Source: Mustelus asterias
Taxonomy: Eukaryota
NCBI RefSeq assembly: GCF_964213995.1
Contig: NW_027590205.1
Span: 620,001 to 684,000, forward strand
Length of the DNA: 64,000 nt
Direction of reading: 5' to 3'
Below, in pieces: positions 1 to 64,000 of the stretch (position 1 is its first letter; each line of letters opens with the position of its first letter). Position numbers and translations under genes: made by a program. Under the pieces are notes generated by a model. That model searched no databases. It worked only from the letters and a program-made list of their open reading frames with translations, and was not told the origin of the DNA.

Positions 1-1702
1 TAAATTCATGGTGAGATGGAGTGAAGAGCGGGTCCCAAACACGCACAGCTACTTGAGACACAGCAGGAGATGAAATGGTTAATGTGGCCAGGGCATTGAG
101 ACAACATTGTGACTCCATCAAGGCACTGACACACACTCCAGAGAAACTGAGTTCAAAACAATCAGGATCCAATTAAACACACTGCACATGCTCACAAAGT
201 GAGGAAAATTAAAGTAAAATGGATAATATTATAGATTAGGACAATTAACCGCTTGGGAGAAATAATACTGAGTAAGAACTGTCCACAAGTTGGATAGGGG
301 TAAAGAGAGAGCTGGAGAATCTTTTGCATCCATGCTTGATCTGTTGCTTGAAGCATCTGTCCTTTTGTATAAGTAACCTGGAACTCACGATGCTCTTTCG
401 GAAGACAAGATCAACCAAGTGTTACCCCAGGCGGGGCCAGAACAGAACTGGAAAATAACGGAGTGAAATTGAGTGAGGGTCAGAGAGAGAGTTCTCCTCC
501 CCCTCAAGGTGTGGACTGTAAGAATCCTGGGGAACCCCCTTCTTTGGGTTTTCTTGCTAATTAGTGAATATTATATTAGATTCTATGACTGGCTGTGCGT
601 TTATTTTGAATTTGATTGTTACACTTCTCCTGTTTTTATTCCTGTTGTGATTACACTCTGGGTAAGGATGGTTGACAGGTGACAGGATGGGAAATTGTGG
701 CTTGGATCTTCATTGACCAAATGTTTTGTTGATCTGAAAGGTGTAAAAGGAATCAAACTTCATCAGAAATCCAGCAGAGCTGAGAACAGATGACTTCCTG
801 TGTGGGAACAGGGAGATAAACAGCTGCGAGAAGACAGGCAAAACAAGAGGGCCTTGAATCCTGGATGACACCTGTGTGTCAAGGCCACCATGTTTTCACT
901 GCTTGGCATGGGAATGCTGACTCCCTGTACCAGGGACGGAGCGTGGGAAGACAATTGTTTGAGAGTTTGACTTGGCTTGGGCGGATACAGGTGGTTCAAT
1001 GACACGTTTTCTAATTGGTCCGTTCAAATGTTAGCTGGGCAATGATTGGGTTAAATCAGTCTCCATAGACTTTGTGATGTAACAAAGTATAAGGAGGGAT
1101 TCCCCGAGCACAGAGATTTGTCGAGGTTTTACATATTGCATTGACTGGTGCCATGGCATCTGGGGCAGAGCAGGGAGCATTTCCGTGGAGATGCTGCTTC
1201 TACCCAGAGTGTAATGGTAATGCTGCTGCACTTTGATACGACTGCTCAGACATTAGCCTGTGTCAGCTCTTATTGATACTGAATAAAATCTAACCACTGT
1301 CACCAATAAGGGTTATCACTGGGAATCATTTCAGAGTTTGGGAAAAGGGGAGAAAGGGTTAATTGACTCCCTGAACCCCATTTTCTAACATCGCTGAGTC
1401 AAAAACAAAATCCCATCTCCCCCTCTGGCTCTTTTGCCAATTACCTTAGAGGGATCACTTTCTGTTAAAGAGCCTGCCAACCCCTCTCACCCACTTTCCC
1501 TAAAGTGCATCAATCTCAGCAGGAAAAATCCAGATCAATCAAATATTTTTACTGATAAAAGTTTATTAATGAAACAGAACATGGTTAAAACAAACAGAAA
1601 ATGACTTGAGGATCAAAAACAACCAGAGTAAAAGGATGTTCACAATGTTCTGGACACAAATAGTTTCTCTTTAATTCATCTGTAGCCTGTTCCCTGCCCT
1701 CT

Positions 1703-2320
1703 TTGTGGAACACCTCCGCTCAGCCCACAGGCATGACCCTGACCTTCCGCTTGCTTGCCATTAGAATTCCCCACCTTGCTCTCACGCTCACATTTCTGTC
1801 CTCGGCCTGCTGCAATGTTCCGGAGAAGCCCAACACAAGCTGGACAAACAGCCCCGCATCTTCCGATGAGGCACTTTACAGCCTTCTGGACTCAACACTG
1901 AGTTCAACAACTTCACATCCTGAACTCTCTCCTCCATTTTGGTTTGTTTTTTGCCGAGTGCCAGTCTGCATCTTGTTTTCATATTTTTTTGCTTCCAGAC
2001 AGAGCTGTCCTTTATTCTGCCTTAACACTTACTCTGGACCAATGCTTTGTTTCTTTACTATAACCATTACCTCTCCCTTTGCCTTTTGTTCCAGGACATT
2101 TTTGTCATTTAATCTCACCCACCCTCCATCCAATCCCTGACTTTGCCTTTTGTTCTACCTGCCCCTCCCCCATTTCTCACCAGCATCAAACCCATCACAT
2201 TTCTCCCTCTCTTTAGTTCTGAAGTAGAGTTACATTGGACGTGAAACATTAACTCTGTTTCTCTCTCCACAGATGCTGCCAGAGCTGCTGTGTTTTTCCA
2301 GTTCTTTCTGTCTTTATTTT
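1703..2320 (+). mobile_element. Decayed Penelope-like element (family B), 3' part
   Basis: Broken frame EHLRSAHRHDPDLPLACH*NSP..SVLGLLQC..GTLQPSGLNTEFNNF resembles the GIY-YIG C-terminus of Penelope-like elements. It is followed by a degenerate hammerhead-like core (agtt-CTGAAGt...GAAAC-att-aact, 2215-2254). Confidence 0.65.
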
Positions 2321-2581
2321 TGATCTAGTGGAGGGAATAGACTATTTACTATCCCGGAAAAATAAATGTCCTTCATCAGTTTTTGTGGATCATTTCAGTG
2401 GAAATGTGCTCTCCCAGGCTCAAAGAGCATCAGCCCACTGGGAGCAAAGTCATGAGAGCGGCCAGTCCAGCAGAAAGAAACCCTCCAACCCTCCCCAGTG
2501 ACCAACTTTGAGAATGAATAAATTGCAGCCCGAGATATAATTGAGAGCAGAAACAATAACAGCAGAATCCAACTCCTGGAA

Positions 2582-3592
2582 TCACTTGTGAACTCGCTGG
2601 TGTCTCTGCAGGGAGGATGAAACAGTGAATCTCTTTCCACAGACAGAGCAGATGAATGATCTCTCCCCAGTGTGAACTCGCTGATATCTTTGCAGGTTGG
2701 ATGCTGTTCTAAATCTCTTTGTGCAGTGAGAGCAGCTGAACGGTCGCTCCTCAGTGTGAATGCGTTGGTGGACCATCAGTTCCTGAGAGCTTTTGAAGTT
2801 GCTCCCACACTCAGAGCATTTAAAGGGTCTCTCCTGGGTGTGAGTGACTGTGTGCGTCGACAGGGCAGATGACTGAGTGAATCCCTTCCCGCACACAGAG
2901 CAGGTAAATGGTTTCTTCCCAGTGTGAACTCGCTGGTGAACCTGCAAGTGTGATGACGTTCTAAACCTCTTTGTGCAGTGAGAGCAGCTGAACGGTCTCT
3001 CCCCGGTGTGAATGCGCTTGTGGACCCTCAGATCTGAAACATGTTTGAAGGCACTCCCACACTCAGAGCATTTAAAGTGTCTCTCACTTGTGTGAGTGAC
3101 TTTGTGACTTAGCAAGTGGGATAACTGAGTGAATCCCATTCCACACATACAGCAGGTAAATGGCTTCTCTCCGGTGTGAACTTGCTGGTGTGTCCACAGG
3201 TTGGATGACGTTCTAAATCTCTTTGTGCAGTGAGAGCAGCTGAACGGTCTCTCCTCAGTGTGAATGCGCTGGTGGGACACCAGTTCTCCAGAGCTTTTGA
3301 ATCCACTCCCACAGTCAGAGCATTTAAAGGGTCTCTCATTGGTGTGAGTGAAATTGTGACTCAGCAGGTGGGATAACTGAGTGAATCCTTTCCCACAGTC
3401 AGAACAGGTAAATAGTCTCTCCCCCGTGTGAACTCGCTGGTGTCTCTGCAGATTAGGTAAGTCAGTGAATCCCTTCCCACACACAGAGCAGGTGAATGGT
3501 TTCTCCCCAGTGTGACTGCGTTGATGAACTTCCAACCGAGATGGGACCGTGAATCCCTTCCCACAGTCTCCACATTTCCATGGTTTCTCCAT
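2582..3592 (-). CDS. C2H2 zinc-finger protein ZF-A, 336 aa, 12 fingers (finger 11 His>Tyr), no effector domain
   Basis: Open frame of 12 x 28-aa CxxC..HxxxH units with TGEKP-type linkers. The first true ATG is at 3592 in accATGg context; the ORF-track start at 3628 is TTG. Confidence 0.9.
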   Translation of the reverse strand: MEKPWKCGDCGKGFTVPSRLEVHQRSHTGEKPFTCSVCGKGFTDLPNLQRHQRVHTGERLFTCSDCGKGFTQLSHLLSHNFTHTNERPFKCSDCGSGFKSSGELVSHQRIHTEERPFSCSHCTKRFRTSSNLWTHQQVHTGEKPFTCCMCGMGFTQLSHLLSHKVTHTSERHFKCSECGSAFKHVSDLRVHKRIHTGERPFSCSHCTKRFRTSSHLQVHQRVHTGKKPFTCSVCGKGFTQSSALSTHTVTHTQERPFKCSECGSNFKSSQELMVHQRIHTEERPFSCSHCTKRFRTASNLQRYQRVHTGERSFICSVCGKRFTVSSSLQRHQRVHK

Positions 3593-4487
3593 GGTGTGGG
3601 TGTCCTTGTGACTCTCCAGGTTAAACAATCAGTTAAATCTCACACAGAACGTGGGTACAGTCTCTCCCCGCTGTGAATTCTGTGATGTATTTTCAGGCTG
3701 TGTAACTGGTTAAAGCTCTTTCCACACTCAGTGCACTGGAACACTCTCACTCGGGTGTGTGTGTGCCTTGGTGCTTTTTCAGTTGCACTGATGCTTAAAA
3801 TCTCTTGAAACAGACAGCTGAGAGAAACATTTCTCCCTCTGGATTTAAAGGCCGATGATATTCAGGTCCCGATGAATTGAGTGATTCTGTCAGATGTTGA
3901 TGTGACGTTTGGTTTGAGATTTCTGTCTGTAAATCCTCACCTTCTGATATTGTAAAAGGAGTTTACAAAAGTCATCAATGTCAGTACAGGATATAAATTC
4001 AGAACAGACAATTCTAGTTTCTATGGAACATTCTTTTCTCTCTCATTCCTCAAAGCTGTAAATCTCCATCCCACACACTCTCCCTCCATTCTCACTCTGC
4101 TGTATCTAATATTCACCCTCCCAATTCTCCTGAAGGTGCTGATTGAGGCTGATTGACAGATCCATGCTCACTGCTTCCTGTCCTGGACACAGAGAGCTGG
4201 AAATCTCCATGCAGGCGGCCAGACAGATATATGTCTATCTGACTGGACTAACAATGTGTGGAATGTACAGACTGGACTCCCTTCCTTCCCTTCAGCGGCT
4301 AAGGGCGGCCAAGTCGCCAGGACCCAATGAACTGCACACTAGGCTGAAGAGATAGTGGACACTTTGGTTAAAATATTTTGTAACTCGCTAAATTCCAGGA
4401 GGATATTAGAAGATTGGAAAACAGCCAATGTGACTCCTTTGTTCAAAAAGGGAGAAAGGCAGAAGGCAGTGAACTATAGACCTGTTT

Positions 4488-4771
4488 ATAGAATCATAGA
4501 ATCTACAGAACAGGAGGAGGCCATTTGGCCCATCGAGCCTGCACCAACAACAATCCCAGCCAGGTCCTATCCCTCCTAATCTGCCGACACTAAGGGGCGA
4601 TTCATCATGGCCAATCAACCTCACCCTCACTTCTTTGGAATGAGGTAGGAAATCGGAGCACGCAGAGGAAACCCACGCAAGCACGGGGAGAACGTGCAAA
4701 CTCCACAAGTCCATGGCACTGTGGGGCAGCAGTGCCAACCACTGTGCCACCAAGCCGCCCCGTGCTGCCCC
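4488..4771 (-). mobile_element. HE1-type tRNA-derived SINE
   Basis: Head GGTGGCACAGTGGTT, body GGTTTCCTC..TGCTCC, ATTCTATG tail, all on the minus strand. Confidence 0.85.
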
Positions 4772-4902
4772 AGTGAATTTAACACCTAGTCAATATGGTT
4801 TTATGAAAGATAAATCATGTTTGACAAATTTGTTCAAATTCTTTGAGGATGCAAGGGGTCGTGTAGATCGAGAGTAATCTGTAGATGTAGTGTATTTACA
4901 TA

Positions 4903-5228
4903 GGGTGGCACAGTGGTTAGCACTGCTGCTGCACAGCGCCAGGGACAAGGGTTCAATTCCAGCCTTGGGTGACCGTCTGTGTGGAGTCTGCACATTCTCC
5001 CCATGTCTGTGTGGGTTTCCTCCGAGTGCTCCAGTTTCTTCCCATAGTCCAAAGATGTGCAGGTTAGGTTGATTGGCCATGCTGAATTATCCCTTTGTGT
5101 CCCAATAGATTTAGATTAGGGGGACTAGTGGGGAAAAAATGTGGGCTTATGGGATGGGGCCTGGGAAAGATGTTCAAGCTGCTCGATGGGCCAAATGACC
5201 CCCTTCTGCACTCTAGGGATTCTATGAT
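4903..5228 (+). mobile_element. HE1-type SINE
   Basis: A-box GGTGGCACAGTGGTTAG, B-box GGTTCAATTCC, tail GGATTCTATGATT. Confidence 0.9.
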
Positions 5229-7040
5229 TTCCAAAAAGCATTTGTCAAGGTGCCACATAAGAGGCTGGTGCATAAAGTAAAGGCCCATGGAATTGGTGCA
5301 AATGTGTTAGCATGGATTGAAAACTGGCCGTCACATAGAAAACAGAGAGTTGGAATAAATGGGTCATTTTCAGAGTGGAAAGATGTAACTAGTGGAGTAT
5401 CACAGGGATCAGTTCTTGGCCCGCAATTCATGATTCAATTAATGACCTGGAGAAGGAACAGAATGTAAGGTTTCCAAATGATATGAAGATAAGTGAAAGG
5501 ACATGTTGTGATGAGGATATTTTGATTCTGCAGTGGGATATAGATAGATTGGGTGACGAAAACCTGGCAAATGGACTTTACTGTGGGGAAATGTGAGGTC
5601 CTGTATTTCACTAGGAAGAATCAAAAGGGAGATTATTTACATGGAGAGGCACTGCAGGTGAGTGAAGTACAGAGGGATCGAGGTGTTTTGCACATGAATC
5701 ACAAAAAGCTGGCAGGCAGGTCCCACAATACGTAAGAAGGAAAATGGAATTTTGACCTTTATCGCAAAGGGGTTGGAGTTTAAAAACAGGGAGGTTTTGT
5801 GGCAACTGCACAGGGTGTTGGTGAGGTCTCACCTGGAATAATGCACACAGTTTTGATCCGCTTATTTAAACAAGGATATAGTAAGATTGGAGGTTCACCA
5901 GGTTAATTCCTGGGATGAGAGGGTTGTCCGATCAAGAGAGAATAAATGTCGAGGTCTGTATTCCTTGAAGCTTGAAAGATAAACATAGAACATAGAACAG
6001 TACAGCACAGAACAGGCCCTTCGGCCCTCGATATGCCGAGCTTTGTCCGAAACCAAGATCAAGCTCGCCCACTCCCTATCATCCTGGTGTGCTCCATGTG
6101 CCTATCCAATAACCGCTTGAAAGTTCCTAAAGTGTCCGACTCCACTATCACAGCAGGCAGTCCATTCCACACCCCAACCACTCTCTGAGTAAAGAACCTA
6201 CCTCGGACATCCCTCCTATATCTCCCATCATGAACCTTATAGTTATGCCCCCTAGTAACAGCTACATCCACCCGAGGAAATAGTCTCTGAATGTCCACTC
6301 TATCTATCCCCCTCATCATCTTATAAACCTCTATTAAGTCGCCTCTCATCCCCCTCCACTCTAAAGAGAAAAGCCCTAGCTCCCTCAAACTTTCCTCATA
6401 AGACCTACCCTCCAAACCAGGCAGCATCCTGGTAAATCTCCTTTGCACTCTTTCCAGCGCTTCCACATCCTTCTTATAGTGAGGTAACCAGAACTGCACA
6501 CAATATTCCAAATGTGGTCTCACCAAGGTCCTGTACAGTTGCAGTATAAGCCCACAGCTCTTCAAACTCAAACCCCCTGTTAATAAACGCTAACACACTA
6601 AAGGCCTTCTTCACAGCTCTATCCACTTGAGTGGCAACCTTCAGAGGTCTGTGGATATGAACCCCAAGATCTCTCTGTTCCTCCACATTCCTCAGAACCC
6701 TGCCGTTGACACTGTAATCCACATTCAAATTTGTCCTACCAAAATGAATCATCTCGCACTTATCCGGGTTAAACTCCATTTGCCATTTTTCAGCCCAGCT
6801 CTGCATCCTATCAATGTCTCTTTGCGGCCTACAACAGCCCTCCACCTCATCCACTACTCCACCAATTTTGGTGTCATCAGCAAATTTACTGACCCACGCT
6901 TCAGCCCCCTCCTCCAAGTCATTGATAAAAATCACAAATAGCAGAGGACCCAGCACTGATCCCTGTGGTACACCGCTGGTAACTGGTCTCCAGTCTGAAA
7001 ATTTTCCATCCACCACCACCCTCTGTCTTCTATGAGATAG

Positions 7041-7810
7041 TAAGAAGTTTAACAACACCAGGTTAAAGTCCAACAGGTTTCTTTGGTAGCAAAAGCCACA
7101 CAAGCTTTCGGAGCCTTAAGCCCCTTCTTCAGGTGAGTGGGAATTCTGTTCACAAACAGGGCATATAAAGACACAAACTCAATTTACAGAATAATGGTTG
7201 GAATGCGAATACTTACAGCTAATCAAGTCTTTAAGATACAAACAATGTGAGTAGAGAGCATCAAGACAGGCTAAAGAGATGTGTATTGTCTCCAGACAGG
7301 TCAGCCAGCCACTCTGCAGGTCCAGACAAGCTGTGGGGATTACAGATAGTGTGACATGAACCCAATATTCCGGTTAAGGCCATCCTCATGTGTGCGGAAC
7401 TTGGCTATCAGTTTCTGCTCAGCGACTCTGCGCCGTCGTGTGTCGTGAAGGCCGCCTTGGAGAATGCTTACCTGAATATCAGAGGCCGAATGCCCGTGAC
7501 CACTGAAGTGGCTGTCCTGTCTGGAGACAATACACATCTCTTTAGCCTGTCTTGATGCTCTCTCCACTCACATTGTTTGTATCTTAAAGACTTGATTAGC
7601 TATAAGTATTCGCATTCCAACCATTATTCTGTAAATTGAGTTTGTGTCTTTATATGCCCTGTTTGTGAACAGAATTCCCACTCACCAGAAGAAGGGGCTT
7701 GAGGCTCCGAAAGCTTGTGTGGCTTTTGCTACCAAATAAACCTGTTGGACTTTAACCTGGTGTTGTTAAACTTCTTACTTGTTTACCCCAGTCCAACGCC
7801 GGCATCTCCA
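7041..7810 (-). mobile_element. Penelope-like element (family A) with inverted pseudo-LTRs
   Basis: GIY-YIG-like C-terminus (..EQKLIAKFRTHEDGLNRN, 7340-7507), ~250-bp inverted repeat (7041-7287 / 7508-7778) and 14-bp TSD CTTCTATGAGATAG (7027-7040 / 7811-7824). Confidence 0.85.
7099..7135 (-). ncRNA. Minimal hammerhead ribozyme motif (intact core)
   Basis: cac-CUGAAGA-a-GGGGC-uuaag-GCUCC-GAAA-GCU-U-gug. The copy in the other arm (7683-7719, +) has CAGAAGA. Confidence 0.75.
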
Positions 7811-8119
7811 CTTCTATGAGATAGCCAGTTACTTATCTATCAGTTATCTATATTATCTATCAGGGAAATAAAGCTGCAAAGATATGAGGATAGAGCAGGG
7901 GAATGGGACTGACTGGATTGCTGTAGACACCTTGCATGGATCCAATGGGCTGAATGGCCCTGCACCAGAATGACACTTTCTTGTAATCTCATCTTCTAAT
8001 TTAACCTGGGAGTTCAGATATCACTCAGGTCCATCTGTTCTACACTCTCTCCAGGGCTATTATGTCCTGTTGCCCGGAACTGAGCACAGTTCTCCAGATG
8101 TGGTCTAACCAAGGTTTGT

Positions 8120-8370
8120 GAATCTCAGGGCCTTTCCAGTCACACTGAAACCCAAAATCTTCTCTCACAGACACAATCAACAAAACTGTTACCTTCCACA
8201 TTCCGAGGCTGCTAATATTCAGGTTCTGATGTATTGCATGACTCCATCAGATCACAATGTGATGTTTGATTTGAGTTTCCCATATGTCAATTCTCCACTT
8301 TCAGCACTCTGTAAATTTACAGAAACCATCACAGTTAGTCCAGGATAGAAATTCACAACATTCTCTCCTC
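8120..8370 (-). pseudogene. Remnant of a zinc-finger coding-exon start (acceptor, leader, first decayed finger)
   Basis: Homologous to the acceptor/leader blocks at 3780-4020 and 37900-38130. Confidence 0.55.
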
Positions 8371-8639
8371 CGAGTTGCCAATTGTGATTAAATGGTTCCT
8401 GGAGGTTTTATCACGTCTTTTCTATTGTGCCCATCCTCCAACCACTAATCAGTCAACACATCCATCCCCACTGCCTTCCTGGGCCAATTGGAAAGCAAAA
8501 AAGACTCCGCACCTTACAGCATAATGATTGACAGTTAGGCAAACATTTTTTATCCATTTTCAATATTTTTATATCCGGTGAAGAGAAATGTTCAAAGGAA
8601 AATGACAACAAAAGATATCTTTTTTAATGTCCTGAATGT

Positions 8640-9138
8640 TTTAGAGACTGAGGTTTGAATCCCACTACAGCAGATGGTGAAATTTGAATTCAAGAAAAAA
8701 CCGGAATTGAAAGTCGAATAATGACCATGAAACCATTGTCGATTGTTGTAAAAAGCAACTGATTCACTAATGTCCTTGAGCCAAGGAAATCTGCTACCTG
8801 ACCTGGTCAGGTCTATATGTGATTCCAGATCCACAGCAGTGTGGTTGGTTGACTCTTAAAATGCCCCGTGAAGTGCACTCAGTTCAAGGGCAAATAAAGA
8901 TGGGCAATAGATGCTGGTCCAGCCAGTGGCAGCCACATTCCCTGGATGCATTGGGAAACAAATCTCCCATCCTTATCTGGTCTGGCCTAAATATGACTCC
9001 AAACTACATAGATGTGGTTGACTCTTAAAATGCCCTGTGAGATGGTCTAGCAAGCCACTCAGTTGAAGGACAATTAGGGATGGGCAATAAATACTGGTCC
9101 AGCCAGCGACTCCCACATTCCCTGAATGAATAAAAAAA
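8640..9138 (+). mobile_element. Deu-domain-type SINE with internal duplication
   Basis: GTGAYTCCAGATCCACAGCA..GGTTGACTCTTAA..GGGCAATTAGGGATGGGCAATAAA block occurs twice. Related copies at ~25940-26220, 43395-43570 and 57520-57835. The family name is from recall. Confidence 0.55.
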
Positions 9139-9179
9139 TTCCTGGAGACTCCAGTCCAATCCGGGAGAGTTGGTCACTG

Positions 9180-9545
9180 GGTCAGGCTCACAGCGCATGC
9201 GCCCTTCTGTACATTGTTCCTGTAAAGATGGCGGCCGCTAACCCGGGCCTGGAGCCGCTCAGCTCCGACTCTATTCAGTACCAATTGAAGCGGGACCGGG
9301 AACATTTTATTCTGGATTGAAGCCTTTAGGGGATATTTATGAAGCCTCCCAGCCCACTCCGCTGCTTCTATCCCTCCCCGGTCACCCAGCGGCTCCATTG
9401 CTGAACCTCACTCCATTGTTTCTTTTCGGCTCCTCGCAGCTCCAGTCACAGTCCGGACTGCGCATGCTCCGGTCAGAGCCAGGTACCGCGTTTGCGCAAG
9501 GCGGTGCCGTAATGTGGATAGGGCACCTTCTCACCCGCAGAGAAT
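9180..9545. promoter_or_regulatory. CpG-rich promoter, probably for ZF-A
   Basis: NRF1 GCGCATGCGC 9193-9202, YY1 AAGATGGCGGC 9225-9235, second NRF1-like site ~9459, local CpG enrichment. Confidence 0.7.
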
Positions 9546-9694
9546 GTTGGGTAATCACCCCGCCATTCACACTGGTTTTGTTTAATAGAAAATATGGTTT
9601 GCGATCTGAACATGATTGGTACCATTGGGCCACAATAACAAATGTATTAAATCGATTGATATGGAACTAAGGACTGATATAGTAACTAAGGACT

Positions 9695-10008
9695 GGGGTG
9701 GCACAGTTGCAAGCGCTGCTGTCTCACAGCACCAGGGAACCAGGTTCAATTCCGGCCTTGGGTCACTGTCTGTGTGGACTTTGCATGTTCTCCCTGTGTC
9801 TGTGCGGGTTTCTTCCGGGTGCTCTGGTTTCCTCCCACAGTCCAAAGATGTGCAGGTTAGGTTAATTGGCTATGCTAAAATGCCCCTTAGTGTCAGGGGG
9901 ATTAGCAGGGTGGATACTTGGGGTTATGGGGATAGTGCATGGGTAGGATTGTTGTCGGTGTGGGCTGAATGGCCTCCTTCTGCACGGTAGGGATTCTATG
10001 ATTCTATG
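9695..10008 (+). mobile_element. HE1-type SINE
   Basis: tRNA-like head, conserved body, (ATTCTATG)n tail. Confidence 0.9.
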
Positions 10009-11359
10009 AGCATAGGCTCTCCACTAAAGTTCGGTTCTGGGTCTGATTGACAACAGAACAAACATCTACAGTTAGAAGTGAACACATCAGGATCTCAGCA
10101 GGTTTTCCCCATGGACAGAACAGTTAAACTGCCCCTTGCCAATAAGAATGCTGACATTGGATCAAATGTTTTGAGCTTTTAAAGTCAGAGTATTAGCCAC
10201 TGAGGAAAACTAAGGAAATGCCTTTGCACATGTGAAGTGTCTGAGTGTTGTCCCTCTAGTCTAACTGTGCTGTTCTATTGGTAAATGAGACGACTGAGTG
10301 AATCCATTTCCACATTCAACTGGGAAATAATCTTTTGATAATGGGATTTTACCCAAAGGTTTACAGCTCCGACGGTAATCTCACACCTTCTGATGATGTG
10401 TTCAGCATTCTTTGTGCTCTCCAGTCAAAGACAAGTAAAATATTGCAGATGCTGGAAATCAAAATGTAAAATTTTGGAAATACTCAGCAGATCTAGTAGC
10501 ATCTGTAGAGCAAGAAACAGAGTTTGCATTTTAGGCCCATGACCATTCAACACCCAGGCCTGAAAATTAGCACACTTTCTCCTACCAGAGATAGGCTATT
10601 ATTTCCAGCATTTTCTGTTTTTATTTCTCATCTGTCTGAGAATGGAAACATCTTCCACTTGTCTACTGTGTCGAGCCTTTTCATAATCTTAATCAGATCA
10701 TCCTCACTCCCTTTTCCAGAGAAAATATTTACAGACTGTCCAGTCTTTCTTGCTGGGTGTAACTGCCTGTTCATGCATCTTTCTAGTCTATTTTCCTGCA
10801 TCTTCTCCAGTCCTTCTAGACCCATCTTATAATATGGAGACTGGAGACATCAGCTAATCTGAGCAGCAAACTCACTATTGTCCCCAAATCCCTGCATGTT
10901 GAAGTATTTTAGCCATTTTCCAATCAGCTGAATATGAGATGGGATGGAATAAACAGATTCAACAAGTCAGTCTGTAACACTGTGGAGCATCTCCAACTTG
11001 CCTCTTCCCCTTACTATTAAACAGTTGATTTTTTCACTCTTAATCTGTCAGTTATGGCACTAAGAATAAAGGGCTGAATGGCCTATTTCTGCTCCTATTT
11101 CATACGTCTGTATGTATGTTAGTATTGAACGGGAAACTAGAGGTACAATGAGAGATTGAAATGAGGAATGATGTGAGGAAGCTCCTTTGGAGCAGATACA
11201 CTGAGCTGGAGTTGTGTCCAATGGCCTGTTTTGCCTCCTGTGTCATTTCACTCCTGAAGGGTCTGCTTCAAACTTTTAGACAATGCCACGGATTCCTAGA
11301 CTGTCAAACCAGCAGAAATAATTTATATTTACCCTCTGTTCCTCTTAATGTGTTTTATT

Positions 11360-11520
11360 CTTTTACTGTCACTGTTAATCACACCCAGAACTGAACCATG
11401 TTGATTCTGGTAATTGGAGTTTATTTCTACTGATTATTAATATCTTTGTAACTGGGCTGGAGTTTAATATCTTGATGTCAGTTAAATAAATCAACTTTGT
11501 TTCAAACACAGTGTGTCAAG
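11360..11520 (+). pseudogene. Orphan zinc-finger 3' UTR with polyA signal; no coding exon in front
   Basis: TTAATCAC..CTGAACCATG..AAATAAATCAACTTTGTTTCAAACACAGTG matches the 3' ends at 14255-14400, 24740-24870 and 26875-27020. Confidence 0.6.
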
Positions 11521-11573
11521 TACTTGATTTCTCCAGGATTAATTGATTGATTAATTTTTTTTAATTTTTTATT

Positions 11574-11906
11574 ATAGAAACCCTACAGTGCAGAAGGAGG
11601 CCATTCGGCCCATCGAGTCTGCACCGACCACAATCCCACCCAGGCCCTACCCCCACATATTTACCCACTAATCCCTCTAATCTACACATCAGGACTCTAA
11701 GGGGCAATTTTTTTTTTAACCTGGCCAATCAACCTAACCCGCACATCTTTGGACTGTGGGAGGAAACCGGAGCACCCGGAGGAAACCCACGCAGACACGA
11801 GGAGAATGTGCAAACTCCACACAGACAGTGACCCGAGCCGGGAACCGAACCCGGGACCCTGGAGCTGTGAAGCAGCAGTGCTAACCACTGTGCTACCGTG
11901 CCGCCC
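11574..11906 (-). mobile_element. HE1-type SINE (well conserved)
   Basis: Full head and body with CpGs retained. Confidence 0.9.
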
Positions 11907-12610
11907 AATTGATGTCCTGTTACCGACAGTTCTGTTTTTGGATCTTTTCTCCTTTCTAACTCTAGATTATTTCAGTTCTCATACCTTCAGTTACTCTCAT
12001 GGACAAGTCCCAGCTCCTCGTACCTTCCAGAGTGTCTCTCCCAGCCTAGAGATTCAGGGAAGTTTCAGTATTAAAAACAGAAAATGCTGGAGTTAGTAAT
12101 CCATACTTTTCCAAGTATCAGTTGATTGTGTCCCAGATTATTGGTTTCATTTACCCCACCGCTGATGTTAAGCTGATTGTTCTGTAATTGCTGTGTTCTT
12201 GAACAGGGATGTAACATTTACAATCTCTCAGTCCTTTGTCACCACTACTCTGTAAGGATTGTAAGATTGTAGTCAGAGCTCCACAAGCTCCATGTGAAGG
12301 ACAGTGTGTGTCAGAGTACAGCAGTCCCTCAATGTCAGACTGCAGTGTCAGCCTAGATAATGTGCTCAGCTTGATGAGTATTTCCTGTTGTTATTGATGT
12401 GGATCATTCAGAAACAATGGACTCTGATGATGTCATCCACTCCTGCTGCAATGATGTCATAGAGACTATTACATCACAGCGGAGCCTTAGTGGTGAAAAC
12501 AGTTTTGTTCCAGACGGCAGCAAGTTCATTACTGATAGATCTGGAAATGAGAAGACTGGGAATGAAAGCACCCCAAGGTATTTCAGAGGAGTTTCATGAA
12601 GAAAAAAATG

Positions 12611-12943
12611 ACAATGATTAGCACTGCTGCCTCGTAGCACTAGGGACCCAGGTTTAATTCAGGCCTTGGGTGACTATCTGTCTGGAGTTTGAACACTCTC
12701 CCCATGTCTGTGTGGGTTTCCTCTGAGTGCTTGGATTTCCTCTCACAGTCCAAAGATGTGCAGGTTAGGTTGATTGGCTATGCTAAATTGCCCCTTAGTG
12801 TCCCAAGATGTGCAGGTTAGATGGATTAGAAATGGTAAATGTGTTACAGGAATAGGGTGAGGGCCTGGGTATGATTCCCTTTCAGAATATCGGTACAGAC
12901 TCGATAGGCCAAATGGCCTCTTCTGCATTGTAGGGATTCTATG
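12611..12943 (+). mobile_element. HE1-type SINE
   Basis: Conserved body and tail; a further partial copy lies at 13244-13456. Confidence 0.85.
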
Positions 12944-13090
12944 AGTGACAGAGCATAATATTAGGATGGATGGACAAAAGCCTGATTGAGAGGCAGATCC
13001 TGAATTACGAGAGAGAGAGATGGACAGTTTAGGGAGGGAATTTCAGAGTTTCACACTCAGACCCTGCCACCAATGGTGGTGTAATTAAAA

Positions 13091-13177
13091 TGTGGAGATG
13101 CAGGCATTGGACTGGGGTAAGCACAGTAAGAAGTCAGTTGTCAGAAGTCAGTAAGAAGGTGTTGTGAGACTTCTTAC
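13091..13177 (-). mobile_element. Miniature Penelope-like family A insertion (tail plus short inverted arm)
   Basis: TGTGGAGATGC..TTGGACTGGGGTAA..AGTAAGAAG terminus; 13-bp TSD GGTGTAATTAAAA (13078-13090 / 13178-13190). Confidence 0.75.
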
Positions 13178-14405
13178 GGTGTAATTAAAACCATGGATGC
13201 GCAAGAGGCCTGAATGAGAAGAGTGCAGATATCTGGGGGACAAGCTAAATTGCCCCTTAGTGTCCCAAGGTGTGCAGGTTAGGGGGATTAGCAGGGTAAA
13301 TACTTGGGGTTATGGGAAACAGTTCTGGATGGGGTTGCCCTGAGTGTCAGGGGGATTATGTGAGGTTACAAGGATAGGACCTGGGTGGGATTGATATCAG
13401 TGCAGACTTGATGGGCCGAATGGGCTCCTTCTGCATTTCAGGGATTCTATTCTATGAACTCAGGGAATTGTGAAACTGGAGATTACTGAGATAGAGAGGG
13501 ATAAGGTCATGGAGGAAATTAAAAATAAGGATGTGAATTTTAAAATCGAGGCATGACTTGACTTAAAGCCGGTGTAGGTCAGTAAGCAAGGCAGGGGTGG
13601 GGGGAGATGGGTGAATGGGATTTGGTGTGAGAAAGCCGGCAGGCAGCAGAGTTTTGGATGATCTCACGTTTCCATGTGGGAGTGGGGTGAATGTGAGAGG
13701 CTGCTCAGAAATGTACTGGAATCATCAAGTCTAAAGGAAACACAGGCATGGGTGAGGGTTTCAGCAGCAGATGAGCTGGGGTGGGGTGGAGATTGCTGAC
13801 ATTATGGAGATTGAAATATTTGGTATTAGTGATGGTGTGGATATGTGGTCAGAAACTCATCCTGTTGTTAAATCTGACACCAAGATCTGAATTTTCCATC
13901 TGTCGGGCACACTCACACGGGAGAGCCTGGAAGTGGGTGCAATCGGCCCCGGAATGTGATTTCAGACTGGCCAATTAATGATCAGTCAGTGTGAAATGCA
14001 TGCTGGGAAAGGCTCAGTGCTGCCGGGGAGGGAGGGAAGGGGACGGGCACTGAGGAAAGCGAGGGTGCTGTTGGCATTTCCAATACGCTCCCTCAGGGGG
14101 ACAGCTGCTGTGGAGCCTGTCTCTCAGCTACTGACCTGTAAAAAATAAACTGCGATGGAGCTACTCACACTTGTTGGAGGTGAGGATGGCAGAGACGGGG
14201 AGAGGGAGAACCTTTCAAAAGGAATTAACTTCTATTAGTGATATTAAAAAGACACAACACACTGTGTTTAACACAAAGCTGATTTATTTGACTCTTATCC
14301 AGAATATTTACACCTATAACCGGCCTGGTGTTTATTAGCAAGAGCAGGACCAGACTCCAGTGAATAATCTTCAGACCTGCAGGTGATTAACAGCAAAATC
14401 ACCTG

Positions 14406-15443
14406 TTACTTGTGGCCTTGCTGGTGTCTCAGCAGATGGGATGACTGAGTGAATCCCCTCCCACACACAGAGCAGGAGAACGGTTTCTCCCCGGTGTGAA
14501 TGCGCCGGTGTTTCAGCAGATTGGATGAGTGATTGAATCCCTTCCCACACACAGAGCAGGTGAGCGGCCTCTCCCCAGTGTGAATTCTCTGGTGTACGGT
14601 GAGCTGAGATGATTTCCTGAACCCAGTCCCATAACGAGAGCATCTGAACGGTCTCTCGTCAGCGTGAATACGTTGATGGGTCACCAGTTCCCCAGAACTT
14701 TTAAAGCACTTCCCACAATCCAGGCATTTAAATGGTCTCTCGTCAGAGTGAACCCGTTGATGGGATGTCAGTTCCACAGAACTTTTAAAGCACTTCTCAC
14801 AGTTCAGGCATTTAAAAGGTCTCTCATCAGTGTGAACTCGCTGATGTTTCAGTAGGTGAGATGACTGAGTGAATCCCTTCCCACACACAGAGCAGGTAAA
14901 TGGTTTCTCCCCAGTGTGGATTCGCTGGTGTTTCAGCAGATCAGATAACTGAATGAATCCATTCCCACACTCGGAGCAGGTAAATGATCTCTCTCCAGTG
15001 TGAATTCGCTGATGTGTCATCAGGTGGGATGACTGAGTGAATCCCTTCCAACACACAGAGCAGGTGAATGGCCTTTCCCCAGTGTGACCACGTTGGTGTC
15101 CTAACAGATTGGATAACTGAGTGAATCCCTTCCCACACTCAGAACATGTGAATGGTCTCTCCCCATTGTGATCTCGCTGGTGTTTTAGCAGACTGGATGA
15201 CTGAGTGAATCCCTTCCCACACTGAGGGCAGGTGAATGGTCTCTCCCCAATGTGACTGCGTCGATGAGTTTCCAGGTCAGATGGATAACTAAACGCTTTC
15301 CCACAATCCCCACATTTCCACAGCTTCTCCCCAGTGTGACTGTGCTTGTGTCTCGACAGGCCAGATGATCGACTGAAGCCTCGTCCACACACACAACACG
15401 TGTATGGTTTCTCCTCACTGTGAACAGTGCTTTTTCCTTCCAT
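14406..15443 (-). CDS. C2H2 zinc-finger protein ZF-B, 345 aa, 12 fingers (finger 10 Cys>Tyr)
   Basis: Open frame from aacATGg, splice acceptor tttcacag at 15553, AATAAA near 14283. Confidence 0.9.
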
Positions 15444-15810
15444 GTTTAATATTAAATGATATTCAAGTTACGATAAATGATACACCTCTGTCAGCTCCTG
15501 GTGTGATGTTTGGTTTCAGTTTCCTGACTGTAAATCCTCCTCTTCTAAAACCCTGTGAAATTGATTTAAAACAAAAAAACAGGAGTGAGAGAGAACCCAC
15601 AAAAACACAAAGACAGCTTGTGAAATTGAGCTGAATGAATCTGGTCATTTGTCTGATACTAATGAACAGTGCTGGATTATCATAAAAACCCAGCTGATTC
15701 ACTAATGTCCATCAGGGAAAGGAAACTACCACCCAGTCTGGGTCTGTACAGACTCAGGCCTCTACTTAAGGAGAGTTCAAGACAGTGGGAGAGAATGGGG
15801 AGTGATGCAA

Positions 15811-15992
15811 GAGGTGAGGTTGTGGGGGGATGGGGGAGGTGCTGGTGATGGCAGGAGGAGAGGTTGTGGGGGGATGGGGGAGGTGCTGGTGATGGCAGGA
15901 GGTGAGGTTGTGGGGGGGTGGGGGAGGTGCTGGTGATGGCAGGAGGTGAGGTTGTGGGGGGATGGGGGAGGTGCTGGTGATGGCAGGAGGAG
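15811..15992 (+). repeat. G-rich 44-bp minisatellite, 4 copies
   Basis: Unit GAGGTGAGGTTGTGGGGGGATGGGGGAGGTGCTGGTGATGGCAG starts at 15811, 15855, 15899 and 15943. Confidence 0.95.
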
Positions 15993-16734
15993 AGGGATTT
16001 TACACATCTATAACTCAGCTGGAGCTTTGACAGAATCTCCCAAACCCTCAACTTCCACCACCTGGAAGGACCAGGATCACAAGTGTGAATCAACACCTCG
16101 AAATTCACCTTCAAGTCTCACACACTAGGGGATTTTCACAGTAACTTCATCGCAGTGTTAATATAAGCCTACTCGTGACATGATAAACTTTTTTAAAAAA
16201 CGTTAAACACACTGTCCTGACTTGTCTGACATCCAGTACTGGATGAACAGATATTTTATATATTGGGAAGACTGAAGCCACTGGTTTCAGTCTTTGCTAC
16301 AAACTTCACTCCCCAGCCACCGACTCCATCTCTCTCCCTGATAATTGTCCGAGGCTGAACATGATTGTTCACAACCATGGTGACATGTTTCACCTCAGGA
16401 ATTAGGAGTCGGCCATTCGGCCCATCAGGTCTTTCACTTCTGTCAATGTTTCAAGTCTGGATGACCGTTCTCCAAACAGTCATTCAGACTCGAAACGTTG
16501 GCTCTATTCTCTCTCCAAAGATGCTGTCAGACATGCTGAGATTTTCCAGCACTTTGTTTTTGTTAAACATTCACTTGATTGCAGTTTGGTGTGGGTAAAT
16601 CCTCCCCTTCTAACCCATGTAAAATGAGTTTCCAAAACCCATCACTCTCAGTCCAGGATAGAAATTCACAACATTGTGTCTGCCTGCTTTCCGGCTCAGG
16701 ATTACTTAAGCTGGGACACATTTTCATTGGAAGC

Positions 16735-17885
16735 AGATGAGAAAATGTTCACTCGGCTGACTCCTGTGATGAGGGGGTTTGGCTTCTGAGGAAAGGTGGA
16801 ACAGGTTGGGTCTTTACCCATTGGAATTCAGAAGAATGAGTGGTGATCTTGGTGAAGCATATTAGATCCTGGGGGAGCTTGACTGGGTCGATTCTGAGAG
16901 GATGTTTCCCCTCATGGGGTAATATCGAATTATGGAACAGTTAAAAAATAAGAGGTCTCTCAGTTTACACCATGAGGAGAAACGTATTCTTTATGAAGAT
17001 CATTAGTCTTTGGAAATCCCTTCTCCAGTAAGTAGGAGGCTTGGTCATTTAATACATTTAAGGCTGTGTTAAGTTCATAAGATATTGGAGCAGAATTAGG
17101 GCATTCGGCCCATCGAGTCTGCTCTGCCATTCGACCATGGCTGATATGCTCCTCATTCCCATTTTCCTGCCTTCTCCCCATAACCAGTTAAAAATCTGTC
17201 TAACTCCTCCTTAAATTTACTCACTGTCCCAGCATCCAACGCACTTCGGGGCAGCGAATTCCAGATTCACAACCCTTTGGGAGAAGTAGTTTCTCCTCAA
17301 CTCTGTTTTAAATTTGCTGCCCCTTATCCTAAAGACTATGAGCTCTCATCCTAGAATGCCCCACAAGAGGAAGCATCCACTCCACGTCTACTTTATCCAG
17401 ACCTTTTATCATCTTGTACACCTCAATTTGATCTCCCCTCATTCTTCTAAATTCCAGAGAGTATAGGCCTATATCTCTTCATACGACAAACCCGAAATCT
17501 CTGGAATCGATCTCGTGAACCTCCTCTGAACTGCCTCCAAAGCCACGACATCTTTCCTCAAATAAAGGGACCAAAACTATGCACAATACTCCAGGTGCGG
17601 CCTCACCAATGCCTTGTATAGTTCCTTACATTTATATTCTAATCCTTTAGCTATAAATGCCAACATTCCATTCACTTTCTTTACAATCTGCTGTTCCTGC
17701 ATGCTGGTTTCCTGTGACTGGTGAATGAGGACACCCAGATCCTTCTGCACTGGAGCACCCCGAAGTCTCTCCCCATTTAGATAATAAGTCGCCTTCCCAA
17801 CACTCCAGCCCAGGCAACATGCTGGTGACCCTCCTCTGCACTCTTTCTCGTGCAATCACATCCTTCCTATAGTGTTCCTCAGTGT
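16735..17885. mobile_element. Patchwork of old CR1 LINE 3' fragments in both orientations
   Basis: LYKALVRPHLEYC-type motifs and CR1 3' UTR sequence. Confidence 0.75.
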
Positions 17886-17886
17886 T

Positions 17887-19630
17887 AGAGAACATAGAAC
17901 AGTACAGCACAGAACAGGCCCTTCGGCCCACGATGTTGTGCCGAGCTTTATCTGAAACCAAGATCAAGCTATCCCACTCCCTATCATCCTGGTGTGCTCC
18001 ATGTGCCTATCCAATAACCGCTTAAATGTTCCTAAAGTGTCTGACTCCACTATCACTGCAGGCAGTCCATTCCACACCCCAACCACTCTGTGCGTAAAGA
18101 ACCTACCTCTGATATCCTTCCTGTATCTCCCACCACGAACCCTATAGTTATGCCCCCTTGTAATAGCTCCATCCACCCGAGGAAATAGTCTTTGAACGTT
18201 CACTCTATCTATCCCCTTCATCATTTTATAAACCTCTATTAAGTCTTCCCTCAGCCTCCTCCGCTCCAGAGAGAACAGCCCTAGCTCCCGCAACCTTTCC
18301 TCATAAGACCTACCCTCCAAACCAGGCAGCATCCTGGTAAATCTCCTCACTCTCTCCAGCGCTTCCACATCCTTCCTATAGTGAGGTGACCAGAACTGCA
18401 CACAATACTCCAAATGTGGTCTCACCAAGGTCCTGTACAGTTGCAGCATAACCCCACGGCTCTTAAACTCCAACCCCCTGTTAATAAAAGCTAACACACT
18501 ATAGGCCTTCTTCACAGCTCTATCCACTTGACTGGCAACCTTTAGAGATCTGTGGATATGGACCCCAAGATCTCTCTGTTCCTCCACAGTCTTCAGAACC
18601 CTACCTTTGACCCTGTAATCCACATTTAAATTTGTCCTACCAAAATGAATCACCTCACATTTATCAGGGTTAAACTCCATTTGCCATTTTTCAGCCCAGC
18701 TTTGCATCCTATCTATGTCTCTTTGCAGCCTACAACAGCCCTCCACCTCATCCACTACTCCACCAATCTTGGTGTCATCAGCAAATTTACTGATCCACCC
18801 TTCAGCCCCCTCCTCCAAGTTATTAATAAAAATCACAAAGAGCAGAGGACCAAGCACTGATCCCTGCGGCACTCCACTAGCAACCTGCCTCCAATCCAAA
18901 AATTTTCCATCGACCACCACCCTCTGTCTTCGATCAGACAGCCAGTTACCTATCCAATCGGCCAACTTTCCCTCTATCCCACACCTCCTCACTTTCATCA
19001 TAAGCCGCCCATGGGGGACCTTATCAAACGCCTTACTAAAATCCATGTATTGACATCAACTGCCCTACCTTCATCAACACACTTAGTTACCTCTTCAAAA
19101 AATTCTATCAAATTTGTGAGGCACAACTTGCCCTTCACGAATCCATGCTGATTATCCCGGATTAATCCGCATCTTTCTAAATGGTCGTAAATCCCATCTC
19201 TAAGGACCTTTTCCATCAATTTACCAACCACTGAAGTAAGACTAACCGGTCTATAATTACCAGGGTCATTTCTATTCCCTTTCTTAAACAGAGGAACAAC
19301 ATTCGCCATTCTCCAGTCCTCTGGCACCAGCCCCGTGGACAGCGAGGATCCAAAGATCAAAGCCAAAGGCTCTGCAATCTCATCCCTTGCCTCCCAAAGA
19401 ATCCTAGGATATATTTCATCAGGCCCAGGGGACTTATCGACCTTCAGTTTATTCAAAACTGCCAGGACATCCTCCCTCCGAACATCTGTTTCCTCCAGCC
19501 TATTAGCCTGCAACACCTTCTCTTCCTCAAAAACATGGCCCCTCTCCTTGGTGAACACTGAAGAAAAGTATTCATTCATCACCTCGCCTATCTCTACTGA
19601 CTCCATACACAAGTTCCCACTACTGTCCTT
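17887..19630 (-). mobile_element. Young 5'-truncated CR1/HER1 LINE (1.75 kb)
   Basis: ORF2 pieces 18998-19612 and 17964-19046 separated by one frameshift, GTTCTAT tail, near-identical to 27049-30435. Confidence 0.95.
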
Positions 19631-20185
19631 ACGTTCTGTCTGATTCTGTCAGTTGATGTTTCTGAGATTAACCTTGGGACACTCTCCTACATTAAAGGTC
19701 TGATATAAATGAAAGTTAGTTTTAAATCACATTGTAACAGATTGGGGAAGTCAGGATTAAAACAATATCTGGGTAAATGGAGTTTGGTCACAGATCAGCC
19801 GTGACCCCAGTCAATAAGAGAACAGGCTCGAGGGGGATAAATGATTTCCTCCTGTTCCCAATAAACTTGGGCTCAAACACCAGCTGATGAATGGAAAGTG
19901 ATGGGTGAACTGGGGAGAAGACACTTCACCAGGAACCAGCGATGGAGCAGAGTTAAAGAGTAGGAGAGTCCTGTGGACAGACTACTCAGGAAATGGAATA
20001 GATTGTTCGGCCCTTCAAGTCTGCTCTGTTATTCAATTAGACCCTGGTTGATCCATTAGTCTATCTGAACTTGAACAAATATCTGAATTGTTAACTCAAG
20101 CTGGTTACAGCAGTTATTAACAGCAGCAGAAACACACCATAGCTATCAGAATGAACATGGGTCAGTGCAGGATGTGATTACCTGT

Positions 20186-20697
20186 TCAATAACTGGGGAA
20201 TCTGCCTCCAGAAGACTTGTGAACTCGCTGGTGTCTCATTAGGTTTTGTGACTGAGTGAATCTGTTCCCACATATGGAGCAGGTGAACGGCCTCTCCCCG
20301 GTGTGAACTCGCTGGTGTATCAGGAGATCAGATGAGTTAGTGAATCCCTTCCCACACACGGAGCAGGTGAAAGGCCTTTCCCCAGTGTGAGCACGCTTGT
20401 GTTTCAGCAGGTGAGATGAACTGCTGAATCCCTTCATACACACAGAGCAGGTGAATGGCTGCTCCCCAGTGTGAAGTCGCTGGTGAGTGTGAAGGTTGAA
20501 CATTCGACTAAAACTCTTCCCACACACGGTGCAGATGAACAGACTCTTCCCAGTGTGGCTGCACTGATGAGCTTCCAGCTGGGATGGAGAACTGAATTCC
20601 TTCCCACAGTCCCCACATTCCCATGGGTTCTCTATGGTGTAGATGTCCTCGTGTCTCTCCAGGTTGGATGATTTAATGTGTGTATATTTCAAATATC
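20186..20697 (-). CDS. C2H2 zinc-finger exon ZF-C, 5 fingers; start codon uncertain (possible pseudogene)
   Basis: Open frame from the acceptor (tttgacag, 20698). The family start ACC-ATG-GAG is ACC-ATA-GAG here and most of the leader is deleted. Confidence 0.65.
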
Positions 20698-21559
20698 CTG
20701 TCAAAGGAGTTTAGAAACATCATCACTATCAATACAAGATAGAAATTCAGAACAGACATTTCTACTTTCTGTGGAACATCGTTTCCTCACTTGTTCCTGT
20801 AAAGCAGTAAATCCTCATCCTGAACACTTTCCCACCTCCCTGTCCTGCAACCAACTCCCACATTGAACAACCATCTCATATTTCATTGATTGTCCCATGT
20901 TTGAGTCCAGTGTGCCAGGCTGCATGGCGTATGGGTGCTGTTTCACCCATAAGATGGATCTGTGCAGCACCCTCTTCCAACTGTTCTGGCTGCCAACCAG
21001 CCCATGCCCACCCACACAGTTCCAGCAGCACCGCACACAATACTGCTCACCTGCTCTAACAGACTCGTGAAGAATGTCCTTTCATTTTCTCAGAGAGAGT
21101 TGGTCAGCCTGGCAAACCCAGTGTGAAATATCTTCACAAATCTTTTCTCCCACTCTCTATTCTGGCTGGGTTCAGTTCTTTTGTACAGAGTCAAAATAAA
21201 ATCAATCAATTATTTTCTCTCCTGGTCACTGCTGGGAGCTGCAGCTTTTTACTGGGGGTGTTGGGGACTCCAGCGGGTGTTTGTGAATCCTCCCCGCCCA
21301 CCTCCCAGGGTTTCCTTCCTTCCCAGAGATCAGAGTCCTCATTGATTTGAGGCCAAAGTGTAACCTCTTATTTATTGTCCCCCTCCCCCATCCTCTGATG
21401 TGAACCATCCTCCAGTGGCTGAGCCAGGATGGGGCCGTTAACCTGGGCCTGTTCCCGGGAGGGAGGGAGGGAGGGAGAAGCCCCGCAGCTGCAAACCAGG
21501 GAGCTGACAATGATTCTGAAGGGTTTGCGGATCCACAAAGTGTTTCCAAATCCTCCCAG

Positions 21560-22120
21560 CCACCGCCTAACGCTGACTCCGCTTCTCCGGGACAAAGGAC
21601 TCTCGCTCCCGAGGCGAACAAAGGAATTGCGCATGCTCCACATTCAGACAGAGTGTCCCGCATGATCAGCCAGACCGGACTGCGCATGTGCCAGATCGTG
21701 ATGCCCCGGGGAGGGTGATTGACAGCGGCTCCGGACCAATACGAGGGGCGGGTCTGGATGACGCGGTGGGGGTGGTGGGTGGGGGGGTTGGTCCTCCAAC
21801 CAATCAGGGTGAAAAAGGGGCTCCAACTGACGCATGCGCATTGCGGGTAATGGCGACGGCAAAGGCTTCCTGCTTCGGATCCGTAATTTGTCAGCGGAAA
21901 ATCGCCGATCGGTGGGTACGATGGAACCGGCGAGTGGACGGGAAGGCTTCAGAAACCGGTTGTGCGATCTGTAAACTCCCCCCAAAATTCTCCAATTACC
22001 CCATTTGCATCGAGCGGGTCAAAGATCCCTGAGATCGGCCCACGCGTTAACGACCTCCATCTTTATTGGGGGCAATGTGCGGCAGTGCGCATGGGTGATC
22101 GCCATCTTTGTAGGGGGCAA
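21560..22120. promoter_or_regulatory. CpG-island bidirectional promoter between ZF-C and ZF-D
   Basis: Four NRF1-like GCGCATG sites (e.g. 21831-21840), YY1 GCCATCTTT 22101-22109, GC box ~21745, CCAAT ~21736 and ~21800. Genes diverge on both sides. Confidence 0.75.
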
Positions 22121-22229
22121 TATTGTCAATGACTGGGAGGAGCGGGTTCCCCATTGTTCAGAATGGAGACAACTTGTCCATCAAACTGCATCAACCCTCT
22201 GAGTCCCAATGTCTTATTGATGAGGCAGA

Positions 22230-23270
22230 GCGGTGGCAGAGAAGGAAAGAAATCACAAGATGCTTTATAAATATTTTAAGGGCAAGAGGGTAATCAGGGA
22301 AAGAGTGGTTGGTAGGTTAGGAATTAATTGCCCATTCGGCAACCTGGGTGTGGAGCCGGAAGATGTATTTGAAGCATTAAAGGAGTATTTTGCATCTGTG
22401 TTCACTGTGTGGAAGGACAATGTAGGTACAGAAAGCAGGGATGGGTGTGTGATAGAATTGAACAGATTGTCATTGGTGGTGTGGTAAATAGCGAGGAGGA
22501 CAACCTTGGATTGCAGGGTGATACAGACAGGCTGGTCAGACGGGCAGAACAGTGGCAAATGGAACTTAACCCTGAAAAGTATGAAGTGATGAATTTTGGG
22601 AGGACAAGGCCAGGGAATATAAAGGACCAGAGGGACATTGGGGAGCATTCCCAATTATCCCTGAAGCCAGCAGGACAGGTAGATAAGGTGGTTATGTTGG
22701 AGCTGTATAAACACTTGTTACTCATAACTCGAGTCCTGTGTGCTGTTCTGTTTGGAACACTAGAGGAAGGATGCGATTGCATCAGAAAGGGAGCAGAGGA
22801 GATTCACCAGGATGTTGCCTGGGCTGGACCATTTCAACTATGAAGAGTGGCTGGTTAGGCTGAGGTTGTTTTCCTTAGAGCAGAGAAGGCTGAGGGGTGA
22901 CCTGACTGAGGTGTACAAGATTATGAGGAATATAAATCAGGTAAATTGAAAGGAACTTTTCCCCTTTAGTAGAGGGGTCAATAACCAGGGAGATAGATTT
23001 AAGTTAAGGGGCAGGAGGTTTAGAGTGGAATGGAGGAATAACCTTTCACTCAGAGGGTGGTAGGAATCTGGAACTCTCTGTCTGAAAGGGTGGTAGAGGC
23101 AAGAATCCTCACATTATATAAGAAGCATTTAGATGAGCAGGCGAAACACCATAGCACTCAAGGTTATGAACCAATTACTGGAAATGGGATTAGAATAGAT
23201 AGGTGCTTGCTGGCCGGCACAGACATGATGGGCCAAAGGGCCTCTTTCTATGCTGTAAAACTCTATGCTG
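22230..23270 (+). mobile_element. Old CR1 LINE fragment
   Basis: Degenerate ORF2 motifs (AEQWQMELNPEK) with internal deletions. Confidence 0.8.
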
Positions 23271-23797
23271 CTAAATGGAGGGAATTTCTGTTCATCCAGT
23301 GCAAGATGTCAGATAAGTCAGGGTGATGTGTGACTTGAAGGGAATTTTGGAGGGATGATGTTCACATACACCTACTACCCTGGTCCTCCTCGGTGCTGGA
23401 GGTTGGTTTATTTGTAAGTAAGTAAAATTCCCTCCCGTCACCCCATGTCGCTCCACTTCTCACCCTCTCCCTCCCCTCCCAGAGAGAAGAGCCTGGTGTC
23501 AGTCCAGAAAAGGTGGTAGGTTCCCATACCAGTGAACCAGTTAAGTTTTTCACAACAATGTCAGTTTTCATGGTCACATTTTTCTCGTATCTGCCCAACA
23601 AATTACCAAATTTGTTCAGCTCGATTTCACAGCCTGATTTTGCGGCTTGTCTCTCATTCCCTTTTCTCTGTTTTGAAATAATTTCACAGGGCAATTGGAA
23701 GGAAGGATTTGCAGTTGGAAAACTCAAACTAAACATCGCATCAGAATCTGATGGAGTCACTCAATTTATCCAAACCTGAAATCATTGTGTTGTAAAC

Positions 23798-24700
23798 ATG
23801 GAAGGAGAAAGTACCATTCACAGTGGGGAGAAAGCGTCCGTGTGTTGTGTGTGTGTGGATGAGGCTTCATCTGATTATAGAACCTGGAGAGACACAGGAC
23901 ACCCACAGCATGGAGAAACTGTGGAAATGTGAGGACTGTGGGAAGGGATTCAGTTACTCAGTTATACTGGAAACTCATCAGTGCGTTCACACTGGGGAGA
24001 GGCCATTTACCTGCACCGAGTGTGGGAAGAGCTTCGTGAATTCAACCAACCTGCTGAGACACCAGCTCGTTCACACTGGGGAGAGGCCGTTCACCTGCAC
24101 TGAATGTGGGAAGGGATTCACTCATTCATCACATCTGTTGAGACACCAACCAGTTCACACCTTTTAAATACACAGACTGTGTGAAGTGCTGCAAAACTTC
24201 TGGGAACTGAAGCACCATCAACATGTTCACACTGACATGAGACCGTTCAGGTGCTCTCATTGTGGGACTGGGTTCACACAATCATCTGACCTCACTGTCC
24301 ACCAGTGGATTCACACTGGGGAGAGGCCACTCACCTGCAAAGAGTGTGGGAAGGGATTTGCTCAGAAGTCCACTCTGCTGACACACCAGTGGATTCACAC
24401 TGGGAAGAGACCATTCACCTGCCCTGAGTGTGGAAAGGGATTCATTAATTCATCCCACCTGCTAACGCACCAGCAGATCCACACTGATGAGACTGAACTG
24501 CGGAAAGTGCAACAAAAGTTCCAGGGAACTGCTGTCCCATCAACAAATCCACACTGACTAGAGACAATTCAAGTGTTGTCATTTTTGGTCTGAGTTCAGG
24601 TAACCTCTTCCCACTGTACACCAGTGCATTGACACTGAGGAGAGAATGTTCACTCCCTCTGAATGTGGGAAGAGAGTCACTCATTCGTCCCATCCGCTGA
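23798..24700 (+). pseudogene. Zinc-finger pseudogene ZF-D (paralog of ZF-B)
   Basis: Frameshift after ATG 23798, 3 intact fingers from ATG 23910 to a stop at 24167, then further fingers in shifted frames. AATAAA ~24848. Confidence 0.8.
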
Positions 24701-25549
24701 GATCCAGTGATTTCAGAAATAACTACATTGATTGTATTTTACTTTTAATCACAACCAGCACTAAATCGCATTCTTTGGGGTCTGTTTCTACTGCTGATGA
24801 TAAACTCCAGGCCAGTTGTATGTTTTTAATCTTCTGGTTAAAAGTTAAATAAATCAGCTTTATGTTAAGCTGAGTGTCAATCTTTTTGATATCTCCAATA
24901 TGTTAGGAGTTTTTGAGAATCTCTGCCCATTCCCTCTTTCCTCCATCCTCACTTCCAATAACAAGTGTAAGCAGCTCATAGAGCTTCTTTAGGATTGAGA
25001 ACATCCAATGAATTACCTCTACTACTTCCAACAGCCCACCAGAAAAATACTGCTTCTAAAGTTCCTCATTGTCTGAGCTCTGAACCTGCATCTTCCTCTG
25101 GGTTCTGTCACCATTTAATTGGGACCATCAGTGGTGGTGTTTTTAACCCAGCATTCCCAATGGTTGAGAGTATCCCCTTTCCACAGCACAGGAGAGCAGT
25201 GGGCAGGCCTGGTTCTATTCTGTGTTTGGAGCATCCGCAGTGTCAGCCATGACTATGAACAGACATTTCTCTCTCGGATCCACGATGGGTAAAAGGTGGG
25301 ATGGCGGGAGGAATGGATTTGGTGGGTGGATAGAGATTCTCTGGAAACCTGTTGTGTAAACTGCAAATCCCAAATGAGAAGTTACTGAATGGACACAAGG
25401 GGAATTATCCCGGTGACAAACCTGGAGCAGGAGGAGAGAATGTTGTGAATTTCTATCCTGGATGGATTTCGGAAACTCCTTTTACAGGGGGTTAGAAGAG
25501 GAGGATTTACACACGGCAATCTCAAACTAAAGAAAGGTTCATCTCTACA

Positions 25550-25800
25550 GGGTGGTACAGTGGTTAGCACTGCTGCCTCACTGTCTGTGTGGAGTTTGCA
25601 CATTCCACCTGTGACTTCAGGGGTTTTCTCCAGGTGCTCTGCTTTCGTCCCACAGTCAAAAGATGTGCAGGTTAGAGGATTAGTGGGGTAAACGTGTGGA
25701 GTTGCTGGCGGTGGGCCTGGGTAAGATGCCCTATTGCAGAGTCAGCACAGACTCGATGGGCTGAATGGCCTCCTTCTACACTGTAGGGATTCTATGATTC
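25550..25800 (+). mobile_element. HE1-type SINE (internally deleted)
   Basis: Head, partial body and tail. It truncates another zinc-finger acceptor remnant at 25420-25530. Confidence 0.8.
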
Positions 25801-27048
25801 TTCGGATACAGGTCTTCAAATGGGATGGACAGGTAGATATGGACAGAATGTTTCCACTGAGACATGAATAGACAGTAAATAGTAGTAAATCCAAACACTT
25901 AAACCCAGACACCAAATCCAGAGACCACTTACACCCAGACACCAAATCCAAGTAATCCAGAAACCCAAAGTCATGTTCTGGGGACCTAGGTTCAATTCCC
26001 ACCATGGCAGACGGTGGAATTTGAATTCAATAACAAAAAAATCCGGAAATAAACTTTTAATGAAACCATTGCCGATTGTTATAAAAAACTCATGTCCTTT
26101 CGGGAAGGAAATCTGCCACCCTTTCCCGGTATGTTCCACATGTGACTCCAGATCTATAGCAATGTGGGTCTTTAAATGGTCCAGCAAGCCATTCAGTTCA
26201 AGGGCAATTAGGGTTGAGCAATGAGTATGGACAGAGTAAATAGTCAGAAACTGTTCCCACTCAAGAGAGCACCAAGAACTAGGGCACAGATTCAAAGTAT
26301 TTAGCCAAGGAGTAAGAGTGATGTGAGTAAAAATGTTTCACTCAGAGGTTGGTTGGAGTCTGGAACAAATTCACTGAGGAGGTCGTGGAGGCAGGTTCTA
26401 TTGAGGTATTGAAAAGAAAATTAGATTGCTATCTGAAAAGAAAGAATGTGCAATGTTACGGGAATAAGGCAGGGAAGTAGGACTGGGTATAATGCCCTTT
26501 CAGAGACCCAGGACAGACTCAATGGGCTGAATGGTGTCTTTCTGCACTGTGAGGATTCTGTGTTTCTGTCAGCACAGACCCCACATCATCAGCATTGGAA
26601 CTGAAACTCCCATCATTACATCAACACCAGAACCACGATGGAATTTCAGAAAACTGGGAAATCTTCCGAAAGGCAATGACACCAACATCAGGTGGGTTTC
26701 ACCAAGCACCCAATGTCTTCAATAGATTGATAGGATTGATGAAAGTTCAGAGTTTAATCCGGGAGAAGATGAATCAGAGAACAGAAATAATCTTGAGCAA
26801 GAAAAGGCCCAAATAATGGCACTGTCAAAAACAGGAGATCAATCATTCTCCTCTTATTATTGGAGAAATCCAAAACACTGTGTTTGAATCAAAGCTGATT
26901 TAATCAACATTTACAAACAACATCACTGCACACACCAGCTTTCATGCTTATTAATATCAGCAGCAACAAACTCCAACTGTCAGAATGAACATGGTTCAGT
27001 CCTGGATGTCATTAACAGCAGATTCGAAATCCAATCCCTTCAGTTACT

Positions 27049-30000
27049 CATGATGCGATTAGGCAAGAATTAGGGGGCATAAGATGGGAACAGAAACTGT
27101 CAGGGAAAGGCACTGATGAAAAGTGGAACTTTTTCAAGGAACAAATACTGGGTGTCCTTGATAGGTATGTCCCTGTCAGGCAGGGAGGAAATGGCCGAGT
27201 GAGGGAACCGTGGTTCACAAAAGAGGTGGAATGTCTTGTGAAAAGGAAGAGGGAAGCTTATGTAGGGATGAGGAAACAAGGTTCAGATGGCTCGATTGAG
27301 GGTTACAAGTTAGCAAGGAATGAGCTGAAAAAGGGGCTGAGGAGAGCAAGGAGGGGACATGAGAAGTCCTTGGCGGGTCGGATCAAGGAAAACCCCAAGG
27401 CTTTTTACTCTTATGTGAGGAATAAAAGAATGACCAGGGTGAGGTTAGGGCCGGTCAAGGACAGTGGTGGGAACTTGTGTATGGAATCAGTAGAGATAGG
27501 CGAGGTGATGAATGAATACTTTTCTTCAGTGTTCACCAAGGAGAGGGGCCATGTTTTTGAGGAAGAGAAGGTGTTACAGGCTAATAGGCTGGAGGAAATA
27601 GATGTTCGGAGGGAGGATGTCTTGGCAGTTTTGAATAAACTGAAGGTCGATAAGTCCCCTGGGCCTGATGAAATGTATCCTAGGATTCTTTGGGAGGCGA
27701 GGGATGAGATTGCAGAGCCTTTGGCTTTGATCTTTGGGTCCTCACTGTCCACGGGGATGGTGCCAGAGGACTGGAGAGTGGCAAATGTTGTTCCTCTGTT
27801 TAAGAAAGGGAATAGAAATGACCCTGGTAATTATAGACCGGTTAGTCTGACTTCGGTGGTTGGTAAATTACAAAGAACAAAGAACAAAGAACAGTACAGC
27901 ACAGGAAACAGGCCCTTCGGCCCTCCAAGCCTGTGCCGCTCCTTGGTCCAACTAGACCAATCGTTTGTATCCCTCCATTCCCAGGCTGCTCATGTGACTA
28001 TCCAGGTAAGTCTTAAACGATGTCAGCGTGCCTGCCTCCACCACCCTACTTGGCAGCACATTCCAGGCCCCCACCACCCTCTGTGTAAAAAACGTCCCTC
28101 TGATGTCTGAGTTATACTTCGCCCCTCTCAGCTTGAGCCCGTGACCCCTCGTGATCGTCACCTCCGACCTGGGAAAAAGCTTCCCACTGTTCACCCTATC
28201 TATACCCTTCATAATCTTGTATACCTCTATTAGATCTCCCCTCATTCTCCGTCTTTCCAAGGAGAACAACCCCAGTCTACCCAATCTCTCCTCATAGCTA
28301 AGACCCTCCATACCAGGCAACATCCTGGTAAACCTTCTCTGCACTCTCTCCAATGCCTCCACGTCCTTCTGGTAGTGCGGCGACCAGAACTGGACGCAGT
28401 ACTCCAAATGCGGCCTAACCAGCGTTCTATACAGCTGCATCATCAGACTCCAGCTTTTATACTCTATACCCCGTCCTATAAAGGCAAGCATACCATATGC
28501 CTTCTTCACCACCTTCTCCACCTGTGTTGCCACCTTCAAGGATTTGTGGACTTGCACACCTAGGTCCCTCTGTGTTTCTATACTCCTGATGACTCTGCCA
28601 TTTATTGCATAACTCCTCCCTACATTATTTCTTCCAAAATGCATCACTTCGCATTTATCCGGATTAAATTCCATCTGCCACCTCTCCGCCCAATTTTCCA
28701 GCCTATCTATATCCTGCTGTATTGCCCGACAATGCTCTTCGCTATCCGCAATTCCAGCCATCTTTGTGTCATCCGCAAACTTGCTGATTACACCAGTTAC
28801 ACCTTCTTCCAAATCATTTATATATATCACAAATAGCAGAGGTCCCAGTACAGAGCCCTGCGGAACACCACTGGTCACAGACCTCCAGCCGGAAAAAGAC
28901 CCTTCGACCACTACCCTCTGTCTCCTATGGCCAAGCCAGTTCTCCACCCATCGAGCCACTTCTCCTTGTATCCCATGAGCCTTAACCTTCTTAACCAACC
29001 TGCCATGTGGGACTTTGTCAAATGCCTTACTGAAATCCATATAGACGACATCCACGGCCCTTCCTTCATCAACCGTTTTTGTCACTAATGGAATTGATGG
29101 AAAAGGTCCTTAGGGATGGGATTTACGACCATTTAGAAAGATGCGGATTAATCCGGGATATTCAGCACGGATTTGTGAAGGGCAAATCGTGCCTCACAAA
29201 TTTGATAGAATTTTTTGAGGAGGTAACTAGGTGTGTTGATGAAGGTAGGGCGGTTGATGTCATATACATGGATTTTAGTAAGGCGTTTGATAAGGTCCCC
29301 CATGGTCGGCTTATGATGAAAGTAAGGAGGTGTGGGATAGAGGGAAAGTTGGCCGATTGGATAGGTAACTGGCTATCTGATCGAAGACAGAGGGTGGTGG
29401 TGGATGGAAAATTTTCGGACTGGAGGCAGGTTGCTAGCGGAGTGCCGCAGGGATCGGTGCTTGGTCCTCTGCTCTTTGTGATTTTTATTAATGACTTAGA
29501 GGAGGGGGCTGAAGGGTGGATCAGTAAATTTGCTGATGACACCAAGATTGGTGGAGTAGTGGATGAGGTGGAGGGGTGTTGTAGGCTGCAAAGAGACATA
29601 GATAGGATGCAAAGCTGGGCTGAAAAATGGCAAATGGAGTTTAACCCTGATAAATGTGAGGTGATTCATTTTGGTAGGACAAATTTAAATGTGGATTACA
29701 GGGTCAAAGGTAGGGTTCTGAAGACTGTGGAGGAACAGAGAGATCTTGGGGTTCATATCCACAGATCTCTAAAGGTTGCCACTCAAGTGGATAGAGCTGT
29801 GAAGAAGGCATATAGTGTGTTAGCTTTTATTAACAGGGGGTTGGAGTTTAAGAGCCGTGGGGTTATGCTGCAACTGTACAGGACCTTGGTGAGACCGCAT
29901 TTGGAATATTGCATGCAGTTCTGGTCACCTCACTATAAGAAGGATGTGGAAGCGCTGGAAAGAGTGCAGAGGAGATTTACCAGGATGCTGCCTGGTTTGG

Positions 30001-30435
30001 AGTGTCGGTCTTATGAGGAAAGGTTGAGGGAGCTGGGGCTGTTCTCTCTGGAGCGGAGGAGATTGAGGGGAGACTTAATAGAGGTTTATAAAATGATGAA
30101 GGGGATAGATAGAGTGAACGTTCAAAGACTATTTCCTCGGGTGGATGGAGCTATTACAAGGGGGCATAACTATAGGGTTCATGGTGGGAGATATAGGAAG
30201 GATATCAGAGGTAGGTTCTTCACGCAGAGAGTGGTTGGGGTGTGGAATGGACTGCCTGCAGTGATAGTGGAGTCAGACACTTTAGGAACATTTAAGCGGT
30301 TATTGGATAGGCACATGGAGCACACCAGGATGGTAGGGAGTGGGATAGCTTGATCTTGGTTTCAGATGAAGGTCGGCACAACATCGTGGGCCGAAGGGCC
30401 TGTTCTGTGCTGTACTGTTCTATGTTCTATGTTCT
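27049..30435 (+). mobile_element. Young 5'-truncated CR1/HER1 LINE (host of a nested LINE)
   Basis: ORF2 is open on both sides of the nested insert (..SVVGKL | MEKVLRDG..); (GTTCTAT)n tail; TSD AGTTACT 27042-27048 / 30436-30442. Confidence 0.95.
27870..29091 (-). mobile_element. Nested CR1 LINE of a different subfamily
   Basis: 377-aa stop-free RT C-half, (GTTCTTT)n tail, flanking AATT at 27866-27869 / 29092-29095. Confidence 0.95.
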
Positions 30436-30437
30436 AG

Positions 30438-31307
30438 TTACTTGTGAACTCGCTGGTGCCTAAGCTGTGTGGATGAACGACTGAATCTCTTTCCACACAC
30501 TGAGCACGGAAATGGCCTCTCCCTGGTGTGAACTCGCTGGTGTGTCAGCAGGGTGGATGACTGAGTGAATCCCTTCCCACACACTGAGCAGATGAACGGC
30601 CTCTCCCCAGTGTGAACTCGCTGGTGATTAAGTAGGTTGGACATCCAAGTGAAGCCTTTCCCACAGAAAAAGCAGGTGAAGGGTCTCTCCCTGGTGTGAG
30701 TGAGTTGGTGCATCAGCAGATCCGTCTGGCTTTTAAAGCACTTCTCACAGTCAGGACATTTAAACAGTCTCTTATCAGTATGAACAAGTTGGTGTGTCAG
30801 TAGGTCGAATGAACGGGTAAATCCCTTCCCACACACGGAGCAGGGGAACAGTCTCTCCCCAGTGTGAGTGTGTTTGTGGTTCAACAGATCATTTTTCCGT
30901 TTATAGTTTTTCTCACAGTCAGAACATTGGAAAGGTCTCTCCTCACTGTGGATACGAAGGTGTGACAGGAGGTGGGATGAGTTTGTGAAGTCTTTCCCAC
31001 AGACGGAGCAGGTGAATGGTCTCTCCCCAGTGTGAACACGCCGGTGTCTTAGAAGGTGGGATGATTTAGTGAATCCTTTCTGACACACAGAGCAAGTGAA
31101 TGGCCTCTCCCCAGTGTGACTGCGGTGATGAATATGTAATTCAGATGGGTAATCAAATCCCTTCCCACAGTCTCCACATTTCCACGGTTTCTCCCCAGTG
31201 GGACAGCACTTGTGTTTTGACAGGTTTGATGAGCGACTGAAACCTCGTCCACACACAGAACATGTAAACACCTTCTCCCCATTGTGAACGGTGCTTTTTG
31301 ATTCCAT
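30438..31307 (-). CDS. C2H2 zinc-finger protein ZF-E, 289 aa, 10 fingers (first one atypical)
   Basis: Open frame from aacATGg, acceptor ttttacag at 31415. The 3' UTR resumes at 27041. Confidence 0.9.
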
Positions 31308-31836
31308 GTTCAGAAGTCGATGATGTTCAGGCCCTGATGAGTTGGGTGTCTGTCAGATCCTGATGTGATGTTTGATCTGAGTTTCCCACCTACAAATCAT
31401 CCTCTTCCAATATGCTGTAAAATTAATTCAAAAAGGAGAAAAAAACAGTGATAAACACAAAGGTAGGTTGTGAAATTGAGCTGAATGAATCCGGTAATTT
31501 GTGGAGCCGGCACAAGGAAAAAGTGACCACGAAAGCTGCTGGATTGTGATTAAAAACTCAAATGGTTTGCTAATGTCCTTCAATGCAGGAAACCTGCCAC
31601 CCAGTCCAGATCTACACAAGAATTCAACCTTAATGGGAGGAGAAAGATAGAGATGAAACAGGGAGGGAATGAACGGTAAGGACTTTATACATCTGCAACT
31701 GGACAAGAACTTTGACAGAACCTGCCAAACCACAACCTTCACCAACTCAAAGGATGCAGGATAACTATCACCTCCAAATGTCGCTTTCAATCTCAAAACA
31801 ACTTGTAATCGTGAGGTAACCTATAACCTCCTGCAT

Positions 31837-32028
31837 TTAAGGGGCAATTTAGCCTGGTCAATCCACCTAACCTGCACACCTTTGGGGTGTGGGAGGAAAC
31901 CGGAGCACCTAAAGGAAACTCATGCAGTCACAGAGAGAACGTGCAAACTCCACACAGTCACCCAAAGCTGGAATCGAACCCGGGTCCCTGGTGCTGTGAA
32001 ACAGCAGTGCTGACCACTGTGCTACCCT
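31837..32028 (-). mobile_element. HE1-type SINE, 5' part
   Basis: tRNA-like head and body. Confidence 0.8.
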
Positions 32029-32402
32029 GTGCCACTGTACTATGTTGCTCAGAAATAAGTTTTAGGATTTTGGCCGAGTGATTGTGAAGGCAGAGCAGTA
32101 TATACTACCAAGTCAGAATAGTGTGTGATTCTGAAGAGTAAATGCAGGTAGTGGGGTTTCCATGCACAAACTGCCCTAATCCATATTGGAGAAGAGGTTT
32201 GTAGTTTTGGAAGCTGCTGTCAAAGGAGGTTTAGCCAATTGCTGGTAATTCCAGTAATGTCCATGTTCCAGTTATTAATATGAAATTTTTCTAAATGTAA
32301 ATTTTACAAAAATACCCGACATAACTACTTTTTCCTTACTTGAAACACAGCTTTAAATGGTCCGTTTGTTTCTAGATTCAGTTCCATGAGCAACGCCTTC
32401 AA

Positions 32403-32725
32403 CTAAGAACATAAGAAATAGGAGCAGGAGTAGGCCATCTAGCCCCTCGAGCCTGCCCCGCCATTCAATAAGATCATGGCTGATCTGACGTGGATCAGTA
32501 CCACTTACCCGCCTGATCCCCATAACCCTTAATTCCCTTACCGATCAGGAATCCATCCATCCGCGCTTTAAACATATTCAGCGAGGTAGCCTCCACCACC
32601 TCAGTGGGCAGAGAATTCCAGAGATTCACCACCCTCTGGGAGAAGAAGTTCCTCCTCAACTCTGTCTTAAACCGACCCCCCTTTATTTTGAGGCTGTGTC
32701 CTCTAGTTTTAACTTCCTTACTAAA
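32403..32725 (-). mobile_element. CR1 LINE 3' end
   Basis: TRGHSLK..FFSQRVVNLWNSLP motif and TTCTTATG tail. Confidence 0.9.
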
Positions 32726-33209
32726 CAAAATCAAAACACTGCAGCTGCTGGAAATCTGAAATGAAAAGAGAAAACGTTGGAAATACTCATCAGGTTAGAC
32801 AGCATCTATAGAGACAGAAATAGAGTTAATGTTTGCAGTCACTGATGCTCCTCTAATAAAACACATACCAATAGCTGCTGTTTAATGGGGCCGTGGATCC
32901 CACAATCTCCTGTGCCCCAGAAACAGCTCTATCCATCACACACATTTCCCATTATGACACTTCTATGTCAAGAGGGCGAGCTGTTTAAAAGTCGTCAAGT
33001 TCCATTTTTGCGTGTTGATGTTCATTAAAGATACGGATTGACTTCCCCCTCATTATGTATCAATTTCAGATACTTTGGTCGAGAATTTCCATTCCCCTAC
33101 TTCCTGGTGGATAATGGATGTCTTGAGCACTTCGATTACAGTACAATTTGATTCCTAATTTTATTAACTGCACCCCTATCCCTAATTTTCACATCGCAGC
33201 AGAAAAAGC

Positions 33210-33715
33210 TACTGTTCACAAATGAGGAGTTTCGATGGCGTGCGTTTTACCCACCATTCCTCGCGGTGGGGAATGTCCCCTATCCACAGCACGGGAGAGT
33301 TGTGCATGCGCAGTGAAGCAGTGTTTGACGCATGCGTAGCGTGGACGATGGCAATGGAGAAGGACGTTCCTCTGTCTCATCAGCAACCGGTTAGGATGCG
33401 GATACATGGAGGGAGGATTGGAACCAGCAGATGGACGGAGAGGGTTTCTAAATATCTGGTGAAGGTCTCAAACCTCTAAAAGTAACCCGCAGGTTCCGTG
33501 TTTACAGCTTCAGGTCTTTTTCCCGAGACGAGGCGAGGTTAACAGCCGCCATCTTGATTCAGCAGGGAGCGGAGCGAATGCGCTGGTGTCTTGGTGACGC
33601 AACAGTGAGTGGGTGGGGCTTCAGCGTTTTCTGCTCCCGACTGGGTCCTAGTGACCGGATAGCACAGCAGACTGAGTAACAGGTTCTCAACAGCTTCACC
33701 CACTCCCAGGCGGCA
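33210..33715. promoter_or_regulatory. CpG-rich bidirectional promoter between ZF-E and ZF-F
   Basis: NRF1-like TGCATGCGCA 33303-33312 and ACGCATGCGT ~33328, YY1 GCCGCCATCTT 33545-33555. Confidence 0.7.
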
Positions 33716-35775
33716 GCTAATGTTTGCAGCCTCGAGGAATCCATGGGTCATGTATATACTCCAGAAGTTGTTTATTCCTGTTTGGCGCAAGAGTGGTAAG
33801 GGAATTGTGGCCAAGCCATGGCTTACAAGGGAAATTAGAGATAGAATCAGATTCAAGGAAGAAGCATTCAAATTGGCAAGAAAAAGCAATAGATCCGAGG
33901 ATTGGGAGCAGTTTAAAATTCAGCAAAGGAGGACCAAGGGATTGATTAAGAAGGGAAAAATGGAGTATGAAAGGAAGCAAGCAGGGAACATAAAAACTGA
34001 CTGTAAAAGTTTCTATAGATATGTAAAGAGAAAAAGTTTGACAAAAACGAATGTTAGAAACAGGAGAATTCATAACGGGGAATAAAGAAATGGCTGAGGA
34101 ATTAAATTTGTACTTTGCTTCAGTCTTCACAAAGGAAGACGTGAATAATGTACCAGAAGTGCTGAAAGAAACATGTTTTAGTCAGGGGCTGAAGGAAATC
34201 AGCATCAGTTGAGAAGTTTTTGGGGAAATTGATGGGATTGAAGGTGGATAAATCTCCAGGTCCAGATAAGCTTCATCCCAGAGTATCTCAGGAAGTGGTC
34301 CTGGAAATAGTAGATACATTGGTGGTTATTTTCCCAAATTCTTTGGAATCGGTAATAGTTCCGACAGATTGGAGGGTAGCTAATGTAAACCCACTATTCA
34401 AAAAGGGAGGGAGAGAGAAAACAGGGAACTATAGACCAGTGAGCCTAACATTGGTATTGGGGAAGTTGCTGGTGTCTATTATCAAGGATTTCACAACTCG
34501 GCATTTGGAAGGCAGTGGTATAATCAGACAAAGACAGCATGGATTTACAAAAGGGAAATCATGCTTGACGAATCTATTGGAATTTTGTAAGGATGTAAGT
34601 AGTAGAGTTGACCGAGGAAAACCAGTGGATGTGGTTTATTTAGACTTTCAGAAGGCTTTCGACAAGGTCTCACATAACAGACTGCTATGTAACGTTAAAG
34701 GACATGGGATTGCAGGTAATGTCTTGAGATGGATAGAAAGCTGGTTAGCAGATAAGAAGCGAAGAGTTGGCATAAATGAGTCTTTTTCTGAATGGCAGTC
34801 AGTGACTCGTGGGGTTTGTCAGGGATCTGTGCTTGGACCCCAACTCTTCACATTATATATTAATGATTTGGAAGAGGGAACGGAATGTATTATCTCCAAG
34901 TTTGCAGATAATACCAAGTTGGGTGGGAGGGTGAGCTGTGAGGAGGCTGCAGAGATGCTTTAGCGTGATTGGGACTGGCTGAGTGTGTGGGCATCAGCAT
35001 TGCAGATGCAGTATAATGTGGATAAATGTGAGATTATCCACTTTGGTAGCAATAATAGGAAGACAGATTATTACTTGAATAGGTGTAAATTGAGGGAGGT
35101 GTATACTCAACAAGATGTTTGATTCCTCGTGCATCAGTCGCTGAAAGTAAGCGTGCAGGTACAGTAGGCAGTAAAGAAGGCAAATGATATGTAGGCCTTC
35201 ATAGCAAGAGGATTTGAGTATAGGGATAGGGATGTTTTGCTGCAGTTGTATAGGGCGTTGGTGAGGCCACACCTGGAGTATTGTGTACAGTTTTGGTGTC
35301 CTTATCTGAGGAAGGATGTCCTTGTTATAGAGGGAGTGCAGCGAAGGTTTACCAGGCTGATTCCTGGGATGGCAAGTCAGTCATATGAGGAGAAACTAAA
35401 TCGGTTAAGATTATACTCACTGGAGTTTGGAAGAGAGAGAGGGGATCTCATAGAAACTTAAAAATTCTAACACGGTTGGACAGGGTAGATACAGGAAGAA
35501 TGTTCCCAATGGTGGGGGGAGTCCAGAACCCGGGGCATAGCTTGAGGATAAGGGGTAAACCTTTTAGAACTGAGGTGAGGAGAAATTTCTTCACCCAGAG
35601 GGTGATGAATGTGTGGAATTCACTGCCACAGAATATAGATCAAGGGATATGGGGGAACGGGAGTGGGGTGGGGGGGATTAGGATATTGAATTTGATGATC
35701 AACCATGACCATAATGAATGGTGGAGCAAGCTCGAAGGGCTGAATGACCTACCCCCACTTCTAGATTCTATGTTT
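33716..35775 (+). mobile_element. Older CR1 LINE ORF2 (2 kb, several stops)
   Basis: KSPGPD, QHGF..SCLTNL, DFQKAFDKV and KFADNTK motifs. Confidence 0.9.
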
Positions 35776-36287
35776 CAGTGTGAGAAGTTGCCTGAAGCGG
35801 TGGCAAAGAATTTGGTTACACTTCAGCCCCAGGCTCCTCATGTTTACATAGAAACATACTAGAAAATAGAAGTAGGGAGGAGGCTATTCGGCCCTTCGAG
35901 CCTGCTCCGCCGTTCATTATGGTCATGGCTGATCATCAAATTCAATATCGTAATCCCGCCTCCCCCCACCCCCACCCCCCGTATCCCTTGATCCCCAAGA
36001 AATGTATCTAATTCCTTATTGAAATCAGACTCTACTACTTTTGAGGAAGGGTCTTCCGAAGATTCAAGACTCTGAATGAAATAAAACCTTCTCAGCTCTG
36101 TCTTCAATGGGCAGCACTGTTTTTTAAACAGTGACCCCCAGATTCTCCCATAAGAGTAAACATCCTCTCCACATCCAAGACCTTTCAGAATCTTGAAGGT
36201 TTAAATTAAATTGCCTCTTACTTTTTTAAAGTTGAGCAGAAGCTAAACTTGAGCAGAGAATGTCTCTGGTGTTATTATGTGGTCATG

Positions 36288-36422
36288 ATGTGGAGATGCC
36301 AGCGTTGGACTGGGGTAAACACAGTAACAGTTTTAACAACACCAGGTTAAAGTCCAACAGGTTTATTTGGTAGCAAATACCATTAGCTTTCGGAGCGCTG
36401 CTCCTTCGTCCGATGGAGTGGA
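36288..36422 (-). mobile_element. Penelope-like family A pLTR fragment with mutated hammerhead core
   Basis: Family terminus plus ccau-CGGACGA-a-GGAGC-agc-GCUCC-GAAA-GCU-A-augg (36380-36416). Confidence 0.75.
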
Positions 36423-36819
36423 AATCAGATTTTCCAGTCATAGAGTCATTCCAGCACAGAAGGAGTCCATTGGATAACTCGAGTCCATGCTGACTCTCAC
36501 TGTAACTTCATAGTTTTTCAGTTTTTTTGTGATTTTCACAGTGAGTTCATGCAGTGTTAATGTAAGCATGCTTGTGACACGAACTAATAAATTATCAAAA
36601 GTAAACTATAAATCCTCTGTCACGCAATTCTGTCAGTCTGGAGTGGGTCCCATTCTGTAACCCTGCAGCACCCATCTAATCTCATTTAGAAATTATTGAT
36701 CATTTCTGCTTGACTACCCCCACGGCACAAGTTCAAGATCATAATTAATCACAACCCCCTGTATCTTAACCAACTGGAGCCATCCTATCCATTAAATATA
36801 TTTTTAGTTCAGTCATAGC

Positions 36820-37672
36820 AGAGATATTTGTATCATCGATAGTCACAGGTGAGGTGCCTGAAGACTGGAGGGTGGCAAATGTTGTGCCTTTGTTTGAAAA
36901 GGGCTGCAGGGAAAAGCCTGGGAACTGCAGGCCAGTGAGCCTCACATCTGTGGTGGGTAAGTTGTTGGAAGGTATTTTGAGAGACAGGATCTACAGGCAT
37001 TTAGAGATGCAATGACTGATTAGGGACAGTCAGCATGGCTTTGTGAGTGGTGAAGAAGGCATTCAGCGTGCTTGGTTTCATTGGTCAGAACATTGAATAC
37101 AGGAGTTGGGATGTCTTGTTGAAGTTGTACAAAACATTGGTAAGGCCACACCTGGAATGCTGTGTACAGTTCTGGTCACCCTATTATAGAAAGGATATTA
37201 TTAAACCAGAAAGAGTGCAGAAAATAATTATTAGGATGCTACTGGGACTTGACGGTTTGAGTTATAAGGAGAGGCTGGATAGACTGGAACTTTTTTGTCT
37301 GGAGTGTCGGAGGCTTAGGGGTGATCTTATAGAGGTCTATAAAATAATGAGGGGCATAGATCAGCTAGATAGTCAATATCTTTTCCCAAAGTAGGGAAGT
37401 CTAAAACTAGAGGGCATAGGTTTAAGGTGAGAGGGGCAATTTTTTCATACAGAGAATGGTGAGTGTCTTGAACAAGCTGCCAGAGGTAGTAGTAGAGGCG
37501 GGTACAATTTTGATTTTTAAAAAGCATTTAGACAGTTACATGGGTAAGATGGGTATAGAAGGATATGGGCCAAATGCGGGCAATTGGGACTAGCTTAGGG
37601 GTTATAAAAAAAGGCGGCATGGACAAATTGGGGCGAAGGGCCTGTTTCCATGCTGTAAACCTCTATGACTCT
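36820..37672 (+). mobile_element. CR1 LINE fragment with internal deletion
   Basis: PEDWRVANVVPLF and LYKTLVRPHLE motifs; TATGACTC tail. Confidence 0.85.
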
Positions 37673-38315
37673 CGAGACTGTCTGGCAGTCTGCATGGAGA
37701 TTTTCAGCTCTCTGTGTCCAGGACAGGAAGCAGTGAGCATGGATCTGTCAATCAGCCTCAATCAGCCCCTTCAGGAGAATTGAGAGGGTGAATATTAGAT
37801 ACAGCAGAGTGAGAATGGAGGGAGAGTGTGTGGAATGGAGATTCACAGCTTTTGGGGAACGAGAGAGGAAAGAATGTTCCATAGAAACGAGAATTGTCTG
37901 TTCTGAATTTCGATTCTGTATTGACAGTGATGGCTTTTGTAAATTCCTTTTACAGGCTATCAGAAGGTGAGGATTTACAGACAGAAATCTTAAACCAAAC
38001 GTCACATCAACATCTGACAGAGTCACTCAATTCAACGGGACCTGAATATCATCGGCCTTTGAATCTAGAAGGAGAAATGTTTTTCTGTTCTGTCTGCTTC
38101 AGGAGATTTTAAACATCAGTGTGACTGGAAAAGCACCGAGACACACACACCAGAGTGAGAGTGTTCCAGTGCATTGCGTGTGGAAAACGCTTCAGTTGCA
38201 CAGCCTGAAAGAACATCGCAGCATTCACAGCGGGGAGAGACTGTACCCGTGTTCTGTGTATGGATGAGGTTTCAACTGATTGTCCGACCTGGAGAGTCAC
38301 AAGGACACCTGCACC

Positions 38316-38906
38316 ATGGAGAAACGGTGGAAATGTGGGGACTGTGGGAAGGGATTTAGATACCCTTCTCACCTGGAAACTCATCGACGCAGTCACACTG
38401 GGGAGAGACCGTTCACCTGTTCTCAGTGTGGGAATGGATTCAGTCGATTATCCACCCTGCAGACACACCAGAGAGTTCACAATGAGGAAAAGCCATTCAT
38501 CTGCTTTCATTGTGGGAAGAGATTCACTCAGTCATCCGCCCTGCAGACACACCAGCGAGTTCACAATGAGGAGAGACCATTCATCTGCTCTCAGTGTGGG
38601 AAGGGATTCAGTCAGTCATCCAGCCTGCGGACACACCAGCGAGTTCACACTAGGGAGAGGCCGTTTACCTGCTCTCAATGTGGGAATGGGTTCACTCAGT
38701 TATCCCATCTGAAGACACACCAACGGTTTCACACTGGGGAGAGGCCGTTCACCTGCCCTCAGTGCGAGAAGGGATTTGCTCAGTTATCCACTCTTCAGAC
38801 ACACCAGCGAGTTCACACCAAGGAGAGACCATTCACCTGCTCTCAGTGTGGGAAAGGATTCACTCAGTTATCCAACCTGCGGAGACACCAGCGAGTTCAC
38901 ATGTGA
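38316..38906 (+). CDS. C2H2 zinc-finger protein ZF-F, 196 aa, 7 fingers
   Basis: accATGg at 38316, 7 canonical fingers, acceptor ttttacag ~37955, decayed fingers upstream. Confidence 0.88.
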
Positions 38907-39189
38907 TTCCAGGGGTTGGATTCTGCTGTTATTGTTTCTGCTCTCAATTACATCCAGGACTGCATTTTGTTCATTCTCATAGTTGGTCACTGGGGAGAAT
39001 TGGAGGGTTTCTTTCTGCTGGACTGGCCGGTCTCACAACTTTGCCTCCAGTGGCTGATAATCTTTTAACCTTGTTGCGAATATCTGGCTTTGGATTTCTC
39101 AAGGATCACAGAGTGAAAGGGTGTTCGGTAGTTTAAAGATATTTTGTTCGCAATTATGTTTGGAAGGCTCGCAAAGCACGCAGAGGGAG

Positions 39190-42100
39190 TAGTGAGCATG
39201 AGGAACTGAAAGAGATTAGTATCAGTGAAAAAGTAGCACTGGAGAAATTAATGGGGTTGGAAGTGAATAAATCCCCAAAAAGCTGCTGATCTACATCCCA
39301 GAGTGTTGGAAGAGGTGGCTGTGGAGATAGTGGATACATTGGTGGTCATCTTTCCAAATTCTATAGATTGTGGAATGGTTGCTGCAGATTGGAAGGTGGT
39401 AAATGAAACCCCACTGTTTAAGGAGGGAGAGAGAAAACGGGGAACCACAGACCCATCAGCCTGACATCAGCCGGAGGGAAAATGCTCCAATCTATTGTAC
39501 AGGATGTGATAACAGATGAATATGCACATTCAGAACAGGGGTACGTCCCTCGAGCCTGCTCCACCATTCAATACGTGCACAGCTGATCTGATTGTAACCT
39601 CAACTTCACATTCCCGCCGACCCCCCGATAAACTTTCACCCCCTTGCTTATTAAGAATCTATCCAGCTCTGCCTTCAAAAGATTCAGAGACTCTGCATCC
39701 ACTGCCCTTTGAGAAAGAGAGTTCCAGACATTCAGACCCTCTGAGAGGAAGACGTTCTCCTGTTATTTGTCTTACTCTTCTAAACTCCAGTCGATACAAG
39801 CCTAGCCTGTCCAATCATTCCTCATTCGACAAACCAGCCATTTCAGGTATTAGTCCAGTAAACCTTCTCTGAGCTGTTTCCAATGTGTTTACATCTTTCC
39901 TAAATGAGAGCCATACTGTACACAGTACTCCAGATGGTTTCACCAATATCCTGTATAACTGAAGCATAATCTCCCTACTTTTTTATTCAATTCCCTTCGC
40001 AATAAACAGCAACATTCCATTAGCTTTCCCAATTCCCTGCTGAACCTGTATACCGGCCTTGTGTGATTCATGCACTGGGACACCCAGATCCCTCTGCAAT
40101 CCCAGCTCTGCAATCTCACACCATTTAAATGATAAGCTTCTCTTTTTATTCTTCCTGCCAAAATGGATGATTTGACTTTTTGCCACATTATATTCCATTT
40201 GGAAGATCTTTGCCCCGGTCTTAACATATCTATATATTTTTGTAACCAAAAAGAGAAGATGCTGGAAAATCTCAGCAGGTCTGGCAGCATCTGTAAGGAG
40301 AGGAAAGAGCTGACGTTTCAAGTCCAGACGGCCCTTTGTTAAAGCTAAAAGGCAGAGAAAGTGGGAGATGTTTATACTGCCGGGTGAGGGAATTAAAAAT
40401 GAATCATAGCCACAGAAACCAGGGGAAAAGACTGCTCATAGCTGTCCACAGAGAGAATAAAGGGTTTGAATGGCCAAAAGACAGAGAAGCTAAAATGAAC
40501 ATGTTTGGGAGTCGGGGGGGGGGGGGGGGGGGGGCGGCGTGGTGGATGGAATGAATGGGACGAGGTAAGATTTAGCAAAGAGGGAGAAAAGGTCAGGGAA
40601 GGGGAATAAAGTAGGGAGAAAGAGTGGGAGGGAGGAAGAAAAATGAAGAAACACAATCAAGAAATAAAAATATACATTTTTGTAGTCTCCTTATGTCGTC
40701 TTCACAACTTTCCTACCTATCTTTATGCCATTAGCAAATTTAGCAACCATCCCCTCAGTCCTTTCACCTCAGTCTAAGGGCTAAAAGGGGTCACGAGAAA
40801 GCATTGGGCAGCAGGATTAAGGAAAATCCCAAGGCTTTTTATACATATATAAAGAGCAACAGGGAGAGGGTTGGCCCACTCAAGGACAGTGGAGGGAATC
40901 TGCGTGGAGCCAGAGGAAATGGCGATGTATTAAATGAGTACTTTGCGTCTGTATTCATCAAAGACAAGGACTTGGTGGATGATGAGTCTGGGAAAGGGTG
41001 TGTGGATAGTTTGAGTCATGTTGAGATCAAAAAGGAGGAGGTATTGGGGTTCTTGAGAAACATTAAGATAGACAAGTCCCCAGGGCCTGATGGGATTTAC
41101 CCCAGAATACTGAGAGAGGCAAGGGAGGAAATTGCTGGGGCCTTGAGAGAAATCTTTGTATCATCACTGGCTACAGAGGAGGTAAACACAGTAAGAAGTT
41201 TAACAACACCACGTTAAAGTCCAACACATTTATGTGGTAGCAAATGCCACTAGCTTTCGGAGCGCTGCCCCTTCGTCAGGTGGACTTGCAAAATCTCACT
41301 CGCTCTCCTGTCTGGAGACAATACACATCTCTTTAAGCTGTGCTTAATGCTCTCTCCACTCACATTGTCTGTATCTTTAAGACTTGATTAGCTGTATTAG
41401 CATTCCAATCATTATTCTGTAAATTGAGTTGGTGTCTCTGTATGTCCTGTTTGTGAGCACATCTCCCACTCCACCTGACGAAGGGGCAGCGCTCCGAAAT
41501 CTAGTGGCATTTGCTACCAAATAAACCTGTTGGACTTTACACTGGTGTTGTTAGACTTCTTACTGTATTTACCCCAGTCCAACGCCGGCATCTCCACATA
41601 CAGAGGAGGTCCCAGAGGATTGGAGAATAGCCAATATTGTTCCTTTGTTTAAGAAGCGTAGCAAGAACAATCCAGGTAATTACAGGCTGGTGAGCATTAC
41701 ATCAGTGGTAGGGAAATTATTGGAGTGGATTCTTCAAGATAGGATTTATTCCCACTTGGAAACAGATGTATTAGCAAGAGACAACATGGTTTTGTGAAGG
41801 GGAGGTCGTGTCTCATTAAATTGATTGAGTTTTTTGAGGAAGTGACGAAGATGATTGATGAGGGTAGGGCAATGGATGTTCTCTACATGGATTTCAGTAA
41901 GGCCTTTGACAAGGTCCCTCAAAATGTAACTGGTTTGATTAGTAAGTTTGCAGACGACTCAAAGGTTGATGGATTTGCAGATAGTGATGAGGACCATCAG
42001 AGGATACAGCAGGATATAGATCAGTTGGAGACTTGGGCGGAGAGATGGCAGATGGAGTTTAATCTGGACAAATGTGAGGTAATGCATTTTGGAAGGTCTA

Positions 42101-42860
42101 ACACAGATAGGAAATATACAGTAAATGGCAGAACCCTTTAGAGCATTGATAGGCAGAGGGATCTGGGTGTACAGGTACACAGGTCACTGAAAGTGGCAAT
42201 GCAGGTGGAGAATGTAGTCAAGAAGACATACAGCATGCTTGCCTTCATCGGCCGGGGTATTGAGTTTAAAAATTGGCAAGTCATGTTGCAGCTTTATAGA
42301 ACCTTAGTTAGGCCGCACTTGGAATATAGTGTTCAATTCCCGTTGTCACACTCCCAGAGAATGTGTAGGCTTGGAGAGGGTGCAGAAAAGATTTACCAGG
42401 ATGTTGCCTGGTATGGAGGGCATTAGCTATGAGGAGAGGTTGGAGAAACTTGGTTTGTTCTCACTGGAATGACAGAGGTTGAGGGGCGACCTGATAGAAG
42501 TCTACAAGATTATGAGAGGCATAGAGAGAGTGGATAGTCAGAAGCTTTTTCCCAGGGTGGAAGACCCAATTACTAGGGGGCACAGGTTTAAGGTGCGAGG
42601 GGCAAGATTTAAAGGAGATGTACAAGGCAGGTTTTTTTTACACAGAGGGTGGTGAGTGCCTGGAACTCGCTGCCGGGGGAGGTGGAAGCAGATACGATAG
42701 TGACTTTTAAGGGGCGTCTTTACAAATACATGAATAGGATGTGAATGGAGAGATATGGCCCCCGGAAGGTAGGGGTTTTAGTTAGGTCAGGCAGCATGGT
42801 CAGTGCAGGCTTGGAGGGCCGAAGGACCTGTTCCTGTGCTGTAATTTTCTTTGTTCTTTG
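39190..42860. mobile_element. Mosaic of CR1 LINE fragments (39190-39515 +, 39515-40240 -, 40775-42860 +) and a Penelope family B piece (40245-40340)
   Basis: RT motifs in several broken ORFs; GTTCTTT tail ~42850. Confidence 0.85.
41184..41598. mobile_element. Penelope-like family A element with inverted arms and two hammerhead motifs
   Basis: 12-bp TSD TACAGAGGAGGT (41172-41183 / 41599-41610). Cores CUGACGA..GAAA at 41247-41283 (-) and 41471-41507 (+). Confidence 0.85.
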
Positions 42861-43007
42861 TAAGTCATCTATATCAATTGTAAAATGTTGGAGCCCCAGC
42901 ACTATACCCTGTGACAGCTCTCATTACATTTTGACAACCAGAAAATGACCTACATATGTCGAGTGTTTCCTGCTAGCTTGCCAATCTTCTATCCAAGCCA
43001 ATATGAT

Positions 43008-43303
43008 GGGGCGACACGGTAGCACAGTGGTTAGCACTGCTGCTTCACAGCTCCAGGGACCTGGGTTTGATCCCGGCTCGGGTCACGTGGAGTTTGCACA
43101 TTCTCCTCGTGTCTGCGTGGGTTTCCTCTGGGTGCTCCGGTTTCCTCCCACAGTCCAAAGATGTGCGGGTTAGATTGATTGGCCATGCTAAAATTGCCCC
43201 TTAATGTCCTAAAATGCATAGGTTAGAGGGATTGGGTGGGATTGTGGTTGGTGCAGACTCGATGGGCCGAATGGCCTCTTTCTGCACTGTGGGGATTCTG
43301 TGA
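43008..43303 (+). mobile_element. HE1-type SINE
   Basis: Head, body and tail. Confidence 0.9.
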
Positions 43304-43589
43304 TTGTATGTTATCCCCACAGCTTTTATTTGTTGCAATAACCTTTGATGTGGTACCTTATCAAATGCTATCTGGAAATCTAAGTGCATTAAAATGTACT
43401 TTAGGGAAGGAAATCTGCCATACTTACTGGGCCTGTTCTACATGTGACTCGAGAGCCACAGCAATGTGTTTGACTCGCAAATGTCCTCCAAGGATATCAA
43501 GGGATGGGCAGTAAATGTTACCCCAATAAATGTTGCCCAGCCAGGGACGTGTCCCATGAATGAATAAAAATATGTGGAATGTACAGACT

Positions 43590-43985
43590 GGGGGAACAAT
43601 GGGTGGGGGCGGGGCTCCCGGGTCCGCGCGGCTGAACCCGGAGACGTCACCGCGAAGCAGAGTGATTGCTATTGGCTGATTCAGGCAGGGCTCCATTGTG
43701 CCGTCACAATGACTCAGAGGGGCGTTCCCAGCACACAGTGTCCCATTGGCAGCAATGTCACTGGTTACAGAAGCCGCACACTGCGGATTGGACACCAGCT
43801 CAGCGCGGCTGGCGGTCAAAGCCCCGCCCATCCTCACGTGGGCTCGGGTTCCGCCCTCTCATTGTCTATATGCGGCAGATTGGCCAATGGCAACGTGTGG
43901 AGGACCGGATGGGCGCTGGTCCTCCAGCCAATCAGAGTCCGGGCCTTGTATCAATGACCGCGTGGAGCTTCCTGTGGACCTGAAT
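43590..43985 (+). promoter_or_regulatory. CpG-rich CCAAT/GC-box promoter, probably for ZF-G
   Basis: GC boxes ~43606 and ~43822, GACGTCAC ~43643, CCAAT/ATTGG at 43671, 43745, 43787, 43879, 43884 and 43928. Confidence 0.7.
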
Positions 43986-43989
43986 GTGG

Positions 43990-44865
43990 GGGTTCGATCA
44001 GTAAGTTTGTTGATGATACAAAAATTGGTGGTAAATAGCGAGGAGGAAAGCCTGAGATTACAGGAGGATATGGACGGGCTGGTCAGATGAGCAGAACAGT
44101 GGCAAATGTAATTTAACCCCCTAAAGTCCGAGGTGATGCGTTTTGGGCGGACTAACAAGGCAAGGGAATAGACAATGAACAATAGGACACCAGGAAGTAC
44201 AGAGGACCAGAGGGACCTTGGGGCGCATGTCCATAGGACCCTGAAGACAGTCGGACAAATTGATAAAGTGGTTAAGAAGGATATGGGATACTTGCCTTTT
44301 TTAACCGAGGCATAGAATATTAGAGCAAGCAAGTTATGATTGAGCTGTATAAAAAGCTAGAGTACTGTCTGCAATTCGGGTCGCCACATTTTAGCAAGGA
44401 TGAGATTGCGCTCGAGAAGGTGCAGAGCAGATTCACCAGGATGCTGCCTGGGCTGGAAAGTTTCAGCCATGAAGAGAGGCTGGTTAGGCTCGAATTGTTC
44501 TCCCTAATTCAGAGAAGGCTGAGGGGGGCCTGATTGGGGTGGACAAAAATATGAACCCTTAGTTCAAGTAACTTTAGTCGCTGGGTCAACATCCAGATTT
44601 AAGGTGAGGGGCAGGAGATTTAGAGGTGATTTGAGGGAAAAGATTTTCACCCCAGAGGATTGTGGAATCAGGAACTTGCTGCCTGAAAGGGTGGGAGAGG
44701 TGGGAACGCTCAACATTAAGAAGCATTTAGATGAGCACTTGAAATGGCATCGCTTACAAGGCTACTACTGACCAAATGGTGGAAGGTGGGATTAGAACAG
44801 ATCGATGCTTGAGAGCTGGCACAAATTCGATGGGCCAAAGGGCCTCTTGCTGTGCTTTAAAACTC
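43990..44865 (+). mobile_element. Old CR1 LINE 3' fragment
   Basis: Degenerate RFTRMLPGL..RRLRG motifs with stops. Confidence 0.85.
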
Positions 44866-45658
44866 TGAGGACAGAAATATGACCAGTGTTGTTATGTGAT
44901 AAATATCGGATGGTTCTGCAATAAAGTACATTTATTATTATTTCCAGTCTTGTAATATTGTACTGTAGCTCCGTCATATATTTCCAGTCAGAGTCATTAC
45001 AGCACAGGAGGAGTTCATTGGACAACTCCAGTCCCTGCCGAGCAATTCTGTCAGTCTGGAGTGGGTCCCATTCTGTAACCCTGCAGCACCCATCCAATCA
45101 CATTCAAAATTACTGACCATCTCTGCTTGACTCCCCTCACAGGCAGCAAGGTCAAGAACATGACCAATCACAACCCCCTGTATCTTAACCAATTTACAGA
45201 TTTAGGGGAATGAGTGGGGAAAGAATGTTCCTTAGAAACTAGAATTCTAGTTCTGAATTTTGATCCTGTACTGACTGTGATTTCTGCTGCAACTCCTTTA
45301 CAGGATATCAGAAGGTTAAGATCCATAGACGGAAATCCCAAACCAAACATCACATCAAGATCTGACAGTCGCTCAATTCATCTGGACCTCAACATCATCG
45401 ACCTTTGAATCTAGAAGGAGAAATATTTCTCTGTTTTTTCTGCTTCAGAATGTTTAAACATCAGTGTGACTGGAAAGCACCGAGACACAAACACACCAGA
45501 GTGAGAGTGTTCCAGTGCACTGAGTGTGGAAAGAGCTTTAACCAGTTACACAGCCTGAAAATACATCACAGCATTCACAGCGGGGAGAGACTGTACCCAC
45601 GTTCTGTGTGAGATTTAACTGATTGTTTAACCTGGAGAGTCACAAGGACACCCGCATC

Positions 45659-46583
45659 ATGAAGAAACTGTGGAAATGTGGGGACTGTGGGAAGGGATTC
45701 AGGTTCCCATCTCAGCTGGAAACTCATCAATGCAATTACACTGGGGAGCGGCCGTTCACCTGCTCTGTGTGTGGGAAGGAATTCACTCGGTCATCCAATC
45801 TGCTGAGTCACAATCTCACTCATACCAGTGAGAGACCCTTTAAATGCTCTGACTGTGGGACTGGTTTCGAAAGCTCTCGGGATCTGGTGTCCCACCAGCG
45901 CATTCACACTGTGGCGAGACCGTTCAGCTGCTCTCACTGCACAAAGACGTTTAGAAGATCATCCAACCTGCGGAATCACCAACGAGTTCACACGAGGGAG
46001 TGGCCATTCACCTGCTGTGTGTGTGGGAGGGGATGCAGTGATTTATCTAGCTTGCAGTCACAAAGTCAATCACAGCAATGAGCGACCCTTTAAATGCTCT
46101 GACTGCGGGAAAGATTTCAAAAGTTCTCATCAACTGTTGGTCCACCCGCGCATTCACACTGAGGAGAGACCGTTCAGCTGCTCTCACTGCACAAAGAGGT
46201 TTACAACATCAACCTACCTGTGGGAACACCAGCGAGTTCACACCAATGAGCGACCCTTTAAATGCTCTGACTGTGGGAGTGGCTTCAAAAGGTCTCAGGA
46301 TCTGGTGTCCCACCAGCGCATTCACACTGAGGAGCGACTGTTCACCTGCTCTCACTGCACAAAGAGCTTCAGAACTTCATCCAACCTGCGGAAACATGAG
46401 CGAGTTCACACCGGAGTGAAACCGTTCACATGCTCTCTGTGTGGGAAGGGATTCAGTGATTCATGCAACCTGCGAGAACACCAGCGAGTTCACACCGGGG
46501 AGAGGCCATTCACCCGCTCTCAGTGTGGGAAAGGATTTAGTGATTCATCCCTCCTGCTGAGACACCAGCGAATTCACAAGTGA
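45659..46583 (+). pseudogene. Zinc-finger gene ZF-G, 11 fingers, frameshifted in finger 5 (paralog of ZF-A)
   Basis: ATG 45659. A frameshift equivalent to a 2-bp loss at ~46055 moves the array from ORF 45623-46081 to ORF 45828-46583. The last finger has Cys>Arg. Confidence 0.8.
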
Positions 46584-46849
46584 TTACTGGTGTTGGATTC
46601 TGCTGTTATTGCTGCTGTTAATCACATCCAGGACTGAACAGTGTTCATTCTGACAGTTGGTGAAGTGGGAGGGTCGGAGGGTTTCTTTCTGCTGGACTGG
46701 CCGGTCTCCCAACTTTGCTTCCAGTGGGCTGATGCTCTTTGAGCCTGGGAGAGCACATTTCCACTGAAATGATCCACAAAAGCTGATGAAGGACATTTAT
46801 TTTATCCTGGATAGTAAAGAGTGCTTTTCCTATGACTAAGGTAGATTTA

Positions 46850-47570
46850 AAATAAATACAGAAAGAACTGAAAAAACACAGCAGGTCTGGCAGCATCTGT
46901 GGAGAGAGAAACAGAGTTAATGTTTCACGTCCAATGTAACTCTACTTCAGAACGAAAGAGAGGGAGAAATGTGATGGGTTTGATGCTGCTGAGAAAGGGG
47001 GGAGGGGCAGGGAGAACAAAAGGGAAAGTCAGGGATTGGTTAGAGGGCGGGTGAGATTAAATGACAAAAATGTCCTGGAACAAAAGGCAAAGGGAGAGGT
47101 AATAGTTGTAATAAAGAAACAATCAGAGTTTTAACAACAGCAGGTTAAAGTCCAACAGGAACCTGGTGTTGTTAAAACTCTTACGGTGTTTACCCCAGTC
47201 CAATGCCGGCATCTCCACATCGTAAAGAAACAAAGCATTGGTAAGTGTTAATGGCAGAATAAAGGACAGCTCTGTCTGGAAGCAAAAAAACATGAAAACA
47301 AGATGCAGACTGACACTCAGCAAATAAAAAACAAATCAAAATGGAGGAGAGAGTTCAGGGTGTGAAGTTGTTGAACTCAATGTTGAATCCAGAAGGCTGT
47401 AAAGTGCCACATTGGAAGATGCGGGGCTGTTTGTCCAGCTTGTGTTGGGCTTCTCCGGAACATTGCAGCAGGCCGAGGACAGAAATGTGAGCGTGAGAGC
47501 AAGGTGGTGAATTCTAATGGCAAGCGGAAGGTCAGGGTCATGCTTGTGGACTGAGCGGAGGTGTTCCACA
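46850..47570 (-). mobile_element. Decayed Penelope-like family B copy (duplicate of 1703-2320)
   Basis: Reverse complement of 1703-2320. It carries an extra family A mini-insertion 47123-47222 with TSD TAAAGAAACAA. Confidence 0.7.
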
Positions 47571-47732
47571 AAGAGGGCAGGGAACAGGCTACAGATGAAT
47601 TAAAGAGAAACCATATTTGTGTCCAGAACATTGTGAACTTCCTTTTACTCTGGTTGTCTTTGATCCTCAAGTCATTTTCTGTTTGTTTTAACCATGTTCT
47701 GTTTCATTAATAAACTTTTATCAGTAAATGTT

Positions 47733-48522
47733 ACATAGAACATAGAACATAGAAAGCCACAGCACAAACAGGCCCTTCGGCCCACAAGTTGCGCCGATCA
47801 CATCCCCACCTCTAGGCCTATCTATAGCCCTCAATCCCATTAAATCCCATGTACTCATCCAGAAGTCTCTTAAAAGACCCCAACGAGTTTGCCTCCACCA
47901 CCACCGACGTCAGCCGATTCCACTCACCCACCACCCTCTGAGTGAAAAACTTACCCCTGACATCTCCTCTGTACCTACCCCCCAGCACCTTAAACCTGTG
48001 TCCTCTCGTAGCAACCATTTCAGCCCTTGGAAATAGCCTCTGAGAGTCTACCCTATCCAGACCTCTCAACATCTTGTAAACCTCTATCAGGTCACCTCTC
48101 ATCCTTCGTCTCTCCAGGGAGAAGAGACCAAGCTCCCTCAACCTATCCTCATAAGGCATGCCCCCCAATCCAGGCAACATCCTTGTAAATCTCCTCTGCA
48201 CCCTTTCAATGGCTTCAACATCTTTCCTGTAATGAGGTGACCAGAACTGCGCGCAGTACTCCAAGTGGGGTCTAACCAGGGTCCTATAAAGCTGCAGCAT
48301 TATCTCCCGACTCCTAAACTCAATCCCTCGATTAATGAAGGCCAGTACGCCGTACGCCTTCTTGACCGCATCCTCCACCTGCGAGGCCGATTTAAGAGTC
48401 CTATGGACCCGGACCCCAAGGTCCTTCTGATCCTCTACACTGCTAAGAATGGTACCCTTCATATTATACTGCTGCTTCATCCCATTGGAGCTGCCAAAAT
48501 GGATCACCACACACTTATCCGG
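47733..48522 (-). mobile_element. Young CR1 LINE 3' end
   Basis: 230-aa stop-free ORF2 C-terminus, GTTCTAT tail. Confidence 0.92.
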
Positions 48523-49448
48523 TTCCTCCAGTTTGCATTGGAGTGCCTCCTGTTACCATTGTTTATTGCCCCTTCCGTCACGTTACAGATGATCAAGAGT
48601 AGACTGGTAGTTATTGGCGGTGTTGGATTTGATCTGAGTTTTGTAAAGCGGGCAATCTTGGGCATATTGTATCATTGGCGGTTAGATGCCCGTGTTCTAG
48701 CTGAGGAACATCTTAGCTAAGGTTGCGGCAAGTGCTGAAGCACAATTCTTCAGCACCATTGCCAGAATCTTTTTCAGGGCTGTAGTATTTGCTCTTTCCA
48801 ATGCTCCAAGTTTGTTTTTTTCTTGAAATCATAAGGAATGGTGAAGTGTATCTGTTCCGTTCAATGTCTACCCCACTCTGTCTCTATATTTACCTCTTTC
48901 TCTCTGGACATCTGCCTTGGTCTTTCCCTCTTTCAGTCTAACTCTCCATTTCCCCTCTTTTGTTTTTGTTCCTTCTCTTCTCTCCCTGTCTGGGTGGAAT
49001 CAAGTTTCATTGATTTGATTCCTGAAATGAGGTGGTCGTTGAGCTGGGGATCCGTCTTGATTTTAAATGGCAGAAGAGACTCAAAGGGACTCTGTGACCG
49101 AATTCAACTCCATTGATTTTGTTCACTGCCAATACCAGCTCTGACAGCAATGACTTCTGCTGCTGCCGTTGTTGGGAAGTCTAAGACACAAATTTAGGAT
49201 CGTGATGTTTATGGCGGAGTGGGATCAAATCCCCCACTGTCACATTTTCACTTAAATTACTATAAACGTTCTGAACACCTTTGGTCAAAGCATGTGATTA
49301 CTTGAATTGAATGCAGTAGAATGTATCATCATTCATTTTGACTCGAAAAACCAGCAGAGACAATGCAAAGCGAGTAACTGACAGCCTTGAAACGAGTTTA
49401 GTTGTTCCGCCAGTTAGCCGGATCTGTTTCACATGCATGCATCGCCGT

Positions 49449-49502
49449 GTTTCTGTAGTGTAGTGGTTGTCACGTTGGCCTCACACGTGGAAGGTCCCCG
49501 GT
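49449..49502 (+). pseudogene. tRNA-Val(CAC) pseudogene, T-arm truncated
   Basis: GTTTCTGTAGTGTAGTGGTTGTCACGTTGGCCT-CAC-ACGTGGAAGGTCCCCGGT follows vertebrate tRNA-Val, then breaks off before TTCGA. Confidence 0.8.
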
Positions 49503-50129
49503 CACATTTGAACATTTCCATAATGGTTCTGATTTCAGTTATTCTCGTTTCGCATGAAACATTAATTGAGCTGATGAGTTTTTCCGGCATTTAGGACGGG
49601 AATCACACAGTGAAAAGAATCCCTGTGATAGCGAGCAAGACAGGATGGATTAACTGACACAAGGATTGATGGACAAGGACAACGTTGATTGGTTCTCGTT
49701 AATTTTAAACGTTGCTGCATCACCTCTCAAACTGAGACTGTCTCCATCCCGCTTTGCTAATCTCACAGTTACTGTTTTCTGAATGAAAACTGCTTACAAT
49801 CAGTCGAAGTCAAATAGTTTAGTGTTTCATTCAGTGAGAAATTTCCTTGTCATTTCGCCCGAGATTTTCATCCACAAATGAGTGATATTTCTGTCAGTGC
49901 ATCCGGTTAAATCTGACCCATTACCCAGACTTTACCCTGTATCACCACATCCATCGTCAGTGCTTTGCATCCGAACACCCCCTTTTCACTATCTGTGTTT
50001 GTTCTCAGCCTGTTGCCCATGTGACTTTTCCAACTAGGAAGCAAAATCTCACTCGACTGATGCTGACAGACTTGCTTTCGATCAGGAAGTAATTCAAGTT
50101 TGTTTATCAAAAACATTAAATCTTAATAT

Positions 50130-50186
50130 ATCGAAGCCAGTCTGCGACCCTGAAAGCGCTGAACCCTTACCACTAGACCAGCAGGA
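50130..50186 (-). pseudogene. tRNA-Glu(TTC) pseudogene
   Basis: TCCTGCTGGTCTAGTGGTAAGGGTTCAGCGCT-TTC-AGGGTCGCAGACTGGCTTCGAT resembles tRNA-Glu; the 3' acceptor strand is missing. Confidence 0.7.
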
Positions 50187-50194
50187 TGGTAGGG

Positions 50195-50900
50195 CGTTGG
50201 GGAAAGTTATAGAACAAAGAGATCAACAGGTACATGTTCATAGCTCATTGAAAGTGGAGTCACATGTGGACAGAGCAGTGAAGAAGGCACTCGACATGCT
50301 TGGTTTCATTCGTCAGAAAATTGAATACAGGAGTTGGGACGTCTTGTTGAAGTTGTACAAAATATTGGTAAGGCCACACTTGGAATACTTTGTGCAGTTC
50401 TGGTCGCCCTATTATAGGAAGGGTATTATTAATCTTGAAAGAGTGCAGAAAAGCTTTGCTAGGATGCTACCGGGACTTGATGGTTTAAATTATAATGAGT
50501 GGTTGGATAGATTGGGACTTTTAATTTCTGGAGCGTAGGAGGCTGAGTGGTGATCTTACAGAGGTCTATAAAATAATAAGGCGCATAGATCAGCTTGATA
50601 GTAAATATATTTTCCCAAAGGTTGGGGAGCCTGAAACGAGAGGGCATAAGTTTAAGGTGAGAGGGGAGAGATATAAAGGGGTCCAGAGGGGTAATTCTTT
50701 CACACAGAGGGTGGTGAGTGTCTGGAACAAGCTGCCAGACAGTCTTTTAAAAAGCGCATAGAGAGTTACATGGCTATTGAGGGTAATGGGCCAAACGCGG
50801 GCAATTAGGACGAGCTTTGTCGTTAAAAAGAGCGGCATGGACATGTTGGGCCGAAGGGCCTGTTTGCATGCTTATACCTCTGTGACTCTATGACTCTATC
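50195..50900 (+). mobile_element. CR1 LINE 3' fragment
   Basis: LYKILVRPHLEY motif; (GACTCTAT)n tail. Confidence 0.85.
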
Positions 50901-51736
50901 TCACCTTCCTGATTCTCCCAGATAATGATTACAGATGAGTCAGCCTCCGATTTAAATGGATGAAGGAGATATCATTATGCTGTGTTGTAAAATGCGATTG
51001 GCTGAGCAACTTGTCAGGAATTATTATTGATGTATGTTTACTGAACGTAATTGATTCTTAAACTAACATGAGGTCGGAACGATCGGTACGACAATCTATA
51101 ATTGATCTGTTATTGATGGTACACGTTAGATGTATCGGAATGATCCTGCCGCTCGGTTCCAGAGCTACTTAACCCTTTTGGTCATCTCCAAGCAGCTGAT
51201 AGTTCTGTTTTTGTTTTAAATAAATGTTCCGTCCTTACACAGAGATATCTGCCACGTGAGTTTTATATTGTCTGTAGTTAAATACAGTATTGGTCATCTC
51301 AAATTATCCCATAGCACTCGCCTTAATTTGGAAATTTGTAATCTATTATGTGCTTATGTGAAATGCACCTCAGTCTCTTGGTTTCACCTCATGGTTTGCA
51401 CCTCTGCTCTGTATGTGTTCTCTATCTAGCTTGTGGCATGTCTGCCTTGTAAGTATTCCATCGGACGAAATATAGAGAGATTCACACTGTTGACCCACGC
51501 TGCAGCGACACTGATAGTTTTTTTAAGGGGCAGTGTAAAGGAAACTATCTTCTGCCACACACTGTCCTGCATCGGCCTCTGATGAAACAGAGCCTTTGCT
51601 TTTTAGAATTACCTGAAACTCGGTCAGTGGCAGACCAGTTTATGAGTGAAATCACCGAGGTTCTTCTCATTCTTCACTCGCTCTGTCTCTGGATTTTATC
51701 ATAAAAAGGCAGAGATGAAGGTGTCTTTATACGGAT

Positions 51737-51755
51737 TGGCCACTGGGTGGCGCAG
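51737..51755 (+). promoter_or_regulatory. CTCF-like motif 3' of the IgM gene
   Basis: TGGCCACTGGGTGGCGCAG, one mismatch to the CCASYAGRKGGCRC core. Confidence 0.6.
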
Positions 51756-51926
51756 TGACTCTTTCACTGAACGGCCTTGAGTTCAAACACATCCCGCACA
51801 GGACTGGGGGAACAGACATGTCTGGGAAAGAGGGGAAACCGTATAATATGGAATATGGGGCGGAGTTGATGGGCTTTGGAAAACGGAATTAAGCCAAGCC
51901 AGAGATGGTTAAATTTTCATTCAATA

Positions 51927-51932
51927 TTTATT
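51927..51932 (-). terminator. Candidate polyA signal of membrane IgM mRNA
   Basis: First AATAAA I found downstream of TM2. Confidence 0.55.
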
Positions 51933-52384
51933 TTAAAAATTCAGAGAATATTTTACAGCGACATTATTTTTTAAAGTTAGAAAAGTGAATTTAACGATCG
52001 AGCTTCACATTGAGAACACAACACATGCACAGGGAATCCGTCAATATTTGTACATCTGTTACATACACCAGAAAGAGAAAACAGGACCTTAATAGAAAGA
52101 GGAATTAACAAATATGGATAAGGAATGAGAAAAGTTTCTTATTTATACATGATATTTAAACTATGGGGAAACTGTTAACCACAATTACATTATAACAAAA
52201 AATGCCTCGTGCTTTTCACTCTGAAAACTGAAATACCGTCTACGATTGTCTCAGTTACAGATTCAGAATGATAAACTGAGAGAATTTTACTGATAGAGTC
52301 ACCAAGAGTAGATATTGTATTTCTGTCATACGGAGATCATAATAATCAGCTGAGGGAAATCTGCAGCTTCCAAAATTCAACCCA

Positions 52385-52393
52385 TCACTTGAT
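52385..52393 (-). CDS. IGHM: IgM TM2 exon (Ile-Lys-stop)
   Basis: ctttcttttacag|ATC AAG TGA. Confidence 0.85.
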   Translation of the reverse strand: MK

Positions 52394-52529
52394 CTGTAAA
52401 AGAAAGATACAATAATGAAGCAGTTGTTTATGATGCGGGATATTAAAGTTAGAGTTTTTAATGGAACATTGAGAGATTTTTCAAATCCATTCTGTCAGTT
52501 TGATATGTGAGTGCATTCAATCATCTCAC

Positions 52530-52657
52530 CTTCACCAGAGTGACCGCAGTGCTGTAGAAAATGCTCAGGAAGAACAGGACAATGAATGTGGAAGCCGTTG
52601 TCCAGATGTTACTGTTATCATCCTCATTGTCTTCAATCCAGATGCGGTCGGTGGAGT
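52530..52657 (-). CDS. IGHM: IgM TM1 exon (missed by the ORF track)
   Basis: cctag|(D)STDRIWIEDNEDDNSNIWTTASTFIVLFFLSIFYSTAVTLVK|gtgag, the conserved antigen-receptor TM motif. Confidence 0.95.
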
Positions 52658-53209
52658 CTAGGGGACGGAGACCAGGATATGAAATTAGATTACTTTGTTT
52701 ATCCAGGTAATCTTATTGTTATTTTTCTTTTCCCCGTTCTCCTTTTTAAACTGTTCATTTATTCTTGAACTTAATTTTCAATGTATACCTACTCTTAAGC
52801 TCAGGACACTCAGTAACCGATCTCCGTAACTATTTTCACACCTGATCTTTATTGACATTCCTTGGACAGTCCATGTCAAAAAGCACTGAAGATGTTTTCT
52901 CGAAAATCAGTTGATTTTTTAACAATTCGGAACTATCCCTTATTGAAGAATATTATCACTGATATCGAGGTACGTTCACTGATCAATGATTGTTTTCACA
53001 GATGGTTACTGATCTGTAAACTGTGAATGTTGTTGTTTAAGAGTTGGGATGTAATTTCCGATCTGTGCTTCTTTATGGTGGAAATGTTTAGTCGATCGTG
53101 AGCTTAATTCAGTTTCTCAGCGTGTTTATCTGTTCATTGTACATTGGGATAATAAATCTGTGGATATCTCCATTAAAAAGTCACGTTTAAATTGTACTTT
53201 CATCATTTG

Positions 53210-54790
53210 CCTACCGTTTGTATTGAAGATTTTGCATTTGTGTGCGTGTGCATGAGCATCTCGTGCTCTGCATTAATCTTTGGCTCTGAGTTAATATGTG
53301 ATTATGAGTGTTAATGTGCGCGTACATTTGCCTGTGATTGTTGATTTGTGTAGTTGAGTGTCTGCATCTGTGCGCATATTTTATTCTTTTGTCATTGTGT
53401 GTATATGACTCTATTATTGTGTGAAGTCTATGAATATATATTAATGCCATTCTTAATGCGTGCACATGTGTTTATGCCTATTGCTCTGTGTTAATTTCTG
53501 TCACTCTAATAATGTTTCTTTCCCTTTCTGTGGAGTTGCCGGCGTTGGACTGGGGTCGGCACAGTAAGTAGTCTCACAGCACCAGGTTAAAGTCCAACAG
53601 GTTTATTTGGTTGCACGAGCTTTCGGAGCGTTGTCCCTTCATCAGGTGACTACTTACTGTTTCCCTTTCTGTGTGCGTCTGTTTCTCCATGCGTCTGTGT
53701 GCACGCCTGTTAACATGTCAGTGTATGTATACACGTGTTGACATTCTTTATAACGGTGCGTTGATGTATATTTGTGTTTCGATGTGTAGTAATGTGTGCT
53801 ATGGTGTTCTGTTCTCTGAGCATGTTAATGTTTGCGTCTACATGTTTGTGTGTAAATGTTTTGCTGTCTGTTCTTCTGTATGCAGTCTGGTGATTTGTTT
53901 ATATGTATTTCCATATATGTTTGTGAATGTGTATAACGTTGTGTGTCTTTATATCTATATTCCTATCAGCGTGAACGTGTGCTAATATATGTATTTATTT
54001 GAGTCTAAGTATGTGCTTGTGTATTTATGTGGGTCTGCATGCGTGTGTATCTGTCTGTATTGTGTCTATGCATGTATGTGTTTGTGTTTGGGTCTGTACC
54101 TACTCGCGTATGTGCATGTGTATGTACTTGTGTGTTTCATGTGTACATGTGTGCGTTTGTACATATTTGATTATGTGTATGTTGTTGCTTTAGTGTCTGT
54201 TTGTCCAAGAGCGCGTGTCTATGTGTTCGTATGTGTGTGTGAGTATGTGTGCGTCTGTATGTGTGTATGTGTGCGTGTGTATGTGTGTGTGTGTGTTTGA
54301 GAGACAGAGAGAGAGAATGGGTGTGTCCCTATGTATATTTGTGTACGGATGTGTTTGTGTATGGGTGTATTTTTGTGTGGGTGTATTTGTGTAAGTGTGT
54401 ATTTCAGTTTGTGCATGTTTTGCCCATGAGTGCATTCTTGTTTCTCTGCATGTGTGTTCGTCTGTGCAAGTATTGAGTGTACCTATGGTGTGTGAAAGTG
54501 TATCTGTTGTGTATTTGTGTGTTTCTGCGTCTGTATTTGAATGTGCCTGTCCCTATTTCTGTATATGTATGTGTGTGGGGGTATGTGCATGCGTTTGTGC
54601 GTGTATATTTACATGTGTCTTTCTGTATTTGTGTGCATATGTGTGAGTATGTGTATTTGTGTGTGTAGTTGTGCATTTGTGTCGATGTGTGTGTGTGTGT
54701 ATGTGTGTGAGTGTGAGTGTGTGTGTGTGCGCTTATGTGTGTATTTATAATTGTGACAGTTTTGTGGAGTATTGTCAGTGTGTATATTTC
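53210..54790. repeat. Degenerate (TG)n tract, ~1.5 kb (CA-rich on the IgM sense strand)
   Basis: Dense TG/TATG repeats, the source of many spurious ORFs. Confidence 0.9.
53530..53659 (-). mobile_element. Penelope-like family A mini-element with hammerhead motif, in the Cmu4-TM1 intron
   Basis: 14-bp TSD TTTCCCTTTCTGTG (53519-53532 / 53660-53673). Core cac-CUGAUGA-agggacaacgcucc-GAAA-GCU-C-gug at 53614-53648. Confidence 0.8.
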
Positions 54791-55838
54791 TTAGCTGTTG
54801 CTCCAAGTTTCATCGCAATCATTAACTGAAAATGATCCAAACAATACGAATAATGGAGCATATTTTCAATGTTTTGCTGTATGAATGTAGTTTATGTGAG
54901 TGGCACGGTGATATCAGGAGAACGAATGAAATCATTCATTGATGCATCTCAGAAACATCAGGGACAGAACAGTAAAAACCGGGGAGGATTCAATCATTTG
55001 TTTCAATTTGCATTATGGGAAATCAATGCCAGGACATGACTAACAGGAACAAGAGTGCAGAAACATTTAAAAATTATGTTGCATAAGTATGTATGCATCA
55101 CATTGATTAAGATAATGATACTTCAAACTCTGCAGCAAATAAACCAGAAGCTAATTTGTACTGTTGGCAACTGGGTTCTTCTAGTAGAGAGATGGTCCCG
55201 TCCAAACACGTTACTTGCGAAGAGGGAGGAGAGTGAGCTCATAATTTCTCTCTCTACCCGGTGAAGTAATGTGCCTGATGGTTCTAACCACTGACGAGGT
55301 GAGTGGAATAAATAATGACATTCCTCCTCTTTTCATTGAGGAAGTGGTGGTACATGGGTTAGCTACGGCTCTCCCCTCTCTTTGTTGGGTGAGTAGGAAT
55401 CTGGTATGTTAACAATTTCACTCTCCCCTCTCTCTGATGGGGGGATTGTTGCTCCATGTTTCTGTGTGACCCTCACTTCAGTTCCCAGTGGGTGTGGTGC
55501 AGCAGCTTAAAGCTGACATCAATGGTAAAGGCATGGACAACGAGAGAAGCAGGAACACCGAGATCTAAATTGTGTTTGTTTGTCAGAAATGTTCAAATTG
55601 TCAGATTTCTCCTCAGTGGGAGGCAAGTCGGTGAAGATATTTTGCAGAATACTGTAATGAATGTGCTCTACTCTGTCTCTAACCCAGGGTGTATCTGAGC
55701 TGGGTGCACTGGTTCAACAAAACTTGGGCCCGAGACGTGAAAATACCTGACTCAAACCGAAGATACATAGTGGAAGTAAAATTGAAAACCAATCAATTAA
55801 GCTATTGGGTATTTCATTTATCGTTGGAGGAAAAAGAT

Positions 55839-55853
55839 TTTATTCTTTTTATT
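55839..55853 (-). terminator. Tandem AATAAA polyA signals of secretory IgM mRNA
   Basis: TTTATT on + at 55839-55844 and 55848-55853, ~30 nt after the stop. Confidence 0.8.
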
Positions 55854-55880
55854 GAAGTTTTTAATGTAACCGAGTGATTC

Positions 55881-56272
55881 TCATTGACATGAATTAACGG
55901 TGTCCATCAGTGCAAGGGAAATGTTCACAAAACTGGGTTTACCGCTGGATTTGTCAACTGTTCTGTTGATGATCTTCAAGGGGATGGCTTCATGTCCCAC
56001 CACACAGGAGTAAGAAGCGCCGCTGGACCATTCCTCTGCTGCAATGGATAACAGGCTGTAAATGAAGAAGGAGCTATTCCCGCTCTCCGCGACCACCTCG
56101 GTGTTCTTATAGTTCCCAGGATTCACTGGCTTGTCGTTGACGGTCCACTTGACGAAGATCTCTCGCGGGGAGAAACGTCTCACTAAGCAGCTGAGGGAGA
56201 CGAATCTCTGAGCGGAGACTTCTTCTGCCGAGGGCAAGAGGACAGAGACGAACGGTTCCCGCGGATTTGGAT
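55881..56272 (-). CDS. IGHM: IgM Cmu4 exon plus secretory tailpiece
   Basis: ttctgcag| acceptor, C1-set domain, tail [20 protein letters not shown] with N-glycan sequon and penultimate Cys. Internal donor G|GTAAAC at 55943/55942 for the TM form. Confidence 0.95.
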
Positions 56273-56765
56273 CTGCAGAAAATGTACAATAAATGTCAAT
56301 AAACTGGAGGATTCTGGAGACAATGAAACTGCTGGCTCGGTATCAGAAAAATGTGCTTCGTTTCGATTTTAAATGTTTCCATTTTTGACTTCCAGTTTGG
56401 AGCAGATGTGAACACAATTATTTTATCAAATAATTCAGGGGGCTGGACTGGGAAGTTTCAGAAATTTTACAGCACAGAATCAGGCTATTCGGCCCAACTG
56501 ATCGGCTTTTCTTTTGGTTTTCATGCTCCACATCAGGCTCCTCCCTCGTTATTCGATCTAAACCCAATAACATCGCCTTCAGTTCACTTTTCATTCATCA
56601 ACACATCAAATTTCCCCGTAAAAATATCTACAACTCCCAGTTTTTAGTTAATGGAGTTTCCACTCAGGGGAGACCATTAATGCACTGAATACTGAATATT
56701 GACCAGTACACTGACACTGGAAATAGACACAGTGACGCATTTATTGCTTCAATCTCTCAGCTCAC

Positions 56766-57074
56766 CTGTTTCCTTGTGGATGGATTTTCTTAAAGGAGTC
56801 GGCAGATCCTGATGGCTCACCACGCAGTCAAACACAGCCGCACTCAGCCAGGCTTGTGTCGAGATGTTTAAGTTGCTGACCACGCTGTCAGGATCCGCTC
56901 CTGGCTTTTCGGCAATCTCTGATTTCAAATACTTCCTGTCTCGGATCCAGGACACATTGACTCCATAGGGAGCATGAGAAATGATGCAGGTTAAGGTCAC
57001 GGTCGCCTCCAATAAGACCTGTTCTATTGGCGGGGGCTGTATCGTCACTGTGGTATCAGGGCACTGGGGAGGAT
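56766..57074 (-). CDS. IGHM: IgM Cmu3 exon
   Basis: ttcacag|..[20 protein letters not shown]..|gtgag, phase 1/1, 309 nt. Confidence 0.93.
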
Positions 57075-57991
57075 CTGTGAATGAAAAATGAAAATCAACC
57101 CTAGTTCCCTCTTCAGAAGCAGGACAGCAGTCTTCAGCCTGAAGGAGACGAAGTTGCCTTCGATATATCAACCTCTAACTATCACCTTTCAGCCTCTATG
57201 GAGGATGGAAAACCAGCCTGCTCTGTGAAATTATTCTCTTTTTGTTCAAGTATTTTAGCAGCGGTATCATTCTCATGAATCAACATTGCAGTATTCCCCA
57301 ACAAATATAGCATTCCTGAACTCAGGAACCAAGTACTGGCAGTTAGTTTATAAGTAGGGTGGATACACTTCCCAATATTTTACCCCTATGCTGTGACCTG
57401 TGAAACAGTCCGACACCGACTGTCTCTCCAAATCTTACCAGCTGTCTCAGGAAAAAGCTGACATCAAGACCACCTCGCTTACTATGTTACTTTAAAATGA
57501 AAGGGAACACTATTTCAAGGGGAGGCAGTGGCATGGTGGTGTTACCAATGGTCTTGTAACCCAGGGCACGACTCTGGGGACACAGATTCGAATCTCACCA
57601 CTGCAGATGGTGAAATTTGAATTTAGTAAAAATCTATCATTAAAAGTCAAATGATCATCATGAAGCCATTGTTGTAAAAACCCACCTGGTTCACGAATGC
57701 CGTTTAGAAAAGTAAATCTGTTGTCTTTATCTGGCCTGGCATGCATGTGACTCCAGATCCACAGTAACGTGGTTGACACTTAAGTGGCCTCCGGGATGGG
57801 CCACAAATGCACATCTCATGAAGGAATAACAAAAATTGATGTTGTGATGAAGTTCTGAATGGGGCACTGTCCCAATGCAGCAAACTACATGACAATAACT
57901 TAGAAGTTGTTCTATGCTTTGTATTAACTTTAATAGATCCCTAATTTCGATTAACAGCGGAATAATTTTTTTATCGGTTTGAGTCTCTTAC

Positions 57992-58303
57992 CCAGAGATC
58001 CGCTGATGTTCTGACTCTGAGTGAATCCTTGATGAGTGACCTGGCAGGTGTAGACCGCTTTGCTGAACCATTCCTGAGCGGAGACTGTCAACCGACTGCT
58101 GGTCGAGAAGTTCCCATTCACTTCACAGGCGGGAGAGGTGACAATTCCTGAATCCATGGGTTGTCCATTCTTCAGCCACTTCACCGTCATTGACTTTGGC
58201 TGGAAATCGATGATTGAACAGACGATGGTTGCAAATTTTCTGCTGGTGATTTCTTCACTGGAACTCACGGTGAGGATAACGGTTGGGGGGAGAACGGGTG
58301 GGC
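57992..58303 (-). CDS. IGHM: IgM Cmu2 exon
   Basis: gttgaag|..[25 protein letters not shown]..|gtaag, 312 nt. Confidence 0.93.
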
Positions 58304-58399
58304 CTTCAACAAACAAATGTTCAGACGTTACTTGAAGATTCAATTGACACCAATTAAATTTAGTTCTTTTATTTTAGCACCATAGCTGCCGATTTGAGA

Positions 58400-59130
58400 A
58401 TTATATCCATGGTTTGGTTGAATTGGCAGGGAAATGGCGAATGGAATTCAACCGTCAAAAGTGCCACACAATGCATTTGGGGAGGGAAAAAAAAGCAAGG
58501 CAATAAACTGGAATGTTAAAAGGGATTGAGGAAATGCAAGACCTTTGAGTGCATGTCCACAGGTCCTTGTAGATGGTAGGGCAGCTGGAAAAGTTGACCA
58601 AGAAAGCATATCGGATTAGTTCCTCTATTATTGTGAGATATTGAATACAAAAACAGTGATGCAATGATGGAGCTGCATAAAACCGAGTTAGGCCACGTTT
58701 GGAGGTTGCTGTACAGTTCTGGTCACCACGTTGCAGGAATAACGTAATGACTCTGGAGAGAGATGAGGTTTACAGGAATGTTGCCAGGGACTGAAAATTC
58801 CCGCCATGAGGCGAGATTGGATAGGCAGGGTTTGTTCTCCTTAGAAAAAGAGGAGGCTGAGGCGTGACATAATTGTGGTTCACAGAATTATAAGGGACAT
58901 AGGCTGAAATAATTCATTCCCCAAGTGGAGGGCTCAATTACCAGGGAGCATGGTCATTTAAAAGGTATCTGGGTCTGCATCTCAAGTGCTTTAACCTGCA
59001 ATGCTACAGAGCAAGGGCTGGAAAATAGGCTTAACTTGTCTGGCTAGTTTATTTGTTCTCCCTTTTGGCCAGCACAGACATGATGGGTTAAATGGCCTCA
59101 TTCTGCACAGTAACATTTCTGTTGTTCTTT
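58400..59130 (+). mobile_element. Old CR1 LINE fragment in the Cmu1-Cmu2 intron
   Basis: Degenerate WxMEFN..KC..MHLG and QFWSP motifs. Confidence 0.75.
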
Positions 59131-59276
59131 GATTCTGAGCAACTTTTCAGTCAGTAGGCACTTACCTGGATTTTGCATAATTCATTTTTTTCAGAATGCT
59201 ACAGATCAGTTATAATTAAGGCCTTATATAGTTCAATCGGCGAGTTCCTGTCTTGCCCAAGTTCCACAACACTTAC

Positions 59277-59576
59277 ATCGCATTACAATGCTCTTGACTG
59301 AGCCGCTGTGTCGAACCTCACAGTTGATTTTGCTGCACTCTCCCTCTGACTGGGTGATGGTTAACTGGCTGCTCAGGGTATAGGTTCCCTTCGCGTTTCT
59401 CACTGACGGGTAAGTCTTAAATCCAGAGGTGATCAGCTGCCCATTTTTCTTCCAGGTCAGTTTGGAGACATCTGGAGAGTAGTCCATCGCCACGCAGCCG
59501 TAGATGTTGGAGCCATCGGAGTTGTGTTGCTGACAGGAAGAACCGAGGATGTAGAGAGTGGGCGGAGACGGTGTCA
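59277..59576 (-). CDS. IGHM: IgM Cmu1 exon
   Basis: ctttcccag|..[37 protein letters not shown]..|gtaagt, 300 nt. Confidence 0.93.
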
Positions 59577-60100
59577 CTGGGAAAGAATAGTCGATTAAAT
59601 AAGTTAGACTCTTACCTGCATTTATTAATTAATCAAACATATTTATGCAAGTATGTTTCTATATTAGGTATAGCTCTTGGGGCTAAAGGGATCAGTGGAT
59701 ATGGGTAGTAGGCGGGGTCAGGATATTGATGAGCCGTGATCAAAGTGAATGGTAGAGCAGGGTCAAAAGGCCGAATGGCCTCCTCCTGCTTCTATTTTTT
59801 ATGTTTCAACGTCACAATTTGACTAGAATAATAAACTTAAGTTAATATTTCCCGATTAAGACCTACGCACACCTTTGAGCTTCTGTTACTCCTATCATTT
59901 GGGAATCGCCATCTTTGTAGAAACTCACATCACTGTCTCCACCTCTATCAGATTGGAAAGACAAAAAACATTTTGATGTCATCGTAATGACATACCATTC
60001 ATTGGATTAACAGAGAAGAGTAAAGATTTTCTCCATTATTTCAAGCACTACCTATTTCTCTAACGACAGCACTTTGTGATGAAGAAGTTGTCTCTTCATT

Positions 60101-61075
60101 CATAGAACATAGAACATAGAACATTACAGCGCAGAACAGGCCCTTCGGCCCACGATGTTGCACCGACCAGTTAAAAAAAAAACTGTGACCCTCCAACCTA
60201 AACCAATTTCTTTTCGTCCATGAACCTATCTACGGATCTCTTAAACGCCCCCAAACTAGGCGCATTTACAACTGATGCTGGCAGGGCATTCCAATCCCTC
60301 ACCACCCTCTGGGTAAAGAACCTACCCCTGACATCGGTTCTATAACTACCCCCCCTCAATTTAAAGCCATGCCCCCTCGTGCTGGATTTCTCCATCAGAG
60401 GAAAAAGGCTATCACTATCCACCCTATCTAAACCTCTAATCATCTTATATGTTTCAATAAGATCCCCTCTTAGCCGCCGCCTTTCCAGCGAAAACAATCC
60501 CAAATCCCTCAGCCTCTCCTCATAGGATCTCCCCTCCATACCAGGCAACATCCTGGTAAACCTCCTCTGCACCCTCTCCAAAGCCTCCACATCCTTCCTG
60601 TAATGTGGGGACCAGAACTGCACACAGTACTCCAAGTGCGGCCGCACCAGAGTTGTGTACAGTTGCAACATAACGCTACGACTCCTAAATTCAATCCCCC
60701 TACCAATAAACGCCAAGACACCATATGCCTTCTTAACAACCTTATCTACTTGATTCCCAACTTTCAGGGATCTATGCACACATACACCTAGATCCCTCTG
60801 CTCCTCCACACTATTCAAAGTCCTCCCGTTAGCCCTATACTCAACACATCTGTTATTCCTACCAAAGTGAATTACCTCACACTTCTCCGCATTAAACTCC
60901 ATCCGCCACCTCTCGGCCCAACTTTGCAACCTATCTAAGTCTTCCTGCAAACTACGACACCCTTCCTCACTGTCTACCACACCACCGACTTTGGTGTCAT
61001 CAGCAAATTTGCTAATCCACCCAACTATACCCTCATCCAGATCATTAATAAATATTACAAACAGCAGTGGCCCCT
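60101..61075 (-). mobile_element. Young CR1 LINE 3' end in the J-C intron
   Basis: Stop-free GPLLFVIFINDL..FADD.. to the C-terminus; (GTTCTAT)n tail. Confidence 0.95.
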
Positions 61076-61192
61076 CACCTGATGAAAGAGCTCCAAAAGT
61101 TCGCAAGTCCAAATAAGCGTGTTGGACGTTAACCTGGTGTTGTCAGACTCCTTACTGAGCCCACCCCAGCCTAACGCCTGCATCTCCACATT
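61075..61192 (+). mobile_element. Decayed Penelope-like family A pLTR fragment
   Basis: CACCTGATGAA..AACCTGGTGTTG..CCCCAG..CATCTCCACAT; the hammerhead GAAA is mutated. Confidence 0.7.
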
Positions 61193-61499
61193 GTAATTTT
61201 GGGATATTGCCTGTGTTCAAACTGACTGAATCCCCTTCCTCGCTCCAACTCACTGCCTCTCACTCCATAAAACGAAGATCAGTGACTTTCCTTCAGAAAT
61301 ACCTTCGGAATGAATACTTACTGAATGACCAGGAAACTCTGAATGTGATTACAAATTCAAATAATTGCAACATTGACTAATTGAAGGGCCGTACATTAAT
61401 AGCAAGAGTTGGCCATTCGGACCCTGACGTCACCTCCGTTGTTCACTGAGATTACAGATGATCTGATTGTGGTGCTCGCTCTATTTTGCACCTCCTCAC

Positions 61500-62160
61500 T
61501 CCGCCCGCCGATCACCCACTCTCTGCACATTTTCCCCGCCTCGCTGCCCTTTCCCCTGGCTCTCTGCCATTCCCTGTGGCTCCTTTCCCCTTACACCCTG
61601 CTCTCTGCGCTTCCACCTGGCTCTCGACACTTTCCTCCAGCTCTGTGCCCTCTCCCCCGGCTCTCTGCCCTTTCCCTCAGCTCCCTACCGTTTCCCCCAG
61701 CTCTCTGCCCTCTGTCCCTGCTCACTATTCTCTTTCCCCGTTCCCCCGGCTCTCTGCCCTTCCCCCCTGACTCTCTGTCTTTCCCCCTGACTCTCTGCCC
61801 TTTCCCCAGGGCTCTTTTGCACTTTTCGTCGGCTCTCTGTCCTTTCCCCGGCCTCCCTGCCCTTTATCCTGGCTCTCTCCTCTTTCCCTGATCTCTCTGC
61901 CATTTCCTCCATCTCGCTGCCTTTTCTCCTGTTTCTCTGCCCTTTCACCTGGCTCCCTGCCCTTTCCATTGGCGCTCTTTCCCATTTCTCCTGGCTCTCT
62001 GCCCTTTCTCCTGGCTCTCTGCCCTTTCCCCCGGCTCTCGGCCCTTTCCCCAGACTCTGTGCCCTCCCCCCCCCCCCCCCCCCCCCCCCCCAGCTCTCTG
62101 CCCTTTAGCACGCCTCCTGTTCTCCCCGGCTCTTTGCCATTGTCCTTGGCCCTGAGCCCC
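61500..62160 (-). repeat. Degenerate ~20-bp tandem repeat, G/purine-rich on the IgM sense strand
   Basis: Unit ~CTCTCTGCCCTTTCCCCGG on +, with a poly-C run ~62064-62091. Confidence 0.9.
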
Positions 62161-62269
62161 CAGGGATTCCCCCCAGCTCTCCACATTCCCAGGGCAGCTC
62201 CCACATTTGAACACCAAACTGCCGCTTGAGATCTTTCTTCTCTCTCGTTGCAGACCTCCACACACAGGT

Positions 62270-63400
62270 TTAGCGAGTGTGAGTGAGAGAATGTGAGTGC
62301 GTGAGGGTGAGTGATTGAAGGAGTGAAAGTGGATGAGTGATGGTGTGTGAGTGATGGAAGGTGGGTAAGTGAGGGTGAGTGATTGAGTGTGAGTGAGTAA
62401 GTGTGGGTGAGGGTGAGAGAACGTGAGTAAATGAGGGTGTGTGAGAGAGGGTGGGTGAGTGAAGGTGGCTGAATGTGTGAGTGAAGGTGGGTGAGTGAGT
62501 GTCGGTAAGTGAGAATGAATGAATGAGGGTGAGCGAGTGAGGATGCATGAAGGTTAGTGAAGGTGGGTGAGTGAGAGCGAGTGAATGAGGGTGAGGAGTG
62601 AATGTGACTTTGTAAGTGAGGGTGAGAGAGTGAGTGAGTCAGGGTGTGTTATTGAGGGTGGTGTGAGAGTGTGTGAGGGAGAATAAATGCGGATGGGTGG
62701 ATGAGTGAGGGTGAGTGAGTGAAGGTGTTTGAGTGAGGATGAGTGATTGAGGATCTGTGAGTTAGGGTGGGTGACCTTGAGTGATGGTGAATATGTGAGG
62801 GTGTGTGAGTGAATGTAGGTGCGCGAGTCTCAGTGAGTTTGAATGGGTCAGGTGGCGTATGTGAGAGAGAGAGGGTGATTGAGCTTGAGTGTGTGGGGGT
62901 GCGTCTGGGTGAGTGAGGGTCGGTAAGTGGGGAGAGTGAGTGAGTGTGAGTGAGAGAGATTGAGACTGGATAAGTGAGGGAGGGTAAATGCGGTGAGTGA
63001 GTGAGAGTGATTGAGACTGGATGAGTGAAGGTGCGTAAGTGGGGTGAGTGAGGGTGAGTGAGAGTGAGTGAGACTGGATAAGTGAGGGTGGGTAAGTAGG
63101 GTGAGTGAGTGAGAGTGAGTGAGACTGGGTGAGTGAGGGTGGGTTAGTGGGATGAGTGAATGAAGGTGACTATGAGTGTTGGTGAGTGACTGAGGCTCTG
63201 AGTGAGTGACTGAGGGTTAGTGAGTGAGGTTGAGTGAGTGATAGCGCGTGATTGTGGGTGGCTGAGTGACAGTGAGTGAATGGGGATGAGTGAGTGAGGA
63301 TGTGTGAGGGTGAGAGAGTGTGAGTGAGTGCTGGTGAGTGAATGAGGGTGTGAGTGTGAGTGAATGAGGGTGAGTGAGTGAATGCGAGTGAGTAAGTGGG
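62270..63400 (+). repeat. (GAGT/GGGT)-rich low-complexity tract, ~1.1 kb
   Basis: TGAG, GAGGGT and GTGA motifs throughout. Confidence 0.9.
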
Positions 63401-63414
63401 GGGGCGGGGGGATG

Positions 63415-63720
63415 GTGGCACGGTGGCACAGTGATTAGCGCTGCTGCCTCAGAGTTGGATTCCCGACTTGTGTCACTGTCTGTGTGGAGTTTGCAAGTTC
63501 CCCCCATGTCTATTTGGGTTTCATTCGGGTGCTCCTGTTTCCTTCCACAGTCCAAAGATGTGCGGGTTCGGTGGATTAGCCGTGCTAAATTGCCCCTTAG
63601 TGTCAGGGTGACTAGTTAGGGTAAATACATGTGGTTATGGGGATCGGGATTGCTGTTGGTGCAGACTCGATGGGCTGAATGGCCTCCTTCTGCACTGTCG
63701 GATCCTATGATTCTATTCTA
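63415..63720 (+). mobile_element. HE1-type SINE
   Basis: Head, body and tail; followed by a TG-rich tract to the window end. Confidence 0.88.
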
Positions 63721-64000
63721 TAATGTCAAGGACAGACACTCTGACGTATGTGAGATGGAAAGTGTGTGAGAGGGTGTTTGGGTGTGTGTGTGAGAGAGAG
63801 AGAGAGAGTGAATGTGTGGGAGGGTGCCTGTGTGTGATAGACTACGTTTGCACGTGTGTAAGACAGTGGGCTGTGCGTGCAAGAGGGGAGAGTGTGTGTG
63901 CGAGAAAGTGTGTGTGAGATAATGTGTGTGTGTGAGAGAGCATGTGTTTGAAGAGTTATTCTTTGTGTGTGATAGTGTGTCTCACCTTGAAAGTGTGTGT

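What the first reader, a model, noticed from the sequence alone, without database searches (positions are those of the whole stretch)
2582..46583. Effector-less ('naked') C2H2 arrays: a shark zinc-finger cluster without KRAB
Seen: seven genes/pseudogenes whose predicted proteins are almost purely fingers. They share a [10 protein letters not shown] anchor finger, a common 3' UTR and CpG promoters, and sit in TE-dense DNA. Established: tetrapod KRAB-ZNF and cyprinid FiNZ clusters show this birth-and-death pattern and target TEs using an N-terminal domain. Inference: a chondrichthyan parallel acting without a separate effector domain, by steric blocking or by recruiting cofactors through the conserved WKCGDC finger.
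Basis: partly seen in the sequence, partly recalled or inferred. Interest (0 to 1): 0.7.

Follow-up and report, generated by a model that had tools for sequence, protein, structure and literature searches.

The report
Finger-only shark genes beside IgM
Seven copies of a shark zinc-finger gene family with over 1,300 matches in the assembly sit next to an antibody (IgM) gene; the four intact ones start reading right at the fingers with no silencing domain in front, and across the family the predicted DNA-reading residues change fastest, so the proteins likely recognise jumping genes or other repeats, though no target or partner has been shown.

Summary
The seven C2H2 arrays are real: four intact ORFs, three damaged. 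'Naked' holds at DNA level. In 45 of 47 family arrays, stops lie between the conserved splice acceptor and a local start codon, and that leader evolves like non-coding DNA. No effector domain was found in 166 upstream frames; the genome's KRAB hits are tandem PRDM9-like genes elsewhere. The lead-finger pattern has 1,309 exact matches, and the start motifs recur in other sharks. Predicted base-contact residues diverge fastest (pN/pS about 1.5, lower bound about 1.0), as for KRAB-ZNFs. The lead finger is elasmobranch-specific, but its contact residues vary like those of other fingers, so a docking role is unproven. The 'common 3' UTR' is only partly true. Special to this window: the field abuts an IgM cluster; 10 of 50 copies of gene 6 lie tail-to-tail with IgM (0.5 expected) and 14 of 20 other IgM copies have arrays close by. 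RNA contigs settled nothing on splicing; some ray and catshark gene models carry N-terminal extensions. The scan noted this family before in other windows of this genome. New variant of a known kind; TE targeting untested.

The parts
2582..3592 (-). Gene 1 ORF, class B ([10 protein letters not shown]), 336 aa, 11 strict fingers plus one degenerate; homologous acceptor near 3950 has lost its AG
3593..3949 (-). Gene 1 dead leader with fossil fingers and 6 in-frame stops
9150..9550 (.). CpG island with NRF1-like and YY1-like motifs, likely promoter and first exon of gene 1 (inferred)
14406..15552 (-). Gene 2 terminal exon, class A (acceptor 15552, ATG 15443, [16 protein letters not shown]), 345 aa, 11 fingers; 2 in-frame stops in leader
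20186..20697 (-). Gene 3: 5 fingers, ATA in place of ATG; the only window locus whose frame is open from the acceptor; likely pseudogene
21400..22150 (.). CpG island between head-to-head genes 3 and 4, likely bidirectional promoter (inferred)
23690..24720 (+). Gene 4: class A start out of frame, second ATG 23910, stop after 3 fingers, more fingers behind; truncated or pseudogene
30438..31414 (-). Gene 5 terminal exon, class A (ATG 31307), 289 aa, 9 fingers; LINE inserted directly behind the stop
33250..33720 (.). CpG-rich island between head-to-head genes 5 and 6; co-duplicated with gene 6 or gene 5 near other IgM copies
37956..38906 (+). Gene 6 terminal exon, class B (acceptor 37956, stop 38277, ATG 38316), 196 aa, 7 fingers; 50 close copies in the assembly, under purifying selection
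43550..44100 (.). CpG island upstream of gene 7
45304..46583 (+). Gene 7: class B, degenerate lead finger, frameshift near 46060; likely pseudogene
52380..59580 (-). IgM constant region (four C1-set exons, secretory tail, transmembrane exons), tail-to-tail with genes 6 and 7; VH and JH lie 5-10 kb beyond the window end

Best explanation
These are copies of a large elasmobranch C2H2 gene family whose intact reading frames start at a local ATG inside the last exon and encode zinc fingers only, and they likely act as sequence-specific binders of transposons or other repeats, working by occupancy and by partner contacts made through ordinary finger surfaces rather than through a separate silencing domain. 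Shown: stop-blocked, neutrally evolving leader; strong start context; purifying selection on finger structure; fastest change at the canonical base-contact positions; spread by segmental duplication that in part carried IgM clusters along. Inferred: transcription from the CpG islands via a non-coding first exon; DNA binding; TE or repeat targets; any repressive effect. Class B starts appear to have arisen in a finger linker (T-G-E-K-P to T-M-E-K-P) after upstream fingers decayed into 5' UTR (inferred from the fossil fingers).
For: 45 of 47 arrays (5 or more fingers, acceptor located) have an in-frame stop between acceptor and start; acceptor-to-ATG distance mod 3 is 17/16/11; 46 of 50 ATGs have purine at -3 and G at +4. 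In 27 class B genes 112 of 133 leader indels are not multiples of 3 and the first 55 codons have none; 21 of 27 keep a stop 12 codons before the ATG. Leader pN/pS 0.83-0.92 in all frames versus 0.30 for the lead finger. No Pfam family over cut-off except reverse transcriptase in 166 of 173 upstream frames, while a PRDM9-type KRAB exon scored E 1.6e-7 as control. KRAB hits genome-wide: 7 of 8 on one contig; the stretch examined holds SET exons and a PRDM9-type array. 37 proteins matching the leader profile (3 spurious) have no shared domain upstream by inspection. Contact positions pN/pS 1.5 (bootstrap 1.0-2.1) against 0.57-0.65 elsewhere in 20 paralogue pairs. Precedent: finger-only human ZNF146/OZF binds L1 (PMC8896011, passages).
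Against: No transcript shows exon structure. 14 of 17 named chondrichthyan database models have 60-315 residues before the first finger; most look like mis-joined repeats or leader read-through, but two ray paralogues share a related extension and a catshark model has an acidic one joined through the leader, so a domain-bearing subclass may exist. The leader consensus is stop-free in one frame, a weak hint of past coding. The contact-residue interval only reaches 1.0, finger shuffling can inflate it, and the gene 6 subfamily shows purifying selection at contacts (0.40), which does not look like an arms race. ZNF146 loss did not derepress L1 in HEK293 cells (PMC8896011, passages). No binding data.
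Confidence: 0.5

Rival explanations
1. The W/P-marked lead finger is a built-in effector: it docks a corepressor and replaces KRAB, making a true TE-silencing system.
For: Signature (W before the first Cys, P at helix +1) in 8 of 111 fingers of 17 named chondrichthyan proteins, 0 of 1,852 fingers of 206 other named proteins; P+1 S/C+2 fingers occur 89 times at the lead position and 9 times internally among 883 fingers; P17 invariant across 14 aligned shark and ray sequences.
Against: Its contact positions diverge like those of fingers 2-3 and its other positions are not clearly more constrained (0.57 vs 0.65). W replaces a normally buried F/Y and Pro at a helix start is tolerated (general knowledge), so a capping role or retention as the array's edge unit explains it as well.
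Confidence: 0.2
2. The arrays are mainly a chromosomal environment: zinc-finger fields that duplicate with, and shape recombination or chromatin around, antigen-receptor and MHC-like genes, with most copies as passengers.
For: 10 of 50 gene 6 copies lie 10-18 kb tail-to-tail with an IgM CH4 (permutation mean 0.5, max 4 of 5,000); 14 of 20 further IgM copies have arrays 4-14 kb downstream; 1,239 of 1,309 lead-finger matches fall on contig C71 and later-numbered contigs, where all 64 CH4 matches lie. PMC10751288 (passage) notes zinc-finger genes around elasmobranch MHC-Ia-like genes.
Against: Strong purifying selection on finger structure and no frameshifts in coding starts show the proteins matter; 0 of 20 unpaired gene 6 copies had IgM exons 8-18 kb downstream; clusters also exist on large contigs C12, C16, C23 without CH4 matches; gene 6 and IgM distances agree only weakly (Mantel rho 0.31, p 0.051).
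Confidence: 0.15
3. An N-terminal domain exists but is joined by a cryptic acceptor behind the last stop or in a minority isoform.
For: Gene 3 and one other array are open from the acceptor; ray and catshark models with extensions; a few predicted proteins read an island-derived start through the leader.
Against: Only 36 nt separate the conserved stop from the class B ATG; conserved strong ATG context; no shared upstream peptide; no Pfam domain upstream; the acidic exon of the catshark model is single-copy here with no finger array in the 36 kb behind it.
Confidence: 0.1
4. They regulate host genes (for example lymphocyte or developmental genes) rather than transposons.
For: Gene 6 keeps its contact residues across many copies and neighbours IgM.
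Against: Family-wide fast change at contact positions and high turnover fit moving targets better.
Confidence: 0.05

Closest known systems
KRAB zinc-finger genes of lobe-finned fish and tetrapods (PMC10547256, first two of nine parts; PMC11603059, passages)
   Same: Large clustered family; array in one 3' exon with TGEKP-type linkers; birth and death; fastest change at contact residues.
   Different: No KRAB exon; upstream frame blocked by stops; translation start inside the last exon; TE binding and repression not shown.
FiNZ-ZNFs of cyprinid fish (PMC10547256, first two of nine parts)
   Same: Lineage-specific expansion of hundreds of arrays concentrated in a repeat- and immune-gene-rich region.
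   Different: FiNZ is a 28-aa domain on its own coding exon; here no upstream exon can join in frame through the conserved acceptor.
Human ZNF146/OZF and ZNF507 (PMC8896011, passages)
   Same: Finger-only proteins without KRAB; shown there to bind LINE-1.
   Different: Single conserved genes, not a family of over a thousand copies; not required for L1 silencing in HEK293; orthology not tested.
Elasmobranch antigen-receptor complex and MHC region (PMC12227049 section 6 and passages; PMC10751288 passage)
   Same: IgM miniclusters with TCR alpha/delta-type V segments nearby; zinc-finger genes noted around MHC-Ia-like genes.
   Different: No mention of zinc fingers in the main text or 2 supplementary files of PMC12227049; co-duplication of ZNF genes with IgM not found in my searches.

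Membership tests
KRAB-ZNF | N-terminal KRAB domain on an upstream coding exon | tested here: not met
   No KRAB in 166 upstream frames with a positive control; genome KRAB hits are PRDM9-type or weak; frame blocked
KRAB-ZNF | Tandem C2H2 array in a single 3' exon, clustered, with birth and death | tested here: met
KRAB-ZNF | Accelerated change at base-contact residues | tested here: met
   pN/pS 1.5, bootstrap 1.0-2.1, neutral leader baseline about 0.85-0.9; not met in the gene 6 subfamily
KRAB-ZNF | Binds transposons and recruits TRIM28 | not testable with these tools
   No binding or interaction data
FiNZ-ZNF | In-frame 28-aa FiNZ exon upstream of the array | tested here: not met
   All three frames from the acceptor stop before the fingers in 6 of 7 window loci; no FiNZ profile was available to search directly
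FiNZ-ZNF | Represses TEs in early embryos | not testable with these tools
   No expression or knock-down data
PRDM9 | KRAB and SET domains upstream of a near-identical finger array | tested here: not met
   PRDM9-like genes are tandem on contig C20; window fingers are diverse
Finger-only proteins (OZF type) | No domain other than C2H2 fingers | tested here: met
   at DNA level
Finger-only proteins (OZF type) | Orthology to ZNF146 | not tested
   No tree built with human OZF
Finger-only proteins (OZF type) | Full-length transcript lacks upstream coding exon | tested here: inconclusive
   Contigs of four guessed-RNA runs showed no splice joint

The most novel reading that the evidence does not exclude
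Sharks run a KRAB-free transposon-control system of over a thousand finger-only proteins whose W/P-marked lead finger is the corepressor dock, and the duplication-prone fields of these genes are the vehicle that multiplied the shark IgM miniclusters.
Probability: 0.15. Interest if true: 0.8.

Novelty: new variant of a known kind. Interest (0 to 1): 0.52.

Why it matters
Cartilaginous fish lack KRAB-ZNFs, yet carry very many tandem zinc-finger ORFs (475-3,586 in eight species, supplement of PMC10547256). If these proteins police transposons without an effector domain, the arms-race part (a fast-changing array) is older and more general than the silencing module, and the family gives defined constructs to test how bare arrays repress. 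The interspersion with IgM offers a testable route for how sharks came to have dozens of antibody miniclusters.

Tried and rejected
Whole-protein database searches returned mostly unrelated tetrapod ZNFs. The ray N-terminal extension found only itself in the protein database and was not found with this query in the genome. The catshark acidic exon has one match here, not followed by fingers within 36 kb. Read-through or selenocysteine at the conserved TGA codons was considered and rejected: the leader is full of frameshifts. A strongly constrained leader was not supported: its divergence (0.32) matches the upstream intron (0.34); RNA structure itself was not tested. Strict co-descent of gene 6 and IgM was not supported (two clades match, others do not). 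Retroposition was rejected because acceptors and intron flanks travel with the copies. Target prediction from finger sequence was not attempted.
Full report
What is there. A six-frame scan finds seven C2H2 arrays between 2.6 and 46.6 kb. Four have intact ORFs (genes 1, 2, 5, 6; 196-345 aa, 7-11 strict fingers) and three are damaged (gene 3 has ATA for ATG; gene 4 stops after three fingers; gene 7 is frameshifted). Pfam finds only zinc-finger-type families in them. The lead finger is exactly [10 protein letters not shown] in 4 of 7 and a close variant in 3. The 3' UTR is shared by genes 1/6/7 and by 2/4, not by all, and gene 5 has a LINE at its stop. Four CpG-rich islands serve the seven genes, two of them between head-to-head pairs; a conserved island motif occurs 11 times in 1.03 Mb of fetched DNA and 0 times in a shuffle. 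From 52.4 to 59.6 kb lies an IgM constant region on the minus strand, with J and VH just outside the window. The window is from a shark-type genome of 3.68 Gb.

Family size and spread. A degenerate pattern for the lead finger has 1,309 exact matches (reversed control 0); 70 are on contigs C1-C68 and, as the list is ordered by contig, the rest on C71 and later contigs. A class B start motif has 410 matches. Counts include pseudogenes and possibly unpurged alleles, since several copies differ by 0.3% or less. The same starts occur in named database proteins of sawshark, smoothhound and basking shark, and the lead finger also in horn shark, catshark, sevengill, zebra shark and a stingray. The W plus helix-P signature is in 8 of 111 fingers of 17 named chondrichthyan proteins and 0 of 1,852 fingers of 206 other named proteins; 9 unnamed proteins had none.

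Is it really effector-less? I examined 77 arrays in eight regions plus 14 lead fingers in 12 further stretches; regions were chosen around pattern hits, not at random. Of 91, 53 have five or more fingers in one ORF; the acceptor was located in 47 (AG intact in 44). In 45 of 47 at least one in-frame stop lies between acceptor and start; the distance is 17/16/11 across the three phases; 46 of 50 ATGs have strong context. The two exceptions are window gene 3 and one array on C71. Two classes exist: A starts [13 protein letters not shown] about 105-110 nt into the exon; B starts T-M-EKPWKC about 320-390 nt in, behind up to three fossil fingers, and 21 of 27 B genes keep a stop 12 codons before the ATG. 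The leader is non-coding now: 112 of 133 indels are not multiples of three, against no indel in the first 55 codons, and pN/pS is 0.83-0.92 in all frames against 0.30 for the lead finger. Of 173 upstream sense frames of 38 aa or more I scanned 166 (five left out lie in gene 3's finger exon, two in a SINE); only reverse transcriptase passed a Pfam cut-off, while a KRAB control exon scored E 1.6e-7. The genome's KRAB matches are 7 on C20 and 1 weak, stop-containing one on C19; the C20 stretch examined has SET exons and PRDM9-type arrays. A profile of the translated leader matched 37 of 1.84 billion representatives, three of them spurious, and their upstream sequences share no domain by inspection.

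Evidence the other way. No transcript was obtained: no run was on record as RNA and contigs laid on the gene 6 stretch listed no splice joint. 14 of the 17 named chondrichthyan models have 60-315 residues before the first finger. Several are visibly built from LINE, histone or island sequence, but two stingray paralogues share a related extension and one catshark model has an acidic extension read through the leader. Neither was found linked to fingers in this genome. The leader consensus is open in one frame. So the bare state is well supported for this genome, while a domain-bearing ancestor or subclass stays possible.

How the fingers evolve. In 20 nearest-neighbour paralogue pairs (gene 6 family excluded; first three fingers; drawn from 96 unique ORFs) pN/pS is 1.5 at positions -1, 2, 3, 6 for both the lead finger (bootstrap 0.99-2.0) and fingers 2-3 (1.0-2.1), 0.57 and 0.65 at other positions, and 0-0.12 at structural ones, the last partly fixed by my filter for intact fingers. 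Five more divergent pairs gave 2.4. This is the pattern expected of DNA readers chasing changing targets, though finger shuffling can inflate it. The lead finger keeps D, P, S, E and R at 81-96% of 78 genes but varies at -1, 3 and 6; it looks like a reader with a distinctive frame, not yet like a dedicated dock. The gene 6 subfamily differs: 9 pairs give 0.26 overall and 0.40 at contacts, so its specificity is being kept.

The IgM link. Gene 6 has 50 exact-tag copies and IgM CH4 has 64; 10 pairs lie 10-18 kb apart tail-to-tail, against a permutation mean of 0.5 and maximum of 4 in 5,000. Blocks of 3-7 kb with island and gene align at 93-96% beside IgM on C71 and C91. Of 20 other CH4 copies (the first ones in contig order that had no gene 6 partner, some skipped), 14 have a finger array 4-14 kb downstream; genes 5 and 7 also recur beside IgM. 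Against a fixed unit: none of 20 unpaired gene 6 copies had IgM exons 8-18 kb downstream, 19 had other arrays, and gene 6 and IgM distances agree only weakly (rho 0.31, p 0.051; two clades match). IgM clusters thus sit inside zinc-finger fields and are copied with variable pieces of them.

Mechanism. Most likely (0.5): finger-only proteins, transcribed from CpG islands (inferred), translated from the local ATG (inferred from context and selection), binding transposons or other repeats (inferred from the selection pattern and from KRAB-ZNF, FiNZ and OZF precedent) and acting by occupancy and finger-surface contacts. Rivals: lead finger as corepressor dock (0.2), fields as passengers or chromatin environment for immune genes (0.15), hidden domain (0.1), host-gene regulators (0.05).

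Literature. PMC10547256 (first two of nine parts, term search, supplement search with three files unsearched) does not mention sharks in its main text but lists 475-3,586 ZNF ORFs for eight cartilaginous fish. PMC8455134 (passages) reports KRAB-box families lost in cartilaginous fishes. PMC11603059 (passages) names PRDM9 as the only KRAB-type gene in whale shark. PMC8896011 (passages) shows finger-only OZF binding L1 without being needed for silencing. PMC10751288 (one passage) notes zinc-finger genes around MHC-Ia-like genes. PMC12227049 (section 6, passages, two supplements) has no zinc-finger mention. PMC11372145 and PMC10380595 (term searches) added nothing. Nine searches (listings only for the rest) found no description of this family's architecture or of its co-duplication with IgM; subscription journals are mostly not covered. 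NRF1, YY1, Kozak and finger-position labels are recalled. Earlier notes of this scan describe the same family in other windows; they are not independent support.

Verdict. Real, well supported as an anatomy, a new variant of a known kind; function untested. Interest 0.52.

Noticed in passing
window 52380-59580 (minus); G000:C173 about 688,900-690,500: IgM cluster with four C exons, secretory tail and TM exons; J and VH just beyond the window; 64 exact CH4-tag copies in the assembly, none on contigs C1-C70.
   Followed up: yes
G000:C173 about 710,300; C71 about 8,881,900 and 8,889,800; L177, L185: TCR alpha/delta-type V segments next to IgM clusters, as in the published antigen-receptor complex.
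   Followed up: no
G000:C20:1,389,942-1,714,663 (L129-L133, L138-L141): Seven KRAB exons, six spaced about 27 kb apart; the 40 kb examined has SET exons and two finger arrays of 10 and 4 fingers: a tandem PRDM9-like array.
   Followed up: partly
window 17889-19630 and 29034-30432: Young LINE copies 96-99% identical to copies elsewhere; one sits directly behind the stop of gene 5 and is absent from paralogous blocks L181 and L189.
   Followed up: partly
window 37680-37955 and 3950-4230: About 280 nt of intron upstream of class B acceptors is conserved across paralogues and contains a possible short exon with an ATG that would form only a uORF.
   Followed up: partly
window about 8300, 16620, 25460: Orphan acceptor/leader fragments with no finger array behind them: remnants of lost genes.
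   Followed up: no
window 33547 and similar islands: The YY1-like motif contains an ATG on one strand; several predicted shark proteins (P0199, P0221, P0237, P0259) start with MAA, probably from it.
   Followed up: partly
window 1400-2400 and 46600-47730: The 3' flanks of genes 1 and 7 form an inverted pair at about 90-94% identity, marking an inverted segmental duplication.
   Followed up: no
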